Assembly (NCBI GenBank): GCA_014816185.1
Contig: GCA_014816185.1_4095.1
Source: a phage
Length of the DNA: 64,000 nucleotides
Reading direction: 5' to 3' (one strand)
The notes beneath the pieces were generated by a model, which had not been told where the DNA came from, made no database searches, and saw nothing but the letters and a program-made list of their open reading frames with translations. The number at the start of each line of letters is the position of its first letter. Position 1 is the first letter of the stretch. Positions 1-64,000 of the stretch are shown here, piece by piece. Made by a program: the position numbers and the translations under genes.

Positions 1-8775: not shown

Positions 8776-9885
8776 TTATTTCGGCATTGTAATTGCAGAC
8801 CATGAGTTCGTGGTAATAGGACCTGGTACATACAAAAAAGAACCACAAGCATAAATTTGATTATTACCATCAAATACTATACTAAAATGTGCACATGTGT
8901 ATAATGATGATTTTTCTGGGTTGTAATTATCTAAAGTTAGTGTATTGGTGAATCTACTCAAACCACCTCCCGAACCATTTCTACCAAATTCACCAGTACT
9001 GTATATCTTTCCTTCGGTTGTTGCGTACATATTAACATATGAAGTCGCACTTGATTTTGATATTTTATGTATCTTACTATCAATAGTAGTGGAGTTAAAT
9101 GCAAATGGATATACTTGTGTGTTCGTTGTAATACCGTTACCAAGTTGACCAATATACTGCCAACCTGCGTTGTATATATTGCTGGCTGAATAAGCAAGAG
9201 TACCAGTACTGTTACCACCAAATAGTTTAACACTTGTTAACCTGCTTACTAGTGTAGTATACTGTCCTGGACTTACGCCAAGTGAACCATACCCACTGCT
9301 CCCGCAACCGAGAAGTTCATTATTTGATGTTAATATTAATGTGTTATTCTGTGTACCCAATATATCAAGAACTGTATTAGCTCCGGTATTAATAACTGAA
9401 ACAAAAGTACTCTGAGCCGTGGAATACCCACCACCGAGTGAATAGTTACCATTCATGCCTCTACCATAAACAATCGAACCACTAGCATCAACGTAGTGCA
9501 TTGTATCTGCACCAATTGATATCATTTTAATATTAGATATATGTGGAAATGAAGAAGTAACATTCAAACCACCCAACGGAATCATAGTATTTCCTGTGCC
9601 TAATTGTGTGGTAACTCCATGCATTATGAATTCTTCACCCTTGAGATAAAGAATATTGTACGCCCCAGCCCATGCATCAGTAACACCTTCTGAAATTAAT
9701 ATCCAAGTATTTCTTGTTGCTGTATTTTCAACGTTTAACTGAAAATACGTATTAACCCCACAACCATAAAGTGAGCCATCACCATAGAGGACGTACAAAT
9801 TATCAAGACCGCACAGTACTTTCTTTATCTTTGGAGCTTCAGGTGCAATATTTCCGTACTTAATCATTCTAACAAAAGGTAACAT
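8776..9885 (-). CDS. MLPF-propeller family protein 2
   Basis: starts MLPFVRMIKYGNIAP at 9885; G-x-N-x-x-G-Q-L-G-like blades. Confidence 0.65.
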   Translation of the reverse strand: MLPFVRMIKYGNIAPEAPKIKKVLCGLDNLYVLYGDGSLYGCGVNTYFQLNVENTATRNTWILISEGVTDAWAGAYNILYLKGEEFIMHGVTTQLGTGNTMIPLGGLNVTSSFPHISNIKMISIGADTMHYVDASGSIVYGRGMNGNYSLGGGYSTAQSTFVSVINTGANTVLDILGTQNNTLILTSNNELLGCGSSGYGSLGVSPGQYTTLVSRLTSVKLFGGNSTGTLAYSASNIYNAGWQYIGQLGNGITTNTQVYPFAFNSTTIDSKIHKISKSSATSYVNMYATTEGKIYSTGEFGRNGSGGGLSRFTNTLTLDNYNPEKSSLYTCAHFSIVFDGNNQIYACGSFLYVPGPITTNSWSAITMPK

Positions 9886-9956
9886 ATTTCCCTCCTTATT
9901 CATTATACTATATTTAATACAAATAAGAAAGCCAGTATCAAGTACTGGCCTATATT
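9886..9956 (-). promoter_or_regulatory. MLPF-family upstream cassette
   Basis: same conserved element as 8698-8775. Confidence 0.55.
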
Positions 9957-10694
9957 TTAGACTGAATTGTTAGGATAATATCTCCCACGTCCCCATATTA
10001 TTCGCACAGCACCACCACCAGCAGCCGTATAAGAAAAATTATCCCATATACTACCACCACCACCATACATCTTACCAGCACCACCACTACCAGCACCACC
10101 ATTATATGAACCATCGTATCTACCGCCAATACCATTAGCACCTTGAACAATGATACCAGTACCACCACCCGTACCAATGAACGAGGTATTATAGAATGCA
10201 CCACCACCACCGCCGCCCCCAGCACCATTTTCACCAGTGATTGCATCTCCGTTACCACCTTTACCAGTGTAGCCACCAGCACCACCACCAATGACTGCAC
10301 CACCACTTACACCAGCGTTGCCCCCATTACCACCACCATCATTAATAGCGTTAGCAGCTTTCCCACCTAGTCCACCAACCCTATATTCACCAGTGAAGCT
10401 AACACATAGTTTTTCAGTTCCACGATATAAACCGTTTTCAACTGGTGTAGTAGTGTTGGGATGTGTAAGAGAAACACTTAAGTACTCACCACTAGTAACC
10501 GGAATATTATTACGCCACGATAAGCCGCCACCAGCACCACGTTGACCACCCGGCGAAATAACACATACTGATATTTCGGTAACGCCAGCAGGAACTGTAA
10601 ATTGTGTTGTTCCTATTGTCGTGATTAATTGTTCACCATGTGGCTTATATTCAATTTTATTCCCGTACTTAACCATTCTTCCAAAAGGTAACAT
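9957..10694 (-). CDS. MLPF-tagged glycine-rich protein
   Basis: MLPFGRMVKYGN N-terminus followed by long Gly-rich low-complexity body (GGGNGGNAGVSGG..GAGGGGGGGA); 245 aa. Confidence 0.6.
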   Translation of the reverse strand: MLPFGRMVKYGNKIEYKPHGEQLITTIGTTQFTVPAGVTEISVCVISPGGQRGAGGGLSWRNNIPVTSGEYLSVSLTHPNTTTPVENGLYRGTEKLCVSFTGEYRVGGLGGKAANAINDGGGNGGNAGVSGGAVIGGGAGGYTGKGGNGDAITGENGAGGGGGGGAFYNTSFIGTGGGTGIIVQGANGIGGRYDGSYNGGAGSGGAGKMYGGGGSIWDNFSYTAAGGGAVRIIWGRGRYYPNNSV

Positions 10695-10765
10695 AATTCC
10701 CCTCCTTATTCATTATACTATATTTAATACAAATAAGAAAGCCAGTATCAAGTACTGGCGTAATG
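10695..10765 (-). promoter_or_regulatory. MLPF-family upstream cassette
   Basis: conserved element. Confidence 0.55.
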
Positions 10766-11908
10766 TCAATAAGTATCCCAAGGTAATGGTGTCTTCCTAA
10801 ATCCATACCTGGTTGTGCTCGCACCATCACCAGCAATGTATCTACCTATACCACATTGGTATAACTCTGTACTACTACATATAGCACCACCTATAGTACC
10901 ACTACTCCACTGAATTATATTAGAATATGTTATTGGTAAATCACTACATTTAGTATATACAGCAACGGTAGAAGCACCACTAATACCACCAAACATACTT
11001 CGGTTAGCACCAGTGTAATATATACCATCTGGACTCATAAATGCAGAGGTGTAAGTTGTACTGCAATCCACTGGACTTCTTATTGTATTAAGATCGCCTG
11101 GGTATGTCCTGACACCAAAGGTGTATACATTACCATCAGTTGTAATACCATTACCTAACTGCCCACTGCTTTGTCCACCACATGTAAGCAACAATGCAGA
11201 ACCAGAAACAATTGCAGTAGCATTATACGAAGTACCCATTGCAATAGAAGCACCAGACAATAGTTTTGGTGTAACGATAGCTGTTGTATTACCCTGGCCT
11301 AATTCACCATTTGTGTTTCGTCCCCATGCGTATATAGAAGTTGTATCCAAGCGACATAGTACTGAACCATAACTAAACGTATATCGCATGTCATTTACAG
11401 CAGAAGGCAAATTAACCTTAGTTGCAACACTAATAACACCGCCAGTAACACCACTGTTTGCGTTCATGTTACGACCATATGCATATAAAGAACCATCTGA
11501 AGTTTTAATATGCATCATACCATCTGTGCAATATAATGCATCGATGCTATCCACCGCAACCGGACCCATACTGGCAGTTATATCGGTCCACCCAAGAGTA
11601 GTAGTACTAGAAATTAAGTTATTTCCTGCATATAGTATTCTATTATTATTAGTAACTACCACTGTATATCTAGCAGTAACTCCAATTAATCGAACATCAG
11701 TATATATCTTAGACCACGCACCTAGTGAATTTGTATTTGCATCCAAAAAGCCTAACTGCCCATCTGTATTGTATCCAATACCCCATGCATCACCTGCACT
11801 GTCCAATAACACTTCATGTGAAAAGCCAATCTTAAAATCTTTTATTGTAGGAACTACTGGAACTGGTGCTATATTCCCGTACTTAACCATTCTTGCAAAA
11901 GGTAACAT
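10766..11908 (-). CDS. MLPF-propeller family protein 4
   Basis: MLPFARMVKYGNIAPVP; motifs YNTDGQLGF, GRNTNGELGQGNTT, GGQSSGQLGNGITT. Confidence 0.65.
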   Translation of the reverse strand: MLPFARMVKYGNIAPVPVVPTIKDFKIGFSHEVLLDSAGDAWGIGYNTDGQLGFLDANTNSLGAWSKIYTDVRLIGVTARYTVVVTNNNRILYAGNNLISSTTTLGWTDITASMGPVAVDSIDALYCTDGMMHIKTSDGSLYAYGRNMNANSGVTGGVISVATKVNLPSAVNDMRYTFSYGSVLCRLDTTSIYAWGRNTNGELGQGNTTAIVTPKLLSGASIAMGTSYNATAIVSGSALLLTCGGQSSGQLGNGITTDGNVYTFGVRTYPGDLNTIRSPVDCSTTYTSAFMSPDGIYYTGANRSMFGGISGASTVAVYTKCSDLPITYSNIIQWSSGTIGGAICSSTELYQCGIGRYIAGDGASTTRYGFRKTPLPWDTY

Positions 11909-11980
11909 AATTCCCCTCCTTATTCATTATACTATATTTAATACAAATAAGAAAGCCAGTATCAAGTACTGGCATTCTTT
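11909..11980 (-). promoter_or_regulatory. MLPF-family upstream cassette
   Basis: conserved element. Confidence 0.55.
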
Positions 11981-13144
11981 TTAAAATGGTGAATCTATTA
12001 CAAATACTAAGCTATTAATACCACCATATGTGACATCAGCCCCAGTACTATATACAAAATTACCATCAGTTATATAAGTACGGTTATACCCACCTGACAT
12101 TTGTGATTTACTATAATCAAAACCATCAGGTACGATTGCTTTGGTATATACTAATGCGTTAGTAGATGTACCAACACCTAACATACCAGCTTGTGTTGAT
12201 TGGTTGTAGCCACAACAATATATACCATCTGTTGTAGCAATAACTTGGTTATAATATGAAGTATTATGGGCCATACTGAGTACATCACCTGGTGGCATTA
12301 GGGAAGCAGTTTGAACAGCAAATGCTCTTATATCAGTACTATTCACTCCATCTGCCTGTGCACCAAATCTTTTCGCCCCACCATTGGCAATTATGGTTTT
12401 TCCATTTGGATCAGTACCAATAGCCATCGCCATTGAATTGTTATTATTTACATAGTACTCGATATTAATTACACTCCTTAGACTCGTAGGAGCACTAGTG
12501 TATACTGTATATAGAGAAGTACCACTAGTGCTAATTGCATTGACACGGCCTGTATAGTATAACCAACCGTTAGCAGTAACATAACCATGCATTAGATTAC
12601 TTGCAAACAATTTAAATGGTAATTGGTCTTCTTCAGTAGAGACTGTGCTCTGGACGAATTTAGTATTAACGTTGTTAGTTGTTGTCCCATTACCTAACTG
12701 ACCTTCTGCCCCTGCCCCAGTACTCCATATTGTTCGATCTGAAAGTAATACACTTGTAGTCTGATTACTAACTGCCATATCTAATATTGGTAATGTTAAT
12801 GTATTGAATGTTGGCATAGCAGAAGTCCACACTGATACGGCTGCCCCTGTCATACCAACAGTAGTTGACGAACCACTGTACCATATTTCATTGTTGAATT
12901 TCTTAATAACCAAAGAAGTGGTACTTAACCAAAAATCTTCAACACCAGAAGTACTTAACGTCCATGTAGTAACGGTTTCTTTGTGACCTAAACCCAAAAG
13001 ACCATTTGAATTCTGACCACGTACATATAAATCCCCACTGCTTGTTAAAACTGCAACGTTGTAGTTATTGGCGAGTATTTTTTTAAATTTCGGTGGTGCT
13101 GGTGCTATATTCCCGTACTTAACCATTCTTGCAAAAGGTAACAT
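11981..13144 (-). CDS. MLPF-propeller family protein 5
   Basis: MLPFARMVKYGNIAPAPP; GQNSNGLLGLG, GAEGQLGNGTTT motifs. Confidence 0.65.
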   Translation of the reverse strand: MLPFARMVKYGNIAPAPPKFKKILANNYNVAVLTSSGDLYVRGQNSNGLLGLGHKETVTTWTLSTSGVEDFWLSTTSLVIKKFNNEIWYSGSSTTVGMTGAAVSVWTSAMPTFNTLTLPILDMAVSNQTTSVLLSDRTIWSTGAGAEGQLGNGTTTNNVNTKFVQSTVSTEEDQLPFKLFASNLMHGYVTANGWLYYTGRVNAISTSGTSLYTVYTSAPTSLRSVINIEYYVNNNNSMAMAIGTDPNGKTIIANGGAKRFGAQADGVNSTDIRAFAVQTASLMPPGDVLSMAHNTSYYNQVIATTDGIYCCGYNQSTQAGMLGVGTSTNALVYTKAIVPDGFDYSKSQMSGGYNRTYITDGNFVYSTGADVTYGGINSLVFVIDSPF

Positions 13145-13216
13145 AATTCCCTCCTTTATTCATTATACTATATTTAATACAAAAAGAAAAGCCAGTACTG
13201 AGTACTGGCTATTATA
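13145..13216 (-). promoter_or_regulatory. MLPF-family upstream cassette
   Basis: conserved element. Confidence 0.55.
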
Positions 13217-14404
13217 TTATAATTGTCGGGGTGTATCTAGTACATATCTAGTTGTACTAGGACCACCATCATCATAAGTTCCGGTTGAATATATATTTTT
13301 CATATCAGTTAGAAATGTACGATATGAACCTCTATATATTTTTATTTTATCATACATAGAATATGTTATTTGTGTAGGCATTGGACATGCAGTAAACTTA
13401 CCAACAGTTGCACTAGTACCAATACCCAATGAACCAGCATAACTACTGGCATTTAAACCAGTTGCATATACACCAGTACTCGTAATTAGTATACTAGATT
13501 GTGGTGGGTATCCAGTATGAATTGAATACAAAGTACCGGGTGGTAACGTAGTACTGTTATTTCCTAAAACTCCATTAACAGAGCTAGATGTAGTGTTATT
13601 TCCCCATGCCCCATTATTAGCTAACCCACCGACAAGGAACTGACGTGCTCCTGTATTTGGATTTTCAACTAAAGCACTTACTGCACCAGTTGAGCATCCT
13701 GTGTATTGTAACGTTTTTGTGTATGTTGTACTTGGTTGATATAAAGTATATTCATTATATGAAGTCCATGTAGTCGCGGAACTTATACCGGATGTAACAC
13801 CACCAATATATAAATTATTTTGTTTATCAAACATCAATACACAGTTATTTGTTGACTGTATTTGTGCAATATCAACATTAGGTGTGACCGCTTTTACAAA
13901 TGAACCATCGGTTATTTCATAAGTAGTTCCCGTTCCATCGGCGAATTGTCTAGCACTGTTCCACCCTGTACTCCATATTGTATTATTATCCATTAATACC
14001 GTAAACCACGTAGTACCTCCATACATCTGTTTAATTGAAGTACTTGAACTTTGTGTGTACAAATTTTCAATATATTGGTTATAACTTAAAAACGTAGTAG
14101 TACTTGTTGGTAAACCAATATGAGAACCATATCCACAATAAAAATAATTTAAGTCATTGTCTTTTACTAATAAAGTTCCTTGTGTAAGCCAGCAATCGTT
14201 AACGTTTTCTCTAATTAATGTCCATGATTTTAATGCAGTGTTGTTTCCTCTACCGAATTTCCCAAAACTATTATTCCCACGTGCATATAGTTGACCATCC
14301 GTATACAGAACCACAACATCTAAATCAGTTGGGATTATTTTCTTAATTTGAAGTGGTACTGGGGCAATATTCCCATAATTCATCATTCTTGCAAAAGGTA
14401 ACAT
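13217..14404 (-). CDS. MLPF-propeller family protein 6
   Basis: MLPFARMMNYGNIAP; G/S/T/N-rich. Confidence 0.6.
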   Translation of the reverse strand: MLPFARMMNYGNIAPVPLQIKKIIPTDLDVVVLYTDGQLYARGNNSFGKFGRGNNTALKSWTLIRENVNDCWLTQGTLLVKDNDLNYFYCGYGSHIGLPTSTTTFLSYNQYIENLYTQSSSTSIKQMYGGTTWFTVLMDNNTIWSTGWNSARQFADGTGTTYEITDGSFVKAVTPNVDIAQIQSTNNCVLMFDKQNNLYIGGVTSGISSATTWTSYNEYTLYQPSTTYTKTLQYTGCSTGAVSALVENPNTGARQFLVGGLANNGAWGNNTTSSSVNGVLGNNSTTLPPGTLYSIHTGYPPQSSILITSTGVYATGLNASSYAGSLGIGTSATVGKFTACPMPTQITYSMYDKIKIYRGSYRTFLTDMKNIYSTGTYDDGGPSTTRYVLDTPRQL

Positions 14405-14475
14405 AAATTCCTCCTTTATTCATTATACTATATTTAATACAAATAAGAAAGCCAGTATCAAGTACTGGCATTAAA
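14405..14475 (-). promoter_or_regulatory. MLPF-family upstream cassette
   Basis: conserved element. Confidence 0.55.
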
Positions 14476-15624
14476 TCATTGTATAAATGACATATCAACT
14501 TCTGTATAACTAAGAATGTTTTGTCCAGCAATTCCCCCCATTACTACCATAGCATACCCACAATAATATAATTGCTCAGTGTCCGTAAGTATAAGTGAAC
14601 CAGATGGAGTGCGTACCAAATTACACGAACTATTAAACGAAGTATACGAAGGAGTATATGAGTACTGATTAATATTATTACCAACACCTAATTGACCAAA
14701 TCCATTCGACCCAGATGCGTATAGAACTTCATCACCTTTAGCTATATGTGATGCCATGTTACTAACACACGTATATAGAGTATAAACTCCTGAACTCAAT
14801 AATGTCGGAGTTTTGTATTGTATATCGGTAGATGAAGAAGTACCACCTGTGCCAAATTCGTTCCCGTATTGTGCACCGAACTGTTTACCACAAGCGTACA
14901 AATTATTATCCGATTTAATAAAAAATGTACTTTGATAACTTACATCAAAATCTATAACATCCGAAGCAATCATCGTCACCCCAGTAATAGAAGTTTGATT
15001 ACCTGTACCTAACTGATAGTAATAGTTAAAACCACAACCCCATAAAGTATTATCTTCTTTTAGGTATATGTTACCAACTGCCTTTTTAACCGAAGTTATA
15101 GTATCTACCCTTTTGAATGTGTTAAAAGAATTAATGTTTGTACCATCACCAAATGATGATAGGTTCGAGTTATTGTTAACTCCACAACAATACAACGTAC
15201 CATCGTTTGTTATCAAATTCACCTTCATATCATTAAAACTACTCATGTATTTTATATCAGAAACATTAATACCACCTGATGTTATCCACGTAGTACAGTC
15301 CGTCCACAAAGTTTTTGTATCAGTTACACCAGTGAATGCCTTCGTGTTACCAGTGATAAAAACTTTTCCAGTACCTTTCTCTTCATACAATTGACAACTA
15401 CTACTGTTATCTTCCAATAGAACTCGTTTAACATTCTCCGCACAAAGAATAAATTTACTCGATGCTACACCTGTACCAGTACCCCAATTCGTCGCAGAAG
15501 ATGCATACAACTTATTAGTATAAGTATCATGAAGATACATAGAATCACTTGAATATATTTTAAAACGCCTATCCTTACCAGGGGCAATATTCCCATAATT
15601 CATCATTCTTACAAAAGGTAACAT
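14476..15624 (-). CDS. MLPF-propeller family protein 7
   Basis: MLPFVRMMNYGNIAP; GSNGFGQLGVGNN motif. Confidence 0.6.
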   Translation of the reverse strand: MLPFVRMMNYGNIAPGKDRRFKIYSSDSMYLHDTYTNKLYASSATNWGTGTGVASSKFILCAENVKRVLLEDNSSSCQLYEEKGTGKVFITGNTKAFTGVTDTKTLWTDCTTWITSGGINVSDIKYMSSFNDMKVNLITNDGTLYCCGVNNNSNLSSFGDGTNINSFNTFKRVDTITSVKKAVGNIYLKEDNTLWGCGFNYYYQLGTGNQTSITGVTMIASDVIDFDVSYQSTFFIKSDNNLYACGKQFGAQYGNEFGTGGTSSSTDIQYKTPTLLSSGVYTLYTCVSNMASHIAKGDEVLYASGSNGFGQLGVGNNINQYSYTPSYTSFNSSCNLVRTPSGSLILTDTEQLYYCGYAMVVMGGIAGQNILSYTEVDMSFIQ

Positions 15625-15695
15625 ATTTCCCTCCTTTATTCATTATACTATATTTAATACAAATAAGAAAGCCAGTACAGTGTACTGGCATTATA
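15625..15695 (-). promoter_or_regulatory. MLPF-family upstream cassette
   Basis: conserved element. Confidence 0.55.
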
Positions 15696-16835
15696 TTATT
15701 TCCACGGTAGAAGTGAATCAGGAACCCTTGTTGGTACAGTAGTTGAAGACATTCCAGTAAGATTGGGTACACCACATGTGTATAAATTATTATATTCGTC
15801 AACTAACATCGTATAAGAATAGCTCTTACAAAAACTACTAAGATTACTACCTTCTAATGCAGTAAGATCCATTTCAGCGAATGATGTTATATACATATCA
15901 GTTGTACCAATACCACATTGACCATTTGAATTAAGGCCACATGAAAATAACTTATTATTATTATTAATTATACAGGATGGTCCGGTAAGGTTTGTCCCAA
16001 GCTCACCCACCAACTCCACTTCTCCTTGGAATGATAAATTTGGAATTAATGTACTCATTGGGGCTACTGACCTATTTCCTGTACCTGCTTGTCCATAGTC
16101 GTTAATAGATGCAACTTTAACATTACCATCATTAAGAAATATATAAGAAGTTTCATTTGTATTGACTGCTTTAATTGCATTACTAATCGAAGTATCTTGT
16201 GTAAATGTGAGCAAGTTTTGTGTCGTCGTTCCTGATACAAACGTTCTACCTGCATACCAATATGAACCATCATTTAGTACTAATCCAGTACTATATATTG
16301 CACAACCAGCACTGATAACATTTTCTATTGTACTATAGGTGAATCGTGAAACGCTTGAAGTTGATCCATTCCCAAAAACACCACCAGTACCAGCACCACA
16401 GTAGAACCACTTTCCATTTTTTAAAAATACACGCATACACGAAGATATCACAACACTATCAATATCATCTGCACTGACACCGAAATCAGTAAAGTTCTGT
16501 GTTATATCAACCCAAACGCCGTTAGTGTTTGAAGATAGTATTGGAATAACAGTACGTCTACCAGTGTACCAAATAGTACCATCTTTCTTTATAGCAATTG
16601 TTCCTTGTACCCCACCCCAATATCGTGTAACATTTGAGTTGACAAGAGTCCATTCAGTTGAAGAGTCCAATGAACCATTACCACTTTGTCCATATGCTGA
16701 AGAACCAAACCAATATAGATTGCCATTTGTGTGTAAATAAAATTTGGCATCAGCAGAACATTGTAACCTGTTTTTAGGTAGAATCAGTTCAGGTGCGATA
16801 TTCCCGTACTTAACCATTCTTGCAAAAGGTAACAT
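15696..16835 (-). CDS. MLPF-propeller family protein 8
   Basis: start moved to MLPFARMVKYGNIAPE at 16835; GLNSNGQCGIGTTD motif. Confidence 0.6.
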   Translation of the reverse strand: MLPFARMVKYGNIAPELILPKNRLQCSADAKFYLHTNGNLYWFGSSAYGQSGNGSLDSSTEWTLVNSNVTRYWGGVQGTIAIKKDGTIWYTGRRTVIPILSSNTNGVWVDITQNFTDFGVSADDIDSVVISSCMRVFLKNGKWFYCGAGTGGVFGNGSTSSVSRFTYSTIENVISAGCAIYSTGLVLNDGSYWYAGRTFVSGTTTQNLLTFTQDTSISNAIKAVNTNETSYIFLNDGNVKVASINDYGQAGTGNRSVAPMSTLIPNLSFQGEVELVGELGTNLTGPSCIINNNNKLFSCGLNSNGQCGIGTTDMYITSFAEMDLTALEGSNLSSFCKSYSYTMLVDEYNNLYTCGVPNLTGMSSTTVPTRVPDSLLPWK

Positions 16836-16905
16836 ATTCCCTCCTTTATTTGTTATACTATATTTAATACAAATAAGAAAGCCAGTACTCTGTACTGGCA
16901 TTATG
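16836..16905 (-). promoter_or_regulatory. MLPF-family upstream cassette
   Basis: conserved element. Confidence 0.55.
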
Positions 16906-18015
16906 TTATTTTGGTAAATCAATTTTAGTAAAGACTGCAACATCCTCGATTGCACCTGGAATGGCGTAATACGATCCAGTACTATACACATCTCCATTTT
17001 TGGTTAATATCGATGTCAAACCATCACTAAAAAGAACATCCCTAATCTCACTAACTTCAACGGGTAATTGTAAATTGGTAGCACTATATATAGCACCAGT
17101 TTGAGAATTGTTTAATCCCAAACCACGGTTCGCCCCAACACCCTTCTGATATGTACTAGTAATTACCATTTGTGTAGCAGTATTTAAGGCAGGTGAATTC
17201 GTCATAAACAACGGAGAACTATTAGGCAAAGTACTTAAAGGAACTGCACGGAATGTAGTCGTACCTGAACTAAGAAAGTTTGGAGTTTGACCACATACGA
17301 AATATGATGTACCATTATAGTAATTTAATGCATTACCACCAATGGCTGCATCGATTACACCAGAACTACGCAATCCCCAAGTGTTAATTTGTGTTTGGTT
17401 CCCCGTACCATGCTGCCCACTACTATTCCATCCAGAACTATATAGCTTATTATCTAATGTAAGATACATACTATCATTCGCATTGGTCATTACTTTACGA
17501 ACGTTCGTAGCACATTGAGTTAATGTGTAAATTGATGATGAACCAATACCCAAAGAACCACGATATCCATTATCTCCTGCACCATAGAGTACTGAATTAG
17601 TGCTAAGTACAAATATTAAACCATTTGTACATACAATATTAGCAATTTCACTTACTGGTATAGCATTGGTAAACCAATTAGTTCTTTCAACTAATACAGT
17701 ACTGTAAGAAGTAGTTGTAGAAGATGAGAACCAGTACGTTTGACCTGATGTCCATATCGTATTATCATTTTTAATAATAACAAGTGTACGATCACCCACG
17801 AAAAAATTAGAAACATCTGCACTTACTAATGTCCACGAAGACACCGTGTTGGTATTACCATTTCCAGATTCACCACCTTGATTTCTACCTATGTAATATA
17901 AATCATGTGAATCAGTCAATAAGAATTGGCCTTGGGTAGAAGCACCAACTTTAATTATTTTTTTAGGACCAGGGACAATATTTCCATACATAATCATTCT
18001 TCCAAAAGGTAACAT
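16906..18015 (-). CDS. MLPF-propeller family protein 9
   Basis: start at MLPFGRMIMYGNIVP (18015); no cassette upstream, only 8 nt after stop of 18024..19226, so co-transcribed; GWNSSGQHGTGNQT motif. Confidence 0.6.
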   Translation of the reverse strand: MLPFGRMIMYGNIVPGPKKIIKVGASTQGQFLLTDSHDLYYIGRNQGGESGNGNTNTVSSWTLVSADVSNFFVGDRTLVIIKNDNTIWTSGQTYWFSSSTTTSYSTVLVERTNWFTNAIPVSEIANIVCTNGLIFVLSTNSVLYGAGDNGYRGSLGIGSSSIYTLTQCATNVRKVMTNANDSMYLTLDNKLYSSGWNSSGQHGTGNQTQINTWGLRSSGVIDAAIGGNALNYYNGTSYFVCGQTPNFLSSGTTTFRAVPLSTLPNSSPLFMTNSPALNTATQMVITSTYQKGVGANRGLGLNNSQTGAIYSATNLQLPVEVSEIRDVLFSDGLTSILTKNGDVYSTGSYYAIPGAIEDVAVFTKIDLPK

Positions 18016-18023
18016 ATTCCCTC

Positions 18024-19226
18024 CTATTGTTGCCATAACTGCGATGGCATTAATGTTAGTGTAGTAATACTATAAGTGCCATCTGGCAATCTACCACCAT
18101 TTCCATTCCAGCCACCACATGCATATAATTTATAATCTTTAGTAATTATTATGGTTCTGCTCCAATCTTTAGATGCCATAAGAACATTGTCATAACCACC
18201 ACTTATTGCACTAAGATTAAAAATATTCCAAGTTCTAACTAATGTATTAGTTCCATTACCTTCTTGACCATATGAGTTAGCACCACTACTTCTAACATAT
18301 GGTGCGTATTGTGCCATAGGTGCACCAATTGATGCATTTCCCATATTACTTGGACAAATAAAAGTACTGTACTTACTTACATCAACCGTGACCGATGTGT
18401 TCCTAATTGGTGTTAGCTGATTTACCGATGTAGTCGTACCATTACCAGCTTGTCCAGAACTGTTAGCCCCGCTATAATATACAGACCCACCAGTAGTAAA
18501 CCACCAAGTAACATCGTATGTAGTACTAATATGTTCTACATTACTAATCACGAATTTGTTCAAATATACAACAGAACTACCACCACATCCACTTTCACCA
18601 AAGTTATCCTTACCACAAAACCATGCATCTTTATTTGATTTGATATAGTGCGTTCCTTGTAATGAACATGCCATATGTGTAACTTCACCCATATTAGTCA
18701 TAACTGTGAGTGTAGGGATGGAATTTTTATTCCCAGAGCCACATTCACCATTAGTATTTCTTCCACACGCAATTACTCTACCATCGGTTAATAATATTCT
18801 AGTACTTTCACCTATATATACACTCTTGATCATATTAGCCATAACACCTATTTTATTAAATGCAACAGTAACATCAGTCCATGTTGTCAAATAACCATTA
18901 ACAGGTGTTGCATCTCCATAATCAGAAAATGCACCAACCGACCCAGTGTAGTATATTTTATTATCCAAATCAATCATCAATGAACCTTGAACACCAAGCC
19001 AAAAGGCTGCACAGTTCCTTGCAAGTACTGTAAATGACGAAACTGCTGCTGAATTCCCAAGACCAAATTGATAAAAGTTATTACTACCATAACCATATAA
19101 AGTATTAGTTGGGTTATGGAGATACATACAGTTTGTATAATGTTGTTGTAAAACATCTGAGAACTCTACAGGTTCTGGACCTGGTGCAATATTTGCGTAC
19201 TTAACCATTCTTCCAAAAGGTAACAT
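18024..19226 (-). CDS. MLPF-propeller family protein 10
   Basis: MLPFGRMVKYANIAP; GANSSGQAGNGTTT motif. Confidence 0.6.
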   Translation of the reverse strand: MLPFGRMVKYANIAPGPEPVEFSDVLQQHYTNCMYLHNPTNTLYGYGSNNFYQFGLGNSAAVSSFTVLARNCAAFWLGVQGSLMIDLDNKIYYTGSVGAFSDYGDATPVNGYLTTWTDVTVAFNKIGVMANMIKSVYIGESTRILLTDGRVIACGRNTNGECGSGNKNSIPTLTVMTNMGEVTHMACSLQGTHYIKSNKDAWFCGKDNFGESGCGGSSVVYLNKFVISNVEHISTTYDVTWWFTTGGSVYYSGANSSGQAGNGTTTSVNQLTPIRNTSVTVDVSKYSTFICPSNMGNASIGAPMAQYAPYVRSSGANSYGQEGNGTNTLVRTWNIFNLSAISGGYDNVLMASKDWSRTIIITKDYKLYACGGWNGNGGRLPDGTYSITTLTLMPSQLWQQ

Positions 19227-19297
19227 ATTTCCCTCCTTTATTCATTATACTATATTTAATACAAAAAGAAATGCCAGTATCAAGTACTGGCATAATA
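19227..19297 (-). promoter_or_regulatory. MLPF-family upstream cassette
   Basis: conserved element. Confidence 0.55.
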
Positions 19298-20476
19298 TTA
19301 TCGGTTAAATTTAAAATCTGTTATGTGTGTCCATGTATGATTTAATGGTGTACTCAATGGTGTAAAGCCAGCAGGGTCTGACCACGTTGAACCACATGCG
19401 TACATAAATTGATTGCCAGTACAATCCATTATAGCATAAGAACGTGTTGCTGTACCACATTTGAATCCAACTGCACTACTTGGGGTCGGTAATACTTCAA
19501 ATGTAGGTGCATTTGAAGTATTACCCCCATTTTTTGTTCCAGCTATGTACAGAACTCCATTAGTATCAATGATTAAGTTAGTCCAATATGCTTGTTCTCG
19601 ACCAGCATAAAAATATGTTAAATCACCGGGTACAAATGGTAACGTACCTTTATATAGTGTAGTATTAACATCCACTGGTGCTCCAGATACACCCCATGAA
19701 CTCATATAGTTTCTCCCACTTGCGTAGAATGTAGTTCCTTTACCGTAAAGTATTAATGATGCATGACTTGTTCGCATTGCATTATATTCAAACTCAGGAT
19801 CATCAGTAGCGTCCTTAAAAATCTGTGTCCATGTTGTTATATAGCCAGTAGTTGTAACACCCATTTGATAATAATAATTATCACCAGTAGCATAGAATTG
19901 TTTAGGGCCAGTTTGTACAATTGCATTCCTATTAGTTAACCAAAAATCTAATGTATTAGTCATGATCTTGGTGGGTGTGAAATTCGCCACGGTATTTCCT
20001 TTTCCGAAATAACCCTTAGCGTTATCTCCATGACCCCATAAATCACCATTAGTTGTGCGTAGGAATAATGTACCAGAATTGAATACAACTTTTTCTATAG
20101 TACTTATATCAATACCAACAGAAGTGTAATTCGTTGTAAAATCTTGAAAAGTACCCCAAAAATTAGATGAACCATTAAACATGACTTGACTACCAGTGTA
20201 CTTCACTTTATTATCTTTAGTGATAAGTAATGTCCCCCACGATGCCGCGAACATTAACTTAACATTTTCCATAACAAAGTATGGCTTACCGTATGCTGAC
20301 GCGGTAGAGTTCAAACCTAATAGTTGTCTATTATTACTACAACCCCATACTTCGCCGTTATCCAAAAGCATCAACATAGTAGGTTTACCAGATAATACAG
20401 ACAAAAAGAAATCTTTTGGTGTTGGTACACCAGGTGCAATATTCCCATAATCAAACATTCTAACAAAAGGTAACAT
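19298..20476 (-). CDS. MLPF-family protein 11
   Basis: MLPFVRMFDYGNIAP; body Trp/Tyr/Thr-rich and more divergent. Confidence 0.6.
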   Translation of the reverse strand: MLPFVRMFDYGNIAPGVPTPKDFFLSVLSGKPTMLMLLDNGEVWGCSNNRQLLGLNSTASAYGKPYFVMENVKLMFAASWGTLLITKDNKVKYTGSQVMFNGSSNFWGTFQDFTTNYTSVGIDISTIEKVVFNSGTLFLRTTNGDLWGHGDNAKGYFGKGNTVANFTPTKIMTNTLDFWLTNRNAIVQTGPKQFYATGDNYYYQMGVTTTGYITTWTQIFKDATDDPEFEYNAMRTSHASLILYGKGTTFYASGRNYMSSWGVSGAPVDVNTTLYKGTLPFVPGDLTYFYAGREQAYWTNLIIDTNGVLYIAGTKNGGNTSNAPTFEVLPTPSSAVGFKCGTATRSYAIMDCTGNQFMYACGSTWSDPAGFTPLSTPLNHTWTHITDFKFNR

Positions 20477-20579
20477 AATTCCCTCCTTTATTCATTATAT
20501 CATATTTACCTCCTAAAGAAAACCCTTGACACCCTTTCAGTACTGGTGTACTATAGAAGGAATATAAGGAGAACTGTAC
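20477..20579. promoter_or_regulatory. divergent promoter region (partial MLPF cassette on minus; TTGACA-17-TACTAT on plus)
   Basis: plus-strand TTGACA ccctttcagtactggtg TACTAT then AAGGAG and ATG 20580. Confidence 0.4.
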
Positions 20580-20807
20580 ATGACAACTACACTTAAGTAC
20601 TACATTAATACTCTAAATGAACTAGAGTACGCGAAGTTTCTCGCGGATAGTTCGTGGCTAATTGAGCTAAAAACACATAACAGTACTGGATGTAACCTTA
20701 TGCTGAACAATGCACTTGATACCCTTGTAGTGAGTATTTTACACAGCAACATCTGCGGGAATAGCAATAAACAATTATCAAAAATCTTAGTACTGGTAGC
20801 TCTATGA
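20580..20807 (+). CDS. small protein, divergent first member of ~60-aa tandem family
   Basis: 75 aa; KYYINTL N-term, LVLVAL C-term. Confidence 0.5.
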   Translation: MTTTLKYYINTLNELEYAKFLADSSWLIELKTHNSTGCNLMLNNALDTLVVSILHSNICGNSNKQLSKILVLVAL

Positions 20808-21016
20808 ACACTATGAACATTGAACAGTACTACATCGATGCACTACCAACAAAAGGTCTACGAGAAAGCCTACTGTATACACAAAATAATTATATAAACT
20901 TCAAACATTGTCCTAAACTCTTGAACTCGTACAGGAATAATAAAATAAGAAATGCTGTACAAGGGGTAGAAAGTATGCAATACTATTACATCCTAACCCT
21001 TTTAATCGAGCACTAA
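20804..21016 (+). CDS. ~60-aa family member
   Basis: N-term QYYIDALP, C-term YYILTLLIEH; ATGA overlap. Confidence 0.55.
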   Translation: MNTMNIEQYYIDALPTKGLRESLLYTQNNYINFKHCPKLLNSYRNNKIRNAVQGVESMQYYYILTLLIEH

Positions 21017-21017
21017 T

Positions 21018-21203
21018 ATGTATAAAGAATTCTACTGTAGTAAGCTGCACAAACAATACAGAGATTCATTTCCAAATGAACCTATGGATATGAATAGTCC
21101 CTTTTATAAATTTGACTTCAGACTGGAGACACGTTATGCAATAGAACATCAATTTCCTGAAACTAAGTACTTATCTATCATGAACCTCATCTTTAAGTTC
21201 TAA
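21018..21203 (+). CDS. ~60-aa family member
   Basis: MYKEFY..; C-term YLSIMNLIFKF. Confidence 0.55.
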   Translation: MYKEFYCSKLHKQYRDSFPNEPMDMNSPFYKFDFRLETRYAIEHQFPETKYLSIMNLIFKF

Positions 21204-21214
21204 AAGAGTACTAT

Positions 21215-21427
21215 ATGAAAACTATGAACATACACCAGTACTACTTAGATATTCTCCCTAAAGATGTACAGTTCATCCTTAAACAAGAATACAGTACTTT
21301 AAAAAACCTTAAAAGAACCGCACCGAATGTATTAATCCTGCACCAAGAAAATGTAGTTGATAATATTCTACAAGGTGTACCAGGGACCGAGTACTTTAAC
21401 ATAATAAGGCTAATTACATTACCATGA
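21215..21427 (+). CDS. ~60-aa family member
   Basis: QYYLDILP..YFNIIRLITLP. Confidence 0.55.
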   Translation: MKTMNIHQYYLDILPKDVQFILKQEYSTLKNLKRTAPNVLILHQENVVDNILQGVPGTEYFNIIRLITLP

Positions 21428-21609
21428 ATCATATATTATACTATTACCAAAATCTATCCGACAGGGACAAGTACACCCACAACTCCAATGTATGGTACTA
21501 CAAACGCGGTAGTATAAGAGACAAACAACATTACTTCTGTATTGCTATAAAAGAAGCACTAACAACTAAGTACACGTACAGAGCAGTACTGAAACTTATT
21601 GATATGTAA
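21424..21609 (+). CDS. ~60-aa family member
   Basis: C-term YTYRAVLKLIDM. Confidence 0.55.
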   Translation: MNHILYYYQNLSDRDKYTHNSNVWYYKRGSIRDKQHYFCIAIKEALTTKYTYRAVLKLIDM

Positions 21610-21619
21610 AGAGAATACT

Positions 21620-21802
21620 ATGAGCATTGAATTGTACTTAAGTAAATTACAGCCTGGCGATAGATTCATCTACAATAAGTTCGAATTCAACTACAAGAAC
21701 GGGAGCAACAAATATCGTCGAGGATACCTATATACAAGCACAAGAGATGCACAAAACGAAAAGTACACATACAGAGAAGTACTTAAACTAATCTCTATTT
21801 GA
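21620..21802 (+). CDS. ~60-aa family member
   Basis: start at ATG 21620 (MSIELY); track start 21599 is TTG; C-term YTYREVLKLISI. Confidence 0.5.
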   Translation: MSIELYLSKLQPGDRFIYNKFEFNYKNGSNKYRRGYLYTSTRDAQNEKYTYREVLKLISI

Positions 21803-21810
21803 GGTAATAT

Positions 21811-21996
21811 ATGAATACATTTGAGTACTATACCAATAAACTATCTATGCCTGAAAGATCTCATCTCTATGTGTGGAGAAATGCGTATAAAAGCGGCAAT
21901 AAACTTATACAAAGAAATTCCCTTACAGTGTGTACAAATTTAATTAAAGCAGAGTACCGCACATATATTGAAGTACTCAAACTGATAGCAATATAA
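21811..21996 (+). CDS. ~60-aa family member
   Basis: MNTFEYYTNKLS..YIEVLKLIAI. Confidence 0.55.
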   Translation: MNTFEYYTNKLSMPERSHLYVWRNAYKSGNKLIQRNSLTVCTNLIKAEYRTYIEVLKLIAI

Positions 21997-22004
21997 GGTA
22001 CTCT

Positions 22005-22172
22005 ATGCAAGAATTCTATATCTATAACCTCCAGCACAAAGATAGATACAACTATAATAAATTCCAAAGGTACTACACAGTCGGGAACAAAAGAGATAAA
22101 AAACGTTATCTACTCTCGTGTACAGTAGAAGCACAAAACGAAAAGTACACGTACAGAGAAGTACTTAAACTA
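22005..22172 (+). CDS. ~60-aa family member with 1-nt deletion near 3' end
   Basis: MQEFYIYNL..; aaaacgaaagtac here vs aaaacgaaaagtac in paralog 21620..21802 shifts frame and removes the conserved YTYREVLKLISI tail. Confidence 0.35.
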
Positions 22173-22191
22173 ATCTCAATCTAAGGTAGAC

Positions 22192-22380
22192 ATGAACACT
22201 TTTGAGTACTACTTCAATAAACTAAACCACATAGAACAAAGTATGCACAACTCATTTATTCAGCACCATCAATCATCTGCACATGGAATTAAAAATATAT
22301 CGATTGAGATTATCACTACCCGTGTACTGTCATCTGAACGTTATATGTATATTGATGTACTGAAACTCATCTCTATGTAA
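22192..22380 (+). CDS. ~60-aa family member
   Basis: MNTFEYYFNKL..YIDVLKLISM. Confidence 0.55.
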   Translation: MNTFEYYFNKLNHIEQSMHNSFIQHHQSSAHGIKNISIEIITTRVLSSERYMYIDVLKLISM

Positions 22381-22388
22381 GGAATAAT

Positions 22389-22568
22389 ATGCAAGAATAC
22401 TATATAGAACACATAAGCATTAAAGACCGTTTCATGTACGACACCTTCGTGAAGTACTACAACCTGGCAACTAATAGTACTAAAAATATTAATCTCAATA
22501 GCTGCATTCATCACGCACTAACAAAAGATAATCCCTTCAGGGAAATCCTCGCTCTCGCATCTGTATAA
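22389..22568 (+). CDS. ~60-aa family member
   Basis: 59 aa MQEYYIEHIS..; below track threshold, read from sequence. Confidence 0.45.
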   Translation: MQEYYIEHISIKDRFMYDTFVKYYNLATNSTKNINLNSCIHHALTKDNPFREILALASV

Positions 22569-22578
22569 AGGAAACCAA

Positions 22579-23238
22579 ATGAAACTTAATGCACACAGCA
22601 AACAATACCTTAAGCACTTTAAGTACCTCAACAGTATTCAAGCAGAATCTATTACATCTGCATATACGTATCACCCAAATGTACTAAAGAAACGAAATAA
22701 AAAGAAAAAATCCAGAAATGTTCTCGTATCTAAGAACCTCAAATCGTACTTGAAGAAAAATAATATAGCTCTTGCTTTTATTAATATCTATAATACTGAT
22801 TTAAAAGTATTGAGTACTAATACCAGCACAAAAGCACTAAAGAATGCATCTATCTATATACACATGGATAATATCCCGTGCACTATAATTCTATCTTTCG
22901 GGAATGTATACTTCTTCGGGAATTGTAATAGCACCCATGATATCAGTACTGCACAATTCCAAATCGGCGATATGTACTGCATGGGTTCAGAAAAAATACA
23001 CGATAACATGCACTTCTTCCAAAAGCAACGTACTAACGAAACTGATACAGTACTGCAATTCCTAAAAGAACTACAAAACAAAGAATTAACACCAGAAGAA
23101 GAATTCATGTACAGTACTGTAATCGATAATCCAGAACTCTATAAAAACGCGTACAATCTAACAAAACATGTACAGGAACTTATCAGTACTGATAAGAAAT
23201 TTCATCACCTCATTACGTATATTTCAAACTATGTATAA
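22579..23238 (+). CDS. hypothetical protein (219 aa) embedded in array
   Basis: longer Lys-rich ORF, not obviously a family member. Confidence 0.5.
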   Translation: MKLNAHSKQYLKHFKYLNSIQAESITSAYTYHPNVLKKRNKKKKSRNVLVSKNLKSYLKKNNIALAFINIYNTDLKVLSTNTSTKALKNASIYIHMDNIPCTIILSFGNVYFFGNCNSTHDISTAQFQIGDMYCMGSEKIHDNMHFFQKQRTNETDTVLQFLKELQNKELTPEEEFMYSTVIDNPELYKNAYNLTKHVQELISTDKKFHHLITYISNYV

Positions 23239-23404
23239 AGAATTCTACCTCTCGTACCTTAATTCCGATATAGTAACATCCAATACCTTCAGTACTAAAA
23301 TTATCTATAATGAAGTAATGAAAGAATGTATTAAAGGTGCTATTAACCCTAAAGATACGTATGACTTGTACTATGCAGTACTAACCCTTGTTTTCACGAA
23401 ATAA
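23231..23404 (+). CDS. ~60-aa family member
   Basis: MYKEFYLSYL..YYAVLTLVFTK; overlaps previous stop. Confidence 0.5.
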   Translation: MYKEFYLSYLNSDIVTSNTFSTKIIYNEVMKECIKGAINPKDTYDLYYAVLTLVFTK

Positions 23405-23412
23405 CACATAAT

Positions 23413-23604
23413 ATGAATAACCACAAAGAATACTACATAGAGAAACTCCCAATGTATCTCCAACACCTTGTACCAACAGAACCATTGCGTATAGAAAAAG
23501 ACTACGAAAAAGACTACTTCGTTAAGTGCACTAAATCCTCGATAGATATTGAGGACTATAATCGAGTACTGTATCACATCCTTTTACTAATATATAAGTA
23601 CTAA
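23413..23604 (+). CDS. ~60-aa family member
   Basis: MNNHKEYYIEKLP..LLLIYKY. Confidence 0.55.
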   Translation: MNNHKEYYIEKLPMYLQHLVPTEPLRIEKDYEKDYFVKCTKSSIDIEDYNRVLYHILLLIYKY

Positions 23605-23605
23605 T

Positions 23606-23794
23606 ATGAATAACCACAAAGAATACTACACACAATTTCTCCCCAGTATTTTTGAACACTACGCCAGATATAAAGTCCCTCTGGATAACGATTTGGCAGT
23701 ACTGGGATTCAATAATTGCATAGAACGCAGTATAGAAAATAGTAGTAGCTATGACCAATTATATAACACTATCCTACTTATATTCAGGTACTAA
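23606..23794 (+). CDS. ~60-aa family member
   Basis: MNNHKEYYTQFLP..ILLIFRY. Confidence 0.55.
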   Translation: MNNHKEYYTQFLPSIFEHYARYKVPLDNDLAVLGFNNCIERSIENSSSYDQLYNTILLIFRY

Positions 23795-23795
23795 T

Positions 23796-23984
23796 ATGCA
23801 TAAAGAATACTACACAAAATATTTCCCAATGTACCTCAGTACTAATCTATTAGATAAACCTCGCGGTATCAATGCTCAAAACGATAAAGTGTACTTTACT
23901 ATGTGCACTAAAGCATGTATACTAGATTTTGATAGCTATCATCGAGTACTGTATCATACACTGTACCTAGCTTTCGTGTACTAA
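23796..23984 (+). CDS. ~60-aa family member
   Basis: start at MHKEYYTKYFP (23796). Confidence 0.5.
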   Translation: MHKEYYTKYFPMYLSTNLLDKPRGINAQNDKVYFTMCTKACILDFDSYHRVLYHTLYLAFVY

Positions 23985-23994
23985 AGAGGCCAAT

Positions 23995-24201
23995 ATGAAC
24001 GAACAGAAAGAATTTTACACCAAACACCTCAGTGCATCAGAACAAATGTTTCTAAGGAGTGTATCACCTTTACGTTTAGATACACCACACGCCAGAGATT
24101 GCTTTAATAATTGTATACGTATTACTCTAGAAGCTTTAGAAAACAATAACAAAAATATTCAGTACTCAGGCGTAATGGGACTAATATTCTTCTATGAATA
24201 A
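23995..24201 (+). CDS. ~60-aa family member
   Basis: MNEQKEFYTKHLS..GLIFFYE. Confidence 0.55.
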   Translation: MNEQKEFYTKHLSASEQMFLRSVSPLRLDTPHARDCFNNCIRITLEALENNNKNIQYSGVMGLIFFYE

Positions 24202-24382
24202 CAAAGAATTCTACTTAAACCATCTGGAACTAAACTCCCAAATGCTTATACCACTAAACCCAATAGATATCAAGGATAAGAAAAATACCAAACAATTCCA
24301 CTACCACACACTATGTGCTATCAACCCAGATTATAATACATATAAACTGTACTACATTCTCGCCCTAATATACAGGTACTAA
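24194..24382 (+). CDS. ~60-aa family member
   Basis: MNNKEFYLNHL..LALIYRY. Confidence 0.55.
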   Translation: MNNKEFYLNHLELNSQMLIPLNPIDIKDKKNTKQFHYHTLCAINPDYNTYKLYYILALIYRY

Positions 24383-24383
24383 C

Positions 24384-24569
24384 ATGCATAGAGAATACTA
24401 CACACAATTTGTTAAAGGGAACTACAAACACGCCGTCCCCGTAAACCCCTTAAATTCTAATGACCCAAGTACTATATTCTTGTTCCATGACGCAATACGT
24501 ACAGTACTCAATACTAAAGATGAACAGGTGCAGTACGTATTCTTACTATTACTTATATACAGACACTAA
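24384..24569 (+). CDS. ~60-aa family member
   Basis: MHREYYTQFV..LLLIYRH. Confidence 0.55.
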   Translation: MHREYYTQFVKGNYKHAVPVNPLNSNDPSTIFLFHDAIRTVLNTKDEQVQYVFLLLLIYRH

Positions 24570-24574
24570 CTAAT

Positions 24575-24784
24575 ATGAATACAGAACATAAAGAATTCTA
24601 CTCCAAACACCTCAGCCCATCAGAACAAATGTTTCTAAGGACTACAGCACCTTTAAGTACTGATACATATTTCGGCAGAGTATGCTACAATAATTGTATT
24701 CAAATGACTTTAAACGCAAACGCCAATAATAACAGTACTAATATGTACTCCGGCATCATAGGTATACTATTTCTATATGAATAA
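24575..24784 (+). CDS. ~60-aa family member
   Basis: close paralog of 23995 (KEFYSKHLSPSEQMFLR). Confidence 0.55.
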   Translation: MNTEHKEFYSKHLSPSEQMFLRTTAPLSTDTYFGRVCYNNCIQMTLNANANNNSTNMYSGIIGILFLYE

Positions 24785-24959
24785 AGAACATAAAGACTTC
24801 TACATAAGAAAACTGACATTCGTCCCCGTAAAAATATATAAAGAATGCGACCCAAGATTATACCTATGGCACTTCAATGAGTGCATAAAAGATTCTATAT
24901 ACCCTAAGAACTACAAAGAACAATTGATCTCAGTACTAACACTAGTACTATCATATTAA
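24777..24959 (+). CDS. ~60-aa family member
   Basis: MNKEHKDFYIRKL.. Confidence 0.55.
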   Translation: MNKEHKDFYIRKLTFVPVKIYKECDPRLYLWHFNECIKDSIYPKNYKEQLISVLTLVLSY

Positions 24960-24972
24960 TAGAGATAATACT

Positions 24973-25164
24973 ATGCATAAAGACTATAAAGAGTACTATA
25001 TAAGTAAACTAAAAGAAAACGAACAAGCATGGGTTAACAATTTAATCCCCCTGGCAATGACTCAATACGAATTTAATATGTGTACAAAGATTGTTTTAAC
25101 TAGTAATGATATCTCTAATACGTACTACTTCCTATTAAGAGTACTATATGGTACTTTGAAATAA
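24973..25164 (+). CDS. ~60-aa family member
   Basis: MHKDYKEYYISKL.. Confidence 0.55.
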   Translation: MHKDYKEYYISKLKENEQAWVNNLIPLAMTQYEFNMCTKIVLTSNDISNTYYFLLRVLYGTLK

Positions 25165-25175
25165 TAAGGTATACT

Positions 25176-25382
25176 ATGCAGAACATAAAAAACTATAAAG
25201 AGTACTATATAAGTAAACTACCACCGACTGACCAAGCATGGATTAGATCTATAATAGTACTGGCATTTAATAGATATGCATTTAATAGATGTACCGAGAT
25301 TGCTATAGACCCTTATAATATTAAAGAGAATGTACAGCATAATCAGTACTACTATATGTTAATGCTTATATATAGGAAGTAA
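25176..25382 (+). CDS. ~60-aa family member
   Basis: NYKEYYISKLPPTDQAW.. paralog of 24973. Confidence 0.55.
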   Translation: MQNIKNYKEYYISKLPPTDQAWIRSIIVLAFNRYAFNRCTEIAIDPYNIKENVQHNQYYYMLMLIYRK

Positions 25383-26049
25383 TTCAACATATAGACAGGG
25401 GAAGCTCCGCAGGGAAAGCATTGGACAGGCTTTAACATATGTTATATATGTTAAAATTCAGCCTGGACAAATGCGATCACTAGGATTCTCCCCAGGCTAA
25501 ACCCCGTAATCATATGTAGTCATAAGTAATCATATATAAACATTTAAGTAATCATTTATAATCACAGTAGTGATCAGTATTGAGTACTAGAGTGTAATAG
25601 AGTACAGGAATGTGCACGTTTAATCAAGAACGTAGCAGTACTGCCCCAAAAGTATTCAGTACTGAAGGTGGCGATATCCCACTAAGTAGGCAGAGGAAGT
25701 CTGCCGTACTTTGTAGTTTCCAAGCTCCTTTTCCATTTTGCAAATTACATCAAATGTAATCAAAAGTAATCACGCAATGATTAGTACTGAATTATTACTT
25801 TCACCTTAATTTCAATTACCCTTTTACCCTTCGGGGTAAAATTCAATTACCCCTTGAGGCTCCAGCAAAAAGTTGGTTAGTACTCCATCCTAAATCTCGA
25901 TCCTAAAAATTTTGGAGTACCTATGAAATAAAAGTTGGATCTTCGAAAGTTGAAATTTACGTTGGGACGTTTATGATTTGTGGGATATAATGATGTTTGT
26001 AGTCGGGTAGTTCTCAAGAATATCAGTACTGAAAGATGAAAGAAAGTTA

Positions 26050-26077
26050 TTGACTTTATGATTCAGTACTGTATAAT
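26050..26077 (+). promoter_or_regulatory. orphan sigma70-like promoter TTGACT-16-TATAAT (no ORF downstream)
   Basis: TTGACT 26050-26055, TATAAT 26072-26077; no ORF of 60 aa or more on plus strand until 27368. Confidence 0.4.
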
Positions 26078-26439
26078 GTTCTACATAGCTTCAAGGGGTG
26101 ATGAGTTGCTGCGAACAATTCATTTACTCTACCTCCTGTCGTGAGACAGTACAGAAAAGATAGTTCCTCCTGTGGTGGTACATCTTTTTGAACCTCATAT
26201 GAAAATCGTAATAACAGTACTGATATTAACAGAATGGTATCAGTACTGATTTTAATCTAAAGCATTATGCCACCAGCTTGTGCTGGTGGATTCCCTCTAA
26301 CAGTATTCAGTACTACATGATAGTCTTCATCCTCCTAGGGTAACATAGTGAGGGCTATGATGGCAGTACTGAATACTCCCTTTCAAAAGATAGATCTATG
26401 GTATAGTACTGACGGATTTTGGGTGTAGTTACCCTGGAT

Positions 26440-26600
26440 GGATTTTGGACGTAGATATGTCTAGCCCTCCAGAAGTCTGGAAGTAAAGATGGCTATCCAT
26501 CTAGACGGCTAAACGGCTAGATTTCTGGATGGCTGGATGGCTAGACGTTTGGACGGCTAAACGTCTAGATGGTTACACGTCTGGAAGTATAGACGGCTAA
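26440..26600. repeat. cluster of short direct repeats (iteron-like)
   Basis: repeated words CTAGACGG, GACGGCTAAAC, TCTGGAAGTA(A/T)AGA(T/C)GGCTA (two copies ~104 bp apart), tandem CTGGATGG. Confidence 0.5.
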
Positions 26601-27113
26601 ATCAAAATTTTATTTTGTTTTTTCCAATAGTTCCCCTACCGCGTGGGGATAGTTTCCCCGCAGTATCTGGAGTTAGATTTTTCTGAATCTGGAATCATTA
26701 TCTTATAAACTGGGGGCAATGTCAACGGCCTGGACGGATATTTTTAAAAATTTTTTCAGTACTGAATTTTGGGCGTAACTATGCACCCGGTGGGCTTGAG
26801 TCTTTCTCGACTTGATGGAACTATTATACAGTACTGGAAAAATAAAGCAATACCCTGGATGAAAAAAGTTTTAATTAATTTGCTTGCTATCCTGGGCCGG
26901 ACTATGGTACTATATTTCAGTACTGAGAAAGTGCGTTAACCTGCTAGGGTGCGGGAGTGTATCCTTTTTAAATTTTATGAATTTTGGACGGATCTTCCCA
27001 CCCCCTGGGGTATCCGCTTTCTCGCGTCTATGTAGTAATTATACGCTTTTTTAGTACTGAGTCAATAGCTAAAAACAAAATAATTGAAAATAATTTAACG
27101 CGTTTAAACGGCC

Positions 27114-27198
27114 TGTAACGCCCTGGATTGTTGGGAGTGGTGCAAATGTATAGCTTAGGTGTATTAATGCGTTAGAATGCGATTGAGGCCGTTTTACG
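27114..27198. repeat. inverted-repeat-bracketed segment containing CGTTAGAATGCGATTGAG motif
   Basis: AAACGGCC ... GGCCGTTT flank; motif recurs at ~33266 and ~37812. Confidence 0.35.
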
Positions 27199-27341
27199 GG
27201 GTGTAGTAGTGATTTGGTTGATTCAGTACTGAATAATAGTACTCCTATATAGAAAGATAGTTCCCCTGGATGGTTGCAGTACTGAATAATAGTACTCCTA
27301 TATAGAAAGAAAACTATTTTAAAAGTATTTGTAGAAAGTAC

Positions 27342-27401
27342 TTGCACCGTACTGATAAAAGCGTATAATGTTTTACATCGAGAGCGGGAACACTTCCCGC
27401 T
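27342..27401 (+). promoter_or_regulatory. PeSL-like cassette (early promoter + GGGAA/TTCCC stem-loop)
   Basis: TTGCAC 27342-27347, TATAAT 27364-27369, stem AGCGGGAA-cac-TTCCCGCT 27383-27401. Confidence 0.55.
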
Positions 27402-27424
27402 ACACATTAAGAGAGATTAAAACG

Positions 27425-27787
27425 ATGGCGACTCAAATCAATAAAATCATGCTTAACCTGGTAAACTTCCGCGAAGAGATGAAAGGTCTTCCGGCTGAAA
27501 CTGTAAAAATTCACATTGCAGCTTATCGGGAACTTATTGCAATGTTGCCGCTTAAGCGTGAACAATACGCCGCTACTTTGATGCTTGATTCAATGATCCA
27601 TGTAATGATCTCAAATGATTTAACGATGGTTTATCAGTACATGGGAGAAAATTTCGCGGTGTGTAGTAAGCCAGTACCAGGGATGGCAACTACTGAGGAA
27701 TTGCACGGTTTAAATTTAAAGCAAGATGCATGGGATAATATGCCTCGTTTCCTGGTATGGGCTGACAGTGGCAAAATTTACAAATAA
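27425..27787 (+). CDS. hypothetical protein
   Basis: start at ATG 27425 (MATQINK) after GAGAGA RBS; 120 aa. Confidence 0.5.
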   Translation: MATQINKIMLNLVNFREEMKGLPAETVKIHIAAYRELIAMLPLKREQYAATLMLDSMIHVMISNDLTMVYQYMGENFAVCSKPVPGMATTEELHGLNLKQDAWDNMPRFLVWADSGKIYK

Positions 27788-27801
27788 GTTTAATAAAGTA
27801 C

Positions 27802-27860
27802 TTGCATACTAAGTTAAAACAAGTATAATACTTTCTATCAGGTGGGGAATAGTTCCCCAC
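27802..27860 (+). promoter_or_regulatory. PeSL-like cassette
   Basis: TTGCAT 27802-27807, TATAAT 27824-27829, stem GTGGGGAA-tag-TTCCCCAC. Confidence 0.55.
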
Positions 27861-27879
27861 TATATAAGAGGATTAAAAA

Positions 27880-28119
27880 ATGGCTAAATCAAAAATGTTC
27901 TTAGGTCACAAAAACAAAACTCATTGGAATGTAAGCCTGTGGATTAATAACGATGAGGGATTGTATCGGTTGGCCCTGGATTTTATTAACGACAACACTA
28001 ATCGCAATGATGCGGCCCGTCATATGATGTTATTTTTAGAACAGACTGGACAAGATAAAACACCGGACGGATTCAAATATAGCACTACTGCGATCCGTGC
28101 GGCGATGGTTGGAATGTAA
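27880..28119 (+). CDS. hypothetical protein (paralog of 29918..30157)
   Basis: shares GHKNKTHWNVSLWINN..LYRLA and C-term TPDGFKYSTTAIRAAMVGM. Confidence 0.55.
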   Translation: MAKSKMFLGHKNKTHWNVSLWINNDEGLYRLALDFINDNTNRNDAARHMMLFLEQTGQDKTPDGFKYSTTAIRAAMVGM

Positions 28120-28204
28120 TAGAATTTATTTAAAGTACTATCATTTTTTGCGATAGTACTTTATAATAGTGTTTTATTCATACACCAACGATAAGGGTAA
28201 CAGC

Positions 28205-28471
28205 ATGAATATTAAGTATTTTGCGACGCGTGAACAAGCTCGGATCGCCGCACGCCAGGACGGGGCAACGTTTAAAGATATGGGCGTACAATCGGAACGT
28301 GGTAAACGTTGGGCCATTGTAAAGCGTAGTACCGCCAGATCATTACAGTACTGGTTAGCGGCCTTAAAAAGACCCGATAGTGTATCGCGACGAGTGGTAG
28401 AAATAAAGCTCGACCGAAAGGGCAACCGCGTGACCGTGTACCGTACTAAAAAGATTGCAGTACTTGAATAA
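28205..28471 (+). CDS. hypothetical protein (paralog of 41730..42125)
   Basis: start MNIKYFATRE; shares ATRE.ARI.AR..GA.FKDMG and DRKGNRVTVY. Confidence 0.55.
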   Translation: MNIKYFATREQARIAARQDGATFKDMGVQSERGKRWAIVKRSTARSLQYWLAALKRPDSVSRRVVEIKLDRKGNRVTVYRTKKIAVLE

Positions 28472-28478
28472 AAAGTAC

Positions 28479-28537
28479 TTGCAAACTATGTTTAATGGCG
28501 TATAATGTTTTACATCGAGAGCGGGAACACTTCCCGC
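28479..28537 (+). promoter_or_regulatory. PeSL-like cassette
   Basis: TTGCAA 28479-28484, TATAAT 28501-28506, stem GCGGGAA-cac-TTCCCGC. Confidence 0.55.
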
Positions 28538-28558
28538 CTATAACCTGGAGTAATAAAA

Positions 28559-28789
28559 ATGACTAATATGTATATGACTGAAGTTAAAACCGTAAAAGAT
28601 ACTACCACTAATAAAACTACTTACTTACAGCGGATCTGTGGTGTATGGCAACGTATCAGCAAATCAAAGTACTTTAAATTAACATCATATGCCAATCGTT
28701 CGGATTCATTCAGTACTGAAATAAAAGGTAATAAAGTACACCAATACGGCACTTATTATTATTATAGCCTGGACGCGATTGCAGTATAA
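28559..28789 (+). CDS. hypothetical protein
   Basis: 76-aa ORF. Confidence 0.45.
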   Translation: MTNMYMTEVKTVKDTTTNKTTYLQRICGVWQRISKSKYFKLTSYANRSDSFSTEIKGNKVHQYGTYYYYSLDAIAV

Positions 28790-29065
28790 GCAGTTTACAA
28801 ATCTTTACAATTGCCGGTATTGACTTATTTTGTCAGTACTGGCATAATGTATTCATTGGCAGATAAGCCGTAGCCCATAGGGTGCGGGAGTGTATCTATA
28901 GAAAAAGTAGTTTATTACAGTTACAATTGTGCACCCGGTGGGTTAGCTGTTGTCATGGGGTATATTATGCCAGTACTGGATAGTGCTGTCAATACCTTTT
29001 TACTATTCAGTACTGAAAACTATTTGATAAAAAGTACTTGCAAACTATGTTTAAAGGCGTATAAT

Positions 29066-29155
29066 GTTTTACATCAGGACGGGGAACGAAATAAGTAACT
29101 TCCCGTTAAGTAGCCCAGGAGTAAGGCACACGAAAAACTCCCCTGATAAAATAGT
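29066..29155 (+). ncRNA. candidate small structured RNA / long structured leader (copy 1)
   Basis: transcribed from promoter TTGCAA 29038-29043 / TATAAT 29060-29065; no ORF; ~85% identical to 40538-40614; followed by second promoter TTGACA 29156-29161 / TATAAT 29178-29183. Confidence 0.35.
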
Positions 29156-29215
29156 TTGACAAATGTTTTTAAAAGCGTATAATACTTACATCAACTACTG
29201 AATGAGGGTTACAAA

Positions 29216-29827
29216 ATGAAAACTATCACTACTACTACTTTCGTTATGGATTTTTCTGAATTGAACGCAGAACAACAAACGTCAGCTATCGAACTGGTTC
29301 GGGAACGTGAAAAAAACTTAAACGATGATTATTTTTCTGAAAGTGAAATTGAATACTATAAAGAAACAGTACTACCGGAATATGGCATTAATGACGCTGA
29401 TTTACGATTCAGTGGCTTTTGGTCCCAGGGTGACGGTGCATCAATCAGTACTGACCACGTTGACGCAGTGAAGTTTTTACGCAAGGTAAGAGCATTAACT
29501 AAGTATCGCTCAATCCGTCACCTGCTGAATGAAGATGATTTGGCGATGAGTGTAAAGCGTTCGCACTCCCACTACTCGCATGAGAACACTGTAAGCGGGT
29601 ACATTGAATCGGCTTACACTGATTTAACAGCAAAACAAGAAACGTTAGTTAATGAGCTTGAGGAACTACTCACTGACACTATTCGTGAATTGTCCCGCAA
29701 GTTGTACCGTGATTTAGAGAATGCATATGAGGATCAATTCACTACTGAAAACATTACGGCACTGATTGAGGGTAACGAATATCAATTCAATGTTATTGAT
29801 GGCGTAGTAGAATCAATCGAATATTAA
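29216..29827 (+). CDS. hypothetical protein
   Basis: 203-aa acidic protein; motif FSGFWSQGDGASIS. Confidence 0.55.
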   Translation: MKTITTTTFVMDFSELNAEQQTSAIELVREREKNLNDDYFSESEIEYYKETVLPEYGINDADLRFSGFWSQGDGASISTDHVDAVKFLRKVRALTKYRSIRHLLNEDDLAMSVKRSHSHYSHENTVSGYIESAYTDLTAKQETLVNELEELLTDTIRELSRKLYRDLENAYEDQFTTENITALIEGNEYQFNVIDGVVESIEY

Positions 29828-29839
29828 TTTAAAAAGTAC

Positions 29840-29899
29840 TTGCAAACTAAGTTTAAAAGCGTATAATACTTTATATCGAGGCGGGGAGTGGTTCCCCGC
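29840..29899 (+). promoter_or_regulatory. PeSL-like cassette
   Basis: TTGCAA 29840-29845, TATAAT 29862-29867, stem GCGGGGA-gtggt-TCCCCGC. Confidence 0.55.
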
Positions 29900-29917
29900 T
29901 CAAACGAGGATTTAAAA

Positions 29918-30157
29918 ATGGCTAGTACTAAAACTTACAACGGTCACAAAAACAAAACTCATTGGAATGTTTCCTTATGGATTAATAACGGTGAGTCATT
30001 GTATCGGCTTGCACAAAGTTGTATCGCACAAAGTAGAACTAAAGATATTGCAGCGGAATGTATGTACCGCAGATTAAAAGCCAACGGTACTACTACAACG
30101 CCGGACGGCTTTAAGTATAGCACTACTGCGATCCGTGCTGCAATGGTTGGAATGTAA
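29918..30157 (+). CDS. hypothetical protein (paralog of 27880..28119)
   Basis: start MASTKTYNGHKNKTHWNVSLWINN. Confidence 0.55.
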   Translation: MASTKTYNGHKNKTHWNVSLWINNGESLYRLAQSCIAQSRTKDIAAECMYRRLKANGTTTTPDGFKYSTTAIRAAMVGM

Positions 30158-30214
30158 TATTCAGTACTGAGATAATGGCGGGTAATAGTTCCCGCCTTTA
30201 CTGAGGGTTATCTA

Positions 30215-30502
30215 ATGAGTAAAGTAATAAAGTACAATGTGTTAAGCAAATCATTGTCTATCAGTGAATGCACCGATGGTTTTTGGCTATTTGATGAAAC
30301 GCGTGGAATGAATTTAGCTATGCGTGAGAAAACGGCTGAGGCCGCATATGTTGAGGCACTGGAATACTACCAGGAACGTTTAAAGGAAGTAGAAGAAGAT
30401 TATAAAAGCCTCAAAGCGAAAGTAGATCATTTCGTCGGTCAATTAGTGGAAGACAACGACGAGGACGGGCACTACTGCGACCGTTGCGGATCTTACAGTT
30501 AA
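30215..30502 (+). CDS. hypothetical protein
   Basis: 95 aa; C-terminal HYCDRCGSYS. Confidence 0.45.
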   Translation: MSKVIKYNVLSKSLSISECTDGFWLFDETRGMNLAMREKTAEAAYVEALEYYQERLKEVEEDYKSLKAKVDHFVGQLVEDNDEDGHYCDRCGSYS

Positions 30503-30519
30503 GTACTAAGGATTATATA

Positions 30520-30732
30520 ATGAGTGATTTAATTGAACGTATCAAAGAGCTTGAAGAAAAAGAATTGCAGTTGATCGGGTTACGGAATAAAGTATTCCAT
30601 GATTTAGGTGGCTTTATTAATGCCTGGGATAGTGGCGATCCTGATGCGTTACCTGCTAACCGCCAGGCGATGATCAATGATGTGCGTGGTGTCTTTGAGT
30701 ATGTTTTAAAAGTACTAGACACTAAGCAATAA
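30520..30732 (+). CDS. hypothetical protein
   Basis: start MSDLIERIKELEE at 30520. Confidence 0.45.
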   Translation: MSDLIERIKELEEKELQLIGLRNKVFHDLGGFINAWDSGDPDALPANRQAMINDVRGVFEYVLKVLDTKQ

Positions 30733-30793
30733 AGGCGTATAATACTTTATATTGGTACTGACAAACATTATAAGCGATTCAGGAGCTTTAATC

Positions 30794-30979
30794 ATGACAA
30801 CATTATCTGAGGTTATCCGCGAGCAAGCTGCAAAGGCTGGAATGACTGTTATCAATGTAGGGATCAAGATTGAGATCTCCCCTAACGAGTTGCAAGGGAT
30901 TCCCGATCCTACTAGCTGGGATCGTGCTGGGCGAATGATGCGTAATGCTTCATTACTGGACGGTACAAAATTTAATTAA
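30794..30979 (+). CDS. hypothetical protein
   Basis: start MTTLSEVIRE at 30794 after AGGAG. Confidence 0.45.
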   Translation: MTTLSEVIREQAAKAGMTVINVGIKIEISPNELQGIPDPTSWDRAGRMMRNASLLDGTKFN

Positions 30980-31063
30980 AAGTACTTGCAATTAGTTTTC
31001 AGTACTGTATAATGGTTTACATCAAAGGGAGAAATGGTTCTCCCTGGTAATGAGGAAAATACA

Positions 31064-31285
31064 ATGGCTAATATCACTACTCTTTCCCAACTGGAAGCAC
31101 TGGTTAAATCTATGCGGGAACATGCCGACAAAATCGGCGTACAAGATCCAGCCGTTTGCTTCTGCGACGAATTGAATGATGATACACTGGTAATAGCAGA
31201 AGTCCAGGACGTTTCTAACTATTCCTCGCGTTACACTGGCGGCGTAGCAAATAAAGGCGACTTCTGTTTATACCTTACAAAATAA
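31064..31285 (+). CDS. hypothetical protein
   Basis: start MANITTLSQ at 31064. Confidence 0.45.
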   Translation: MANITTLSQLEALVKSMREHADKIGVQDPAVCFCDELNDDTLVIAEVQDVSNYSSRYTGGVANKGDFCLYLTK

Positions 31286-31453
31286 CAACGCGGGGAGATA
31301 ATAACTCCCCGTTACTTTTTCAGTACTGAATCATTTAATAGACGGATATATGCACCCGGTGGGTTAGTGACTGTTTCGTCTTGATGTAGTAATTATGCCA
31401 GTACTGGATGCAGTTGTCAACAATTATTTTTCAAATACTTTTTATTAAAATAC

Positions 31454-31507
31454 TTGCAATTAGTTTTTAAACGCGTATAATGTTTTGCATAGGGGAGCGG
31501 TTCCCCT
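31454..31507 (+). promoter_or_regulatory. PeSL-like cassette
   Basis: TTGCAA 31454-31459, TATAAT 31476-31481, stem AGGGGA-gcggt-TCCCCT. Confidence 0.55.
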
Positions 31508-31527
31508 GGTAACTAAGGAATAAGAAA

Positions 31528-31764
31528 ATGCTCGAACAAATCAAATCAACGTCTGCGAATGTAACGGGAACGGTATCACACTTTACTAGTGATGAATCGC
31601 GTGGTGTTCCTTATTGTGCTGTACATGTAAACACTGAGGGTAACTACTGGTTTACGGTTTACGGATCATATTCATTTGGTCGGCCTGGACATCAAAAAAT
31701 CCTGGATAAAGTACAGCCAACGGGTAAAAATATCACTGCTGAAATGTTTTATAAAAAATCATAA
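31528..31764 (+). CDS. hypothetical protein
   Basis: 78-aa ORF. Confidence 0.45.
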   Translation: MLEQIKSTSANVTGTVSHFTSDESRGVPYCAVHVNTEGNYWFTVYGSYSFGRPGHQKILDKVQPTGKNITAEMFYKKS

Positions 31765-31847
31765 AGTACTTGATAATAGTTTTTAGTACTGTATAATATT
31801 TTACATCGCAAGGGGGAGCGGTTCCCCTGGTAACTAAGGATAATCAA

Positions 31848-32147
31848 ATGAAAATTGCAATCATCGCCCTGGCTTTATCTGTTTCCTCTTTCGCTGTTAA
31901 TGCGTCGTTAGATGTAAGTAGTGAAAAATTCATTCAGTGCACTGTAGCGATGACCAATGAAAGTACTGGCGAGATTGTTTTAAAGGATTTAGAGATCCAG
32001 CCAGAAGCATTTAAAAACGGGCCGTTCCATGAAGAAGACGAAAAAGGTAGCACGACAATTTATTACGATGCAAGTACTAAACGCGGTTCGGTTACTGTTA
32101 TGGATACTGAGAAAGTAACGCATTCCGGCGTTATTAATTGCCGTTGA
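31848..32147 (+). CDS. secreted/periplasmic small protein (signal peptide)
   Basis: N-terminus MKIAIIALALSVSSFAVNA then SLD, a typical Sec signal. Confidence 0.5.
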   Translation: MKIAIIALALSVSSFAVNASLDVSSEKFIQCTVAMTNESTGEIVLKDLEIQPEAFKNGPFHEEDEKGSTTIYYDASTKRGSVTVMDTEKVTHSGVINCR

Positions 32148-32168
32148 TAGATACTACGGGGTAACATC

Positions 32169-32399
32169 ATGACAGCACGAATAGTTTTACTTAACGAAAG
32201 CAGTACTACACAACTCCTTAACGCCGTGCATTATGATATTGAAACGAGCGTTAATCTTATCAGTACTGTCGTACTGTTGGACACTGGAAAGGTCGCCAAT
32301 GATAAAGCGATTGCAGGTATACTAACGGATCTTGAGCCTGGTAGCAGTGCATCAATAACGTTAAATGGTAAAGTGTTTAACATTTTACTTACTGATTAA
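32169..32399 (+). CDS. hypothetical protein
   Basis: 76-aa ORF. Confidence 0.45.
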   Translation: MTARIVLLNESSTTQLLNAVHYDIETSVNLISTVVLLDTGKVANDKAIAGILTDLEPGSSASITLNGKVFNILLTD

Positions 32400-32405
32400 G
32401 TACAT

Positions 32406-32431
32406 AGCCCACCTGGTGGGCTTTTTTGTTT
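32406..32431 (+). terminator. intrinsic terminator
   Basis: GCCCA-cctgg-TGGGC followed by TTTTTTGTTTTT. Confidence 0.6.
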
Positions 32432-32632
32432 TTATAGTATCGTAGTACTGAGATACTTTGAAAATAGTTTTAAGAAAGTAGTTGACATTACCACAGAAAA
32501 GCGTAGAATGTATTACATCAAGACGGGGAGCACTAAGTAGACCGCCAGTAAGTCGAACGAAAAACTGGACACGTCGAGAAAACTTTGATACACTAATAAA
32601 CGTAAACTAAACTTTAATTGAGGATTTATAAA

Positions 32633-33115
32633 ATGGCTAATGTAAAATCATTCATCAAAGCACTGGTAGCAAATGAAACTAACGTCGCGGCTGAGATCCT
32701 GGCTGAACTGGATAACGATACCATGAAAGCGGTACGCAATAATTTTAACATCGCGTACAGTACTGCGAAAGAACTACAAGCAAATAAAGCGGCAGAAATT
32801 GAAGCGGCAAAGGCGGCCCGTGAAGCAGAACTACAAGCAACAATCGAAAGTATTCAGGCGGCAGTAGTTGGATTGGATCTGGAAGTAGTTACAGAGATGG
32901 CACAAAAAGCCCTGGCGGTTAAGTATGGGGAAGACAAGCCAGAAGTAAAAGCCAAAAAATGGATTCAGGAACGCGTAGCGGTAGTACTGGACAACGGGGA
33001 AGAATATCTGATTCCGGTGCGTGGTAACTGCATTGCGGTAGTACTGGATGCGATTAACTCCAGTGGTATGACTCGCGAGGAATGGATCGAAGCTCATCGC
33101 AAAGTTGAAGCATAA
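32633..33115 (+). CDS. hypothetical protein
   Basis: start MANVKSFIKA at 32633; Ala/Glu-rich helical middle. Confidence 0.5.
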   Translation: MANVKSFIKALVANETNVAAEILAELDNDTMKAVRNNFNIAYSTAKELQANKAAEIEAAKAAREAELQATIESIQAAVVGLDLEVVTEMAQKALAVKYGEDKPEVKAKKWIQERVAVVLDNGEEYLIPVRGNCIAVVLDAINSSGMTREEWIEAHRKVEA

Positions 33116-33136
33116 CAATTAAAGTACTGAATCACT

Positions 33137-33165
33137 AGCCCACTGTATAAGTGGGCTTTTTTGTG
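33137..33165 (+). terminator. intrinsic terminator
   Basis: AGCCCAC-tgtataa-GTGGGCT followed by TTTTTTGTG. Confidence 0.6.
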
Positions 33166-33389
33166 TTTATCGTTTACCAGGCCACCAGCACCGCCTAGAA
33201 TCGATTCTAACGCATTAAACTGATTATCTGATGCATTGCCCTAGCTGGTGGCGTTAAGGTCGTTAGAATGCGATTGAGAGCGTTTAAAGTATTTTGCAAA
33301 AAGTAATAAAAAGTACTTGCACGATTAAGAGATTAGCGTATAATTAATTACATCAAGGCGAGACACCTTAACTAACTGAGGATATAAAG

Positions 33390-33542
33390 ATGAATACTTA
33401 TGAACTGGATTGTTTTACTTTACAAGTAATGTCAGTATGCAGTAAGAAAGATTGGTCATCAAAGGAATTTAAAGCAGTTATCGCGTGTGCAAAACACGGC
33501 AAGACTATCAATGAAACGGCATCAATCATTGATAAACTTTAA
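33390..33542 (+). CDS. small protein (50 aa)
   Basis: MNTYELDCF..; below track threshold; preceded by promoter-like TTGCAC..TATAAT. Confidence 0.35.
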   Translation: MNTYELDCFTLQVMSVCSKKDWSSKEFKAVIACAKHGKTINETASIIDKL

Positions 33543-33550
33543 AAAATAGT

Positions 33551-33579
33551 TTGACAATAGTTTTAAGTACTGGCATAAT
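33551..33579 (+). promoter_or_regulatory. early-type promoter TTGACA-17-CATAAT
   Basis: TTGACA 33551-33556, CATAAT 33574-33579. Confidence 0.45.
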
Positions 33580-33611
33580 ACATACATCAACTACTGAATA
33601 GGAATTAAAAA

Positions 33612-33839
33612 ATGGCTATTATCATTACTCGCGTATCTGGTACTACTGGCAACGAACAAGTAGTTGCAGTCATTACCAACAAGGAAGGTGCGGAATTGCA
33701 AAATGCAATGAATACCTGGGCCGTTAATGAGTTCGGTCAGTGGGCAAGTGTAGCATACATTGAAACCTATCAAGTGCCGTCGATTAGTTTAACTGATTTG
33801 GGCGTTGAGCGTATCCTTTGCCTTGATGAATTAAATTAA
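33612..33839 (+). CDS. hypothetical protein
   Basis: 75 aa MAIIITRVSG. Confidence 0.5.
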   Translation: MAIIITRVSGTTGNEQVVAVITNKEGAELQNAMNTWAVNEFGQWASVAYIETYQVPSISLTDLGVERILCLDELN

Positions 33840-33924
33840 AAAAGTACTTGCAAAGTAAATCGAATAAAGTATAATACATTACATCAAGGGGAGAAATGGT
33901 TCTCCCCACTACAAGGAAACTAAA

Positions 33925-34068
33925 ATGAAAACTTGTCAATGTGGTCAGAAATCTATTACGGGTTTAAAGCGGGGCGTTGCACTTTGCCAGTACCATTATA
34001 ATTTACAAGTATGGGGTAAAGAATGGGCCGACCAGGTGGAAGCAGCAAAGAAAGAAAAAAGTAAGTAA
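33925..34068 (+). CDS. small Cys-containing protein (47 aa)
   Basis: MKTCQCGQKS..ALCQYHY; read from sequence. Confidence 0.35.
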   Translation: MKTCQCGQKSITGLKRGVALCQYHYNLQVWGKEWADQVEAAKKEKSK

Positions 34069-34087
34069 AAATATTATCACAGTACTA

Positions 34088-34116
34088 TTGACATAGTTTG
34101 ATAGTACTGGCATAAT
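34088..34116 (+). promoter_or_regulatory. early-type promoter TTGACA-17-CATAAT (copy 1 of 70-bp direct repeat)
   Basis: 34065-34135 nearly identical to 34359-34429, including the 3' codons of the preceding gene. Confidence 0.45.
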
Positions 34117-34149
34117 AGATTTTATCAAGACAACTAAGGGGAAACAATA

Positions 34150-34362
34150 ATGGCTATCATTACTAAAATCAAAGTTAACAAGACTATCGTTAAACTGGCA
34201 GAAGTGAAAGAAGGTTATAAAGTATCTTGGTGCGGTATGTATCGGACGTTCGCAGATATAGATGATGCAATCAATTACTACACTGACACGGTTAAAAACT
34301 TTGTTCGTGCTGATGTGGTTATGGCAGTGGCAACATATAAAGCAGCGAAAGAAAGTAAGTAA
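34150..34362 (+). CDS. hypothetical protein
   Basis: 70 aa MAIITKIKVNK. Confidence 0.5.
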   Translation: MAIITKIKVNKTIVKLAEVKEGYKVSWCGMYRTFADIDDAINYYTDTVKNFVRADVVMAVATYKAAKESK

Positions 34363-34381
34363 AAATATTATCACAGTACTA

Positions 34382-34410
34382 TTGACATAGTTTGATAGTA
34401 CTGGCATAAT
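34382..34410 (+). promoter_or_regulatory. early-type promoter TTGACA-17-CATAAT (copy 2 of direct repeat)
   Basis: TTGACA 34382-34387, CATAAT 34405-34410. Confidence 0.45.
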
Positions 34411-34453
34411 AGATTTTATCAAGACGACACATATTAATTTAAGGAATACTAAA

Positions 34454-34777
34454 ATGGCTAAAACTATCATCAACACCGTTTCCCTGGCTGCAATCCGTGC
34501 AATCAATGTTGACGGTAAACGTTGGTCTGATTCATATGGCAATACTTATCATTCTTGTCATGTAAGCGTTGAACTGGATAACGGTTTGAATGATCTGGCG
34601 GTTGAATCATTTACTTATGGCTATGAAGATGCATATCAACAAACGGCGTTTGATCTCTTAAAGGAATCAGTAGACGGGCTTGATACTATTGAAACCTCCC
34701 TTACTCGTTTATGTAATGATTTGTCTATCCCGTTGCATTGTACTGTACAGGATGTAAAACGTAAAAAAGATCTTTAA
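34454..34777 (+). CDS. hypothetical protein (paralog of 41311..41634)
   Basis: shares RW.DS.GNTYHSC.VS, FTYGY and C-term VKRKKD. Confidence 0.55.
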   Translation: MAKTIINTVSLAAIRAINVDGKRWSDSYGNTYHSCHVSVELDNGLNDLAVESFTYGYEDAYQQTAFDLLKESVDGLDTIETSLTRLCNDLSIPLHCTVQDVKRKKDL

Positions 34778-34857
34778 TTAGCTTTACTTTATGCAGATAC
34801 TTTGGTACAGTGTCTGCATAGGGGAAAGAAATTAAATTAACTTAAGAGGATCGTATA

Positions 34858-35127
34858 ATGAAAAATATCAGTACTTTAATCGACGCAGGTACACATGTTC
34901 GGCGGTCTATGGTTGCAACCAGTACTACAAAACAAGTAGCGAGCGGTTATCTTGTATTTGTGCACGATGGTAAACTCCTGGAACGTTCAATCAATTTTGA
35001 TGTTAAAAACAATTGCCGTTTTATTATCTTTAAGCGTGAACAATATAAAATCGATTTGCCAGCAAAGCCCATTAGCGGGGCGTACAACGTGCAATCATTG
35101 TTTGAGCGTCAACCTTACACCTATTAA
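34858..35127 (+). CDS. hypothetical protein
   Basis: 89-aa ORF. Confidence 0.45.
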   Translation: MKNISTLIDAGTHVRRSMVATSTTKQVASGYLVFVHDGKLLERSINFDVKNNCRFIIFKREQYKIDLPAKPISGAYNVQSLFERQPYTY

Positions 35128-35178
35128 TCAAAACATCGTTAGCGGTCGTTTTAGGCCGCTTATATTGGGGATTATACC

Positions 35179-35451
35179 ATGAACGTTAATCAAGTACTGA
35201 ATGAGATCGAAAGCATCATTAAACCGATGAAGCGTACTGATGCTATGTTAACACCGGAAGAATGCCGCCTTTATGAGCGTTACAGCGTCGAACAAGTCCA
35301 GGCAATGGCTATGGCTACCCCAGCCGTTAAACCGCCTGAGAATGCGTTACAGGACGTTACAGGGGATTATATCATCAATCCAGTACTAGGGAAGATGGCG
35401 GCAATCACCGAAGATCAACAAGACTACTTAAGCCAGTACTTAAAAGGTTAA
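35179..35451 (+). CDS. hypothetical protein
   Basis: 90-aa ORF. Confidence 0.45.
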   Translation: MNVNQVLNEIESIIKPMKRTDAMLTPEECRLYERYSVEQVQAMAMATPAVKPPENALQDVTGDYIINPVLGKMAAITEDQQDYLSQYLKG

Positions 35452-35456
35452 TTAAT

Positions 35457-35666
35457 ATGCTTACTGTACAGGATAAGATCGACATCTTAAAGGTTAATAT
35501 GTATGTGATTGATGCAGTACCTGGGAAAGTATTTGCATACGATGACACCACTGTAAGCGATTTCTACTATAGCCAGGACGTGGGGGATCTTTCTGTACAG
35601 TCGGTTATTGAAAACGTAGTTAATGCAGCGTATGAGCATTTACTTTCAAATAGTACTTGCAATTAG
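35457..35666 (+). CDS. hypothetical protein
   Basis: 69-aa ORF. Confidence 0.45.
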   Translation: MLTVQDKIDILKVNMYVIDAVPGKVFAYDDTTVSDFYYSQDVGDLSVQSVIENVVNAAYEHLLSNSTCN

Positions 35667-35735
35667 TTTTTAAACGCGTATAATGTTTTACATGAAGGGG
35701 AAAAATGATTCTCCCCACTAATTAAGGAATATGAA

Positions 35736-35882
35736 ATGAAAGCATCAAAAAAGAGTACTAACAAGAAAGCACGTTCAACCTTAGATGGGGTATTCCCTTT
35801 ACGTTTCGTTGATGAAGTGGTTTCCTACCCGCCTGGCCTTACTCCTGAGATGGTAGAAAGTTTGCGTAAATCTAAAAAATAG
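35736..35882 (+). CDS. small basic protein (48 aa)
   Basis: MKASKKSTNKKAR.. after PeSL stem-loop and AAGGA. Confidence 0.35.
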   Translation: MKASKKSTNKKARSTLDGVFPLRFVDEVVSYPPGLTPEMVESLRKSKK

Positions 35883-35963
35883 TACTTGCAATTAGTTTTT
35901 AGTACTGTATAATAGTTTACATGAAGGGGAGAAATGTTTCTCCCCAATAACAGGAGAAACAAA

Positions 35964-36116
35964 ATGAAACAATACAACGCTCGGTTTGATGTTACTATCG
36001 GTAACGGCAAAGGTCAATTCTCTTTCAGTACTCGCCGCAGTTATACAGAAAACTTCCTGCGTAATTGTGCACTGACCGCCGCACAAATTAAACATTACTT
36101 TCAGGCTAAAAAATGA
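35964..36116 (+). CDS. small protein (50 aa)
   Basis: start MKQYNARFDV at 35964 after PeSL and AGGAGA. Confidence 0.4.
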   Translation: MKQYNARFDVTIGNGKGQFSFSTRRSYTENFLRNCALTAAQIKHYFQAKK

Positions 36117-36202
36117 GATCATTAGCTTATTACAGTTCGGCCCTGGTCGGTGCATTGATCGCGGCGTTGTTAGTAACCTATCTATTCTTTATGGTGATTT
36201 AA
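36113..36202 (+). CDS. putative 29-aa hydrophobic peptide
   Basis: MRSLAYYSSALVGALIAALLVTYLFFMVI; ATGA overlap with upstream gene. Confidence 0.25.
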   Translation: MRSLAYYSSALVGALIAALLVTYLFFMVI

Positions 36203-36346
36203 ATGAATCCAACAGGTTTAAACTATAAAAGTTGTTCGGCGTTTACGAAAGCAAATAAAGCGAATGCACGTAAAGCGAAAGTACAGGAATACATCAAGCA
36301 AGGCATGACGCGAAAGGCGGCGATTCTAAAAGCTAAAAATAAATGA
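36203..36346 (+). CDS. putative small basic protein (47 aa)
   Basis: MNPTGLNYKS..; TAAATG junction. Confidence 0.25.
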   Translation: MNPTGLNYKSCSAFTKANKANARKAKVQEYIKQGMTRKAAILKAKNK

Positions 36347-36351
36347 AAAAA

Positions 36352-36445
36352 GTGGTTGACTCCGGTCAGCCATTTTGCTATTATATATTCATTGAGAGAT
36401 AGCTCACTAGCCCACAGGGTGCAGGAGTGTATCTATTGTATAATG
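36352..36445 (+). promoter_or_regulatory. composite element: UUCG-type hairpin/promoter + conserved CCCACAGGGTGCA segment
   Basis: related copies at 40379, 43645, 46399. Confidence 0.5.
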
Positions 36446-36488
36446 TTTGAGTACTGAAAACTATTTTAAAGTATTTGATAAAAAGTAC

Positions 36489-36548
36489 TTGCAAACTATC
36501 TCAATAGGCGTATAATGTTTTACATCGAAAGGGGAAACGGTTTCCCCT
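36489..36548 (+). promoter_or_regulatory. PeSL-like cassette
   Basis: TTGCAA 36489-36494, TATAAT 36511-36516, stem AGGGGAAA-cgg-TTTCCCCT. Confidence 0.55.
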
Positions 36549-36567
36549 GGTAATAAGGAAACAAATC

Positions 36568-36909
36568 ATGACTATTGCAATTGCTCAATCTAACTTTGAA
36601 AATGAAATCATCGCTCAGACACTGCGTTTAAGTGATGGTCGGGCCGAAATTAATTACGGTTTCAATTCAGGCGGTTGTGAAAAATATCAGTACTTTGTAA
36701 CGGCTGATGGCGGTGTCCTGGGTATCAATACAGTTATTGTAAACATCCAGAAAATTAATTTCAATGATCCAGACGATAGCCAGTTTTACATCACTGGCGT
36801 AGACGTGAACTATGAGGATGACTCACTAACTGATGACCACACTGGCGAGAAGTTAGAAAGTGCATACGGTGAAGATGATTATCAGTCCGGTCCAGAAGAT
36901 TTCGAATAA
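36568..36909 (+). CDS. hypothetical acidic protein
   Basis: 113-aa ORF. Confidence 0.5.
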   Translation: MTIAIAQSNFENEIIAQTLRLSDGRAEINYGFNSGGCEKYQYFVTADGGVLGINTVIVNIQKINFNDPDDSQFYITGVDVNYEDDSLTDDHTGEKLESAYGEDDYQSGPEDFE

Positions 36910-37004
36910 TATAAAAAAAATAGTTTGACAATAGATTATAGTACTGTATAATAGTTTACATCAAGGGGAGAAAAACTTCTCCCCACTAACAGAGAGAAAA
37001 CAAA

Positions 37005-37217
37005 ATGGCTAATATCCGGTCGAAATTAAAAAATGCAAAACAAGTTTTATTTTCAGATCATGAATACTTTAATAAAGATATTACAGGAGTTACAAGTATC
37101 AAGGAAGTAAAAGAAAAAACCGGCGTTTTGTGTGATGTGCGATTAGTTGGAACATTTGGGAATAACGTGCTATATCGCTGTGGTGATTACAATTTTACAC
37201 TGACTATCATTAACTAA
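37005..37217 (+). CDS. hypothetical protein
   Basis: 70-aa ORF. Confidence 0.45.
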   Translation: MANIRSKLKNAKQVLFSDHEYFNKDITGVTSIKEVKEKTGVLCDVRLVGTFGNNVLYRCGDYNFTLTIIN

Positions 37218-37310
37218 AAATATTATCACAGTACTATCAAAGCTATTGACAATGATTGATAGTACTGGCATAATAAGTTTTATCAACTACACTACTAAGG
37301 AATTAAAAAA

Positions 37311-37490
37311 ATGGCTATCATCGCAAAAACTGAAATCGTTGGTCTGGATTCTATCATCATGACGTTTGAAGATCAAAAAGGTATGTATGTAGTTTCCTAT
37401 GGTGATTATGTTCGGGAGTATGAAACGGTAGACGAAGCCTTTGAAAGTTACATTCGCCAGGTGAATAAAGCATACGACGATTACCGCTAA
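37311..37490 (+). CDS. small protein (59 aa), MAII-type
   Basis: MAIIAKTEIVG..; N-terminus like 33612 and 34150. Confidence 0.4.
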   Translation: MAIIAKTEIVGLDSIIMTFEDQKGMYVVSYGDYVREYETVDEAFESYIRQVNKAYDDYR

Positions 37491-37589
37491 AATATATTAC
37501 CAGTACTATTAAATATATTGACAACGTTTGATAGTACTGTATAATAAGTTTTATAAACAGTAGTTAACTTAACCTAAGAGAGAAACAAA

Positions 37590-37733
37590 ATGATCGCACT
37601 GGATTCATTCATCGACGCAGTACTGGCAAAAACTGGCGAGGATCTGACCGCAGAACAATACGCAATGATCGAGCAATGCCAGCAAGACGGTAAATCGGTG
37701 AAAGATACTGTTAAGATTATCCGCAAGATGTAA
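37590..37733 (+). CDS. small protein (47 aa)
   Basis: MIALDSFIDAVLAK.. after AGAGAGA RBS. Confidence 0.35.
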   Translation: MIALDSFIDAVLAKTGEDLTAEQYAMIEQCQQDGKSVKDTVKIIRKM

Positions 37734-37832
37734 GATTATAGCCCACTGGTTAACGCTGGTGGGCTTTAATTCATTACCCTATACAATGCCAGTACTAAAC
37801 CGTTTATCTCGTTAGAATGCGTTACAGGACGT

Positions 37833-38036
37833 TTGACAATGATTAGCATGAAATCAGTACAAAAACAAATAGAAACATTATCAAAAATTAAACGTAAACA
37901 GTACTCGTTAGAATATACAATCAATGGTAACTATCATCTAATGAAAGAGAATAATTTCATTGTCATTGATGAATCATTGCAAGTTATTAGTATAGTACTG
38001 AAAGCATTAATCAATGACAGAAAAAAATTAAAATAA
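37833..38036 (+). CDS. hypothetical protein
   Basis: 67-aa ORF. Confidence 0.4.
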   Translation: MTMISMKSVQKQIETLSKIKRKQYSLEYTINGNYHLMKENNFIVIDESLQVISIVLKALINDRKKLK

Positions 38037-38365
38037 TCTATTGACAATATCCTCCAGTACTGGCATAATACTTACATCAAGACGAGAACGTCACTAACCC
38101 ATAGGGTGCACAAATGTAACTATATAATATCGATCAATAAATGATCAAAAAAGTACTGGATTAATTTAGCATAAGGCGTATAATTCTGATCAATTCTTGA
38201 TCAAAGGCAATATACGCAGTTGAATTTATATAGACAGTACAAAGGCGTTACTATCCGTGGTAATGCTGATGGATATGTAGTATCATATGGTTTGAATAAG
38301 ATAAACACTAGTAGTATTATTGTAGCATTACAGTACTATAGTATTTTTATAATGAGGTTAAAATA

Positions 38366-38623
38366 ATGGCAGTAGGATACGCGAAAGACGGGGCCGAACA
38401 AGACGAGATTCACGCAGTGATTCAGGCCGCCGTTAACCACGCTAGAAAGCAAATTAACGCACAAAGAGAATCACTAGTACATTGCCTCGACTGCGGCGAT
38501 AAAATCCCTGAGAATCGACGCCAGGCCGTTATAGGGTGCATGTATTGTATTACTTGCCAGGAGGATCATGATAGTACTTTTAAAAGAGATCCGCGTAATT
38601 GTTGGCATAGATCTATGAGATAA
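38366..38623 (+). CDS. TraR/DksA-family C4 zinc-finger protein
   Basis: HCLDCGDKIPENRRQAVIGCMYCITCQ fits the C-x2-C ... I-P ... R ... C-x2-C DksA/TraR signature. Confidence 0.55.
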   Translation: MAVGYAKDGAEQDEIHAVIQAAVNHARKQINAQRESLVHCLDCGDKIPENRRQAVIGCMYCITCQEDHDSTFKRDPRNCWHRSMR

Positions 38624-38687
38624 AAAGTAATTGACAGTACTGAAAGATAGTGTATAATGTTTTATATCTTAACTGAGGATAGTAATC

Positions 38688-39044
38688 ATGGGAATACAAC
38701 ATATCACGCGTACTACTGACAATGGCGAGATCACTGGCTATCAAGTACAGGGCAAAGTAGCACAATTGCAGTACTGGTTTGTTAAACGTGGAATCATTGC
38801 ACCGGATCTTGATTATGACCGTGTAGCGTTTATTGATTCTCTTTATGTTGATCCTGATAGTCGGGGCAATGGTGAAGGTAACGAATTAATGAATGCCTTT
38901 ATCGATGCCGCCGATGATTCAGATTGTATCATCTTAGAATGCGATACGGGAGAAGATAACGCCTTTAATCTTAAAGAATGGTACGAAGGATTCGGATTCG
39001 AGGTACTGATCGATAGTGAATATCCTATCATGATTTTATCATAG
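38688..39044 (+). CDS. possible small GNAT-like acetyltransferase
   Basis: LYVDPDSRGNGEGNELMNAFIDAA resembles GNAT motif A (R-x-x-G-x-G); 118 aa. Confidence 0.35.
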   Translation: MGIQHITRTTDNGEITGYQVQGKVAQLQYWFVKRGIIAPDLDYDRVAFIDSLYVDPDSRGNGEGNELMNAFIDAADDSDCIILECDTGEDNAFNLKEWYEGFGFEVLIDSEYPIMILS

Positions 39045-39116
39045 TACTTGCAATTAGTTTTCAGTACTGTTATAGTACTTACATCAAGGGGAAACGTCTT
39101 CCCCTACTAAGAGGAA

Positions 39117-39311
39117 ATGAAAATGGAAAACTTATCAAGTATTTTAGTACAAGATGATTTCGGTAATCCTGGAAGTGCTATCATAGTTCGGGGCAATAAA
39201 GCAACGTTTGTTATTGCTGGTGGACCCGTACAGCGTAGCATTAAAAATAATGCTGTTACCATTAATAATGTACGCTATCGCTTAGATAAAGAATTGATTC
39301 ATAAACTGTAA
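39117..39311 (+). CDS. hypothetical protein
   Basis: 64-aa ORF. Confidence 0.45.
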   Translation: MKMENLSSILVQDDFGNPGSAIIVRGNKATFVIAGGPVQRSIKNNAVTINNVRYRLDKELIHKL

Positions 39312-39338
39312 TATTAATTTAATAGAGGATAACAATAA

Positions 39339-39662
39339 ATGTACATTCATACTACTATCACAAAGGAAGTCCGTTGCCAGTTCGAAAGTATTCCGGGCGT
39401 ATGTTTCATCACTGGTACGTTTTCCCCTGGTGATCGTGATAATCCAGTACTGTTACAGTTACGCCATCCATTATGGGATAAAGCATTTGATCTGCCGTTG
39501 AATGAATTCGCAACTACTGCTGAAAAGTACATTAAAAATATTCGCGAGAATGATCGACTATTCATTAATGCTTTTAGTGATGTCGCGTTAAGTGAGATCC
39601 ATGCTGTATTGGTTGCAATCATGGAATCAATGGAGAAAACTAAATTCAAACAAGGTGAATAA
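39339..39662 (+). CDS. hypothetical protein
   Basis: 107-aa ORF. Confidence 0.5.
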   Translation: MYIHTTITKEVRCQFESIPGVCFITGTFSPGDRDNPVLLQLRHPLWDKAFDLPLNEFATTAEKYIKNIRENDRLFINAFSDVALSEIHAVLVAIMESMEKTKFKQGE

Positions 39663-39745
39663 AAACTATTGACAAGATAATCTAGTACTGTATAATAGTT
39701 TACATGAAGGGGAGAAATGATTCTCCCCACTAAGAGGAAAGAAAA

Positions 39746-39958
39746 ATGCAAGGTCAACTAATCGTTCGTAAATGGTCTGATACTAACGAAAAACCGTGGG
39801 ATGTACAATACATCGCCCCAAATGGTGAATCCAGATATCAACCAGGTGTAACGCATAGTACTGAGCAATTCGCTGCCGCCCATCGTGAACGTCTGTTACA
39901 GTCAATGCAGCAAGGTTCCGGCGAAAAATTCATTCAGGATCATTGGCTGAAAGATTAA
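39746..39958 (+). CDS. hypothetical protein
   Basis: 70-aa ORF. Confidence 0.45.
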   Translation: MQGQLIVRKWSDTNEKPWDVQYIAPNGESRYQPGVTHSTEQFAAAHRERLLQSMQQGSGEKFIQDHWLKD

Positions 39959-40044
39959 AAAGTACTTGCACAGTACTGAATAAAGTGTATAATGTTTTAT
40001 ATCGAGAGGGGAATAGTTCCCCTCCTAACAAAAAGGAAAGTATA

Positions 40045-40218
40045 ATGATCCAAGTAGAATTATCAGTACTGAAAGATCTGTTTTATCGGTTAGGTACTAA
40101 TGGCGAGTATCCTAAAAGTGATACCGCAAAACTTTTTGTATCACTCGACTTATGGCAACGCGAACAATTAGTAATGTCCTGGCGTAAAGGTAAAGCAGAT
40201 CGCGAGGTGAAAGCATGA
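40045..40218 (+). CDS. small protein (57 aa)
   Basis: start MIQVELSVLKD at 40045 after PeSL and AAGGAAAG. Confidence 0.4.
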   Translation: MIQVELSVLKDLFYRLGTNGEYPKSDTAKLFVSLDLWQREQLVMSWRKGKADREVKA

Positions 40219-40364
40219 AAGAATTCTTATTCGAAGTAGTGTTTCAAGGTGTCGGTAGTAACCAACTGATTCGCTCAAGTGGTTACAATGTTAGCCAGGC
40301 ATGGAATAACATTAAACAAATGTACCCGAACGCCATCACCTATCGCAACCCGAAAGAAGTTTAA
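40215..40364 (+). CDS. small protein (49 aa)
   Basis: MKEFLFEVVFQGVG..; ATGA overlap. Confidence 0.35.
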   Translation: MKEFLFEVVFQGVGSNQLIRSSGYNVSQAWNNIKQMYPNAITYRNPKEV

Positions 40365-40378
40365 AAATAATTGAAAAA

Positions 40379-40465
40379 GGGATTGACTCCGGTCAGTCCC
40401 TTTGCTATTATATACGCATAGAAACAAATCAGCCCACAGGGTGCATAAATGTATCTATTATATGC
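40379..40465 (+). promoter_or_regulatory. composite element: UUCG hairpin / TTGACT-17-TATTAT promoter + conserved segment
   Basis: GGGATTGAC-TCCG-GTCAGTCCC; TTGACT 40383-40388, TATTAT 40406-40411. Confidence 0.5.
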
Positions 40466-40537
40466 TGGTGGCTAGTACTGAAAACTATTTTTAAAAAAGT
40501 ACTTGCATTGTACTTAGAATCAAGTATAATGTTTTAC

Positions 40538-40614
40538 ATCAGGACGGGGAACGAAACAAGTAACCCCGTTAAGTAGTCCAGGAGTAAGACATAAGAAAAC
40601 CTCCCCTGATAAAA
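40538..40614 (+). ncRNA. candidate small structured RNA / structured leader (copy 2)
   Basis: ~85% identical to 29066-29155; flanked by promoters (TATAAT 40525-40530 upstream; TTGACA 40619-40624 / TATAAT 40641-40646 downstream). Confidence 0.35.
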
Positions 40615-40678
40615 TAGTTTGACAATAGAAAGTAAAAGAGTATAATACTTACATCAACCACTGATAAGGAAACATAAA

Positions 40679-40954
40679 ATGCGGATTCTACTGACAGCTA
40701 ACGAAATCGAGCAAGTACTGACTACTAACCTGGAAGACTGGAAACGTGAAGCAGATATCCAGGCGGTTCAACAGCTTAACGATGAGTTAACGCCGGATGA
40801 CTTAAGCAAGATTGTAGATCCTCAATTCTACGAAGATATCCACGACACCGCGTTAAGCGTCGAGGATGTACTAGATAAGCACTACATTGATATTGATTTG
40901 CAGGTGTACGGTCGTAAAAACTTTATCACTATTCACGACATTTACAACAATTAA
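40679..40954 (+). CDS. hypothetical protein
   Basis: 91-aa acidic ORF. Confidence 0.5.
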   Translation: MRILLTANEIEQVLTTNLEDWKREADIQAVQQLNDELTPDDLSKIVDPQFYEDIHDTALSVEDVLDKHYIDIDLQVYGRKNFITIHDIYNN

Positions 40955-41039
40955 GTATTGACAAAGTATCTTAGTACTGTATAATAGTTTACATCGAGAG
41001 GGGAATGGTTCCCCTCCTAACTAAAAGAGAGAAATAAAA

Positions 41040-41222
41040 ATGGCTAAGTGCACTATCTGTAATAAAGAAATAGTATTAGTTCCAAGTGCCCGTGAACGTG
41101 CCGCTCGGTTCGGTGGCAAAGCGTCAGACTATACAAAAATGTTTACTGCCCATACAGCTTGCCAGGTAGCAAAACGTTCACAAGAAAGCGTAGAATTAAT
41201 GCGTAAACTTTCCAAAAAATAA
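41040..41222 (+). CDS. small Cys-containing protein
   Basis: MAKCTICNKEIV..TACQ; 60 aa. Confidence 0.45.
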   Translation: MAKCTICNKEIVLVPSARERAARFGGKASDYTKMFTAHTACQVAKRSQESVELMRKLSKK

Positions 41223-41310
41223 GTATTGACAAAGTATCTTAGTACTGTATAATAGTTTACATCAAGTGAGGGGAAACGGTTCCCCTCCTAACAAAGAGAG
41301 AGAAATAAAA

Positions 41311-41634
41311 ATGGCTATGATCCTTGCCCAGAAAGTAGAACTGAAAATTGTAACCTCCTTTGACATTAAAGTTAATCGGTGGACTGATTCACACGGCAAT
41401 ACTTACCACTCTTGCTACGTGTCTGCGTTAATTGGTGATCGTTGGGAAGACCTGGGACATGAAACCTTTACATACGGTTACGGCACACAAGGAGAATACA
41501 CGGGCTTGGAGATCATTAAAGAAACCGTTATAGGTTTCAACCCGAAAGAAAACGTTATTCACCGCATCGAGGAAGAGATCAACAAAGAAATAACAGTTCG
41601 ATACTACGATGTAAAACGTAAGAAAGATATGTAA
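41311..41634 (+). CDS. hypothetical protein (paralog of 34454..34777)
   Basis: start MAMILAQK; shared NTYHSC motif. Confidence 0.55.
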   Translation: MAMILAQKVELKIVTSFDIKVNRWTDSHGNTYHSCYVSALIGDRWEDLGHETFTYGYGTQGEYTGLEIIKETVIGFNPKENVIHRIEEEINKEITVRYYDVKRKKDM

Positions 41635-41729
41635 TAGAATCCATTTAAAGTACTATTTGACATTGCCCAGATAGTACTTTATAATAGACTCTAACTTGTA
41701 GTACTAACTTAACTAATAGGATGTATACC

Positions 41730-42125
41730 ATGATTACTAAATTCTACGCTACCCGTGAAGCTGCCCGTATTGTTGCACGCGAGGAAGGAGCAGCATTTAA
41801 AGACATGGGCAAAGATGCACCGAAAGGCCAACGCTGGGCCGTACAGTTCAAAGAAATCTCTGATATTGTGAATTCACCGGAGCCAGTACTAACAGCATCA
41901 GAACTAAAACGAGCGGATTTACTGGCGGCAGTACTTAACGCACAAGATGAATTTATCGCTGATTCTGATATCAAAGTACAGACAAACCATACCGCTTGGA
42001 CTCACGCGGATCACCTGGCAAACCTTAAGCGTCCAAGTGAACTGGTTCGCAACCAGAAAGAGATCCGACACGACCGTAAGGGTAATCGTGTAACAGTATA
42101 CAGTAAACGCCGCCAGGTTATCTAA
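41730..42125 (+). CDS. hypothetical protein (paralog of 28205..28471)
   Basis: start MITKFYATRE 9 nt after AGGA. Confidence 0.55.
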   Translation: MITKFYATREAARIVAREEGAAFKDMGKDAPKGQRWAVQFKEISDIVNSPEPVLTASELKRADLLAAVLNAQDEFIADSDIKVQTNHTAWTHADHLANLKRPSELVRNQKEIRHDRKGNRVTVYSKRRQVI

Positions 42126-42147
42126 TAACTTGCAGTACTAACAACAC

Positions 42148-42172
42148 GGCGGGATCAGTTCCCGCCTTTTTT
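42148..42172 (+). terminator. intrinsic terminator
   Basis: GGCGGGA-tcagt-TCCCGCC followed by TTTTTT. Confidence 0.55.
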
Positions 42173-42187
42173 ATAGGATAAACTAAA

Positions 42188-42442
42188 ATGATTAAGGTAC
42201 AACTATCTAAAGATAATATCTTGCGGGTACACTATAAAGCACCACAGAGAATCATCACAAAGGCCGTACAGCTTGCTAATGAGTTTATTAATGGTAACCT
42301 ATTACCAAGGAAGTTAAGCAACGGAAAACTGCGTGTAATCGATGTAGACACTAACAACAGAATAGTAATTGAGAACACAGGAAAGATAAACCTATATGAA
42401 CACCAACAATATAATAAGAAAATAAAACTAATATCACGTTGA
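42188..42442 (+). CDS. hypothetical protein
   Basis: 84-aa ORF. Confidence 0.45.
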   Translation: MIKVQLSKDNILRVHYKAPQRIITKAVQLANEFINGNLLPRKLSNGKLRVIDVDTNNRIVIENTGKINLYEHQQYNKKIKLISR

Positions 42443-42495
42443 CAGTACTCAATTGTTTTAGTATTATGTACACATACCAACACGGGAGAAACAAA

Positions 42496-42714
42496 ATGAA
42501 ATTATCTAAAATCGAAAAGAAAACTATTGATGAAGCAGTTAAGCACGGTTATACCTTTCGTAATGATTCACATTTTACCAATTTTCAACAAGGCCAAAGG
42601 ACTATTAAAAAACTAATTGACAAAGGTTTATTAGTTAAAGTAGATAACGGTAACGGCATTGAGTATCAGCCAACCCAAGACGCATTATCTTTAAAGAAAT
42701 ATGCAATTATCTAA
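42496..42714 (+). CDS. hypothetical protein
   Basis: start MKLSKIEKK; upstream promoter region duplicated before next gene. Confidence 0.45.
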   Translation: MKLSKIEKKTIDEAVKHGYTFRNDSHFTNFQQGQRTIKKLIDKGLLVKVDNGNGIEYQPTQDALSLKKYAII

Positions 42715-42771
42715 TTGACAGTACTCAAATGTTTTAGTACTATATGTACATACCAACACGGGGAAAACAAA

Positions 42772-43014
42772 ATGATTACTTTAGAAAAACGTATCAAAGA
42801 AACTACATCGCTGGTGGAACTGTTAACAGTACTGAAATGCCGTACTACTCGGTTTAGTACACCGGACTTTATTAATATGGTTGATGTTAACGGTCGTTAT
42901 CGCATTGCAGTAGAACATGGAACAGCGAAAGTATTCAGTACTAAAAACACTAAGGAAGTGATTCACGCGGTTAGTGTGAAAAAAGTGGTTGCCATTGATA
43001 GTAAAGTACTGTAA
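42772..43014 (+). CDS. hypothetical protein
   Basis: start MITLEKRIKE; same upstream promoter repeat as previous gene. Confidence 0.45.
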   Translation: MITLEKRIKETTSLVELLTVLKCRTTRFSTPDFINMVDVNGRYRIAVEHGTAKVFSTKNTKEVIHAVSVKKVVAIDSKVL

Positions 43015-43045
43015 GATAGTTTCATTAACTCAAGGAGAACATGCA

Positions 43046-43630
43046 ATGCGTAATTATACTAAATTCATCCGTACCCTGTCAGAAATGGAAACCAACAAAG
43101 AGATCCTTTCAGCTTGTCGGTTAGCTGGTCTGGAGATCATCGGTGCGGGTTCTTCCCGTATTGTATTCGCTTTAAATGTTCGGTTAGTGATTAAGGTCGC
43201 CAATTGTGATGCGGGTGTAGAACAAAATGAAACTGAATGTAAGGTATGGAATTTTTTAGACTATGACCGCCCTCAATTGAAACAGTACTTTGCAAAGGTG
43301 CATATGCATTTATGCGATCCTGATAATATGTTTATCGTTATGGATCGGTTGAGTACTGCAAGTAAAGGCAGTGTGAAGCACGTTAACGCGTGCAACGAAT
43401 TAAAGTACAATATTAAACGTAATGCCATTGAACGCCAGCACCGCTTTGCTGATGCACTACAACACGTCGATGATACATTATCAACACTAACGATAAGAGA
43501 TATCAGAAAACAGAATATCGGCCAGGATCGTAATGGACTTATTAAAGTACTTGATTACGGTTTAACCCGCAATATCTGGAATCAGTACTATAAAAAGCGT
43601 GATGTGGCAGCAAGTAAAGTAACACGATAA
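43046..43630 (+). CDS. minimal eukaryotic-like protein kinase (ePK-fold) candidate
   Basis: Gly-loop IIGAGSSRIVF, beta3 Lys in LVIKV, catalytic loop IRDIRKQN (RD..N spacing as in HRDLKPxN), IKVLDYG matching the DFG region; only ~195 aa so C-lobe truncated. Confidence 0.5.
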   Translation: MRNYTKFIRTLSEMETNKEILSACRLAGLEIIGAGSSRIVFALNVRLVIKVANCDAGVEQNETECKVWNFLDYDRPQLKQYFAKVHMHLCDPDNMFIVMDRLSTASKGSVKHVNACNELKYNIKRNAIERQHRFADALQHVDDTLSTLTIRDIRKQNIGQDRNGLIKVLDYGLTRNIWNQYYKKRDVAASKVTR

Positions 43631-43644
43631 AAAAGATTAAAAAA

Positions 43645-43735
43645 GGGATTGATTTCGGTCAGTCCCTTTGCTATTATATATTCATTGAGAGATAGCTCAC
43701 TGACCCACAGGGTGCATAAATGTATCTATTATATA
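43645..43735 (+). promoter_or_regulatory. composite element: UUCG hairpin/promoter + conserved segment
   Basis: GGGATTGAT-TTCG-GTCAGTCCC; downstream ATTCATTGAGAGATAGCTCACTGACCCACAGGGTGCA. Confidence 0.5.
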
Positions 43736-43852
43736 AGTATTCAGTACTGAAAACTATTTTTAAAAAGTACTTGCATTGTACTTAGAATCAAGTATAATGT
43801 TTTATATCGAGAGGGGGGGGAACGGTTCTCCCTGGCAATAAGGAATAAAATC

Positions 43853-44074
43853 ATGACTACAATGACTTGCATTTACGCTTCCAATCTTCTGAATGATGCG
43901 GCCTTTAATGTTGATTCAGAATATCAATGTTATCGGGATGAAAATAAAAAAGTTTTTGTAGTTGATAATAATGGTTTCCATATTGAATTACAATCCGGCT
44001 TCACTGGTGTTGATGGTAAATCAGTATGGGGCGTACAGGATGATAACGGTACATATCATTTTAAACGTAATTAA
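43853..44074 (+). CDS. hypothetical protein
   Basis: 73-aa ORF. Confidence 0.45.
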   Translation: MTTMTCIYASNLLNDAAFNVDSEYQCYRDENKKVFVVDNNGFHIELQSGFTGVDGKSVWGVQDDNGTYHFKRN

Positions 44075-44157
44075 GTATTGACAAAGTATATTAGTACTGT
44101 ATAATAGTTTACATCAAGGGGAGAACTATTCTCCCCGATACTAAAAGGAATAAAATC

Positions 44158-44565
44158 ATGACTACTACTAATCAAGCTCGGTCCATCGCCAACGATAAAA
44201 ATCATGCTGCAATGGTCGCTGGTTACATTGAAGCTATGCAATTCAGTACTGTACACAATGAGAACGGCGATTACCTGGAAGATTATGAATTATCAGAGCA
44301 AGCCCATCAAGCGGCAGTGATTGCATGTTCACGTTTCCTTGCTGTACATGGTGAAGATATGGAAACAGTACAAAAACACCATAATCCTGATTATACTTAT
44401 AGTCATGCAGGTCATGATCTATTTCTTACTCGCGAAGGTCACGGCACTGGTTTTTGGGATCGTGATATCGGTCACTATGATGATATATTCACTAAGTACT
44501 GCGAAGAAATCAACGTTTGCGATCCCTATGTAGGCGATGATAATTTAATCTATATGGGCGAATAA
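44158..44565 (+). CDS. hypothetical protein
   Basis: 135 aa; motif HAGHDLFLTREGHGTGFWDRD. Confidence 0.5.
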   Translation: MTTTNQARSIANDKNHAAMVAGYIEAMQFSTVHNENGDYLEDYELSEQAHQAAVIACSRFLAVHGEDMETVQKHHNPDYTYSHAGHDLFLTREGHGTGFWDRDIGHYDDIFTKYCEEINVCDPYVGDDNLIYMGE

Positions 44566-44652
44566 AAGTATTTGACAAAGCATATCAGTACTGTATAATA
44601 GTTTACATCAAGGGGAGAATAGTTCTCCCCGATACTAAAAGGAAACAAAATT

Positions 44653-44925
44653 ATGTCTAGCTACTCCGCTACTATGATCATTAAAGATATGAACGGTAAT
44701 CCTACTTCTGCTGGTGGATCATTTGGAAACATTAACTTAGATGGTCGGTTATCAATTGAATCAGCCATCAATGCAGCGAAAGAAGTTTTTAAGAATGAAT
44801 GTACTGTTAGTAAGCTGGATTATATGGGATTCGCTATCGAGAAAACTAATCGTTTTGTGAACTACAAAAATCCACTGATGATTGATACTAACCTGAAAGC
44901 TAACGAAGTGGAATACTTATTATGA
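44653..44925 (+). CDS. hypothetical protein
   Basis: 90-aa ORF. Confidence 0.45.
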   Translation: MSSYSATMIIKDMNGNPTSAGGSFGNINLDGRLSIESAINAAKEVFKNECTVSKLDYMGFAIEKTNRFVNYKNPLMIDTNLKANEVEYLL

Positions 44926-45113
44926 CAGTTGAAGAAGTTAAAAAAGTACTGGCAGTACTACGCTATCATAACCATTGCAAGGTTAAGAATGATCCTGATT
45001 ATGTTGATTCATCCCTGGAGGAAGACACATTAAACGCAATAAGCCATATGCAAACATTAGCAAAGCGTATGACCGAAAAGAATAGACCGGACTATATCGG
45101 AAATAAAATTTAA
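44922..45113 (+). CDS. hypothetical protein
   Basis: 63 aa; ATGA coupling. Confidence 0.4.
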   Translation: MTVEEVKKVLAVLRYHNHCKVKNDPDYVDSSLEEDTLNAISHMQTLAKRMTEKNRPDYIGNKI

Positions 45114-45199
45114 AAAGTACTTGCATTGTAGTTAGATTAACGTATAATGTTTTACATAGAGCGGGGGAATAGTTCTCCCGCCAGTCCGGGAGATACACC

Positions 45200-45463
45200 A
45201 TGAACACTATCGAAATCACTATCAATGCACACGTATACGACAACGTAGTACTGCAAACTACTATGACCGCTAATGATACCAGTACTTTGCGGAATACCGT
45301 TGTAAGTGCTGTATGTGCTGCAATCGGTGATGTAGCCCTGGAAAATGCAAAACACGTAAACGATGGTTTCACTATGTGCAAACGTGATAACGCAAAACAT
45401 ATCATCGTAGAAGGTTACGGCGGTGTAGAATTTAATGTTTATTTGAAAAAAGTACTTGCATAA
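45200..45463 (+). CDS. hypothetical protein
   Basis: 87-aa ORF. Confidence 0.45.
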   Translation: MNTIEITINAHVYDNVVLQTTMTANDTSTLRNTVVSAVCAAIGDVALENAKHVNDGFTMCKRDNAKHIIVEGYGGVEFNVYLKKVLA

Positions 45464-45530
45464 TAACTAAAACAAAGTATAATGTTTTGCATAGGGGGAG
45501 ATATCCTCCCCCACTAAAAGGAGTACTAAA

Positions 45531-45755
45531 ATGGCTAACTTTGATGAACTGATGCGGGAAGTAGCTAACCTGGCAGAAGAGAAGAAATCATTCGATTCTA
45601 TCTATAACACCGCTCACCGTGATTCAGTACTGTCATGTACTCAGGATCAAAAAGATGAACTAATCGCCACATATCATGAAGCATGGAAGTACTACCGCCA
45701 ATGGGAGAAAGAAGAAAGTGAGTCTATCATTGACGGCCTCAATAATCTAATCTAA
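45531..45755 (+). CDS. hypothetical protein
   Basis: 74-aa ORF. Confidence 0.45.
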   Translation: MANFDELMREVANLAEEKKSFDSIYNTAHRDSVLSCTQDQKDELIATYHEAWKYYRQWEKEESESIIDGLNNLI

Positions 45756-45830
45756 AGTTTTATTTCAGTACTATTGACATAGCTTGATAGTACTGATGTA
45801 ATAACTTTACTAACTACAAGGGGAAACATA

Positions 45831-46088
45831 ATGGAACAGTTCACACAATATCGGGTAAATCCTCAAGCTATGGCCTACGTAGAAGACCATAAAACGTTAC
45901 CAGTACTGCAACCAGTTAAAGGCCATATCTATCGTGCAATGTCGTGGAGTACGGCCCAGGATGGCTATAAAACCGTAGCTGTCGGTATGTACTGCGGTAA
46001 TGGTGAATGGTTTGATCCAAATAATCCGGTCGCCGTTGACAGTACTGAAAAAATGAAATGGGCCGACTACATCGAAGATATTTCATAA
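45831..46088 (+). CDS. hypothetical protein
   Basis: 85-aa ORF. Confidence 0.45.
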   Translation: MEQFTQYRVNPQAMAYVEDHKTLPVLQPVKGHIYRAMSWSTAQDGYKTVAVGMYCGNGEWFDPNNPVAVDSTEKMKWADYIEDIS

Positions 46089-46178
46089 AAACTATTTGAC
46101 AGTACTAACCAGTAATGTATAATGTTTTACATCGAGCGGGGGAATAGTTCTCCCGTCAATAGTTTGGAGTAAAACATT

Positions 46179-46379
46179 ATGTCTATCGCTATCGCCCTGG
46201 TCGAAGTACTGAAAGAAGCTAAAGCCAACCTTATCGATGTACAGATTAAGGAATTGCAAAACGGCTTAATCGGCTGTACTTGTACCGCTGGTGGAGCGGC
46301 AGACTATCGGGAATTCGAATCACTTGAATCGATGGTCCGGTATCTTACAATCATCGTAGAAGATTGGAGAATCATCTAA
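46179..46379 (+). CDS. hypothetical protein
   Basis: 66-aa ORF. Confidence 0.45.
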   Translation: MSIAIALVEVLKEAKANLIDVQIKELQNGLIGCTCTAGGAADYREFESLESMVRYLTIIVEDWRII

Positions 46380-46398
46380 CAAAAAAGAATAAAAAAAA

Positions 46399-46480
46399 GG
46401 GATTGACTCCGGTCAGTCCCTTTGCTATTATATACGCATAGACAAAAACTAGCCCACAGGGTGCATAAGTGTATCCAAAA
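46399..46480 (+). promoter_or_regulatory. composite element: UUCG hairpin/promoter + conserved segment
   Basis: GGGATTGAC-TCCG-GTCAGTCCC; CCCACAGGGTGCATAAGTGTATC downstream. Confidence 0.5.
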
Positions 46481-46646
46481 TATATAGTTAATAACGGTGA
46501 GTAACTATCTGCTGGTGGATGTACTGCCAGTACTCAAGGGAACTAAAACTATTAATAAAAAGTATTGACAAAGTATATCAGTACTGCAATAATGTATCTC
46601 GTAGGGCGGCAATGGTGCGACGGTCCACAAAGTTAGGAGATTCAAA

Positions 46647-46979
46647 ATGAGTACTTCAATCGCTATCGTTAAAGCTTTCATCCGTACCAATGTTTCATCT
46701 GTATTCATCGACGGTCTGGATCGGGAAGTAGAATACTCAATCATTATCGCACAGACTGCAAACGGTGCTCGGTATATCCTTAATGATAGTGAAGCAAATC
46801 ACTACTACTTCACTAAAGCTACTGGCTTTAAACGCATCGATGCTGACGTAGTATACGCTAAGATGAATAAGCTGGTAGACAAGATTAACGCGAAAGGTAC
46901 TATCGATTTACAGTACTGGACCGAAACCGATCCAGAATATGGTTCTCACCGCTATCTGAATCCAGGTATTAAAATGTAA
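46647..46979 (+). CDS. hypothetical protein
   Basis: 110-aa ORF. Confidence 0.5.
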   Translation: MSTSIAIVKAFIRTNVSSVFIDGLDREVEYSIIIAQTANGARYILNDSEANHYYFTKATGFKRIDADVVYAKMNKLVDKINAKGTIDLQYWTETDPEYGSHRYLNPGIKM

Positions 46980-47068
46980 AAAGTACTTGCATAGTACTTA
47001 GAATCAAGTATAATGTTTTACATAGAGAGGGGGAAATGGTTCTCCCTCCTAAATTAAGGAGTTTTATC

Positions 47069-47470
47069 ATGACCTTCTCAATCAATTCCTTCGCTGACGT
47101 TTTAGTACTGGCTCGGACTTTTGGTAAAGATGCACTGGAGTACGCTGTAAGTAATGGTACTATCCAACCGGAACAGTGCCGCATCATTGGAAACTGCAAA
47201 CGTTGGGCGGTATCCAATACTATTGCACTGGAAAACTTCCACGATGGCAACAATGAATATTCTGTTGATGTAGTATTCGAAGCCGTTGATCTCGGCGGTA
47301 TCTATAATACTAACCTGAATGATGTGCGTATCGTTCGCACGGGGTTCGGTGCTTATGATGTATCTATCCGTGAAGCTATGGACAACGGATACATTAGCAA
47401 GGACTTACTTGCTCACATCATGCAGCTGTGTACGGAACGTAACGAAGCACGCACTATCTTAGGACTGTAA
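47069..47470 (+). CDS. hypothetical protein
   Basis: start MTFSINSF at 47069. Confidence 0.5.
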   Translation: MTFSINSFADVLVLARTFGKDALEYAVSNGTIQPEQCRIIGNCKRWAVSNTIALENFHDGNNEYSVDVVFEAVDLGGIYNTNLNDVRIVRTGFGAYDVSIREAMDNGYISKDLLAHIMQLCTERNEARTILGL

Positions 47471-47538
47471 GCGTTACACATCACCAAACATCATAGGCCG
47501 CCTTGTAGCGGCCTTAACTATATCAGGAGGGCATACAT

Positions 47539-47748
47539 ATGTTCTATACAGTATACAGCGTTCTAGGTACTATTGCAGGCGTACATGATAACGTCAATGA
47601 TGCTATGCGTACAGTACTGCAACAGGTTCCACTAAAGCCTAAGACCATTAAGCAGATGACAGCACGACTAACCAGGGCGACCGATGGCGTGGAAGTATGG
47701 CAGGACTACGGGGATACACAGATAATCGTTAGCGTAACGAAGGATTAA
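47539..47748 (+). CDS. hypothetical protein
   Basis: 69-aa ORF. Confidence 0.45.
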   Translation: MFYTVYSVLGTIAGVHDNVNDAMRTVLQQVPLKPKTIKQMTARLTRATDGVEVWQDYGDTQIIVSVTKD

Positions 47749-47997
47749 TGCGTAAAGGGATCTAGTACTGATTCAGAAAAAAGTCAAGGCGTTTTTAAAA
47801 TTATGCGTTAAAAAAATGCATAGGTAATCCCTTGACTTTTTTGAAATAAAAGGGATTGGACTATGGCAAAATGCGTAGGGGGCTAAAGGGCGGGTAACCT
47901 TAGCGACTTCGATAAAGGGGTATTACGAATAAAATGTTATTGACTTTTTATATGAATCGTATAAAATATGATCGATAATAATTTTAAGGGAGTCCCT

Positions 47998-48195
47998 ATG
48001 CGTATTTTAACTAAAGAACAGCACCACGAAAGACTTATCAATAACATGGCTATGATAATGTATAAGTCCCATGACCGTGGTATTGCCTATAAGCGTGAAT
48101 TAATTATGGCACTATTCATTGGAACTAACTTTCAGGAAAGGTATGTCAACGATTGGATTTGGTATTTAATTGAAGATATAACGAGTAAACTATGA
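47998..48195 (+). CDS. GTNYQE-family small protein (first member)
   Basis: start MRILTKEQ; motif IGTNFQERYV; C-term ITSKL. Confidence 0.55.
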   Translation: MRILTKEQHHERLINNMAMIMYKSHDRGIAYKRELIMALFIGTNFQERYVNDWIWYLIEDITSKL

Positions 48196-48392
48196 AAATG
48201 CGTATTTTAAATAAAGAAGAATATCAATCACTGTTACGTAAAAACTTCACAAAGATTTATAATACAGACACACACGTAGAACGAATGGAGTTATACCTTT
48301 TGATTACTTTGGGAACTAACTATCAGGAAAGATGGGTGATTCAATATATGGATACATTGAAAAATAAAATATTGTCCACGAGGAAACAATGA
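48192..48392 (+). CDS. GTNYQE-family small protein
   Basis: LGTNYQERWV; ATGA overlap. Confidence 0.55.
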   Translation: MKMRILNKEEYQSLLRKNFTKIYNTDTHVERMELYLLITLGTNYQERWVIQYMDTLKNKILSTRKQ

Positions 48393-48598
48393 AAACTATA
48401 ACACGAACCCAATCATACGGTCTTATCTTGAAATACATGGACTTAATGGTGGATATCAGCAAAGACCTTCCTAAAACTGAAATTGAAGTTGCAAGAGCAG
48501 AGATCCGCATGTTGGCTGTACTGAACACAAACCATCAGGAAGATTATGTTGAAGAATGGATTCGATTTTTAATTCAAGATATAAAGAGTAAATTATGA
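48389..48598 (+). CDS. GTNYQE-family small protein
   Basis: LNTNHQEDYV..IKSKL. Confidence 0.55.
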   Translation: MKTITRTQSYGLILKYMDLMVDISKDLPKTEIEVARAEIRMLAVLNTNHQEDYVEEWIRFLIQDIKSKL

Positions 48599-48810
48599 TT
48601 ATTATAGAAAACTCATATCAATATACTGAACGCATCGCTGCCAGACAACTTGAAATCCTCATAATATACGAAGAGACTTCTGATTTAAACTTAGCCGAGG
48701 TATTGGAAAATGATATACTATTGGGTGCATTCTTAGGAACAGACTATCAGAAGTATTATGAGGAAAAGTATTTGTCATCTCTTGAGAAATATATCAGGAG
48801 CAAATTATGA
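48595..48810 (+). CDS. GTNYQE-family small protein
   Basis: LGTDYQKYY..IRSKL. Confidence 0.55.
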   Translation: MIIIENSYQYTERIAARQLEILIIYEETSDLNLAEVLENDILLGAFLGTDYQKYYEEKYLSSLEKYIRSKL

Positions 48811-49019
48811 TTTTTTTAACACCAGAAGAATATAAGAAACGTTTCAATTCCGCACAGGGTGAAATCTTACTTATATACCTTTCAAATGCAGACCTTAACT
48901 TATCAAGGGTATTAGAAAAAGATTTACTTATGGGTGCATTCCTTGATACAGACTTTCAGGTGTATTATGTAGGGGAATACTTAATTGCACTTCAAAATTA
49001 TATCAGGAGTAAACTATGA
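48807..49019 (+). CDS. GTNYQE-family small protein
   Basis: close paralog of 48595. Confidence 0.55.
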   Translation: MIFLTPEEYKKRFNSAQGEILLIYLSNADLNLSRVLEKDLLMGAFLDTDFQVYYVGEYLIALQNYIRSKL

Positions 49020-49234
49020 AACATTTAAGTAACTCCGAGAAGAATAAAATTATCGTTGCTGCAATAAACAAATATTTTACACTTCCTCACACAGAAGGTT
49101 TATGTGTAAGGGAACACAGGATAAACACCACCGATATACGCATGATGGCTGTACTGGGGACGAACTTTCAGGAAGAGTATGTTGTTGCACACATAGTTGC
49201 CCTCACTGATTTAATAAGGGACAAATGCAAATGA
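49016..49234 (+). CDS. GTNYQE-family small protein
   Basis: LGTNFQEEYV. Confidence 0.55.
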   Translation: MKHLSNSEKNKIIVAAINKYFTLPHTEGLCVREHRINTTDIRMMAVLGTNFQEEYVVAHIVALTDLIRDKCK

Positions 49235-49539
49235 AACACTTAACTGATGATGAATTTGAAACTATAATTCGTAAACTAACCCCCATCACAAGGATAGTCT
49301 ACGGTGACCCCAGCCTTACATGGAACCAAATGCGAGCTAAAGTTAATGAGCTATGGTTGCTGTACTTTATGGGGACTCAATATCAAGATAAGTTTTGCAC
49401 AGAATATATCGAACAATTAACGAATGTTATACAGGATAAACTAGATGATTATTTGCTCACAAAACATGAAGATTTTATCAGGAGTGGAGTATCAGACTGC
49501 CCTCTTCTCTCTTCTAAACACCCTCCGCACGAACAATAA
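49225..49539 (+). CDS. GTNYQE-family protein with C-terminal read-through extension
   Basis: MGTQYQDKF; junction reads aaactaGATGA where the family pattern would be aaactATGA, so the stop is lost and the ORF runs 31 codons into the next gene. Confidence 0.45.
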   Translation: MQMKHLTDDEFETIIRKLTPITRIVYGDPSLTWNQMRAKVNELWLLYFMGTQYQDKFCTEYIEQLTNVIQDKLDDYLLTKHEDFIRSGVSDCPLLSSKHPPHEQ

Positions 49540-49717
49540 ACTTTATAATTCCCGTGAAGCTGATATCGTCAACGCTGATGTATATCTTAATAAATTCATA
49601 GGGACTAACTATCAAGAACTGTTCACTCTACGATATATCGCTGCATTGAGAAACGAAATATCAGATAAAACCCGTCAAGCCAGAAGAGAATGGAATAAAC
49701 AATGCGACACAGACTAA
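49445..49717 (+). CDS. GTNYQE-family small protein
   Basis: IGTNYQELF. Confidence 0.5.
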   Translation: MIICSQNMKILSGVEYQTALFSLLNTLRTNNKLYNSREADIVNADVYLNKFIGTNYQELFTLRYIAALRNEISDKTRQARREWNKQCDTD

Positions 49718-49953
49718 ATCACAAAATGTATTGTAAACTATTACAGACACTGGCACAGAAACACTATGACACTGTATCTGAAATATTACCCTATGATATC
49801 ATGCGTTTAATTCATAGTGAGGCAGAGATGCTTGTACTGATGACAGGCACTGATAAAAAAGCAATTGCCAAATCAATAGATATGTTCATCGAAGCACAAT
49901 GTCAACACATTAGAACCGAGATATGGAGACGAGAGAATGATAACACTAAATGA
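49702..49953 (+). CDS. GTNYQE-family-like small protein (divergent)
   Basis: MTGTDKKAI in place of the motif. Confidence 0.45.
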   Translation: MRHRLNHKMYCKLLQTLAQKHYDTVSEILPYDIMRLIHSEAEMLVLMTGTDKKAIAKSIDMFIEAQCQHIRTEIWRRENDNTK

Positions 49954-50152
49954 GTTTCAGTATCATTGGAGGTTACAAACTATCAAATCAAAAGTGTATA
50001 GTATTGTGTTAAACAAATCTATTGCACAAGAGGACAAATGTGTTATAATAGCTGAAATGAAGTTGGGTGCTTTCGTAGGGACAAACTATCAAAACATCTA
50101 CACTGACGTATTGTTAAGTGCCTTACGTAACAAGGTGGTATCCAAAATATGA
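49937..50152 (+). CDS. GTNYQE-family small protein
   Basis: VGTNYQNIY. Confidence 0.55.
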   Translation: MITLNEFQYHWRLQTIKSKVYSIVLNKSIAQEDKCVIIAEMKLGAFVGTNYQNIYTDVLLSALRNKVVSKI

Positions 50153-50367
50153 GAAATTTACAAGGCTTTGAATACATCAGACTCCTGAAAACATGTGGAA
50201 GCAGAAGGAGAATGATATCAAGCGATAAGAGCATCCAAGCTAACCTTAAGCACGCACTAGTAACTGAACTCTATGTAGGTGCACTCTTAGGCACAAACTA
50301 TCAACAAATGTATGTGGATCTATGGATTGACGCTCTACAGAAAGAGGTTAAAAGTAAATGCAAATGA
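50149..50367 (+). CDS. GTNYQE-family small protein
   Basis: LGTNYQQMYV. Confidence 0.55.
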   Translation: MRNLQGFEYIRLLKTCGSRRRMISSDKSIQANLKHALVTELYVGALLGTNYQQMYVDLWIDALQKEVKSKCK

Positions 50368-50576
50368 TTAATTTAAGTAAAGACGAATTTTATGTTATAC
50401 TGGCGAAAACTTATCCAGCACGTAAGGCCGTTTATGATAGTCACATTATTGAACCCTCAAAGAAGTTGATTTTAGTAAATGAGATAAAGATGCTTTCAGT
50501 CTTAGGAACAAACTATCAAGAGAATGCTGTACTGATGTTAATTGATGCCCTCCAGCGAGAGGTTAAACGTAAATGA
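50358..50576 (+). CDS. GTNYQE-family small protein
   Basis: LGTNYQENAV. Confidence 0.55.
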   Translation: MQMINLSKDEFYVILAKTYPARKAVYDSHIIEPSKKLILVNEIKMLSVLGTNYQENAVLMLIDALQREVKRK

Positions 50577-50803
50577 AAATGATTAATTTAACTTACCATG
50601 AATATCAAAAACGTTTAAATGCATCCAGAGATATAAGGATTCAAATATTCAATAACAAAAGATTGAAGCCTGATATCAGGAAAATCAAAATCATAGAAGC
50701 CGTGTTGTGCAACTTCCTAGGGACTAACTATCAGGAAGGTAAGGTAGAAAACTATCTTATAGAACTCATGAATAGTATTGAAAATAAATGTAAGGGTAAT
50801 TAA
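50573..50803 (+). CDS. GTNYQE-family small protein
   Basis: LGTNYQEGKV; 3' end duplicated at 51038-51076. Confidence 0.55.
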   Translation: MKMINLTYHEYQKRLNASRDIRIQIFNNKRLKPDIRKIKIIEAVLCNFLGTNYQEGKVENYLIELMNSIENKCKGN

Positions 50804-50804
50804 C

Positions 50805-51044
50805 ATGAAAATGATTAAATTATCTCAAGCAAAATATAAAGAACGCCTGGTAAAAATTGCACCTGGACTTAATGAAATCCATCACGGAGAAGTCATTAAA
50901 CACGGAAATAAGATGATTATGAAACTTGAGTTAAAGGTGGGTGCATTCATAGGAACAAACTATCAGGAGTATTATGTAGATGAATACATAATCGCACTTA
51001 AGAGATACATTGGAAGAAAACTATATCTACAAACTAAAGAATAG
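50805..51044 (+). CDS. GTNYQE-family small protein
   Basis: start MKMIKLSQ; IGTNYQEYYV. Confidence 0.55.
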   Translation: MKMIKLSQAKYKERLVKIAPGLNEIHHGEVIKHGNKMIMKLELKVGAFIGTNYQEYYVDEYIIALKRYIGRKLYLQTKE

Positions 51045-51073
51045 TATTGAAAATAAATGTAAGGGTAATTAAC

Positions 51074-51394
51074 ATGCAAATGATCAATTTAAGTAAAGAT
51101 GAATATACCGAGCGTATGACAAAAATTACGCACAAACGTAATACAATCTATCACAACCCAGAAATTCAACACAGTAAGAAAATGATTATGATGCGTGAGT
51201 TAAAGATGGGTGTATTCTTAGGAACAAACTATCAAGATACAGAAGTAAATCGCTTAATCGCGGAGTTGCTACTGGAAATCAGAGGTAAGCTGTACTTTCA
51301 TCAAATGACCCAACCACTGAGGTGTACTAAGAAATGTTCAACATCACATTGCAAGAAAGATTCATCCGAATCAACTATGCAATTACCAAATTAG
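51074..51394 (+). CDS. GTNYQE-family protein with C-terminal extension
   Basis: start MQMINLSK; LGTNYQDTEV; extends ~40 codons past family length into next gene. Confidence 0.45.
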   Translation: MQMINLSKDEYTERMTKITHKRNTIYHNPEIQHSKKMIMMRELKMGVFLGTNYQDTEVNRLIAELLLEIRGKLYFHQMTQPLRCTKKCSTSHCKKDSSESTMQLPN

Positions 51395-51549
51395 ATGCTA
51401 CTATAGGATTCCAAAGTCTACCATACAAAACCAGATTGTTATTAGAGTGTGAAGCTAAGTTGGGTGTACTGTTAGGGACGCAACACCAACAACGATATGT
51501 GGAAATCTGGATTGACCTTTTAACCCAAAATATATATGAGAGAATGTAA
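51334..51549 (+). CDS. GTNYQE-family small protein
   Basis: LGTQHQQRYV. Confidence 0.5.
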   Translation: MFNITLQERFIRINYAITKLDATIGFQSLPYKTRLLLECEAKLGVLLGTQHQQRYVEIWIDLLTQNIYERM

Positions 51550-51780
51550 ATGCAAAATGAAATGATATACTTAACGAATGAAGAATTTCAAGAGAAGATG
51601 TTAAAAACCAAAAACATTACTCTTAAGTTCGTTCCAAATCAATCAATATCTGAAGTATCTGCAAATGTATTGTTTCAGAAGCTACCATACGTTCTTGGAA
51701 CTGATAAACAAGAATTTATGGTTCAAAATATGATTGAACATCTTATAATGAGTATTAAGGAAAAAGTAAATGCAAAATGA
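51550..51780 (+). CDS. GTNYQE-family small protein
   Basis: LGTDKQEFMV. Confidence 0.55.
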   Translation: MQNEMIYLTNEEFQEKMLKTKNITLKFVPNQSISEVSANVLFQKLPYVLGTDKQEFMVQNMIEHLIMSIKEKVNAK

Positions 51781-52024
51781 AATGATATACTTAACCTATA
51801 ATGAATACGTCGAGAGATTAGTTCGTGCCAAGAGATATACCAATAAACGTCCAATTGACCTAAACCAAACCCCAGCAGAAAGGAGTGCAGAAGTATTATT
51901 CCAATCACTACCATATCTTCTGGGAACTGATAGACAAGAGGAATATGTTGCACGTATGATTAGATATCTTAAAATCACTATTAAGGAAAAAGTAAATGCA
52001 AATGAAATACTTAACAGACGATGA
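51770..52024 (+). CDS. GTNYQE-family small protein
   Basis: LGTDRQEEYV; paralog of 51550. Confidence 0.55.
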   Translation: MQNEMIYLTYNEYVERLVRAKRYTNKRPIDLNQTPAERSAEVLFQSLPYLLGTDRQEEYVARMIRYLKITIKEKVNANEILNRR

Positions 52025-52247
52025 GTTAAAAGAACGACTAATTAAATCAAGAAAACATACAAATCAACTTCCAAACGACACAAACAAGTCTCCAGCGGAA
52101 AGGAGTGCAGAAGTTTTATACATTCAACTCATGTACTTTCTTGGCACTGACAGACAAGAGTATTACATTGAAAGTATGCTTCGATATCTTAAATTCTCTA
52201 TAAAGGAAAAGATACATGATCAAGTATTTAAAAATCCTAACTGCTAA
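51996..52247 (+). CDS. GTNYQE-family small protein
   Basis: LGTDRQEYYI. Confidence 0.55.
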   Translation: MQMKYLTDDELKERLIKSRKHTNQLPNDTNKSPAERSAEVLYIQLMYFLGTDRQEYYIESMLRYLKFSIKEKIHDQVFKNPNC

Positions 52248-52458
52248 TGAATATCATAAGATTGTAATGAAGACTAATAGTGCTTACGCTAAAAAATCAA
52301 ACCCCAAGTACATACTGGAACACACATTTGAAGAACGTCAATTAGCTTTAGTTGAAGCAAAACTTCTTGCACTATTAGGAACAAACTATCAGGAAGAATA
52401 CAATAGAAAACTAATATACCTTTTAACTAAACATATAAGAAAAAGAAAAAATGCATGA
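52216..52458 (+). CDS. GTNYQE-family small protein
   Basis: LGTNYQEEY. Confidence 0.55.
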   Translation: MIKYLKILTANEYHKIVMKTNSAYAKKSNPKYILEHTFEERQLALVEAKLLALLGTNYQEEYNRKLIYLLTKHIRKRKNA

Positions 52459-52685
52459 AACACTTGACAGATGATGAACATGGGCTTATAGTAATGGATG
52501 TAATCAACATCGAATACAAAAAGTTGATACGCTATCGTTGTTATGAAGATAAGCAACTCGTTCTAGCAGAACAGAAGTTGTTTCGACTCTTAAACACAAA
52601 CTACCAAGCACAATACGAAGAATCGTATATGTACCTTTTGGCGAGGAAAGCAAAAAGAGATTATGAAAATTTTAAGCAAAGGTGA
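52455..52685 (+). CDS. GTNYQE-family small protein
   Basis: LNTNYQAQY. Confidence 0.55.
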   Translation: MKHLTDDEHGLIVMDVINIEYKKLIRYRCYEDKQLVLAEQKLFRLLNTNYQAQYEESYMYLLARKAKRDYENFKQR

Positions 52686-52884
52686 TTCAGTAATATTACT
52701 TATAGAGAGTTCAAGTAAATTCTTAAACATAACACTGTCTGATATAGATGAAGATGATAAAGAAGTACTGAGAGCAGATTTAAGAGTACTGTTACATATC
52801 GGAACAAACCTACAAGAAGAATATGTAGAGTGCTACATTAATGAACTTAAAGAATCAGTACTGAGAAAATGCAAATGCAAATGA
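52663..52884 (+). CDS. GTNYQE-family small protein
   Basis: IGTNLQEEYV. Confidence 0.55.
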   Translation: MKILSKGDSVILLIESSSKFLNITLSDIDEDDKEVLRADLRVLLHIGTNLQEEYVECYINELKESVLRKCKCK

Positions 52885-53108
52885 AAATCATTTCACCCAC
52901 AGAATACAACCAACTATTAAGTAGTTTAATTCTAAAGCTGTTTATAACAAAAAGCATGAAATTACCAGATGATGAAATAAGTATTCTAGTAAGTGAAATC
53001 TATGTTCAAGCTACACTAGGGACTAACTATCAAGAATGCAATATTAATGATTACATCAATGAACTAAAAAGGTTTATCCAATGCAAATGCGAATCATTAC
53101 CGAAGTAG
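52869..53108 (+). CDS. GTNYQE-family small protein
   Basis: LGTNYQECN. Confidence 0.55.
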   Translation: MQMQMKIISPTEYNQLLSSLILKLFITKSMKLPDDEISILVSEIYVQATLGTNYQECNINDYINELKRFIQCKCESLPK

Positions 53109-53323
53109 AATACCTAACAATCATAAATGGACTGTTTTCGAAGTTATTTGCCATTAACACATCAAAACTTCCAGATTCTGATAAAATTATTAAGTTAAAT
53201 GAAATCTACGTTCAAGCTACTCTAGGAACAAACTATCAAGAAGCCAATGTGTATAATTACATTAATACACTCAAAAGGGTAATACAATTAAAATGCACAG
53301 ACAGCACACACACAAACCCCTAG
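53081..53323 (+). CDS. GTNYQE-family small protein
   Basis: LGTNYQEANV; close paralog of 52869. Confidence 0.55.
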   Translation: MQMRIITEVEYLTIINGLFSKLFAINTSKLPDSDKIIKLNEIYVQATLGTNYQEANVYNYINTLKRVIQLKCTDSTHTNP

Positions 53324-53523
53324 GAACAGCAGAATACATTGAACTAATGGCTGCAAACTTCTCATCCTTTAAGAAACTGATGCAAGAATCAAAGAATGAT
53401 TTAGAATATCACATCAAAAGTTCAGATTTAAGATTGCTACTCACTCTAGGAACAGATTCCCAAGAGCGATTTGTCAATGAGCATATTAGAGCACTTTTAA
53501 ATGGCATCAGGAATAAACTATGA
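53293..53523 (+). CDS. GTNYQE-family small protein
   Basis: LGTDSQERFV. Confidence 0.5.
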   Translation: MHRQHTHKPLGTAEYIELMAANFSSFKKLMQESKNDLEYHIKSSDLRLLLTLGTDSQERFVNEHIRALLNGIRNKL

Positions 53524-53735
53524 AGGAAATATCAAATCAAGAGTACTTGGCACTATTCAGGAAGAATAATCACAAATATATGGCACTTGATTCAAGAACT
53601 GATATAAGTGAACTTGAAAAAAATCTTTTGCGTTCAGAGATGATAGTACTGACACTCTTAGGAACACAGCATCAAGAGAGAACTGTTAATTCACACATAG
53701 GGATTCTTATGCAGATAGTTCAGGAAAAGATATGA
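53520..53735 (+). CDS. GTNYQE-family small protein
   Basis: LGTQHQERTV. Confidence 0.55.
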   Translation: MKEISNQEYLALFRKNNHKYMALDSRTDISELEKNLLRSEMIVLTLLGTQHQERTVNSHIGILMQIVQEKI

Positions 53736-53953
53736 GAATCATAACACAACAAGATATTCTTAAGTTCACAAGGGTTCATGCATCTGAATTTGATGCTATA
53801 TTATCAAAAAGTTACAACAACCCTTATACACAAGATGTACATTACAGTGAATTATGGATGTATATACTTTTAGGTACAAATAAGCAAGAGCAAGCCGTAC
53901 AGAAGTATTTGACAGCTTTACGTGATGCTACTGCTAATGGAGTATGTGTTTAA
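53732..53953 (+). CDS. GTNYQE-family small protein
   Basis: LGTNKQEQAV. Confidence 0.55.
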   Translation: MRIITQQDILKFTRVHASEFDAILSKSYNNPYTQDVHYSELWMYILLGTNKQEQAVQKYLTALRDATANGVCV

Positions 53954-53954
53954 T

Positions 53955-54197
53955 ATGAAAGTACTGACAGAACTAGAAATGTATCATAGATTTAATAAGT
54001 ACTATCATTTACTTAAGCCTATACAGAGGATTAAATGTCCATTTGAAGAGAAACAGGTTTTAATCTATGAGCACAAGTTCTTTGTATCATTAGGTACAGA
54101 TCAACAAGAGTACTATTTGACGTTGTACTTGATTACATTAATAGATTTAATTCACTATAAAACCAAACAAGCTAATAAAGAGAAATATGAAAACTAA
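53955..54197 (+). CDS. GTNYQE-family small protein (last in array)
   Basis: start MKVLTELE; LGTDQQEYYL. Confidence 0.5.
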   Translation: MKVLTELEMYHRFNKYYHLLKPIQRIKCPFEEKQVLIYEHKFFVSLGTDQQEYYLTLYLITLIDLIHYKTKQANKEKYEN

Positions 54198-54531
54198 TAT
54201 ACAACTCAAGGTATATAAATCATTTGAACATACATATATCAAAAGTAGTCTATGTAGAGATGTAATGGATTACAAGGGTAAGCCATTCACAATTACCTAT
54301 GATTCTTATGTTAGTGATTTATATATATCATTTGTTAATTACGAAAATAAAATATACAAGCACGTTGATATTAAAGATTTAAGTACTTTATCACCAGAGG
54401 AATACTTTCAGGAATCATTAGTATGGGATTTAGAGTTTCCTATGCCATTAGTACATAAGATGATAGTACTAATGAAAGAATCTAAACAGGAGCCTAATGG
54501 TGATTATGAAGAACACACAGTTGAGTACTGA
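54187..54531 (+). CDS. FQxSL-family protein
   Basis: LSPEEYFQESLVWDLEFP. Confidence 0.55.
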   Translation: MKTNIQLKVYKSFEHTYIKSSLCRDVMDYKGKPFTITYDSYVSDLYISFVNYENKIYKHVDIKDLSTLSPEEYFQESLVWDLEFPMPLVHKMIVLMKESKQEPNGDYEEHTVEY

Positions 54532-54892
54532 TAATATTAAGAGTTATACAAGCTCAAGTACTGTGACAATCGAAGTGAATTCTATTAATGCTGGTAATGC
54601 AGTAGATAAGTTCTTTATTGCTCAAGGGTACAGGAAAGATATTCATCAATATTGTTCAGTATATGGGGAGTACAATAGTACTGAAGATATAATTTATTGG
54701 TCAACACATCAAGATTATCTAACTAAAATTGGAGTTCCAGATGTTAGTACTTTATCTGAAGAAGAATACTTTCAGTACAGCTTAGTACATGATGTACCTA
54801 TACCTTTAGGGTTAATCAAGGGTATACAGGAAGAGGTTCATAAGCTTAAATCCATGAGTAAAGGTACTTTCATTAGAACAGTGCAATACTAG
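54497..54892 (+). CDS. FQxSL-family protein
   Basis: LSEEEYFQYSLVHDVP; start may be 54506. Confidence 0.55.
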   Translation: MVIMKNTQLSTDNIKSYTSSSTVTIEVNSINAGNAVDKFFIAQGYRKDIHQYCSVYGEYNSTEDIIYWSTHQDYLTKIGVPDVSTLSEEEYFQYSLVHDVPIPLGLIKGIQEEVHKLKSMSKGTFIRTVQY

Positions 54893-54951
54893 CTTGACAG
54901 TACTTTTCATTACTGATATAGTACACTAACGTTAATCATAGGGTAAAAATT

Positions 54952-55197
54952 ATGTTAAATTTTTTAAATTTCCTTATCGTTTTGTGTATTGTTCTTGGGA
55001 TTGCACCATTTGTATTGTATTTCATGGATTCAGATGAAATGCAGAAGATGAATTGCACAAGGACAGGACAGAGTAGAGTAGAGACGATTCTTATGCCTGT
55101 TACGGTTATTGTTAACAACATGCCCATTACGAACATGGTCCCTACCCTAACGACAACGTACCAGTACTCTTGTGCTGACGGTGAGAGGTGGAGATGA
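54952..55197 (+). CDS. small membrane protein
   Basis: 81 aa; hydrophobic N-terminus. Confidence 0.45.
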   Translation: MLNFLNFLIVLCIVLGIAPFVLYFMDSDEMQKMNCTRTGQSRVETILMPVTVIVNNMPITNMVPTLTTTYQYSCADGERWR

Positions 55198-55505
55198 AAT
55201 TTAATATAGCAAAAACATCGAGTATATGTATTTTTGGTTATGCTGATGAGTTAGGTGATATTGACATTCTTTTGTACAAAAAGGATGGTGTTATGCATTT
55301 CAAGTACCAGGATGAAGAGGCAGACAATTATCCTTTACCTAATTTAGTACAAATGCAGGAAGATGAATTATTCCAGTACAGCTTAGTATACGACATTGAT
55401 ATTTGCACGATGCCAGTACTAATTAGTATTCAAAAAGTGATGCTCGATATGTATGATAAGCTAATACAAGGTACATCAGGGAGAATCATTGAAATTGACA
55501 TATAA
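55188..55505 (+). CDS. FQxSL-family protein
   Basis: QEDELFQYSLVYDID. Confidence 0.55.
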   Translation: MEMKFNIAKTSSICIFGYADELGDIDILLYKKDGVMHFKYQDEEADNYPLPNLVQMQEDELFQYSLVYDIDICTMPVLISIQKVMLDMYDKLIQGTSGRIIEIDI

Positions 55506-55701
55506 GAATATACCTAATGCATATGAAATGAAGTACAGGGAGTTTATTAAAAATGTACACACCGATCCTTTTAATATCAAAATATCAGATTTTGATGTAT
55601 TATTTTATCTAGGGACAATAGCACAGGATCAATGCGTTGATAAGCTCATATGGTCCTTGAAAATGGAGATACAATGCAGACCCAAATATATAAAAAGGTA
55701 G
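55489..55701 (+). CDS. GTNYQE-like small protein embedded in FQxSL array
   Basis: FYLGTIAQDQCV. Confidence 0.45.
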   Translation: MKLTYKNIPNAYEMKYREFIKNVHTDPFNIKISDFDVLFYLGTIAQDQCVDKLIWSLKMEIQCRPKYIKR

Positions 55702-55937
55702 ATTCTTTATTGTACGCTTCAAAGTACAGGGATTTTTGTTTACGAGGGGGAGAGGAAGATTTCTCTCTGAGATTATCTGAATTTAATATGTTATTTTATC
55801 TTGGTACAAAAGATCAAGAAGATACAGTACAGAAATTTATCAAGCACCTTGAACAAAAAATTCATATGCAAATTTTTATGCTTAAGGTACATAATGAGAT
55901 AAACAAATATGAACCCAACAATAGTACAGGATCTTAA
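55674..55937 (+). CDS. GTNYQE-like small protein embedded in FQxSL array
   Basis: start MQTQIYKK; FYLGTKDQEDTV. Confidence 0.45.
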   Translation: MQTQIYKKVDSLLYASKYRDFCLRGGEEDFSLRLSEFNMLFYLGTKDQEDTVQKFIKHLEQKIHMQIFMLKVHNEINKYEPNNSTGS

Positions 55938-56295
55938 ACAAGTAATATTCCTTTTGAATACCAGAAGTGAATTGTATACAGAGTTAAAAGAGATTAATGC
56001 ATTTTATCAGAATTTTGTAATCCAAGAGTTCAGTGATTTAATTACAGATGCATTATTTGAATTCTCGGAGAAATACAAAGGAACAGAGTTCAGTGTTAAG
56101 AATGTTATTCGTCCAAGTACAAGGAAAATTATATTATCACATTTTACATTTGACAATAAAGATTTATTCAGTCATAATCCAAGTACAGCTTTATATTTTA
56201 TTCCTGATTCAGATAAAAATCATCCTATTCATTACGGATGGATTTTGTCATATATAGTACAAGGAAAGGAGTATCCTATTAAATGGAAAGATTAG
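55909..56295 (+). CDS. hypothetical protein
   Basis: 128-aa ORF. Confidence 0.5.
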   Translation: MNPTIVQDLKQVIFLLNTRSELYTELKEINAFYQNFVIQEFSDLITDALFEFSEKYKGTEFSVKNVIRPSTRKIILSHFTFDNKDLFSHNPSTALYFIPDSDKNHPIHYGWILSYIVQGKEYPIKWKD

Positions 56296-56443
56296 GGCGA
56301 TTAGATTATTACACAATTAATACAAATTATTTGTTGCGTAATATAAAATCCGATTACAAAATATGGATAAAGAACAGAGATAGCATGTGTTATGAATTTT
56401 ATTTAGATTATGCTATCAAACGATTTTTAAGAGAAGAACATTA

Positions 56444-56647
56444 ATGCAAAAGATTAATACGATAACATTAAATGCATTACAGGATTCATTATTAGATAGT
56501 ATTAAGATGTATTACAATATACATTTGAAGGGTGGTATTGATGATTACGATTATTATTTGAGTTTAATTACATTTGAGCACCTTTCAGTACAGGACAGGA
56601 TTTTACATCCTACAAATCCTAGGTATCCATCGATAGGTAAATTATGA
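56444..56647 (+). CDS. hypothetical small protein
   Basis: 67-aa ORF. Confidence 0.4.
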   Translation: MQKINTITLNALQDSLLDSIKMYYNIHLKGGIDDYDYYLSLITFEHLSVQDRILHPTNPRYPSIGKL

Positions 56648-57198
56648 ATGAGATAGAGTTATTAGCACACAAGATAAGTACAATAATGCTTATCCTCAAT
56701 AACAACCATCCTATATCGCAGATAGATGGAATCCTGAGTCAGAGGACAGGTGGTAGTTTATATTTGTCCATAAACGCAGATATCGCAAGGAAATACATTG
56801 ATATTGACATTGATGTTGAAATCGAATATGATACAACGGGGATTGTTGGTGTAGGTGCATTAATCAGTTCAAATCCAGTATCAGCATCCCCATTGACCAA
56901 AGATGTTAGTACAGGATTCGAAGGGTATTTGTGGTACAATACCAATGATGATTATTTTATATATCAGCATTCCAATACAAATTATGATGAAGACAAATTT
57001 CAGTTCATAGACCCTTATGATGAAGCTGAAGTATTTCAAAAATCATTAATCACAAAACCGCATGAGATGATGTATCTAATTTTATTCAGTACAATGCATT
57101 TGAATCCATTAATTAAAGGTTTAAAATTTTATATTCAATTAAATTTAGTCCATGTAGTTTATGATTTATTAATGCAAGGATATAGTTATGAAGTATAA
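56644..57198 (+). CDS. FQxSL-family protein
   Basis: DEAEVFQKSLITKP. Confidence 0.5.
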   Translation: MNEIELLAHKISTIMLILNNNHPISQIDGILSQRTGGSLYLSINADIARKYIDIDIDVEIEYDTTGIVGVGALISSNPVSASPLTKDVSTGFEGYLWYNTNDDYFIYQHSNTNYDEDKFQFIDPYDEAEVFQKSLITKPHEMMYLILFSTMHLNPLIKGLKFYIQLNLVHVVYDLLMQGYSYEV

Positions 57199-57499
57199 AA
57201 TGATGTATACCCCAGATATGATTTATGTTGAATTAGAAGATGATGACGATGGGTGGAATTTGATTTATTCAAGAAGTTCAGGTTGGTACATGGCACATTT
57301 AAATGATTCGATAGTTACAGATTATTTTGTAGATTTCAATACATTATCCGATGAAGAATTGTTCCAACAGCAATTAGTGATTGACACGGGTGGTTATGAT
57401 GTCTTATTATTAAAAAAGATACAGAAAGCTGTTATTGATTTTAAGCCCATGATATGGCAAAGGAAATATTATGACCTCGAAGTACCGTACCAGCAATGA
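57188..57499 (+). CDS. FQxSL-family protein
   Basis: SDEELFQQQLVIDTG. Confidence 0.5.
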   Translation: MKYKMMYTPDMIYVELEDDDDGWNLIYSRSSGWYMAHLNDSIVTDYFVDFNTLSDEELFQQQLVIDTGGYDVLLLKKIQKAVIDFKPMIWQRKYYDLEVPYQQ

Positions 57500-58037
57500 T
57501 ATTCAGTACACCTACGCTAATGCAATCCTTATGGGACAAAAGTTAGCTTGTATTGTTGCAGCCTTATATAATGCACAGAAATATCACAAGCGTCATTTCC
57601 ACAAATGTATTGGTATTATTCCATCGAAGTACAATACATATATTGCGTGCACGAGTCATTTTGATAAACGATTCAATACACCAGATACACCAAATGCCCG
57701 TAGTGTTATTGGTCTTTTGGATTTCGCACCTGGTGCTGTTATTGGAAAGAATGATTTAGAGTACGCATGGTATAATAAAAATGCCCCGTTAGTAATGGTA
57801 ACATATGATAACGAAACGAACAACGCAATAGAGTACAATACATATAAATCAGAGGAAGAATTTTTCCAAGGTTCATTGCTTGTACCAGTGCGTTTATTGT
57901 TTTATAATGTCCTTATTAGTACAGTACACAATAGTCCATTACACAAGAATCACAAAATTAATTTCAATTTTTGTGCTTATGCGATTGATGGTGTGTATGA
58001 GTGTTTAATGGAGGTATTGAGTTATGAAGCTGAATAA
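57471..58037 (+). CDS. FQxSL-family protein
   Basis: SEEEFFQGSLLVP. Confidence 0.5.
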   Translation: MTSKYRTSNDIQYTYANAILMGQKLACIVAALYNAQKYHKRHFHKCIGIIPSKYNTYIACTSHFDKRFNTPDTPNARSVIGLLDFAPGAVIGKNDLEYAWYNKNAPLVMVTYDNETNNAIEYNTYKSEEEFFQGSLLVPVRLLFYNVLISTVHNSPLHKNHKINFNFCAYAIDGVYECLMEVLSYEAE

Positions 58038-58365
58038 TACATTTGATATTAATAAGTTAAGAGAATGGTTTTATAGTATTGAAATTGAAGCCATCCCGTA
58101 TCATAGATATGAACAATATAATTTAACCAGTATTGATATCAGTGAGTTGTACGCGTATTATCAAAGTGCATTAGAGATGCATAAGTTATTTTTGAGTACA
58201 GATTTTGTTCTAAATTACAATTTTGAGGAATTTAATAATTATAATTTAGTACAGAAATATGTAGTAGCAAAGTACATGTACCTTCAAGGAATTACAAGTA
58301 TAGTGGAATTCAATACAGTCCTTGCTTTAGTTGAGGTAATTTTATGCAGTACATGTATGATTTAG
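58024..58365 (+). CDS. hypothetical protein
   Basis: 113-aa ORF. Confidence 0.45.
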   Translation: MKLNNTFDINKLREWFYSIEIEAIPYHRYEQYNLTSIDISELYAYYQSALEMHKLFLSTDFVLNYNFEEFNNYNLVQKYVVAKYMYLQGITSIVEFNTVLALVEVILCSTCMI

Positions 58366-58850
58366 AGTTCAGCTTAGATGCTGCATTTAAATATGTTCAC
58401 AAGATAGAAACAATATACAGTACATTATGTGCAATAAAATCAGTAACAGAAGAGCTTGATGTTGGTGAAAAATATCAGGTATGGAATAATACATTTTTAA
58501 ATAAAGAACGTTGCTCTACGGGGTTTAATATTTTAACATTTAATCCCAGCAATTGTTACCCAGAGAAGCATGAACGTTATCCGAATGACGACATGTGGTT
58601 TGAGTACAAAGAAGATTGTGATATGTCGTTCATTGAAGTTCCTGATGATTTTAATGCACAAGATTTAACAGACGAGTGGTGGTTCCAGCAGAATTTAGTC
58701 CACGATGATATTGATTTATTTTTTTATGTAGTATTTAAAATGCTTTATCACAACAATATAGTACAAGATAGTGTATTTTTTTCATGTCTATATATTGATG
58801 ATTTGTACAATGAAATTCAAATCAACATGCCCAGAACGCCTGTATCGTAA
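58344..58850 (+). CDS. FQxSL-family protein
   Basis: TDEWWFQQNLVHDDID. Confidence 0.5.
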   Translation: MQYMYDLEFSLDAAFKYVHKIETIYSTLCAIKSVTEELDVGEKYQVWNNTFLNKERCSTGFNILTFNPSNCYPEKHERYPNDDMWFEYKEDCDMSFIEVPDDFNAQDLTDEWWFQQNLVHDDIDLFFYVVFKMLYHNNIVQDSVFFSCLYIDDLYNEIQINMPRTPVS

Positions 58851-58902
58851 GATATGGGCTTTTTTCGTTTTGGTATTGACATAGAAGACCAAAGCTGTTA
58901 TC

Positions 58903-59445
58903 ATGTGTATTCATTTTAAAGGAGAACATATAGTGAGTTTCATAATCCCAAGTACATACGAAGATGCATCAAGTGCAGTTCATAAGATTCATTATATTTT
59001 TAATTTAATTATTAAATCTGCAAAAATTAAAATGTATGCACCTCTTGTGACAAATAATCGAAATGAAGAAATTTTTATTAGCACAGACAAAATTATTTTT
59101 CCATATTTCAATGAAGATAGATTGTGGTTCATACATTTAGCTGCATTACAAAAATATAAGATGTCAATTCGTAATAATTTGGTTATACCGTTATATCATC
59201 CCGATATTGGAGAGGATGAATATTTTCAGTACAGCACAGTACACCGCCATGAAGATATCTTTGCTGCTATGCTTATTGCTAAATTGAACACCGTTGATTT
59301 GGAGCAGTACAAATACAATAATAAATCATGTAAGATCATAATCCCTGCATTCATAGCTCTTTATGATTATGTGGTGCATAACAAAAAAGATGATACATAT
59401 GCTTTCAATGAAGAGTATTTGAATTTTTTTAAGGAGAACATATGA
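58903..59445 (+). CDS. FQxSL-family protein
   Basis: GEDEYFQYSTVHRHED; possible GTG start at 58933 after AAGGAG. Confidence 0.5.
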   Translation: MCIHFKGEHIVSFIIPSTYEDASSAVHKIHYIFNLIIKSAKIKMYAPLVTNNRNEEIFISTDKIIFPYFNEDRLWFIHLAALQKYKMSIRNNLVIPLYHPDIGEDEYFQYSTVHRHEDIFAAMLIAKLNTVDLEQYKYNNKSCKIIIPAFIALYDYVVHNKKDDTYAFNEEYLNFFKENI

Positions 59446-59969
59446 GCAGTGAAGTGCAGAAATCAATGACATTCAATGAAATTGGTGCATTTAAAGATAA
59501 GATTATTGATTGCATTGAATACATGATTTGTAGTAATATCGAAAGTATTGAGATATTTAACAAGACAAATCGCTCTTACCATATGATGTACATTGCAAAC
59601 AATAATGGTATCATTCCATTTATTTCGGATAGTACAATATGGTACGCATGTGATACGAAAAAATACACAGCAGGTTCGTATAGCTTAGGGTCACATACGG
59701 AATTGATTATTCCTGAGCATTGTATGCAAGAAGAAGAATATTTTCAAATGCAATGTATACATTCACCATTAGTGTTGTTTAGTTTATATATTATACCTTA
59801 TATCACCAAATGTGTTCATGAGAATAAAGCTCCGTGGAATCATGAATTTGTATCGTTGAAGTTATTGTATAATGTATTAGTAGAATATTATGATTACAGG
59901 CACAATGGTACAATCAGTGATGTATGGGATTTTGAATCGCTAAGGGTGAAAACATACACAGGTGAATGA
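59442..59969 (+). CDS. FQxSL-family protein
   Basis: QEEEYFQMQCIHSP. Confidence 0.5.
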   Translation: MSSEVQKSMTFNEIGAFKDKIIDCIEYMICSNIESIEIFNKTNRSYHMMYIANNNGIIPFISDSTIWYACDTKKYTAGSYSLGSHTELIIPEHCMQEEEYFQMQCIHSPLVLFSLYIIPYITKCVHENKAPWNHEFVSLKLLYNVLVEYYDYRHNGTISDVWDFESLRVKTYTGE

Positions 59970-59970
59970 T

Positions 59971-60585
59971 ATGACCAGAATTAAAATGTATGATTTGATG
60001 CAGTACAGTAAAATTGCCATTCCGGTGCTTAATAAAGTGCTGGATGCATTCATTGCCAAATACCCTGAGAATTCAGTGTTATGTATTCCATTTAGTGTTC
60101 CAGATAAAGATGATATATTCCAAGTGAATGTCAGTACACGTGGTATTACATTACAGCAGAAATACATGGATACGGAATATTATGGAATAAAGTTGGATTC
60201 AGTACAGGGTTCAAAATCAGCCTATGATTTTTTTGTTCCTAATAATATAGAGTCATGGGAAACAAACATTTCAAAGAAAGATGAAAATGATGTTCCTATT
60301 AGTGGTGTGTTCAACAATAAAGTTTTTTATTATTACGAAACCGACAAATTCCCTGAAGAGTTATATTACAATTCAGAAATGAATGAAGATGTAGATGCAT
60401 TCATGTTTCAATTATCGTTAGTACATGATATCATTGATGTTCAAGAGTTAAGAGCAGAAATCAATTTAGCTAAAGAGTTATCGGACATGCTGCCACCGTT
60501 TAGTATGCTTTTTTGTGAAGGTGGTTATTTTTCAAAAGAAGTGTTTGAACATTTCGTAGATGTTGTAAAAGGGTTGGATATATAG
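59971..60585 (+). CDS. FQxSL-family protein
   Basis: start ATG 59971 (MTRIK); VDAFMFQLSLVHDI. Confidence 0.5.
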   Translation: MTRIKMYDLMQYSKIAIPVLNKVLDAFIAKYPENSVLCIPFSVPDKDDIFQVNVSTRGITLQQKYMDTEYYGIKLDSVQGSKSAYDFFVPNNIESWETNISKKDENDVPISGVFNNKVFYYYETDKFPEELYYNSEMNEDVDAFMFQLSLVHDIIDVQELRAEINLAKELSDMLPPFSMLFCEGGYFSKEVFEHFVDVVKGLDI

Positions 60586-60586
60586 T

Positions 60587-60781
60587 ATGCTTACAGTTGA
60601 TGTTAAACAAAAATACCGTAAGTTTGATTGGTTCACCGACAGTTTCCAGCTTGAATTATTACATTTGAATATCTGTGAAACATTATGTGCAGAAACACAA
60701 GATGAATTTGATGATAGAGTGATGAACATAGTAATGCTTTCTTGTTTTAAACATTTTGGTTATTTTTTCGGACAGAATTGA
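60587..60781 (+). CDS. hypothetical small protein
   Basis: 64-aa ORF. Confidence 0.4.
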   Translation: MLTVDVKQKYRKFDWFTDSFQLELLHLNICETLCAETQDEFDDRVMNIVMLSCFKHFGYFFGQN

Positions 60782-60789
60782 GGTAAAAA

Positions 60790-61305
60790 ATGCATCAACA
60801 CAAGCATCATTCATATGATTTTGCAATTAACATTATGAAGTTCATTCGAGCGTTGGAGGATGGTAAGCTTAGTCATAAGTACAAGAAAGAGGGTAACAAT
60901 TGGTTCAGAAATGATTCCGAGTTCAGTTGTCATAAAATCGTGTATAGTAATCAGTACAGTGCCAATTACCTACAAGATGTAGTGATGTGTTTTGAATATG
61001 TGTTGCAGTTCAGGGGTTCAATCCAAGATGAGTTGATGGAGAACATGTACATCCGATACCTTCCAATGCTCAAAGATGAAAATGTATTATTAAATTCAAT
61101 ATACCAACGAGTTCGTGAAATTGAGTGCAGGGATATATTAGATACAGAAGAATCGTATTTCCAGCAATCCCTGATTTATGCACCTGATTTATTACAGGTA
61201 CATAATTTGTTTAATACATTACGTCAAAACATCGGTACAGACATATTTTTGTCATTATCGGATTATGATACATTTGTCAAAGATTTAGAGGAAATAGGCT
61301 TATGA
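60790..61305 (+). CDS. FQxSL-family protein
   Basis: TEESYFQQSLIYAPD. Confidence 0.5.
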   Translation: MHQHKHHSYDFAINIMKFIRALEDGKLSHKYKKEGNNWFRNDSEFSCHKIVYSNQYSANYLQDVVMCFEYVLQFRGSIQDELMENMYIRYLPMLKDENVLLNSIYQRVREIECRDILDTEESYFQQSLIYAPDLLQVHNLFNTLRQNIGTDIFLSLSDYDTFVKDLEEIGL

Positions 61306-61646
61306 GTCGATTTTCGGTTTATATAGTAAACGTCAGTAAAGATGGTAGTTTAATTGAATTTGATGTAGTTGATAACAATGATAATTCATATGGTATTAAG
61401 GTACAGGACAATGATGTGCAGTTCAGTACAAGGACAAATTTTGAGAATCCAGTCCAAGTTCCGAATTTCATAGAAGATGAAGCTGCACGATTCCAATACG
61501 AAACGGCATATGACAATGTACATATGCATATTATTATGCAAACGAATTTAGTTCAATTAGTTCCTTTGTTCAGACAAAATATATATGTACATGAAGTCTC
61601 GATTAATGGCATTCAAAGTTCCGTTTTGTTTGGTACAAATATGTAA
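61302..61646 (+). CDS. FQxSL-family-like protein
   Basis: DEAARFQYETAYDN. Confidence 0.45.
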   Translation: MSRFSVYIVNVSKDGSLIEFDVVDNNDNSYGIKVQDNDVQFSTRTNFENPVQVPNFIEDEAARFQYETAYDNVHMHIIMQTNLVQLVPLFRQNIYVHEVSINGIQSSVLFGTNM

Positions 61647-61656
61647 GGAAAGTACA

Positions 61657-62208
61657 ATGAGTTCAATGAGTTTATTAGATACATTAGAAAAAGACAGAAG
61701 TGCCATTAAGCGTTTAAAAGAGCAAGTACAAAAGATTGTATACAACGTTGATAAGTTTGAAGTCCCAGGAAGATTTGGTGATATTTCCCATACGGAGATC
61801 AAATCCCTTAAGTCAGATTTGTTGATTAAAAATAAAAATGGGTTGATTTTAGTTTTGAGTTCAGATATGATGGGGGCAACACATAGTTATAATGCCGTAT
61901 CGGTGCGTTCCGAGTGTGAAGGTATATATCTATCACAGGGTTTCAATAGCGAGACACAGGTTTGTTTTTGTGATGCAGTACATGACCCTATGAAGTTCAC
62001 GAGAAGTGAAGCCCAAGCGTTATTAGAGCTATCAGACGAGAGTTTGTTTCAGTACAGTACAATGTATGACAATGATAAGCTTCGTTGTATGTACGCTGTA
62101 AAGCATTATACACAGGAGTTCTCTGGATTTGCATACCTTTTAGTTAGAACCAATACCAGATATATTGATATGTTAGAAGATTACATCGATAAAGTTGTTA
62201 ATGTATGA
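61657..62208 (+). CDS. FQxSL-family protein
   Basis: start MSSMSLLD after AGGA; SDESLFQYSTMYDND. Confidence 0.5.
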   Translation: MSSMSLLDTLEKDRSAIKRLKEQVQKIVYNVDKFEVPGRFGDISHTEIKSLKSDLLIKNKNGLILVLSSDMMGATHSYNAVSVRSECEGIYLSQGFNSETQVCFCDAVHDPMKFTRSEAQALLELSDESLFQYSTMYDNDKLRCMYAVKHYTQEFSGFAYLLVRTNTRYIDMLEDYIDKVVNV

Positions 62209-62230
62209 TGTATTATTATGTGATGGGATA

Positions 62231-62398
62231 ATGCTGATGAAAGAGTTATTTGAAGATCAGTTCAATACATATGTGGATAATATTCTTTATTCCAGCCGTG
62301 CTAGTCAACGAGGAAATCGTGCTTACAATATAGATTACCTATTAGTGGTGCTGAGTTCACAGTACACCTACGCTGTACAGAGGACATATTATGAATAA
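62231..62398 (+). CDS. hypothetical small protein
   Basis: start uncertain (track 62195). Confidence 0.3.
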   Translation: MLMKELFEDQFNTYVDNILYSSRASQRGNRAYNIDYLLVVLSSQYTYAVQRTYYE

Positions 62399-62594
62399 TT
62401 TTAGAGATGTTGCTAAGGAGAAGTTCAAGTGCAGTTTAGATTTTGGGTTAAATGATTTTCTTACATGCACAATGTACAGGAATGATGATTATGAGCAATC
62501 CGTAATTTCGTTGCACAGATATTTCGAAATAATTTACGCAAGATATCTTAGAAGGTTAGAGGGAATAGGGGATTGGAATTATGATTACGTTTGA
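62391..62594 (+). CDS. hypothetical small protein
   Basis: 67-aa ORF. Confidence 0.4.
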   Translation: MNNFRDVAKEKFKCSLDFGLNDFLTCTMYRNDDYEQSVISLHRYFEIIYARYLRRLEGIGDWNYDYV

Positions 62595-62817
62595 AGAACC
62601 AGAAACAATGAGTCCATATACGATGAAAGGTTTTGAATTCATGATGGATTCGATTTTGAAGAATTCGTGTTTAGTACACAATCCTGAGCGTGCAACAGTG
62701 AGGGAATATCAGGACAATGCATTACAGCGTGTAATGAATATGTACAGGAATACGAGTCGCAAGCTTTGTGCGTTGAAAAGGATTGAAGAAATCAAGGTTT
62801 CTAGGCTGAATAAATAG
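62581..62817 (+). CDS. hypothetical small protein
   Basis: 78-aa ORF. Confidence 0.4.
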   Translation: MITFEEPETMSPYTMKGFEFMMDSILKNSCLVHNPERATVREYQDNALQRVMNMYRNTSRKLCALKRIEEIKVSRLNK

Positions 62818-63015
62818 AGACGTTTCATTTTGACAGGCCGCAGGGGGGGGTCAAAAAAATTTCCGCTGAAAAACATGCTAAGGTATATGTTTAATATAAA
62901 GTTTTATATTGTGTTTTTCAGAGTACAGTTCATGTTTCCTTAAACAAAAAATACCCCGCCGCCGAACGTGCTCCTTATATTGGAGTTTACCTTATTAATT
63001 ATAGTAGAGATTAAG

Positions 63016-63393
63016 ATGGAAATAAAATATAATGAATTTTGTGCAAGGACATGGATGTACACTGGTGAGTTAGTTACGCACTCTAACTTATACAAGGGTG
63101 ATTTAAACTACGCTAGGGACAAGATTTTAAAGTACTGGAATGCTGACTTTTATTTGATGGATTTTAGTACTGGGTTTAGGGGTAAAGCAACCGAGATGTT
63201 GGACTATACAGTACTTGATGATGCTGCACTGTTTCAGGCGGCATTAGTATTTGATAAGAAGTACATCTGTACATTAGAAGAGATGATTGAATTACAGCGT
63301 AGAATTAAATGTATTCACAGGGAATGTATAGATATCTGGTGCAGTACTGGTGAAGATGATTTTTGTAATCATTTCAATCTAGGGGAAGTGTGA
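63016..63393 (+). CDS. FQxSL-family protein
   Basis: start MEIKYNEF; DDAALFQAALVFDKK. Confidence 0.5.
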   Translation: MEIKYNEFCARTWMYTGELVTHSNLYKGDLNYARDKILKYWNADFYLMDFSTGFRGKATEMLDYTVLDDAALFQAALVFDKKYICTLEEMIELQRRIKCIHRECIDIWCSTGEDDFCNHFNLGEV

Positions 63394-63554
63394 TGGAATT
63401 TGATTTTTTAATATCAGTACATTCTTTTAAGCACAGTTATCAGTACTTTTGTAATTTAAACAAAGGTGATTTGATTATGGATACAGATACAGAGGCTGTA
63501 TACAGTTCTAATATTCTGTACAAATTCAGTACTAATCTGAAGGAGATTTTATGA
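63393..63554 (+). CDS. small protein (53 aa), copy 1
   Basis: MEFDFLISVHSFKHSYQYFCNLNKGD; near-identical 5' part at 63922. Confidence 0.35.
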   Translation: MEFDFLISVHSFKHSYQYFCNLNKGDLIMDTDTEAVYSSNILYKFSTNLKEIL

Positions 63555-63922
63555 AAAAAGAAATTAGAATTCAATTCGGTATGAGGAAAAAAGAGGTCAT
63601 CTGTACACTGAATCATGCGGTCGTGGAAAGCCTTGGTGGTGCATTACAAAAATTCTCCCATTTTGTTCTTGTACTATATGAAAATGGGTCTTTTAAAATC
63701 TTCACATATGATGATTCAAAAAATTACCGTAATGATTTTGTAAATCTGACAGTACTGTCAGAAGAGGAATTCTTTCAGGAAAGTACTGTCTGGAATTTAC
63801 CAGGAGCACCAATTGAATACGTCCGTGCTACACAGGCAGAAATGATCAAAGTAATGCAGAACTATCCAGAAGATTATATGACTAAGTTTCCTGAATCTAT
63901 TTATGTAGAGGTTGAGTACTGA
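63551..63922 (+). CDS. FQxSL-family protein
   Basis: SEEEFFQESTVWNLPGAP. Confidence 0.5.
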   Translation: MKKEIRIQFGMRKKEVICTLNHAVVESLGGALQKFSHFVLVLYENGSFKIFTYDDSKNYRNDFVNLTVLSEEEFFQESTVWNLPGAPIEYVRATQAEMIKVMQNYPEDYMTKFPESIYVEVEY

Positions 63923-64000
63923 TGGAATTTGATTTTTTAATATCAGTACATACTTTCAAGCACAGTTATCAGTACTTTTGTAATTTAAACAAAGGTGATT
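63922..64000 (+). CDS. small protein, copy 2 (truncated by window end)
   Basis: MEFDFLISVHTFKHSYQYFCNLNKGD; partial. Confidence 0.3.
   Translation, partial: MEFDFLISVHTFKHSYQYFCNLNKGD

Follow-up and report, generated by a model that had tools for sequence, protein, structure and literature searches.

A twelve-residue N-terminal tag shared by a glycine-rich protein and its RCC1-like neighbours: a probable virion-docking peptide in Asteriusvirus and related jumbo phages

The glycine-rich gene described here (positions 9957-10694, minus strand, ATG start, 245 residues) is the orthologue of 121Q gp243 and of CBB_144. It raises the question of what a short N-terminal peptide does when it is carried by proteins whose bodies are unrelated. 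The window, which is the whole stretch of 64,000 nucleotides that was analysed, is 95-99% identical to jumbo coliphages of the 121Q/PBECO4/SP27 type (genus Asteriusvirus). On the basis of this identity it is assigned to an Asteriusvirus (121Q/PBECO4-like) jumbo phage of E. coli. The gene itself is 99-100% identical to Asteriusvirus genes that are unannotated or annotated as "hypothetical".

The gene belongs to a tandem array of twelve MLPF-tagged genes (7297-20476, minus strand), made up of ten full-length RCC1-like propellers, the Gly-rich gene and one degenerate copy. The string MLPF occurs 12 times in the window, against a mean of 0.4 and a maximum of 3 in 100 shuffles, and the six-frame translation of the window contains none outside the twelve array gene starts. 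The ten full-length neighbours match the RCC1 Pfam families (PF25390, PF00415, PF13540) and PHROG 4219, and the RCC1 fold is confirmed for the product of 10766-11908, the model of which has a TM of 0.76 to UVR8. The Gly-rich protein matches PHROG 4474 and has no match to the RCC1 Pfam families or to PHROG 4219. The first-pass annotation had described a 245-residue protein with the N-terminus of the family on a body unlike those of its propeller neighbours, and both parts of this description are confirmed.

Other features of the region can be mentioned here. The degenerate twelfth copy (7032-7467, minus strand) consists of a 56-residue ORF (MLPFRRIITSS...) followed by a 111-residue RCC1-like ORF in another frame; its 5' unit has diverged too, and it is probably a pseudogenised cassette. 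The MLPF array directly adjoins an array of eight tandem paralogous ORFs of 104-141 residues (3566-6346, plus strand), which are strongly hydrophobic and resemble membrane proteins. About 23 small tandem ORFs of 59-77 residues are found at 20580-25382 (plus strand). They are apparently paralogous, with a recurring pattern M..EYY...L....Y..VL.LI, and are the counterparts of 121Q gp249-265, every one of which is annotated as hypothetical.

The N-terminus of the Gly-rich ORF is MLPFGRMVKYGNKIEYKPHGEQ. The tag itself, MLPFGRMVKYGN, is encoded by codons 1-12 (10659-10694, minus strand) and is common to the eleven full-length array genes, with the consensus M-L-P-F-x-R-hydrophobic-x-x-Y-[GA]-N. It is followed by a linker of residues 13-20 (KIEYKPHG; 10635-10658, minus strand; pLDDT 78) and by the domain of residues 21-245 (9960-10634, minus strand), which is composed of a TNF-like β-sandwich and a glycine-rich, polyglycine-II lattice. 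The AlphaFold2 model of the Gly-rich protein, calculated on an alignment of 59 homologues, has a pLDDT of 93.7 and a pTM of 0.89; over residues 1-10 the pLDDT drops to 51. The RCC1 neighbour was modelled at a pLDDT of 91.1, and residues 1-12 are its sole segment below 50. Because residues 1-12 are disordered in two otherwise confident models, the tag is predicted to lie outside either fold.

The bodies of 18 RCC1 paralogues are 20-26% identical (mean pairwise identity 21%), and in their alignment the tag positions M1, P3, F4, R6, Y10 and N12 account for six of the eleven invariant columns. The tag is absent from cellular RCC1 homologues. The combination of a shared N-terminus with differing bodies, found in 12 genes here and in 11 of phage CBB, is that of a modular anchor. 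It is important to note that the anchor is not a folded domain, since the shared part amounts to 12 residues with a pLDDT of 51 or less in two models.

Two other roles for the N-terminus were considered and rejected. A propeller-closing "velcro" strand does not agree with residues 1-12 being the sole disordered segment of the RCC1 model, or with the presence of the tag on non-propeller folds. Inspection of the sequence revealed no hydrophobic core and no Cys, as a signal peptide or lipoprotein would need.

The body of the Gly-rich protein had been described as Gly-rich and of low complexity. The glycine runs on which this was based, GGGNGGNAGVSGGAVIGGGAGG and GAGGGGGGGA, are indeed present in the 245-residue protein, but the term low complexity does not stand: the body is a conserved family with 194 homologues in a search of 5.8 billion proteins, and its model is confident. 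In the alignment of 59 homologues, the conserved body starts at G-[QE]-Q-L and invariant or near-invariant columns span the whole domain. They include the motifs VPxGV, GGGLSWRNNIPVTPGE, INDGGGNGG, GGGAGGY, GGGVG, YGGG and AVRIIWG, and the glycine stretches G120-G125, G137-Y142, G144-G147, G176-G178 and G211-G213. Glycine-rich motifs of the fibre-tip type (GGGxGG, GGAGGY, GxGG) are thus found, and in the window protein the TNF-like β-sandwich is followed by the glycine-rich lattice, as in a fibre-tip domain. The body is a receptor-binding fold of the fibre-tip type. No N-terminal helix is predicted before the domain in the AlphaFold2 model, where just 20 residues precede it. The window protein has no Pfam match at E<=1 and does not reach the gathering score of PF21722 (Gly_rich_2), a family carried by its distant homologues (E 1e-16 to 1e-6). 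The kinship with PF21722, as judged from these intermediate homologues, is an indirect one.

Uninterrupted copies of the gene, with 94-100% identity, are found in 17 related phage records. The copy in one more record, CMSTMSU, is 84.7% identical and frameshifted, and this 18th record is marked UNVERIFIED; the dN/dS value calculated with it was dropped for these reasons. Comparison with phage Sharanji gives a dN/dS of about 0.36. An accessory adhesin is the best reading of the protein.

Genes of the Gly-rich family are often solitary amid genes of nucleotide metabolism or replication. CBB_144 (L001, 9001-9765) lies between nrdD and nrdG, and PVP-SE1 gp19 (L018, 11998-12840) lies near a DNA polymerase gene. 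Such solitary genes look like independent insertions and not like members of a structural module, and their setting counts against the docking explanation given below. A tagless homologue of 206 residues was found in a Logan contig (P0002). It starts with MNKGG|NKIEYKP, in which the translated Shine-Dalgarno region is joined to codon 12, and 39 residues of the glycine-rich core are missing as well; either the gene carries deletions or the contig was wrongly assembled.

In the window, the tag codons are part of a repeat unit of about 103 nucleotides. The order of its elements is a hairpin GCCAGTAC-N-TACTGGC with a T-run, an TATTAAATATAGTATAATGAATAA box, a strong AAGGAGG Shine-Dalgarno sequence and codons 1-12. 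Alignment of the 12 upstream regions places the 5' non-coding part of the unit of the Gly-rich gene at 10695-10762 (minus strand). It contains, on the same strand, the terminator-like hairpin GCCAGTACTTGATACTGGC with its T-run (10741-10759), the TATAAT box (about 10712-10717) and the Shine-Dalgarno sequence AAGGAGGGG (about 10699-10707). Just 3' of the Gly-rich stop codon, another terminator-like hairpin (9929-9951, minus strand) opens the next repeat unit. Such hairpins are over-represented in the array, where both strands together have 19 sites compared with 5.4 +/- 2.6 expected, and the minus-strand hairpin is found 5' of 10 of the 12 array genes, those starting at 20476 and 18015 being the exceptions. 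A scan for sigma-70 promoters gave 57 sites compared with 65 expected. Because this is no enrichment, the conserved TATAAT box is called here a putative promoter element.

The units of the Gly-rich gene and of its upstream neighbour (the gene starting at 11908) are 97% identical from -66 to +37, with unrelated sequence on either side. DNA identity stops at +37 and the two sequences part exactly at codon 13. Codons 1-7 have zero synonymous changes in 11 copies; codons 10-15 vary synonymously and their residues are kept. Since codons 1-7 are invariant within a DNA unit that is itself 97% identical, conservation within the window, taken by itself, would not separate selection on the peptide from gene conversion. 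The unit is read as being under concerted evolution by gene conversion, on top of a constraint at the peptide level. Coverage of the array among close relatives is mosaic, which fits a role of the repeat units as homology for the gain, loss and exchange of cassettes.

Selection on the peptide can be assessed in Pectobacterium phage CBB (genus Mimasvirus), in which the motif heads 11 proteins at four genomic locations. These are the Gly-rich orthologue CBB_144; CBB_247, with a weak LamG match; CBB_536 and 537; CBB_548 and 551, with LamG; CBB_549 and 553; and CBB_550, 552 and 554, with Kelch. In a codon-level analysis of 10 of the 11 tags, positions L2, P3, F4, Y10, G11 and N12 use alternating synonymous codons, and the DNA upstream of the tagged genes has no conserved sequence in common. 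The synonymous variation together with the unrelated upstream DNA indicates that selection acts on the peptide. The BLASTP paralogue table of the CBB authors links only 536-537 and 549-553 (PMC5259590), and the N-terminus shared by the CBB structural proteins was not noted in that paper. The motif is not described in the literature retrieved by searches on the tag, on RCC1 proteins in Asteriusvirus and on virion structures of the 121Q type at high resolution.

Two scans of IMG/VR with degenerate patterns found genuine N-terminal tags only in Rak2-like genomes of 348-378 kb. These comprise 121Q, CBB, GAP32, Serratia phage BF together with the Erwinia pEa_SNUABM phages, Yersinia phage fHe-Yen9-04 and four uncultivated genomes. 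The Rak2-like phages RaK2 and K64-1 gave no match to the tag pattern. Chance matches to the loose DNA pattern, which were internal and lay in contigs of 20-200 kb (e.g. L024, L030), were left out as they were not at ORF starts. Further tagged cargo consists of RCC1+Kelch fusions of about 670 residues and of two domains of about 170 and 220 residues that have no assigned family.

Short metagenomic contigs of distant relatives have variant tags (MLPFPII, MFPLPII) that are common to tandem LamG and Gly-rich genes. In contigs L047/L048 and L050 a tagged LamG or RCC1 gene stands beside a tagged Gly-rich gene, with the variants MFPLPIINQ, MLPFPIISQ and MLPFPIMIH, and ..LPFARMLEYGN followed by MLPFPIISNTN. 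In L050 the RCC1 gene and the Gly-rich gene after it each have their own version of the tag. Outside the Rak2-like phages, 31 of the 120 matches listed for the Gly-rich protein start with M-[LIF]-E-[LM]-[LM], i.e. M-hydrophobic-E-hydrophobic-hydrophobic, followed by a variable linker. The same Gly-rich cargo, as far as these sequences indicate, bears different N-termini in different lineages, and the second type of start may be another lineage-specific docking peptide. Within the 20-kb flanks of three Gly-rich loci, no second protein with this start was found.

Published mass spectrometry links the tagged proteins to the virion. In CBB, ESI-MS/MS of virions detected 55 of 554 gene products (PMC5259590, Table 4). 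This set includes nine of the eleven tagged proteins (CBB_144, 247, 536, 537, 548, 549, 551, 552 and 553; hypergeometric P=2.4e-8), and the Gly-rich orthologue CBB_144 is represented by 5 peptides at 34% coverage (PMC5259590). The authors had proposed genes present in CBB and absent from GAP32 as candidates for the tail whiskers (PMC5259590). All six MS-detected structural proteins of this kind (144, 247, 536, 537, 551 and 552) are tagged. In GAP32 itself, the RCC1-like protein GAP32_001 is reported as structural and carries the tag. The supplements of the CBB paper contain no peptide lists that bear on retention of the N-terminus (PMC5259590).

A similar result is obtained for phAPEC6, a member of Asteriusvirus whose capsid and tail bear hairy fibres (PMC7247149). 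Its virion proteome includes gp003, 005, 006, 007, 009 and 010 (PMC7247149, Table 1), all of which start with MLPF and are RCC1-like, and their molecular weights agree with the published table. Six of the eight annotated tagged proteins are thus detected (P=4e-5), at a low coverage of 3-17% for the RCC1 proteins. In the phAPEC6 record (MK817115; L003), a wrong-frame ORF of 100 residues, gp004 (VVQSLVVVLV..., 7716-8018), is annotated inside the Gly-rich gene. The true protein, unannotated at 7325-8059, has 244 residues and the MLPF start. This mis-called ORF left the Gly-rich protein outside the MS database, where it could not have been identified; the Gly-rich protein of an Asteriusvirus has never been detected in virions.

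The tagged proteins have near-neutral pI values of 4.7-9.0, and 40-49% of their residues are S, T, N or G. Surface and fibre proteins of phages typically have such a composition, which argues against DNA condensation. The pI values, together with presence in the virion, lend no support to the annotation of the RCC1 array as "DNA condensation proteins".

That the tag serves as a targeting or anchoring module in its own right, as proposed in the first-pass annotation, is supported by its predicted disorder in two models, by the peptide-level selection in CBB, by the variety of the cargo and by the virion data. The structure prediction and the search for the tag on other proteins that it had suggested as checks bear this out: the tag lies outside both confidently modelled folds, and it heads the 12 array genes of the window as well as the CBB proteins. 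With a probability of roughly 60%, the tag is an N-terminal docking peptide that loads swappable lectin-like modules onto a common site of the virion in the 121Q/CBB/GAP32/BF branch. The motif MLPFxR(hydrophobic)xxY[G/A]N would be a short disordered linear motif, translated as part of many otherwise unrelated small β-rich proteins, of which it forms residues 1-12, and it would fold upon binding to a common virion acceptor. Its cargo would be the RCC1 and Kelch propellers, the LamG/ConA-like lectin folds, the two domains without assignment and the Gly-rich protein. Binding of the tag would build the cargo into the virion, most likely through this acceptor, for which the fibres seen by cryo-EM at the hexamer centres and tail rings of phAPEC6 are a candidate. 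The particle would then display mixed, rapidly exchangeable ligand-binding modules. The Gly-rich protein would be one of them, an adhesin of the fibre-tip type in which the 12-residue tag replaces the helical fibre shaft. Each module would sit in its own cassette, bounded by the 103-nucleotide unit that is near-identical between cassettes, and this unit would give the cargo gene its own expression signals as well as homology for duplication, loss and replacement. From the type of fold alone we infer an outer location; the binding of ligands on the host surface is likewise presumed. Docking by the tag itself is the probable route, and virion association could instead stem from the protein bodies.

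Three other explanations have to be compared with docking. The tag may be a capsid-targeting sequence of the T4 type, by which the cargo enters the prohead core, is packaged inside the head (e.g. in the inner body of phAPEC6) and is injected with the DNA. The logic is alike, with about ten shared N-terminal residues, unrelated and fast-evolving cargo and conserved 5' DNA, and the association of the tagged proteins with the virion agrees with it. In addition, phAPEC6 has an inner body, for which its authors suggested the RCC1-like proteins (PMC7247149). In five of ten CBB tags, positions 7-9 read hydrophobic-x-E, similar to a site of the T4-type prohead protease, but E is found in these five only, and in the window position 9 is K in 7 copies, N in 2, D in 1 and M in 1, so that no cleavage site is conserved. 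The cargo folds are lectin-like or fibre-tip-like, their pI range is not basic, and the tagged set comprises the structural proteins that separate hairy CBB from GAP32. Packaging inside the head is therefore considered unlikely.

Slightly less probable again is recognition of the tag by an assembly factor, such as a phage chaperone or chaperonin, or a role in oligomerisation of the modules, with no direct binding to the virion. The glycine-rich fibre-tip domains of Pam3 do require dedicated chaperones (PMC9608196), GroES-like proteins are encoded by these phages, and a disordered terminal peptide would suit chaperone recognition or a β-annulus. However, a single folding requirement common to propellers, LamG domains and a TNF-like domain is unlikely, AlphaFold2 folds the cargo confidently as monomers, and this explanation by itself leaves the virion enrichment unexplained. 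The shared N-terminus might also be without function as a peptide, a passenger of a gene-converted DNA or RNA cassette (terminator, promoter, Shine-Dalgarno sequence and initiation region) whose 5' end was captured by the Gly-rich gene. The near-identity of the unit from -66 to +37 between unrelated flanks, the synonymously invariant codons 1-7 and the hairpin before most array genes are what such a passenger would predict. In CBB, however, the tag is kept with different codons at separate locations that share no upstream DNA, the window codons 10-15 change and keep their residues, and the two neighbours in L050 bear different tag versions. A cassette of DNA or RNA only appears to be largely refuted by the CBB codon data, and we regard it as very improbable.

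Docking of the tag to the virion, which we prefer, has a more far-reaching version that is possible but doubtful. A single acceptor, maybe the "hairy" fibres at the capsid hexamer centres and three tail rings of phAPEC6, 121Q and CBB, would take any tagged protein. The virion coat would then be a combinatorial one, in which six or more unrelated folds of the lectin type are represented, and tagged proteins would either form the whiskers or decorate them. If this were true, the 12-residue tag would be enough to load foreign proteins onto jumbo-phage particles, and it could serve as a very small handle for protein display on large phages.

It is also important to consider what the tag means for annotation. 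For the RCC1-like arrays of 121Q-type phages, the annotation "DNA condensation proteins" has been widely propagated, and records of the Gly-rich gene list it as hypothetical or, for phAPEC6, in a wrong frame. The tag unifies about 12 proteins per genome into one virion-associated class in at least three genera, and it moves them from DNA binding to a probable function in surface adhesion. This makes the nature of the hairy virion decorations directly testable. From the structure of the cassettes one can see how such phages might exchange their host-interaction modules.

Several known systems resemble the one described here. In phage T4, the internal proteins IPI-III share a short N-terminal capsid-targeting sequence on unrelated, rapidly exchanged cargo, and this sequence is embedded in conserved 5' DNA. 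The tag is likewise short and N-terminal, is found on unrelated virion cargo of one phage, and lies in conserved 5' DNA that would favour cassette exchange. It differs in having no conserved protease site and in being carried, not by small basic proteins, but by neutral domains of 170-670 residues that are lectin-like. The anchors of tailspikes and fibres (CBA120, G7C, K1-5/SP6, RaK2 gp526-534) are folded, have about 60-300 residues and are found on trimeric fibres or spikes. There too, many proteins of the receptor-binding type from one genome share their N-terminus and vary in the body, so that a shared site of attachment is implied; the shared part here, however, is a disordered peptide of 12 residues on small globular modules. 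The cargo-loading peptides of encapsulins and the encapsulation peptides of microcompartments also use a short terminal motif as a portable address label, in their case for an assembly with the HK97 fold or for a protein shell. This comparison is conceptual only, as these labels are unrelated to the tag in sequence and act on the interior of the shell.

The body of the Gly-rich protein belongs structurally with the glycine-rich folds of Pam3 gp24, S16 gp38 and the glycine-rich domain of ALK. Related folds are found in Bxb1 gp33 and gp29, in LTK and in PF21722. The closest description is that of gp24 of cyanophage Pam3 (PDB 7ypx), in which the TNF-like and polyglycine-II fold forms the host-recognising fibre tip and resembles the ligand-binding domain of ALK. 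Attachment of the tail fibre gp24 to the baseplate is the task of a distinct helical domain at its N-terminus (PMC9608196). Such a trimerising helical shaft is lacking in the window protein, which has the 12-residue tag and the 8-residue linker instead; no chaperone gene was identified adjacent to it. Shared N-termini with variable receptor-binding bodies and short N-terminal address peptides are both well known. The difference here is a disordered tag of 12 residues that is spread across at least six unrelated small folds within one clade of jumbo phages.

Follow-up and report, generated by a model that had tools for sequence, protein, structure and literature searches.

A tandem array of some twenty paralogous small-protein genes beside the terminal repeat of an Asteriusvirus genome

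The 64,000-nt stretch of phage DNA analysed here (contig GCA_014816185.1_4095.1; hereafter the window) comes from Asteriusvirus, the 121Q/PBECO4 group of E. coli jumbo phages. On its plus strand, 22 ATG-initiated open reading frames of at least 55 aa occupy exactly positions 20580-25382 and cover 97.7% of that region (Table 1), whereas 300 dinucleotide-preserving shuffles held on average 0.77 such frames with 3.2% coverage and at most 3 frames. An earlier note, made from the letters alone, had described about 22 back-to-back small genes here and saw no single larger gene behind the periodicity; the tiling was borne out, and the minus strand of the region carries nothing comparable. Five junctions are overlaps (two ATGA, three of 8 nt), four are gaps of 1 nt (TAAnATG), and the rest are gaps of 5-13 nt. 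Program-listed starts were too long for g06, g12 and g15, whose real starts lie at 21620, 23231 and 23796. Public annotations of the array are mostly partial, with 7-12 CDS in BF17, phAPEC6 and CMSTMSU, so that proteomic and pangenome studies miss the array.

Table 1. Features of the small-protein array and its surroundings, in window coordinates
Feature	Position	Strand	Description
RCC1-like array	7528-20476	-	11 beta-propeller paralogues, divergently transcribed from the small-protein array
AGTACT/CAGTACTG-rich domain	20500-47900		array, 2-kb ORF-poor stretch and ~22-kb terminal repeat; all 11 promoters of the -35/CAGTACTG/-10 class
Candidate array promoter	20526-20554	+	host-type (sigma-70-like): TTGACA, cccttt, CAGTACTG, gtg, TACTAT; 17-nt spacer
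g01	20580-20807	+	75-aa leader ORF; position kept in relatives; strong Shine-Dalgarno AAGGAG upstream
g02	20804-21016	+	subfamily C, 70 aa; start possibly 20813; ATGA overlap with g01
g03	21018-21203	+	subfamily B, 61 aa; PHROG 11711, E 2e-15
g04	21215-21427	+	subfamily C, 70 aa
g05	21424-21609	+	subfamily A (g05-g10: 59-62 aa)
g06	21620-21802	+	subfamily A
g07	21811-21996	+	subfamily A
g08	22005-22184	+	subfamily A
g09	22192-22380	+	subfamily A
g10	22389-22568	+	subfamily A
g11	22579-23238	+	219 aa, other family: PHROG 29152, E 5e-115, positions 1-223 of 223
g12	23231-23404	+	subfamily B (g12-g22: 57-69 aa)
g13	23413-23604	+	subfamily B
g14	23606-23794	+	subfamily B
g15	23796-23984	+	subfamily B
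g16	23995-24201	+	subfamily B
g17	24194-24382	+	subfamily B
g18	24384-24569	+	subfamily B
g19	24575-24784	+	subfamily B
g20	24777-24959	+	subfamily B
g21	24973-25164	+	subfamily B
g22	25176-25382	+	subfamily B
Direct terminal repeat, left boundary	25685-25705	+	fEgEco12 position 1 aligns to 25685; GC-rich hairpin coincides

Twenty of the 22 frames encode soluble paralogues of 57-70 aa, which fall into subfamilies A (g05-g10), B (g03 and g12-g22) and C (g02 and g04). Subfamily A aligns end to end with B at an hhalign probability of 94.3% (E 9.8e-8), and C with B, also end to end, at 81% (E 1e-5). The claim that the array encodes one paralogous family of ~60-aa proteins therefore stands for these 20 but not for g11, which belongs to another family, nor for g01, whose membership is not demonstrated by an hhalign probability of 4-8%. 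A homologue of g01 on contig L013 matched the family HMM at E 0.0019, and g01 may be a very divergent member. Every relative keeps the g11 gene at the array centre; the product resembles the family weakly over its last ~60 residues (conditional E 0.003-0.005), and its AlphaFold2 model was without confidence (pLDDT 36). Array paralogues are 20-45% identical to one another, the closest pair is ~74% identical in DNA, and no recent amplification was seen.

The PHROG 11711 profile matched g03, g13, g16, g17 and g22 with E 2e-9 to 4e-27 over 60-62 of its 62 positions, while a PHROG search with g01, g02, g07 and g08 gave no match at E <= 0.01. Both PHROG 11711 and PHROG 29152 are listed as of unknown function; the former covers subfamily B only, and neither the unity of A, B and C nor the array structure appears in the PHROG records. 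The Pfam search returned three single-member chance matches (E at least 0.007), none above the curated threshold, the NCBIfam search of the array proteins returned no match, and the sequence-profile search of the PDB returned one chance match (E 0.26). No known anti-defence or takeover protein similar to the family was found in the general databases searched. The family is confined to the Asteriusvirus group, with 35 clusters among 1.84 billion representatives. That so dense an array of one microprotein family is very unusual can accordingly be maintained for 20 of the 22 frames, as a lineage-restricted family without a known fold relative.

Both motifs that had been read from the translations, K/H-E-Y/F-Y..L at the N-terminus and Y..(V/I)L.LI at the C-terminus, are real in family members, and subfamily A has a YTYREVLKLISI-like C-terminus. 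The Cys and His residues remarked upon in the variable middles reduce to a single semi-conserved Cys at the start of helix 3 in ~13 of 20 members, and because only this one is conserved, they do not make a metal-binding pattern; a zinc ribbon or zinc finger was rejected, there being no conserved His and no CxxC pairs. A small membrane protein of the holin, spanin or superinfection-exclusion type was also rejected, as the best 19-residue Kyte-Doolittle mean is at most 1.13; the hydrophobic tail of ~10 residues, predicted to be helix 4 of a bundle, is too short for a membrane span. Isoelectric points range from 5.5 to 9.6. Structure prediction, proposed earlier as a check, gave for g13 a confident AlphaFold2 model (pLDDT 89.6, pTM 0.74) of a four-helix bundle with helices at 3-10, 14-17, 30-45 and 49-62, for which no structural analogue was found in the PDB or among viral structures. 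In the predicted fold, the N-terminal (KEYY..L) and C-terminal (Y..VL.LI) helices are the hydrophobic scaffold, and the loop and helix 3 between them would vary and present different surfaces.

The array contains one promoter-like site, no internal terminator-like site and gaps of no more than 13 nt; such gaps, together with weak or absent Shine-Dalgarno sequences at several junctions, imply translational coupling. A promoter scan overall gave no more sites than in shuffles. At the array promoter, the -35, palindrome, -10 and Shine-Dalgarno elements are kept in 7 phages with a mean column identity of 93%, and JNE01 keeps this promoter although the rest of its array cannot be aligned. The CAGTACTG element occurs 63 times against 0.8 expected and lies in the spacer of 11 promoters, the array's own included; the other ten -35/CAGTACTG/-10 sites all fall in the gap after the array or in the terminal repeat. 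The AGTACT-rich domain, which includes the array, stops exactly where the direct terminal repeat does. This repeat, ~22 kb long, was placed by alignment with fEgEco12, whose physical genome termini were confirmed by restriction digests (PMC13070987). Downstream of the array, the first terminator-like site is the hairpin at the left boundary of the repeat. The array itself ends 303 bp before the repeat begins and hence lies just outside it, not inside. The terminal-repeat genes of the related phage PA5oct belong to the early class and depend on host RNA polymerase (PMC7318152); in phage CBB, an early small-gene region that extends into the terminal repeat is marked by RpoD-like promoters (PMC5259590). 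On the other side of the array, most RCC1-like units are preceded by a hairpin terminator and by a promoter-like element that lacks a -35 box.

Comparison of copy number in relatives, also suggested earlier, revealed 14-21 family members among seven related genomes. Between JNE01 and the window, the flanks are 87-93% identical in DNA and 75-100% in protein, whereas the DNA at 20580-25448 is unalignable and sharply bounded between these conserved flanks, the array proteins being ~30-59% identical and g11 39%. The RCC1-like unit adjoining the array is replaced in JNE01 as well. Mosaic blocks were observed; g06-g08, for instance, are 100% identical to SHEFM2K beside genes only 78-92% identical. 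Such a near-complete difference of the array between otherwise near-identical viruses fits genes engaged in an arms race with the host. All 22 frames are intact in every verified relative, and orthologues show dN/dS of 0.14-0.46 with an excess of third-position changes; dN/dS is 0.24-0.40 for the termini and 0.41-0.53 for the middle, with equal dS in both. The array genes are thus under purifying selection, and their termini are most constrained. Since dN/dS is below 1 everywhere among close orthologues, positive selection is not demonstrated, and the turnover relative to JNE01 could stem from the swapping of long-standing allelic cassettes and not from rapid adaptation.

A model is proposed, to which we assign a probability of about 0.45, that the array is an early single-promoter operon whose 20 paralogues have diversified to bind or inhibit host proteins in the service of takeover, anti-defence or phage competition. 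The whole array, with the g01 leader and g11, would be transcribed as one polycistronic operon from the host-type promoter, probably early and by host RNA polymerase together with the terminal-repeat genes, a timing suggested by the consensus promoter match and by analogy with relatives. Tandem duplication would have enlarged the array, while unequal crossing-over at conserved gene junctions and exchange with related phages by recombination in the conserved flanks would have reshuffled it; together these processes would account for the range of copy numbers and the almost complete turnover between lineages. The products would form a battery of small host-protein binders or inhibitors diversifying under an arms race. 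Such a role in host takeover or anti-defence with diversified targets, offered as a candidate in the earlier note, fits the conserved host-type promoter of the terminal-repeat class, the position 303 bp from the repeat, the sharply bounded hypervariable island between conserved flanks, the variable copy number, and soluble products whose scaffold helices are conserved while the middle varies more.

Known modules offer partial parallels to the proposed operon. The host-takeover module of SPO1 reportedly consists of small early genes located at or within the terminal redundancy (as described by Stewart et al. in 1998), and the same holds for the pre-early genes of T5, in its first-step-transfer region. 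Like the array, for which a host-type promoter and a takeover role are suggested here, these modules gather many small genes at a genome end under promoters of that type, and the conserved TTGACA-17-TACTAT upstream of the array is of the same class as the ten candidate sites in the gap and repeat. Their genes, however, are not mutual paralogues and lie inside the repeat, whereas the array lies outside; and their early expression and activities were shown by experiment, whereas those of the array we infer. Anti-CRISPR and other anti-defence clusters share with the array small, soluble, lineage-restricted proteins without known folds, variable loci and host-type promoters. Such clusters usually mix unrelated families, often with a helix-turn-helix regulator (Aca), while the array repeats one fold 20 times and holds no helix-turn-helix gene.

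A more specific form of the host-binder model, an "anti-defence accordion", is rather unlikely. The same four-helix scaffold would carry a different loop and helix-3 surface in each paralogue, each neutralising a different E. coli immune or housekeeping protein, and the cassette would be swapped or resized by recombination at conserved junctions and flanks to match the defences of local hosts. In ASFV (MGF100/110/360/505) and in the "genomic accordions" of poxviruses, terminal multigene families serve host range and immune evasion, and they resemble the array as tandem paralogues by terminal repeats with variable copy number and fast divergence. The likeness is one of analogy only, for hosts, proteins and replication are unrelated and no recent amplification is seen in the array.

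A reading of the array as dispensable filler, a residue of tandem duplication as the genome grew under the capsid-size ratchet of Hua et al. and now devoid of any specific function, seems quite unlikely. These authors proposed duplication-driven expansion and mentioned a tandem array in 121Q whose genes they left unspecified (PMC5646251); 15 family members were counted here in 121Q, which may or may not be that array, and no published analysis of its variability, promoter or position accompanies the mention. A middle-segment dN/dS of 0.4-0.5 is fairly relaxed and copy number varies freely, as filler would allow, but intact frames in every verified relative, dN/dS below 1 with the scaffold helices as the most constrained part, a promoter and Shine-Dalgarno sequence kept even where the array is replaced, and the retention of paralogues as old as 20-45% identity implies all argue against it.

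Packaging of the small proteins in the capsid and their ejection with the DNA, as for T4 internal proteins, with the N-terminus as a targeting or processing signal, is improbable. The T4-type internal-protein locus reportedly is hyperplastic and encodes small proteins (Repoila et al. in 1994; Comeau and Krisch in 2005), and Comeau and Krisch are said to have found it hypervariable with a conserved N-terminal segment; at least one member, IPI*, is an anti-restriction factor, and the internal proteins are late products that are packaged and that the prohead protease cleaves. The array likewise has a shared N-terminal motif, a variable remainder and a gene set differing between close relatives, and in phAPEC6 two orthologues of the neighbouring RCC1-like paralogues are virion proteins (PMC7247149). 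However, rows gp280c-gp551 of the phAPEC6 virion table list gp549, gp551 and a 4.66-kDa protein but not gp540c-gp548c (PMC7247149), a table in which unannotated array frames are undetectable, only 9 of 17 family-plus-flanking genes being annotated. Furthermore, the array promoter, being of the -35/-10 host type, differs from the element that precedes the structural RCC1-like genes, and the C-terminus is conserved too, the whole chain being predicted to fold as one compact domain. With the N-terminal helix inside that predicted domain, a cleavable leader does not fit. A T4-type late promoter with a cleaved N-terminus was rejected on the same grounds: the sole promoter-like site has -35 and -10 boxes, and TATAAATA, looked for as a late-promoter test, is absent from the window.

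Little likelihood is also given to the small proteins being regulators or architectural factors that bind DNA in the AGTACT/CAGTACTG-rich domain, where they might switch off early promoters or organise the genome end. The excess of CAGTACTG and its presence in promoter spacers, including the array's own, would suit them, as would the basic character of 4 of 6 subfamily A members (pI 9.4-9.6); no structural match of an array protein to a helix-turn-helix or other small DNA-binding fold was found. In Bacillus phage G, a ~35-copy expansion of zinc-ribbon genes was suggested to supply transcription factors or structural DNA binders (PMC7824862), and this, too, is a case of a single small-protein family expanded in a jumbo phage, with tandem duplication given as the cause (PMC7824862, PMC5646251). 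The array family differs in being helical, as predicted, with one conserved Cys and no CxxC pairs. Least probable are assembly chaperones or adaptors for the adjacent RCC1-like virion proteins, with matched pairs diversifying together: the arrays do lie side by side, are divergently transcribed and vary, with the adjoining RCC1-like unit replaced alongside in JNE01, but RCC1-like and small-family counts do not track (~12/15 in 121Q, 9/15 in JNE01, 11/20 in the window, 11/17 in phAPEC6), the arrays differ in promoter class, and tail-fibre chaperone genes normally sit immediately downstream of their client gene.

Phages rarely carry tandem expansions of one microprotein family, and this array combines a confident predicted fold without known relative, a hypervariable island, a terminal-repeat boundary and a conserved promoter. 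If its members are diversified inhibitors of host proteins, each phage would supply about 20 ready-made probes for defence or housekeeping targets of E. coli, with dozens more across the genus, and the array could explain host-range differences among therapeutic Asteriusvirus isolates; phages, like large eukaryotic viruses, would then use terminal multigene families as adaptive reservoirs. If the accordion form of the model is true, the array would be for phages what the defence island is for bacteria and what terminal multigene families are for ASFV and poxviruses.

The array region shares 98% identity with Escherichia phage BF17 and matched 34 phage records, all of them E. coli or Salmonella jumbo phages of the genus Asteriusvirus, including 121Q, PBECO4, phAPEC6 and fEgEco12. 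The ORF listing of the window placed 22 successive ORFs (g01-g22) on the plus strand, the starts of g06, g12 and g15 being corrected from internal ATG codons to 21620, 23231 and 23796. Within the array, 97.7% of this strand is covered by ORFs that begin with ATG and reach at least 55 aa, against a mean of 0.77 ORFs and 3.2% coverage in 300 dinucleotide-preserving shuffles. No single larger gene, whether in another frame or on the opposite strand, accounts for the pattern, as the earlier note had judged; minus-strand ORFs are 84 aa or shorter and cover 13%. Five junctions are overlaps, four are 1-nt gaps and the remaining gaps span 5-13 nt, while a Shine-Dalgarno core of at least 4 nt was found at just five genes and none at five others. 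Such tight junctions and scarce cores point to putative translational coupling. No tRNA or Rfam RNA was found within or after the array.

Three groups were resolved by all-against-all BLASTP and HMM searches of the array proteins: subfamily A (g05-g10), subfamily B (g03, g12-g22) and subfamily C (g02, g04). With subfamily alignments enlarged by homologues, hhalign joined A to B (probability 94.3%, E 9.8e-8, 56 columns) and C to B (80.8%, E 1.3e-5, 59 columns), both end to end. The count of about 22 tandem paralogous genes thus holds for the ORFs, of which 20 are paralogues; g11 belongs to another family, and membership of g01 was not supported by hhalign. A homologue of g01 on the metagenomic contig L013 did match the family HMM at E 0.0019. 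The 219-aa g11 product (PHROG 29152) weakly resembles the family over its final ~60 residues, but was set aside as a clue to function: its homologues are restricted to the same phages as the array, its Pfam match is a chance one, and its AlphaFold2 pLDDT is 36. A six-frame HMM search of the window revealed no family members outside the array. On L013 (ENA ERZ27245996 k123_64921, 250 kb) the synteny of the window is kept at 8001-12471 with 19 HMM matches, and a clear member, P0074, which looks intermediate between subfamilies A and B, lies upstream of the g01 homologue, so that the operon's first slot is not fixed.

The family proteins are aromatic-rich, 57-70 aa long, with a pI of 5.5-9.6. No membrane span was found in them, which rules out a membrane-protein reading, and a zinc-finger reading is ruled out by the presence of one semi-conserved Cys only. 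The monomer structure prediction suggested in the earlier note gave, for g13 and a 45-sequence alignment, an AlphaFold2 model of pLDDT 89.6 and pTM 0.74 with helices at residues 3-10, 14-17, 30-45 and 49-62. The KEYY..L motif lies in helix 1, F..C(T/I) at the start of helix 3 and Y..(V/I)L.LI in helix 4, and variability is greatest between helices 2 and 3. Searches of Pfam, NCBIfam and a PDB sequence profile returned nothing. Profile searching across 5.8 billion proteins yielded 48 clusters, and HMMER run exhaustively over 1.84 billion representatives yielded 35; all matches are stand-alone proteins of 41-84 aa, and wherever a source is named, it is either an Asteriusvirus or an E. coli assembly that contains such a phage. 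The protein family is new.

Functionless duplication filler is an unlikely account of the array, whose ORFs remain open in comparison with seven relatives, with an overall dN/dS of 0.14-0.46 and with changes over-represented at third positions. By segment, the ratio is 0.29-0.40 in the N-terminal 17 codons, 0.41-0.53 in the middle and 0.24-0.27 in the C-terminal 17 codons. Between units, the gene junctions are the best-conserved DNA; however, conservation at the DNA level was rejected as the reason why the termini are kept, since dS differs little among the three segments, being no lower in the termini than in the middle, and Y/F codons alternate at the conserved motif. Conservation of the termini thus reflects the protein sequence and not the junction DNA.

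Copy number varies among relatives, as the comparison proposed in the earlier note brought out. By family HMM counts, with the unverified, frameshift-ridden CMSTMSU record left out, there are 14 members in Salmonella phage SD-15_S21, 15 each in 121Q and JNE01, 17 in phAPEC6, 19 in L013, 20 each in this window, SHEFM2K and E9.1, and 21 in BF17. In close relatives most slots hold orthologues of 80-100% identity and some a different member (40-64%); some blocks are identical while adjoining ones have diverged, which indicates mosaic recombination. The contrast is sharpest relative to JNE01: flanking DNA is 87-93% identical (left to 19266 and at 20407-20578, right from 25449) and flanking proteins 75-100%, whereas 20580-25448 contains two short alignable stretches only (70-74%). 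Array proteins there are ~30-59% identical and g11 39%, g01 has no match in JNE01, and the promoter region is kept. Recent amplification was rejected, because the closest paralogue pairs in the window share just 70-74% DNA identity; with none above ~74%, the expansion is old.

The 103-bp divergent intergenic region holds a promoter-like TTGACA-17 nt-TACTAT with the palindrome CAGTACTG in its spacer, followed by the g01 Shine-Dalgarno AAGGAG; the -35, CAGTACTG, -10 and Shine-Dalgarno elements are kept in seven phages. No terminator-like site was found within the array, the first being a hairpin beyond it. The same layout (TTGAC(A/T), N6-9, CAGTACTG, N0-4, TATAAT-like, with CAGTACTG just upstream of the -10) occurs at 11 window sites, all within 20526-46595, a promoter class confined to the array, the gap and the terminal-repeat domain. 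The whole window contains 63 copies of CAGTACTG where 0.79 would be expected. The core of the palindrome, AGTACT, exceeds expectation 7- to 26-fold in every window region; its density is 7.0 per kb between 20.5 and 47.9 kb and 2.5 per kb outside that stretch, with no copy in 47765-52763 or at about 56-62 kb. By density and promoter layout, the array and the terminal repeat share one motif domain. It is unusual for a phage to carry a restriction-type palindrome in excess; this suggests that CAGTACTG is a putative binding site of some protein, and its position in the spacer may represent an operator-in-promoter for shutting off early transcription. Within g11, four full palindromes fall within 250 bp, the densest cluster of any coding region in the window.

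Coordinates of the array and of surrounding features in the window
Feature	Coordinates	Strand	Remarks
Hydrophobic ORF set	3566-6346	+	eight back-to-back ORFs, 104-141 aa
RCC1-like array	7528-20476	-	eleven tandem beta-propeller paralogues, 245-433 aa
RCC1-like unit adjoining small-gene array	19298-20476		replaced in JNE01
Promoter-class sites	20526-20554, 26050-26079, 28820-28850, 30986-31013, 38041-38069, 39048-39076, 44572-44599, 46565-46595	+	first site precedes g01
Promoter-class sites	31420-31392, 28992-28962, 26386-26357	-	
Small-gene array	20580-25382	+	g01-g22
CAGTACTG in g11	22944, 23048, 23112, 23184		
ORF-poor stretch	25383-27425		2 kb; 12 CAGTACTG copies; unannotated in 121Q
GTAATCA repeats	25506-25561		in ORF-poor stretch
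Left end of terminal repeat	25685		at GC-rich hairpin
First terminator-like hairpin	25686-25705		
Iterated GGAYGG / TAGACGGCTAAACG motifs	26487-26582		in ORF-poor stretch
53-bp direct repeat	27224-27310		in ORF-poor stretch

Direct terminal repeats of 20,993 bp were confirmed by restriction digests in fEgEco12 (PMC13070987), whose position 1 aligns with the left end of the repeat and whose repeat end falls at ~47.9 kb, so that the array ends 303 bp before the terminal repeat. The ORF-poor stretch, with no Rfam match, is a candidate for a region controlling packaging, termini or replication. In the relative PA5oct the genes of the terminal repeat are early ones, read by the host polymerase (PMC7318152), and in CBB RpoD-like promoters mark an early small-gene region running into the repeat (PMC5259590). 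That the array products are packaged internal proteins is quite unlikely, and it is similarly improbable that these proteins are DNA-binding regulators acting on the palindrome.

Upstream, and unlike the small-gene array, most RCC1-like units have a hairpin terminator together with a TATTAAATATAGTATAAT element that lacks a -35 box; the cassette kept upstream of most units comprises the hairpin GCCAGTACTTGATACTGGC, a T-run and then TATTAAATATAGTATAATGAATAAAGGAGG. The RCC1-like array weakly matches a head-fibre domain, and two orthologues are virion proteins in phAPEC6 (PMC7247149). It has 9 units in JNE01 and about 12 in 121Q; RCC1-like and small-family counts do not track, which rejects one-to-one pairing and leaves a role of the small proteins as partners of RCC1-like proteins very unlikely. 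Further upstream, the hydrophobic ORF set, with strongly hydrophobic N-terminal halves, likely encodes small membrane proteins; its first two ORFs are 51% identical and the set is kept in 121Q (genes 224-232) and JNE01, a possible further tandem family.

In the literature, no paper characterising the array was found, just a single line that mentions tandem arrays in 121Q with the genes unspecified, nor was an Asteriusvirus transcriptome. Among described systems, the zinc-ribbon expansion of phage G, with its ~35 copies (PMC7824862), comes closest. The array called very unusual in the earlier note is indeed real, uncommon and built from a new protein family, but its kind is already known: it is best classed with the variable multigene families at the termini of large viruses or, which amounts to the same, with phage modules of small early genes. 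Its annotation is uneven, with 12 CDS in BF17, 9 in phAPEC6 and 7 in CMSTMSU, where it is seemingly broken by frameshifts, as compared with 22-23 in two Pharokka-type annotations (L004, L006); as a result, many members escape proteomic and pangenome studies of these phages. Each of the four alternative explanations has specific evidence against it. On the reading that the data support but do not prove, the array would form one early operon for a diversified set of small, soluble binders, whose targets would most likely be host proteins.

Follow-up and report, generated by a model that had tools for sequence, protein, structure and literature searches.

Why should a jumbo phage genome that is otherwise packed with coding sequence carry two kilobases of DNA without a gene? 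The stretch analyzed here (the window; 64,000 nt of contig GCA_014816185.1_4095.1, GenBank assembly GCA_014816185.1) has such a gap at positions 25383-27424, and the ORFs neighboring it encode small proteins of 60 to 140 aa. A first-pass annotation made from the sequence had described the gap as free of ORFs and of tRNA genes, and both descriptions hold: on the plus strand the longest ORFs of 25383-27424 reach 56 aa, from TTG start codons, ARAGORN reports 0 tRNA or tmRNA genes in the 64-kb window, and Rfam has no tRNA match even at E-values up to 10. No gene lies inside the gap; its right limit had been placed at 27420, and the first real gene begins with an ATG at 27425. Judged by sequence, the source phage is an Asteriusvirus, a jumbo coliphage of the PBECO4/121Q type, and phage records matching the interval number 44 (87 to 97% identity), 34 of which cover at least 80% of it. 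Three roles had been suggested for the gap, namely a replication origin, a packaging or recombination hotspot, and a small-RNA locus, and it is the second that proved right; the gap contains the left virion end, between 25684 and 25685, the first 1.74 kb of a direct terminal repeat (DTR), and a pair of Chi sites. An unannotated gap common to at least 34 deposited genomes becomes in this way a defined feature.

The assignment of the interval to a genome terminus is solid by homology, and is based on the end positions of relatives transferred to the window at 96 to 99% identity. The records of fEgEco12, vB_Ec-M-J, BF17, E9.1, CRJP21, and ELP-22 all start, base-exact, at window position 25685, and the end of the G17 record, which is in the reverse orientation, is a seventh end at the same position; the starts of G17 and WPEC3, also in reverse orientation, both map to 47900. 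With seven record ends at 25685 and two at 47900, the left genome end falls inside the interval, and the DTR extends from 25685 to 47900. The vB_Ec-M-J record is annotated with 'Direct Terminal Repeats 1-21525', and the CBB record also annotates a terminal repeat. The fEgEco12 termini come from PhageTerm together with restriction digests, with a repeat of 20,993 bp, and the Sharanji terminal repeat is 20,668 bp. The first bases of fEgEco12 are present again at position 353,741 of its 374,733-bp record, and the sequence at the right end of its repeat is identical to the right boundary in the window. We note that some deposited records were perhaps oriented by copying earlier ones; this is countered by the opposite orientation of G17, and by Muenster and CBB, which are of other genera and from other laboratories.

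The cut sites themselves have recognizable sequences (a slash marks the cut). The left motif, GATATSCCACTA/AGT-N9-AAGTC, is common to Asteriusvirus and RaK2/Muenster and is conserved in part in CBB (CCGCTA/TAT-N9-AAGTC), and the right motif, CT/TAGC with GTATTAC downstream, is common to three genera, including Muenster and CBB; the Muenster ends were determined independently by PhageTerm, and those of CBB by read depth and PFGE. Unique end positions, the same sequence at both ends, and a conserved boundary motif are all found by homology, as for fixed ends with a DTR in packaging of the T7/T5 type. Homology to these phages thus shows the concatemer to be cut by terminase between 25684 and 25685, in GATATCCCACTA/AGT-N9-AAGTC, giving the left virion end, and shows a second fixed cut between 47900 and 47901 (CT/TAGC), giving the right virion end; with both positions fixed, 25685-27424 would be the outermost 1.74 kb of packaged DNA, at both ends. 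How terminal repeats of tens of kilobases are duplicated and cut is poorly understood, and the two motifs are concrete terminase substrates, as well as conserved marks by which the genome ends and the 22.2-kb DTR are annotatable by sequence alone in Asteriusvirus and related genera.

A gene-free leader of 1.3 to 1.8 kb is also present at the left ends of Muenster, pEa_SNUABM_12, XbC2, and CBB. It is highly probable that unique DNA meets the left edge of the DTR of this Asteriusvirus phage within the interval, and that the leader is a set of cis-acting signals (Table 1) and not a collection of decayed genes. A gene-free terminal region is of a known kind in principle, and several of the conserved signals in this leader are previously undescribed. 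They would include the recognition sequence of the cut site together with flanking repeats; GTAATCA occurs five times in the region and six times in the rest of the window, and as three of the five copies lie outside the cut (Table 1) and two inside the DTR (25756 and 25766), the word brackets the cut site.

Table 1. Features of the gene-free interval and of the terminal repeat that begins within it (window coordinates; a slash within a sequence marks a cut)
Feature	Coordinates	Strand	Details
Long imperfect palindrome	25398..25494	.	DNA fold -23.3 kcal/mol, z = -4.5; weak hairpin-type Rfam matches on both strands
GTAATCA repeats outside the cut	25506..25561	+	Copies at 25506, 25526, 25548; TRF periods 10 to 22
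Left terminase cut site	25673..25701	+	GATATCCCACTA/AGTAGGCAGAGGAAGTC; cut between 25684 and 25685 = left physical genome end and DTR start
Direct terminal repeat (DTR), whole	25685..47900	+	22,216 bp; right boundary ...GGCTAAAGGGCGGGTAACCT/TAGCGACTTCG
Hairpin GGCAGA-ggaag-TCTGCC	25689..25705	.	4 nt inside the end; includes the conserved AAGTC
Conserved block, inverted repeat	25880..25920	.	GTACTCCA-N25-TGGAGTAC; column identity 0.96-0.98
Strong rightward sigma-70 promoter	26050..26077	+	TTGACT-16-TATAAT; 1.35 kb without ORF downstream
Predicted structured leader RNA, candidate small RNA	26084..26255	+	From the 26050 promoter; fold prediction
Palindromic Chi pair	26270..26289	.	CCACCAGC-ttgt-GCTGGTGG; 586 nt from left end
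Tandem array of ~20 octamers	26434..26601	+	Unit CTRGAYGK; CTGGATGG, CTAGACGG, CTAAACGG, TTGGACGG and similar
IHF-like site with T-run, box, and hairpin	26602..26668	.	IHF-like site and T-run 26600-26623, box CCAATAGTTCCCCTACCGCG 26624-26643, hairpin 26643-26661, then GCAGTATC; from alignment, folds, IHF pattern
Leftward sigma-70 promoter	26697..26725	-	TTGACA-17-GATAAT, 11/12; column identity 0.94-0.96
Weaker rightward promoter-like site	26884..26969	+	TTGCTA-18-TACTAT, TG before second hexamer; then terminator-like hairpin and T-run 26946-26969
Leftward sigma-70 promoter	27038..27065	-	TTGACT-16-TATAAT, 11/12; ACCCC/GGGGT stem-loop downstream
Two perfect 34-nt direct repeats	27224..27310	+	27224-27257 and 27277-27310; two AGTACT sites each
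Promoter of first DTR gene	27342..27424	+	TTGCAC-16-TATAAT, AAGTAC before it; 5'-UTR hairpin CGGGAAcacTTCCCG 27385-27399, ribosome-binding site; start codon 27425

The closest known anatomy is that of the T7 left end, where nt 1-925 hold the terminal repeat, an array of CCTAAAG short repeats, the leftward host promoter A0, phiOL, the host promoters A1-A3, and gene 0.3. In both phages terminase cuts concatemers to produce an end of fixed sequence, and both have a leader of roughly 1 kb that is free of genes, a short G/A-rich unit in tandem array near the end, a host promoter facing the end, and strong host promoters facing the early genes. In the window this layout is seen in the octamer array, the leftward promoters at 26725 and 27065, and the rightward promoter at 26050, but the likeness is one of layout only, with different units and no sequence homology. 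In T7 the repeat measures 160 bp, and the array, with a 13-bp period, is found mostly just outside it, whereas the Asteriusvirus array has an 8-bp period and lies 750 to 920 nt inside a far longer repeat. We know of no relationship between T7 and the Asteriusvirus phage. CTAAAG also occurs just inside the Asteriusvirus right cut site and may be compared with the CCTAAAG unit of T7.

End-facing Chi sites form a further component of the leader, and their clustering near phage genome ends has precedent in P1 and in the lambdoid phage LLS and its relatives (PMC12315714). The Chi pair is present in all closely related genomes fetched, with its loop inverted (ACAA) in EC.P1 and BF17, and a RecBCD enzyme that enters at the left end would meet its CCACCAGC member in the active orientation, according to the Chi orientation rule (PMC12315714). 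The more distant EJP2 retains CCACCAGC only, A4 lacks both octamers, and the leaders of Muenster, pEa12, and CBB do not have the pair. On the plus strand of the window, GCTGGTGG is found at nine sites, all of them in the DTR and with unrelated flanks, where octamers of equal composition average 0.43; the opposite orientation has two sites within the DTR, one of them that of the leader pair. Chi is also enriched in 121Q and RaK2. Over-representation, clustering near the ends, and orientation bias are all seen here, and as in P1 and LLS it is the exact E. coli Chi that is strongly over-represented, within or close to the terminal repeat, and in the orientation that RecBCD would read on coming in from the ends. 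The Asteriusvirus sites differ in that one pair forms a perfect palindrome in a non-coding leader, and in the literature searched there is no report of Chi clustering in jumbo or RaK2-like phages. The sequence GCTGGATGG was also considered as a Chi-like site, and was dropped because it has a one-base insertion relative to Chi.

As we infer them from sequence, the functions of Chi, promoters, and array in the leader would combine as follows. The left-facing Chi at +586 and the nine right-end-facing Chi in the DTR would switch RecBCD that enters at either end from degradation to RecA loading, which would favor repeat-by-repeat recombination and so, we propose, the formation of circles or concatemers; DNA outside Chi would then be dispensable, in keeping with the absence of genes from it. 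Chi sites that face the ends are a hint that these jumbo phages rely on host RecBCD to join their repeats, a matter of consequence for host range and phage therapy. T7 encodes a RecBCD inhibitor, and no Chi sites were found in the 1 kb of T7 that was examined. The strong rightward host-type promoter, 366 nt from the end, would make a structured non-coding RNA and aim RNA polymerase into the early genes, and two strong host-type promoters would aim back at the genome end, the transcript from the nearer of them (26697..26725) crossing the hairpin and the octamer array. The orientation-specific array, followed by the conserved box and hairpin, is the weakest of these assignments, a putative protein-binding signal that could act in end processing, packaging, or DNA entry.

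The short direct repeats previously noted at 26440-26600 are real and are better seen as one tandem array with an 8-bp period (TRF periods 8, 16, and 24; period-8 self-identity 0.61). The copy number of the array varies among relatives in steps of 8, and the array is found at two places in every record that carries both copies of the repeat. The element to its right is kept in four genera, with the hairpin stem exchanged via compensating changes, and IHF-like and Fur-like patterns each occur once in the interval, which is unremarkable. CTRGAYGK arrays are also found in Eneladusvirus, Mimasvirus, T5-like, and T7-like phages, and in the T5-like and T7-like phages they sit within the terminal repeats. 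In Muenster, Fur-box-like repeats replace the array, so it is not indispensable to the whole group. Complete E. coli genomes have no match to the array, a scan of GTDB genomes gave, among the matches listed, only unrelated repeats in Gemmatimonadales and Anaerolineae, an IMG/VR pattern scan for CTAGA octamer arrays gave uninformative, heterogeneous short arrays in uncultivated contigs, and a literature search by sequence strings gave only unrelated primer matches. A reading of the array as a CsrA sponge, prompted by its GGA motifs, was dropped because the T5-like arrays are mostly CTAGAYGK and lack GGA.

Tentatively, as a reading that is less likely than not, we propose that the array is a common cis signal of genome ends. 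Three lineages of terminal-repeat phages that infect Gammaproteobacteria and are not related to one another (RaK2-like jumbo phages, T5-like Demerecviridae, and the T7-like Ermolevavirus) would have acquired it or converged on it because of a single shared factor or step that it engages, for example a host protein, the entry of DNA, or the processing of ends. To our knowledge the terminases of T7-like, T5-like, and RaK2-like phages are unrelated, which argues against the array as a terminase-specific site. That T5-like and T7-like phages also have it suggests a step at DNA ends that these phages have in common and, were the proposal true, the array and end-facing Chi would constitute a previously unrecognized 'terminal leader' module, controlling what becomes of the DNA that reaches the cell first.

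The T5 left terminal repeat, with its untranslated Repeat Regions 1-3 and injection stop signal (Davison 2020 preprint, doi 10.1101/866236), offers another comparison. Like the Asteriusvirus leader, it has more than 1 kb of strongly conserved gene-free DNA, full of repeats both direct and inverted, within a long terminal repeat whose genes are the first to be expressed, and T5-like phages of Aeromonas, Vibrio, and Providencia have the same CTRGAYGK array in the terminal repeat. The T5 region, however, is at the inner edge of the repeat and has paired DnaA boxes and IRD'-spacer-IRC' inverted repeats, whereas the Asteriusvirus leader is at the outer edge, and the DnaA-box pattern TTWTNCACA has no match in 25383-27420. 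T5 itself has no octamer array, its DRD repeats being TGTGCAAATCCGACA. We know of no two-step DNA transfer among RaK2-like phages.

Of the other readings, the one that survives best is that the leader is primarily a small-RNA locus, producing an RNA of about 170 nt from the 26050 promoter, one of about 50 nt from 26884-26969, and leftward RNAs. The orphan promoter at 26050-26077 was correctly recognized in the first-pass annotation (11 of 12 matches), and both of its hexamers are kept in eight genomes, including that of EJP2 at 77% identity; the leader holds three promoter sites with 11 of 12 matches, compared to 0.1 in shuffles. Downstream, the 217-nt segment 26084-26300 folds at -69.1 kcal/mol (z = -5.35), and the candidate RNA has an invariant CUGUC-GUGA-GACAG hairpin and a terminator-like 14-bp hairpin formed by two CAGTACTG arms (26215-26248) with a weak U-tract after it. 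Both-sided changes are seen in 9 of its 51 predicted pairs, although this covariation comes from five sequences, effectively just EJP2 and A4. EJP2 has the second unit, which would yield the ~50-nt RNA, in identical form; in RaK2/Muenster its conservation is about 70%, and there the terminator (hairpin 26946-26965) is not conserved although the block around it is, and the U-tracts of both terminators are weak. No Rfam family matches the interval at the gathering score (best E-value, 0.69), and relaxing the threshold to an E-value of 10 gives chance-level matches only, for example to plant miRNA and lncRNA families. A small-RNA role is possible for the predicted transcript from the 26050 promoter, and we consider it unlikely that small RNAs are the primary role of the leader, a reading that leaves unexplained the fixed DNA end, the Chi pair, and a DNA-level octamer array common to unrelated phages.

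Slightly less probable is a replication origin in the leader, either promoter-primed (of the R-loop type, like T4 oriF/oriG or that near T7 phiOL) or an iteron origin with initiator-bound repeats. A strong orphan promoter does precede a G-rich array, with an AT/T-rich stretch (26600-26623) also downstream of it, and T7 has a secondary origin near its left end. The label 'iteron-like' given earlier to the repeats is not supported, however, as the units are tandem and of 8 bp, not iterons of 17 to 22 bp spaced by helical turns, there is no DnaA box in the region, and no recognized initiator gene is adjacent; only the T-rich stretch at 26604-26623 fits an iteron origin. A GC-skew plot, proposed earlier as a check, has a sign change and a cumulative minimum at ~25.0-25.5 kb, less than 700 nt from the start of the interval and near the terminus, but this signal is confounded because the gene family and the G+C content (0.33 to 0.39) also change at the repeat boundary. 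Moreover, T7-like and T5-like phages also carry the array at their ends, and their main origins lie elsewhere (checked for T5).

It is also improbable that the leader is a graveyard in which early genes have decayed and promoter-stem-loop cassettes have been left behind, made tolerable by the duplication of terminal DNA, with the cut site as its sole function. Such decay could account for the short non-conserved ORFs, for recurring words such as ATAGTTCCCC, which are halves of the 5'-UTR hairpins of real genes, and for ORF-less promoter/hairpin cassettes in both orientations. The cassettes are indeed present, as the first-pass annotation had it in calling them PeSL-like, but the connection is one of resemblance only. 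PeSL promoter-stem-loop cassettes of T4-type phages were reportedly described by Arbiol et al. in 2010, and the likeness is that of a sigma-70 early promoter followed by a short G+C-rich hairpin before many small early genes (27342-27399, and upstream of the gene at 27880); the Asteriusvirus cassettes differ in having AGTACT in or adjoining the promoter. The leftward cassette at 27038..27065 is of this type, has no ORF, and is kept in RaK2/Muenster as TTGATA-16-TATAAT. Against decay, the region is kept at full length in 34 to 35 genomes, and its column identity of 80 to 100%, reached although the leader ORFs are not conserved, is as good as or above that of neighboring DNA (~88-89% around the DTR right boundary, window versus fEgEco12). 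The array, the box and hairpin, the leftward promoter cassette, and the block at 25880-25920 are, moreover, conserved across genera that share little other DNA.

That a missed tRNA cluster or protein gene fills the gap is hardly tenable, since it is favored only by the gap itself and by short hypothetical CDSs annotated here in some records, while, besides the ARAGORN and Rfam results above, the leader ORFs of at least 35 aa are all broken in relatives (except two within a stretch too invariant to inform) and the conserved block aligned across genera has indels of 1, 6, and 11 nt, not all multiples of 3, for which reasons the protein-coding reading was rejected. The sole long ORF (112 aa, minus strand, 27069-27407) carries a frameshift or an interruption in 7 of 7 relatives compared, and the only IMG/VR relative of the first repeat gene is 121Q. 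An apparent 1.1-kb insertion in some relatives is an artefact, in which a second BLAST piece matches the downstream promoter repeat.

With the leader read as a set of cis-acting signals, several smaller elements can be placed in and around it. The long palindrome at 25398..25494 is just past the last upstream gene (which ends at 25382) and 190 to 290 nt outside the left cut; it probably serves as the upstream operon's terminator, and a role as a concatemer-processing hairpin is speculative. The block at 25880..25920 has a tandem duplicate in EJP2 and a related sequence near the XbC2 end. A segment previously described as bracketed by two words does have AAACGGCC at 27106-27113 and GGCCGTTT at 27187-27194, but the enclosed sequence folds no better than shuffles (z = -1.0). 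The repeated CCTGGA words noted earlier are borne out, with 6 in the region and 14 in the rest of the plus strand, a 12.6-fold enrichment. The enrichment of AGTACT palindromes is likewise real (282 sites in the window versus 21.6 expected, or 13-fold), but is not specific to the interval, being a trait of the whole early region: AGTACT occurs 10.3 times per kb in the leader, 10.8 in the other non-coding DNA of the DTR, and 8.5 in the small genes upstream.

The ORF-free interval at 25383-27420 is best described by reference to the ends of related Asteriusvirus genomes. The fEgEco12 genome is reported to be linear and 374,733 bp long with direct terminal repeats (DTRs) of 20,993 bp, as determined by PhageTerm and confirmed by restriction digests (fEgEco12 paper), and Sharanji has a repeat of 20,668 bp. 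Base 1 of the fEgEco12 record is 25685 here and recurs at 353,741 of the same record; the records of vB_Ec-M-J (annotated 'Direct Terminal Repeats 1-21525'), BF17, E9.1, CRJP21, and ELP-22 start base-exactly at the same position, and the G17 record, deposited in the opposite orientation, ends there base-exactly. The G17 and WPEC3 records start at 47900, and the sequence at the fEgEco12 repeat end is the same as that at 47900. These record ends place the repeat at 25685-47900 (22,216 bp), and the interval comprises 302 nt of unique DNA followed by the first 1.74 kb of the repeat. The presence of a single repeat copy with unique DNA on both flanks indicates a collapsed or circularly arranged assembly, a form in which the genome end is invisible. 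Comparison of these sequences provides good support for the interval being the terminal non-coding leader of a DTR jumbo phage, including the left terminase cut site. The packaging or recombination candidate of the first-pass annotation is supported: the interval contains the left genome end, as located in homologues, and a Chi pair with a putative role in recombination. Terminal non-coding leaders are already known as a kind of feature. The Asteriusvirus papers searched give repeat lengths and say nothing of non-coding or intergenic DNA, and the clustering of Chi and the octamer array shared across lineages, both presented below, appear to be undescribed so far.

Conservation of the cut sites extends beyond the genus, to Alcyoneusvirus (RaK2/Muenster, ends by PhageTerm) and Mimasvirus (CBB, ends by read depth and PFGE). 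Reading from outside to inside, RCTA/AG (slash, cut) is present at five of six boundaries, an observation rather than a proven recognition rule. The records of pEa_SNUABM_12 (Eneladusvirus) and XbC2 (Mimasvirus) begin in matching register, with AAGTC at nt 13-17. GTAATCA repeats flank the left cut on both sides.

The interval is non-coding by several measures. There is no plus-strand ORF of at least 60 codons, as originally noted, and the longest is 56 aa from 25383 to the next gene, which has a real start codon at 27425. The sole long ORF, a minus-strand one of 112 aa, is frameshifted or interrupted in seven relatives, as are the other ORFs of at least 35 aa, except two in an over-invariant and uninformative stretch. 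At 87-97% identity, the interval has matches in 44 phage records; these are all from jumbo phages of the Asteriusvirus type (PBECO4, 121Q, G17, phAPEC6, and others), and in 34 of them at least 80% of the query is covered; the homologous stretch in all annotated relatives has no CDS or just scattered short 'hypothetical' CDSs. The suggestion that this is not a tRNA cluster also holds, with no tRNA predicted by ARAGORN in the 64 kb, and a search of the interval against Rfam gave no matches at the gathering score and just chance-level ones at E values up to 10. Column-by-column identity across the leader (25685-27424) is 80 to 100% among eight Asteriusvirus genomes. CDS annotation begins at 1304 in Muenster, at 1793 in pEa_SNUABM_12, and at 1726 in XbC2, and CBB has two short hypothetical CDSs alone before 1800 (20-187 and 1427-1615); these annotations make the gene-free left-end leader a trait of the group.

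Among known systems, the closest analogy in layout is the T7 left end, in which a terminal repeat and a CCTAAAG array (13-bp period) with the leftward host promoter A0 inside it are followed by A1-A3, which are strong host promoters, with the first gene at 925. The untranslated repeat regions of T5 are similar in kind, being large, conserved, repeat-rich, and located in a long terminal repeat. What defines the T5 injection stop signal, however, is paired DnaA boxes at the repeat's inner edge, and the leader has neither feature. The strong promoter predicted at 26050-26077 is confirmed as a rightward match at 11 of 12 consensus positions, with both hexamers kept even in the diverged relative EJP2. 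The 217 nt that follow it fold far below shuffles (z = -5.35), and the predicted leader RNA has a few compensatory changes (five sequences only). Three 11/12 promoter sites are present in the leader versus 0.1 in shuffles, and the leftward one at 27065 is kept in RaK2/Muenster together with its downstream stem-loop. The proposed AAACGGCC/GGCCGTTT bracket is present but has no significant structure. We note that in EJP2 a 39-bp unit, TAAATCCCGATCCTAAAAATTTTGGAGTACCAACGAAAT, is tandemly duplicated in the region aligned to 25880-25925, which belongs to the leader's best-conserved block.

Features of the leader, the repeat, and related genomes (slash, cut)
Feature	Genome	Position	Strand	Remarks
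Long imperfect palindrome	This phage	25398-25494		Outside left cut; fold z = -4.5
Left cut, outside/inside	This phage	25684/25685		GATATCCCACTA/AGTAGGCAGAGGAAGTC
Left cut, outside/inside	RaK2/Muenster			GATATGCCACTA/AGTCCGTTTATAAAGTC
Left cut, outside/inside	CBB			CCTTCCGCTA/TATCCGTTCCTGAAGTC
Right cut, inside/outside	This phage	47900/47901		...CTAAAGGGCGGGTAACCT/TAGCGAC...GGTATTAC
Right cut, inside/outside	Muenster			...AGGCT/TAGCAC...GTATTAC
Right cut, inside/outside	CBB			...AACGCT/TAGCGAG...GGTATTAC
Hairpin	This phage	25689-25705		Carries AAGTC
Near-invariant block	This phage	25880-25920		8-bp inverted repeat; duplicated in EJP2
Chi, GCTGGTGG	This phage	26282, 33244, 37755, 39216, 40464, 42810, 44710, 46287, 46511	+	
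Chi, opposite orientation, within repeat	This phage	26270, 33182		26270 is 586 nt from left end
Predicted leftward promoters	This phage	26725-26697, 27065-27038	-	Each 11/12
Two perfect 34-nt repeats	This phage	27224, 27277		
First repeat gene's promoter, 5'-UTR hairpin, ribosome-binding site	This phage	Inner end of leader		
Octamer array	Mimasvirus CBB	About 680-830		Inside annotated 'redundant repeat'
Octamer array	Mimasvirus XbC2	Near record start		
Octamer array	Eneladusvirus: pEa_SNUABM phages, Serratia BF, Yersinia fHe-Yen9	Near record start		
Octamer array	Rak2-like GAP32	3466-3628 of record		
Octamer array	T5-like Demerecviridae, Aeromonas AhSzq-1			Adjoins A1/A2 genes
Octamer array	T5-like Demerecviridae, Providencia PR1	About 9620-9690		Terminal repeat annotated 1-10461
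Octamer array	T5-like Demerecviridae, Vibrio pVp-1	Mid-record		
Octamer array	T5-like Demerecviridae, Thalassavirus phages	At or near record start		
Octamer array	T7-like Ermolevavirus PGT2	nt 41-115 from left end		

All nine plus-strand Chi octamers in the window are inside the repeat, with unrelated flanks, against a mean count of 0.43 over 168 octamers of the same composition, and enrichment is alike in 121Q and RaK2. This orientation is readable by RecBCD from the right end, and Chi clusters at or near terminal repeats have precedents in P1 and the lambdoid phage LLS (PMC12315714). The outermost pair forms a perfect palindrome, CCACCAGC-ttgt-GCTGGTGG (26270-26289), whose 4-nt loop is TTGT in some isolates and the inverted ACAA in EC.P1 and BF17; the whole palindrome is thus inverted between close relatives, as expected from hairpin- or cruciform-mediated flipping. 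We infer that RecBCD entering from either end would be turned into a RecA loader within the repeat, which would favor repeat-by-repeat recombination, and the DNA lying outside Chi would be dispensable, as would suit a gene-free terminal stretch; the roles of the promoters, the leader RNA and, above all, the octamer array are likewise putative. Three further CCACCAGC octamers (10015, 10273, and 10528) lie inside one minus-strand ORF (9957-10694), are GCTGGTGG on its coding strand, and look like repetitive, possibly Gly-rich coding sequence. A 19-mer, GCGTTAGAATGCGATTGAG, at 27169-27187 is found again with one mismatch 6 kb off at 33260-33278, adjoining the Chi at 33244, and its inverted partner is near the opposite-orientation Chi at 33182.

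The cluster of short direct repeats in the first-pass annotation is genuine, and is a tandem array of about 20 octamers (approximately CTRGAYGK, 8-bp period) at 26434-26601; the repeated CCTGG(A) words are real as well, with CCTGGA and CTGGAYGG concentrated in the interval on the plus strand only. An iteron-type replication origin is not supported. The GC-skew plot does have a minimum near 25.0-25.5 kb, but this is confounded, since the repeat boundary is also where gene family and base composition change. The array is characterized by its orientation specificity, near-end placement, and copy-number variation by slippage, all of which are firm; copy number between relatives differs by multiples of 8. 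The array is followed by a T-run, a box (CCAWTAGYTCCCCTWCCGCG), and a hairpin that are kept in four genera, with the stem swapped among them (GGGG/CCCC, CTAG/CTAG, CTGG/CCAG, and AGGG/CCCT). Sensitive BLAST searches with the interval or the array alone place an array of identical unit and period in several other lineages, at two places per record wherever both repeat copies are present. It is absent from T5 itself, E. coli genomes gave no matches to it, and no description was found in the searchable literature. Fur-box-like repeats stand at its position in Muenster; RaK2 and Muenster have about five copies of this repeat, GATAATGATTCTCATT (about 790-930 of Muenster), with another after the conserved block at about 1300 of Muenster. 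A GTDB scan with a degenerate three-unit octamer pattern has many Gemmatimonadales and Anaerolineae MAG contigs among the matches listed, often several per genome, and these look like an unrelated interspersed repeat family.

The abundance of AGTACT palindromes is real (282 sites versus 21.6 expected in the window, a 13-fold excess) but not specific to the interval, where sites occur at 10.3 per kb, as often as in other non-coding DNA nearby and only slightly more often than within the small genes upstream. Sites are densest at 20-47 kb, in coding and non-coding early DNA alike, with almost none at 48-52 and 56-63 kb; RaK2 has 136 in 20.6 kb. The flanks are only weakly constrained (C before, G after). 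In gene promoters, sites of the subclass AAAGTACTTGCA overlap the -35 element, and those of a second subclass, CAGTACTGTATAAT, lie directly against the -10 element. The SlmA site, GTGAGTACTCAC, has the AGTACT core in common. Upstream of the terminus, 20580-25382 contains about 25 tandem small plus-strand ORFs of 59 to 78 aa, many clearly paralogous (e.g., MN.EHKEFY..HLS...), in a run broken by one 219-aa ORF; GC skew is negative (-0.1 to -0.33) and A content high, and at the repeat boundary both GC skew and G+C shift in sign or level. Directly past the right boundary, small plus-strand ORFs that overlap one another form another run (47968-about 54000; 66 to 115 aa, mostly 66 to 90 aa). AGTACT is almost missing from this run, suggesting that its expression class is different.

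Follow-up and report, generated by a model that had tools for sequence, protein, structure and literature searches.

Promoter cassettes of the terminal repeat

The DNA analyzed here is a stretch of 64,000 nucleotides from a phage (the window). The region is 89–97% identical to Asteriusvirus genomes, and by this similarity the source phage is assigned as a PBECO4/121Q-like Asteriusvirus jumbo coliphage. An earlier sequence-only reading had likened its repeated units to those of T4-type phages, but the phage is not T4-type; the matches listed in a cassette search of a phage collection include no T4-type phage.

Every cassette described below lies within positions 25685–47899 (+ strand), a span of ~22 kb whose homologue in Asteriusvirus genomes is the long direct terminal repeat (DTR). 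Probes from the two ends of the annotated DTR of vB_Ec-M-J (1–21525) fall at 25685 and 47899/47900 of the window, and the DTR of fEgEco12 is 20,993 bp by PhageTerm, with restriction digests as verification (PMC13070987). By homology to these annotated or verified repeats of ~21 kb in close relatives we take the span to be the long DTR. Records that include both DTR copies give 14–21 cassette matches each, and the other Asteriusvirus-type records listed give 6–10.

The cassette-rich stretch has ~56 small genes, mostly orphans and all on the + strand. They are spaced by 80–90 nt inside the repeat, and there are 4-nt overlaps just beyond it. Their products are mostly of unknown function, together with a DksA/TraR zinc finger, a GNAT and a ParE-like domain. 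The 39-kb DTR of PA5oct shows high early transcription in RNA-seq, and SPO1 has a host-takeover module within its 12.4-kb terminal region (PMC7318152; PMC6873191). By analogy with these the repeat is probably an early-gene module of the host-takeover type. That the stretch would be a long terminal repeat, and hence such a module, had been missed in the sequence-only reading.

The promoters comprise an A-rich flank, TTGCAA or TTGACA, a spacer of 16–17 nt, and TATAAT or TGgCATAAT, including the TTGACA and CATAAT variants noted previously. AGTACTTGCA occurs in 20 copies against 0.15 expected, 18 of them on the + strand between 27337 and 46991, and TATAATNNTTTACAT (with up to one mismatch) in 29 copies against 0.87 expected, 28 on the + strand between 26072 and 47023. 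A strict scan for TTGHHN-N16–17-[TC]ATAAT found 38 + strand promoters in 25685–47899, where 200 Markov-random sequences averaged 0.76, so the repetition is far beyond chance. When a GGG/CCC hairpin was also demanded there were 22 units, against 0 in random sequence. The strict scan found no promoter-plus-hairpin unit outside 25685–47899 and none on the − strand, and in all six genomes compared these units are confined to the repeat and to the + strand.

It had been claimed that ~57 genes each stand behind a full unit. The unit is real, but only 24 of the ~56 genes, under half, have it (class A); for ~11 the promoter is followed by a short leader that lacks structure and has no hairpin (class B type), and ~20 lack any promoter of their own. 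The observation is in this sense partly confirmed. A further 13 promoters on the + strand and four on the − strand serve non-coding elements rather than genes.

All the cassettes and elements located here are on the + strand; the gene served is given in parentheses. The first class A cassette, at 27334–27424 (27425–27787), has the 5'-UTR hairpin AGCGGGAAcacTTCCCGCT. Others lie at 28471–28558 (28559–28789), 29832–29917 (29918–30157), 30978–31063 (31064–31285), 31762–31847 (31848–32147), 33840–33924 (33925–34068), 35878–35963 (35964–36116), 36481–36567 (36568–36909), 36917–37004 (37005–37217), 39661–39745 (39746–39958), 39958–40044 (40045–40218), 45448–45530 (45531–45755) and 46088–46178 (46179–46379), and the last of the series is at 46979–47068 (47069–47470). 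Two more depart from the pattern: that at 35649–35735 (35736–35882) has an imperfect hairpin with one A.C, and that at 39040–39122 (39123–39311) has a degenerate −10, TTATAG. The remaining eight are discussed below with their recombination.

Class B promoters are found at 29156–29215 (29216–29827, with an unstructured 25-nt leader and no hairpin), 33317–33389 (33390–33542), 33551–33611 (33612–33839, with the extended −10 TGgCATAAT), 37246–37310 (37311–37490), 37518–37589 (37590–37733), 38631–38687 (38688–39044), 40619–40678 (40679–40954) and 41657–41729 (41730–42125). A promoter TAGACA-16-TATAAT at 30716–30793 (30794–30979) also lacks a hairpin. The duplication reported at 34065–34135 and 34359–34429 is an exact 74-bp repeat at 34058–34131 and 34352–34425. 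Its first copy holds the class B promoter of gene 34150–34362, and the second provides the promoter of gene 34454–34777. In phage ECO103 4-12-1 this repeat is present once, and gene 34150 is absent.

The cassette reads TATAAT-gttttac-ATCGAGAG. The T7 A1 region reads GATACT-tacagcc-ATCGAGAGGG, in exact agreement with T7 462–537, where transcription begins at position 498. The T7 A1 promoter shares near-consensus hexamers and the identical transcript start ATCGAGAG, likewise 7 nt from the −10, although it is the single promoter of a long early operon while the Asteriusvirus promoters are repeated linkers. The predicted start site of the cassettes is the A of the conserved ACATC/ATCGAG, 8 nt past the −10.

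Structure and conservation of the cassette hairpin

The hairpin is located in the predicted 5' UTR, at +4 to +7 and always downstream of the predicted start. The three examples quoted in the sequence-only reading are present at 27383, 27841 and 36530. In the 24 class A cassettes the predicted mRNA opens with 4–6 free nucleotides ahead of a G-rich/C-rich hairpin of 6–9 bp, with predicted stabilities of −8 to −16 kcal/mol. On folding, the A-rich leader 3' of the hairpin, which includes the SD and AUG, is unpaired throughout. Class A leaders have this single hairpin with the remainder unpaired (mean z = −3.35), and those of class B show no structure (mean z = +0.44).

None of the 24 hairpins is followed by a T-run, there being just 0–3 T in the next 8 nt. 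A terminator scan of 25600–45500 picked up no cassette hairpin, and found canonical T-run terminators in the same region. A terminator-like hairpin followed by a T-run, unlike the cassette hairpins, lies at 31290–31312, and intrinsic terminators at 32406–32422 (AGCCCACCTGGTGGGCT-TTTTT), 33137–33157 (followed by a T-run) and 42148–42166 (GGCGGGatcagTTCCCGCC-TTTTTT). Given its place in the predicted 5' UTR without a T-run, while T-run terminators occur nearby, the cassette hairpin does not look like a terminator, and from the stem changes given below we assign it as an RNA structure. An element in which terminator and promoter overlap lies at 36349–36390, where the −35 TTGACT forms part of the 5' arm of a hairpin and a T-run and then a −10, TATTAT, come after it; more copies occur at 40376, 43642 and 46396.

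The stem is conserved. Across 86 orthologous cassette pairs the substitution rates were 0.047 in stems, 0.128 in loops, 0.085 in the spacer and 0.078 at third codon positions, so that stems change ~2.7 times more slowly than loops. The unique stem changes among orthologues comprise four that are double compensatory, 14 that are wobble-compatible and five giving A.C; the 14:5 asymmetry of the latter two is only suggestive. An alignment of 38 distinct hairpins has 99.3% paired cells, and at four of its eight pairs both partners vary. Its covariation score of 0.300 compares with 0.182 in shuffles (none of 500 reaching 0.300) and 0.09–0.15 with the partners slid, for sequences that are related by descent and an alignment that was fitted to the structure. 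Between the G4 and C4 blocks the spacing is 7 to 12 nt, with loops of 3 to 5 nt. The G-rich arm is 5' in all 36 distinct hairpins scored for this, and likewise in phages W70 and muut. This constancy hints at a sequence-specific constraint, beyond a model of pure stability.

Descent of the cassettes and turnover of genes

The promoter spacers include 40 pairs that are at least 75% identical, against 0.09 expected, and they sort into six families related by descent. The cassettes are mosaic. The paralogous gene pairs proposed earlier are also found, with identities of 63% for 27880/29918 and 36% for both 28205/41730 and 34454/41311.

The suggestion that cassettes act as recombination linkers is borne out by comparison with five relatives. 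At least 12 unique gene-sized indels have 45–108 bp of cassette homology at the junction. Relatives have an extra gene between two copies of the cassette at 27794–27879 (27880–28119). Gene 31528 has been lost from 121Q and TH47, with the cassette at 31446–31527 (31528–31764) as a partner. The cassette at 40950–41039 (41040–41222) recombines with that at 41218–41310 (41311–41634), and those at 43763–43852 (43853–44074) and 45113–45199 (45200–45463) are the partners in a four-gene indel with respect to TH47. In PBECO4 one chimeric cassette replaces the pair at 44070–44157 (44158–44565) and 44564–44652 (44653–44925). Three junctions, in PBECO4, 121Q and ECO103 4-12-1, were inspected base by base and each has a chimeric cassette. 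The crossovers are spread over the segment from promoter to hairpin and not placed at a single point. We infer the direction of each event, i.e. gain or loss. The compared sequences argue that single genes are gained, lost and exchanged among related phages through recombination between cassettes. About half of the indels with respect to relatives have no junction homology, e.g. 33357–33600, 38641–39062 and 39311–39661, and cassette recombination is therefore not the sole route.

Interpretation and related systems

We consider it probable that this is an early-gene module in the DTR, with sigma-70 cassettes that carry a 5' hairpin acting at the RNA level and that mediate gene shuffling. The host sigma-70 RNA polymerase would transcribe the repeat genes from at least 38 near-consensus promoters. 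The hairpin may act on the RNA as a 5' stabilizer or insulator, keeping the ribosome site open whatever the upstream sequence, and perhaps also as a barrier to 3' exonucleases on read-through transcripts. As copies by descent the cassettes would supply homologous patches of ~45–110 bp among unrelated genes. One or a few genes could then be deleted, inserted or swapped when two cassettes undergo homologous recombination, each event leaving a functional chimeric cassette. This shuffling would be that proposed for the PeSLs of T4-type phages, here within a terminal repeat. 5' stabilizers of the E. coli ompA type similarly have a stable 5' hairpin and then an unpaired leader with the ribosome site. 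The work on ompA indicates that classic 5'-terminal stabilizers tolerate fewer unpaired 5' nucleotides than the 4–6 predicted to precede the cassette stem; if the start is as predicted this counts against a classic stabilizer of that kind, and stabilization by the hairpin is putative.

Rather than a passive stabilizer, the hairpin could be the recognition element of a phage RNA-binding protein or endoribonuclease that jointly switches off or processes early mRNAs at the early-to-middle transition, for which T4 RegB and RegA are the model. The hairpin is found solely on terminal-repeat genes, its conserved core GGGGA.../...TCCCC and invariably 5' G-rich arm exceed the structural need, and many 5' arms contain GGAG, the target of T4 RegB. 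Yet no candidate protein was found among the repeat proteins, nearly all of which are of unknown function. The loops are free in sequence and length and evolve fastest, which is unusual for a protein that reads a loop, and common descent alone could account for the conserved core. We think this explanation unlikely. Action as DNA, either as an operator just past the start site through which a dimeric repressor turns off early promoters or as a cruciform or recombination-enzyme target that mobilizes cassettes, seems quite improbable. The palindrome has conserved half-sites at a position that would fit a dimeric roadblock repressor, and a T4 endonuclease VII homologue is reported in the related phage CBB (PMC5259590). 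But the variable half-site spacing and loop length fit poorly to a fixed dimer geometry, the crossovers have no one point, and single-sided stem changes favor G.U over A.C (14 to 5), where the G.U of RNA would be a mismatch in a DNA palindrome.

It is similarly doubtful that the hairpin is a terminator or attenuator of upstream read-through in the manner of PeSLs, making each gene an insulated transcription unit. Arbiol et al. (PMC2839356) describe PeSL stem-loops as effective transcription terminators, and the cassette hairpins are G+C-rich and intergenic. Against this stand the consistent lack of a T-run, the result of the terminator scan, and the position of the hairpin at ~+5 to +30 of the gene's own transcript, where a terminator would abort the gene's own expression. 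The explanation we find hardly credible is convergence on a sigma-70 optimum, with gene turnover by illegitimate recombination and selection removing breakpoints inside genes. Any strong promoter resembles TTGACA-17-TATAAT, and the indels without junction homology would fit. It is largely refuted by the identity of 16-nt spacers that are functionally unconstrained, and by junction overlaps and chimeric cassettes that are seen directly.

Returning to RNA-level cassettes that shuffle genes, the closest known system is the PeSL, in which an A-rich flank leads into a sigma-70 promoter, then a GGGG...CCCC stem-loop, and finally the SD and ATG of a small orphan gene (Arbiol et al., PMC2839356). The PeSLs of RB49/phi1, PST/T4 and nt-1/KVP40 (PMC2839356; PMC4122927) share with the cassettes the composite intergenic anatomy and a strong sigma-70-type early promoter. 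Both precede small orphan genes in a hyperplastic region. In either system recombination from one unit to another accounts for the indels that distinguish close relatives, with chimeric units remaining. The PeSL reading made earlier is partly supported, since the composite anatomy matches. It fails for the hairpin, which lies downstream of the predicted start without a T-run and so is unlikely to terminate; it is also fixed in the 5' UTR, whereas PeSL stem-loops occupy five variable positions. Moreover, the Asteriusvirus host phage is not T4-type, and its cassettes are confined to the long terminal repeat. The cassettes are a PeSL-like system in a new setting.

The pre-early genes of T5 are also an early module in a long terminal repeat packed with small, mostly unknown genes. 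The same packing is found in SPO1 genes 37–60 (PMC6873191) and the PA5oct 39-kb DTR (PMC7318152). In SPO1 the host-type promoters and the ribosome sites are strong, but unlike here the genes are in operons; the PA5oct DTR, with its high early transcription, also has non-coding RNAs. The cited accounts of these two phages describe no standard promoter-hairpin-SD cassette repeated by descent, and no cassette-mediated gene turnover. Lambdoid morons (PMC2839356) are single genes that bring their own promoter, as here, but unlike the cassettes they have no conserved flanking homology and their insertion is thought to be illegitimate.

The same cassettes occur in W70, an rV5-like phage of the Vequintavirinae with homologues of 13 of the genes in another order, and in the phi92-like Justusliebigvirus muut. 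From these matches the cassette system apparently operates across phage families.

Promoter-hairpin units in the terminal repeat

A Megablast search with 27342-35342 matched 115 phage records. The best matches are the Asteriusvirus jumbo coliphages of 350-385 kb, i.e. CMSTMSU, PBECO4, SP27, 121Q, G17, Sharanji, vB_Ec-M-J and fEgEco12, with 89-97% identity in mosaic pieces. The genome is therefore that of an Asteriusvirus, and not of a T4-type phage. In vB_Ec-M-J, fEgEco12 and ELP-22 the matching part begins 2-3 kb in from the record's left end, and bases 1-21525 of the vB_Ec-M-J record are labelled "Direct Terminal Repeats". fEgEco12 has a direct terminal repeat (DTR) of 20,993 bp by PhageTerm, confirmed by restriction digests, and its authors expect ~20-kb repeats group-wide (PMC13070987). 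Probes for the two ends of the repeat in vB_Ec-M-J align at 25685 and 47899/47900, and the stretch 27342-47530 of the sequence-only reading therefore falls inside a DTR-equivalent of 22.2 kb. The annotated vB_Ec-M-J DTR and the verified one of fEgEco12 thus predict, by homology, that the cassettes lie within a long direct terminal repeat. Intergenic spacing in the DTR-equivalent is 80-90 nt, and the genes directly to the right of its boundary have 4-nt overlaps (47968-48195, 48192-48392, and so on). The G+C content inside the DTR-equivalent is 0.36-0.41, compared with 0.31-0.35 in the adjoining flanks.

The consensus unit reads (T)AAAAAGTAC-TTGCAA or TTGACA, a 16-nt spacer, TATAAT, gTTTTAC and ATC(G/A)AG, followed by the hairpin, C(A/T)CTAA..., AAGGA/GAGGA, 6-9 nt and the ATG. 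Its A-rich flank usually contains the stop codon of the preceding gene. AGTACTTGCA occurs 20 times where 0.15 copies are expected, and TATAATNNTTTACAT (with up to one mismatch) 29 times where 0.87 are expected. A strict promoter pattern finds 38 + strand sites in the DTR, compared with 0.76 in random sequence, and 22 units combine this promoter with a GGG/CCC hairpin, compared with none in 200 random sequences. Such units are absent from the 42 kb that lie outside the DTR, and from the − strand. In five relatives, retrieved together with flanking sequence, there are 16-24 units per genome, every one of them in the DTR-equivalent.

We curated ~56 + strand genes with good ribosome sites, inspecting all intergenic regions and searching these for hairpins. 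The full promoter and hairpin unit (class A) precedes 24 genes. A further ~11 (class B) have a promoter with a short leader lacking the hairpin, often with TGgCATAAT, and ~20 genes have no promoter of their own. Lastly, 13 promoters on the + strand and four on the − strand drive non-coding elements. The proposal that 57 genes each stand behind the unit is therefore partly confirmed; the unit is real, but with four such groups and the full unit at only 24 genes the count was too high. That reading is correct as to its hairpins, its TTGACA and CATAAT variants and its three pairs of paralogues, and the duplication it described is an exact 74-bp repeat at 34058-34131 and 34352-34425.

The transcription start was placed by comparison with the T7 A1 promoter, whose region is identical to T7 462-537. 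The known start of A1 is the A at position 498. The distance from the −10 element is equal in the two, at 7 nt, with GATACT-TACAGCC-ATCGAGAGGGACAC in T7 A1 and TATAAT-GTTTTAC-ATCGAGAG(C)GGGAACAC in the cassette, and this likeness predicts the first transcribed bases of the cassettes. Given such a start, class A 5′ UTRs would be 39-50 nt long. On folding, each class A leader has a single hairpin starting at +4 to +7, with a free energy of −8 to −16 kcal/mol, and everything downstream of it is unpaired, including the SD and AUG (mean z = −3.35 compared with shuffles). Class B leaders would be 22-38 nt in length and are unstructured (mean z = +0.44).

The 56 genes encode products of 47-203 aa, nearly all of which match only PHROG families of unknown function, so that the units are associated with small orphan genes. 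Around seven have Pfam domains, including a DksA/TraR zinc finger, a GNAT acetyltransferase, a ParE-like domain and several DUFs. Small genes that have strong promoters of host type and strong ribosome sites abound in the DTR, as in the early or host-takeover modules of the SPO1, T5 and PA5oct type, which lie in long direct terminal repeats. In SPO1 a 26-gene host-takeover module occupies a 12.4-kb terminal region, with small genes and strong promoters and ribosome sites (PMC6873191). PA5oct, a distant relative, has a DTR of 39 kb with 105 genes, many of them transcribed at a high level early as judged by RNA-seq, together with two highly expressed non-coding RNAs (PMC7318152). Given these analogies and the promoters, which are of the host σ70 type, we infer that the DTR is transcribed early, and its products may act on host processes; we take the DksA/TraR-type zinc finger and the ParE-like domain as support for host-directed products. 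In the related phage CBB, RpoD-like promoters with UP-like elements were predicted, most densely in its early region and terminal repeat; stem-loops are not mentioned in that paper (PMC5259590).

Descent, recombination and spread of the cassettes

The 16-nt spacer between promoter hexamers is under little sequence constraint. Yet the spacer is at least 75% identical in 40 promoter pairs where 0.09 are expected, and the promoters fall into six families. We therefore reject convergent evolution as the origin of the similar promoters, since the spacers are related by descent. The families are mosaic. The promoters at 31454 and 35657 are identical and have differing hairpins, and those at 31454 and 31770 share hairpin and leader and differ in their spacers.

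BLAST alignments of the window with five relatives were chained to find indels. At least 12 unique indels, of single genes and in one case four genes, have a cassette at the junction, where both ends of the extra segment share 45-108 bp of homology with the junction of the shorter genome, corresponding to the cassette. The indels with cassette overlap are at 27797-27876, 31490-31762, 34134-34352, 35700-35873, 36480-36574, 40607-40661, 41046-41214, 42499-42715, 44169-44566, 43817-45109, 45159-45447 and 46552-46618; each may be a gain or a loss. Three junctions were aligned base by base using MAFFT. At its junction PBECO4 has one cassette, with the upstream flank and spacer of that at 44078 in the window, and the loop and leader of that at 44572. 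The 121Q junction is a patchwork of cassettes 40958 and 41226. In ECO103 4-12-1 the 74-bp repeat is present as a single copy, and gene 34150 is missing. These 12 indels and three chimeric junctions bear out the expectation that the cassettes act as linkers for recombination. A further ~12 events have little or no overlap at the junction (13 bp or less), e.g. 33357-33600, 38641-39062 and 39311-39661, and routes besides cassette recombination must therefore operate too.

A 93-nt cassette query matched 57 phage records. It matches 14-21 places in records with both DTR copies and 6-10 in the other Asteriusvirus-type records listed, as confinement of the cassettes to the repeat would predict. No T4-type phage is among the matches listed. 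The query matches W70 (Vequintavirinae, 137 kb) over the promoter, hairpin and SD, and phi92-like phages and RaK2-like Klebsiella phages over the promoter half. W70 has these same cassettes before homologues of 13 DTR genes, reordered and with 30-93% amino acid identity. Its homologue of gene 31528 has a different promoter together with a AGCGGGAAcacTTCCCGCT hairpin, which in the window belongs to gene 27425, with a near-identical form at 28559. In muut (Justusliebigvirus) a promoter half identical to that at 40958 is fused to another hairpin, and there are several more promoter-hairpin-SD units of its own type. The gene family of 29918 in the DTR is found in 292 phage records from many genera. 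Genes and cassettes thus apparently assort independently across large virulent coliphages of at least three families.

The hairpin and the relation to PeSLs

Four genomes together contain 36 distinct hairpin sequences, with loops of 3-5 nt and stems of 6-9 bp. The outer pairs of the stem co-vary, as AGC...GCT, GAG...CTC, GTG...CAC and GCG...CGC. Among 86 orthologous cassette pairs the per-site substitution is 0.012 in the −10 element, 0.033 in the −35 element and 0.047 in the stems; third codon positions have 0.078, the spacer 0.085 and the loop 0.128. The unique stem changes in orthologues comprise four double compensatory, 14 wobble-compatible (i.e. G-C or A-U to G.U and back), five A.C and seven other changes. 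The 14:5 split of wobble-compatible against A.C changes has a one-sided binomial probability of ~0.03 by our calculation, which is suggestive only, as the events are few and some are at helix ends. In a plain MAFFT alignment of whole cassettes analyzed using RNAalifold the hairpins were misaligned and the consensus was weak, and hairpin-anchored scripts and a covariance-model alignment were used in its place. The covariance-model search was run at E = 1.5e-4; at E up to 1, palindrome matches on the + and − strands are mixed. In the alignment of 38 distinct hairpins 99.3% of cells are paired, and both sides change in four of the eight pairs. The covariation score is 0.300, compared with 0.182 for shuffles (none of 500 reaching 0.300) and 0.09-0.15 with slid partners; because the alignment was made to fit the structure and its sequences share descent, this is corroboration only.

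An intrinsic (rho-independent) terminator would share the G+C-rich stem, yet there is no T-run after it; the 8 nt following the stem contain 0-3 T in all 24 class A units. A terminator scan of 25600-45500 picked up none of the cassette hairpins, and canonical T-run terminators lie nearby at 31290, 32406, 33137 and 42148. The stem is moreover located in the gene's own transcript. From its sequence, a terminator function is unlikely. The hairpin might alternatively be a palindromic operator bound as DNA by a dimeric protein, but the G4 and C4 blocks are 7-12 nt apart and we reject this reading because the spacing of the half sites varies. The pattern of substitution and covariation, the variable distance between the blocks and the lack of T-runs lead us to conclude that the hairpin is an RNA structure in the 5′ UTR. 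Such a structure would stabilize or insulate the 5′ end while leaving the ribosome site open, and it may also block 3′ exonucleases on read-through transcripts. A 5′-end stabilizer or insulator is the most likely role, but we hold this with less confidence than the explanation of the cassettes as a whole. Classic 5′ stabilizers tolerate fewer than four to six unpaired 5′ nucleotides, and four to six are predicted before the cassette hairpin.

Each of the 36 distinct hairpins has its G-rich arm 5′ and its C/U-rich arm 3′, as do the hairpins of W70 and muut. GGAG is present in many of the 5′ arms; example hairpins are 33888-33907 and 44118-44136. A model of pure stability leaves the constant 5′ position of the G-rich arm unexplained, as structure alone does not demand it. 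A scan of 25000-48500 against Rfam 15 with E up to 1 found nothing at gathering score and three sub-threshold chance hits, and ARAGORN found no tRNA genes.

The promoter-early stem-loop (PeSL) was defined as an AT-rich flank, a σ70-like early promoter, typically a GGGG...CCCC stem-loop, an SD and a start codon (PMC2839356), and the 24 units match this anatomy exactly. Indels and replacements with end points in the units are a further property of PeSLs, as seen here at the 12 indels and three chimeric junctions. PeSLs are also marked by mini-circles, each of a gene and its unit, that form in infected cells. However, PeSLs are found in the hyperplastic regions of T4-like myovirus genomes and these units in the terminal repeat of an Asteriusvirus, and the PeSL stem-loop is a terminator or attenuator, whereas termination is improbable here. 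The earlier interpretation of the units as PeSLs is thus partly supported, for the anatomy and the proposed evolutionary role (Arbiol et al., PMC2839356; Comeau et al., PMC4122927) though not for a T4-type host. We consider it probable that this is a PeSL-like cassette system in a terminal repeat. The literature that could be searched discusses PeSLs for T4-like phages only, and a search of the Asteriusvirus literature, largely outside subscription journals, found no description of the cassettes or of the enrichment of AGTACT. What is new is a set of PeSL-like linkers with a fixed 5′-UTR hairpin, limited to a long terminal repeat and common to several phage families. This extends an existing idea with direct junction evidence; it is not a new kind of system.

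It is a speculative and rather doubtful extension that the cassettes are the linkers of an integrase-free network of gene-cassette exchange between large virulent coliphages of unrelated families (Asteriusvirus, Vequintavirinae and Stephanstirmvirinae). On this view the promoter-hairpin-SD unit is common to all, so that any small early gene could move between them by homologous recombination on co-infection and be expressed at once, and dedicated phage factors may recognize the G-arm-first hairpin and the AGTACT sites of the promoters, either to shut off the genes in a coordinated way or to target recombination. The analysis reveals the organization of the 20-kb repeat in widely isolated therapeutic jumbo coliphages, where annotation is now nearly all "hypothetical protein". 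It widens the PeSL concept beyond T4-type phages, provides chimeric junctions as examples at the sequence level, and points to a pool of small early genes with interchangeable expression cassettes that is apparently common to three phage families. For phage engineering the cassettes are ready strong early expression units and natural landing sites, and they predict which part of the genome varies among otherwise near-identical therapeutic isolates.

Other elements of the window

The palindrome AGTACT (often as CAGTACTG) occurs in 282 copies where ~21.6 are expected. This is a 13-fold enrichment over the whole window (e.g. 25630-47500 and 52000-56000), compared with only 2.6-fold for the next 6-bp palindrome. 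The DTR has a ~20-fold enrichment and 1-25.7 kb a 12-fold one, and there are no copies in 48-52 kb, within the gene array past the DTR boundary, or in 56-63 kb. AGTACT is present in all three reading frames and is therefore a signal at the DNA level. It is equally enriched in five relatives. At 33 of the 38 DTR promoters it is found at one of two fixed places, abutting either the −35 or the −10 element. In contrast to this excess, CCATGG, AGGCCT, AGCGCT, ACCGGT and CGATCG have no copies in the whole window (6.6 expected for each), consistent with avoidance of restriction sites.

Ten copies of another element have a strong promoter followed after ~25 nt by a conserved box CCCA-nn-GGGTG(C), lacking an open reading frame. 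They are on the + strand at 28820-28900, 36356-36440, 38041-38125, 40383-40460, 43649-43730 and 46403-46480, and on the − strand at 26770-26850, 26985-27065, 28915-28992 and 31340-31420. Two of them, at 28820(+) and 28992(−), face each other, so that their transcripts would overlap. Folding predicts no more than a weak hairpin of 7 bp, and Rfam has no match; these are candidate small RNAs or protein-binding sites. In a further element, at 29038-29160, 40503-40623 and 32482-32632, a cassette-type promoter precedes a non-coding stretch of ~85 nt in the first two copies and 116 nt in the third. A 6-bp helix AUCAGG...CCUGAU joins their 5′ and 3′ ends, with one compensatory change, and both 85-nt copies are followed directly by a second promoter driving the next gene. 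This type of element is also present in W70 and muut.

Overlapping terminator/promoter units are found at 36349-36390, 40376-40417, 43642-43683 and 46396-46437, and also at 1250-1290 and 2664-2704. The −35 element lies in the 5′ arm of a G+C hairpin GGGATTGACTccggTCAGTCCC, followed by a T-run and then the −10 element, a geometry nearer to the classic PeSL classes than that of the 24 hairpin cassettes.

The first 1.6 kb of the DTR-equivalent (25685-27340) is apparently non-coding. It contains ~20 units of an 8-bp period, RGAYGGCT-like, at 26440-26600, and an exact 34-bp direct repeat at 27224-27257 and 27277-27310. Promoters lie on both strands and CAGTACTG is present in many copies. An origin could be located here, or a region related to packaging or the terminus. 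To the right of the DTR, from 47968-52000 and onward, there is a long array of genes of ~65-75 aa with 4-nt overlaps and lacking promoters; the homologous array extends for more than 5 kb in 121Q and vB_Ec-M-J. The annotation of PBECO4 and 121Q places a tandem family of at least 10 RCC1-like "DNA condensation" paralogues, on the opposite strand, in the flank to the left of the DTR-equivalent. The negative GC skew of the left flank in the window (1-25600) is consistent with − strand genes.
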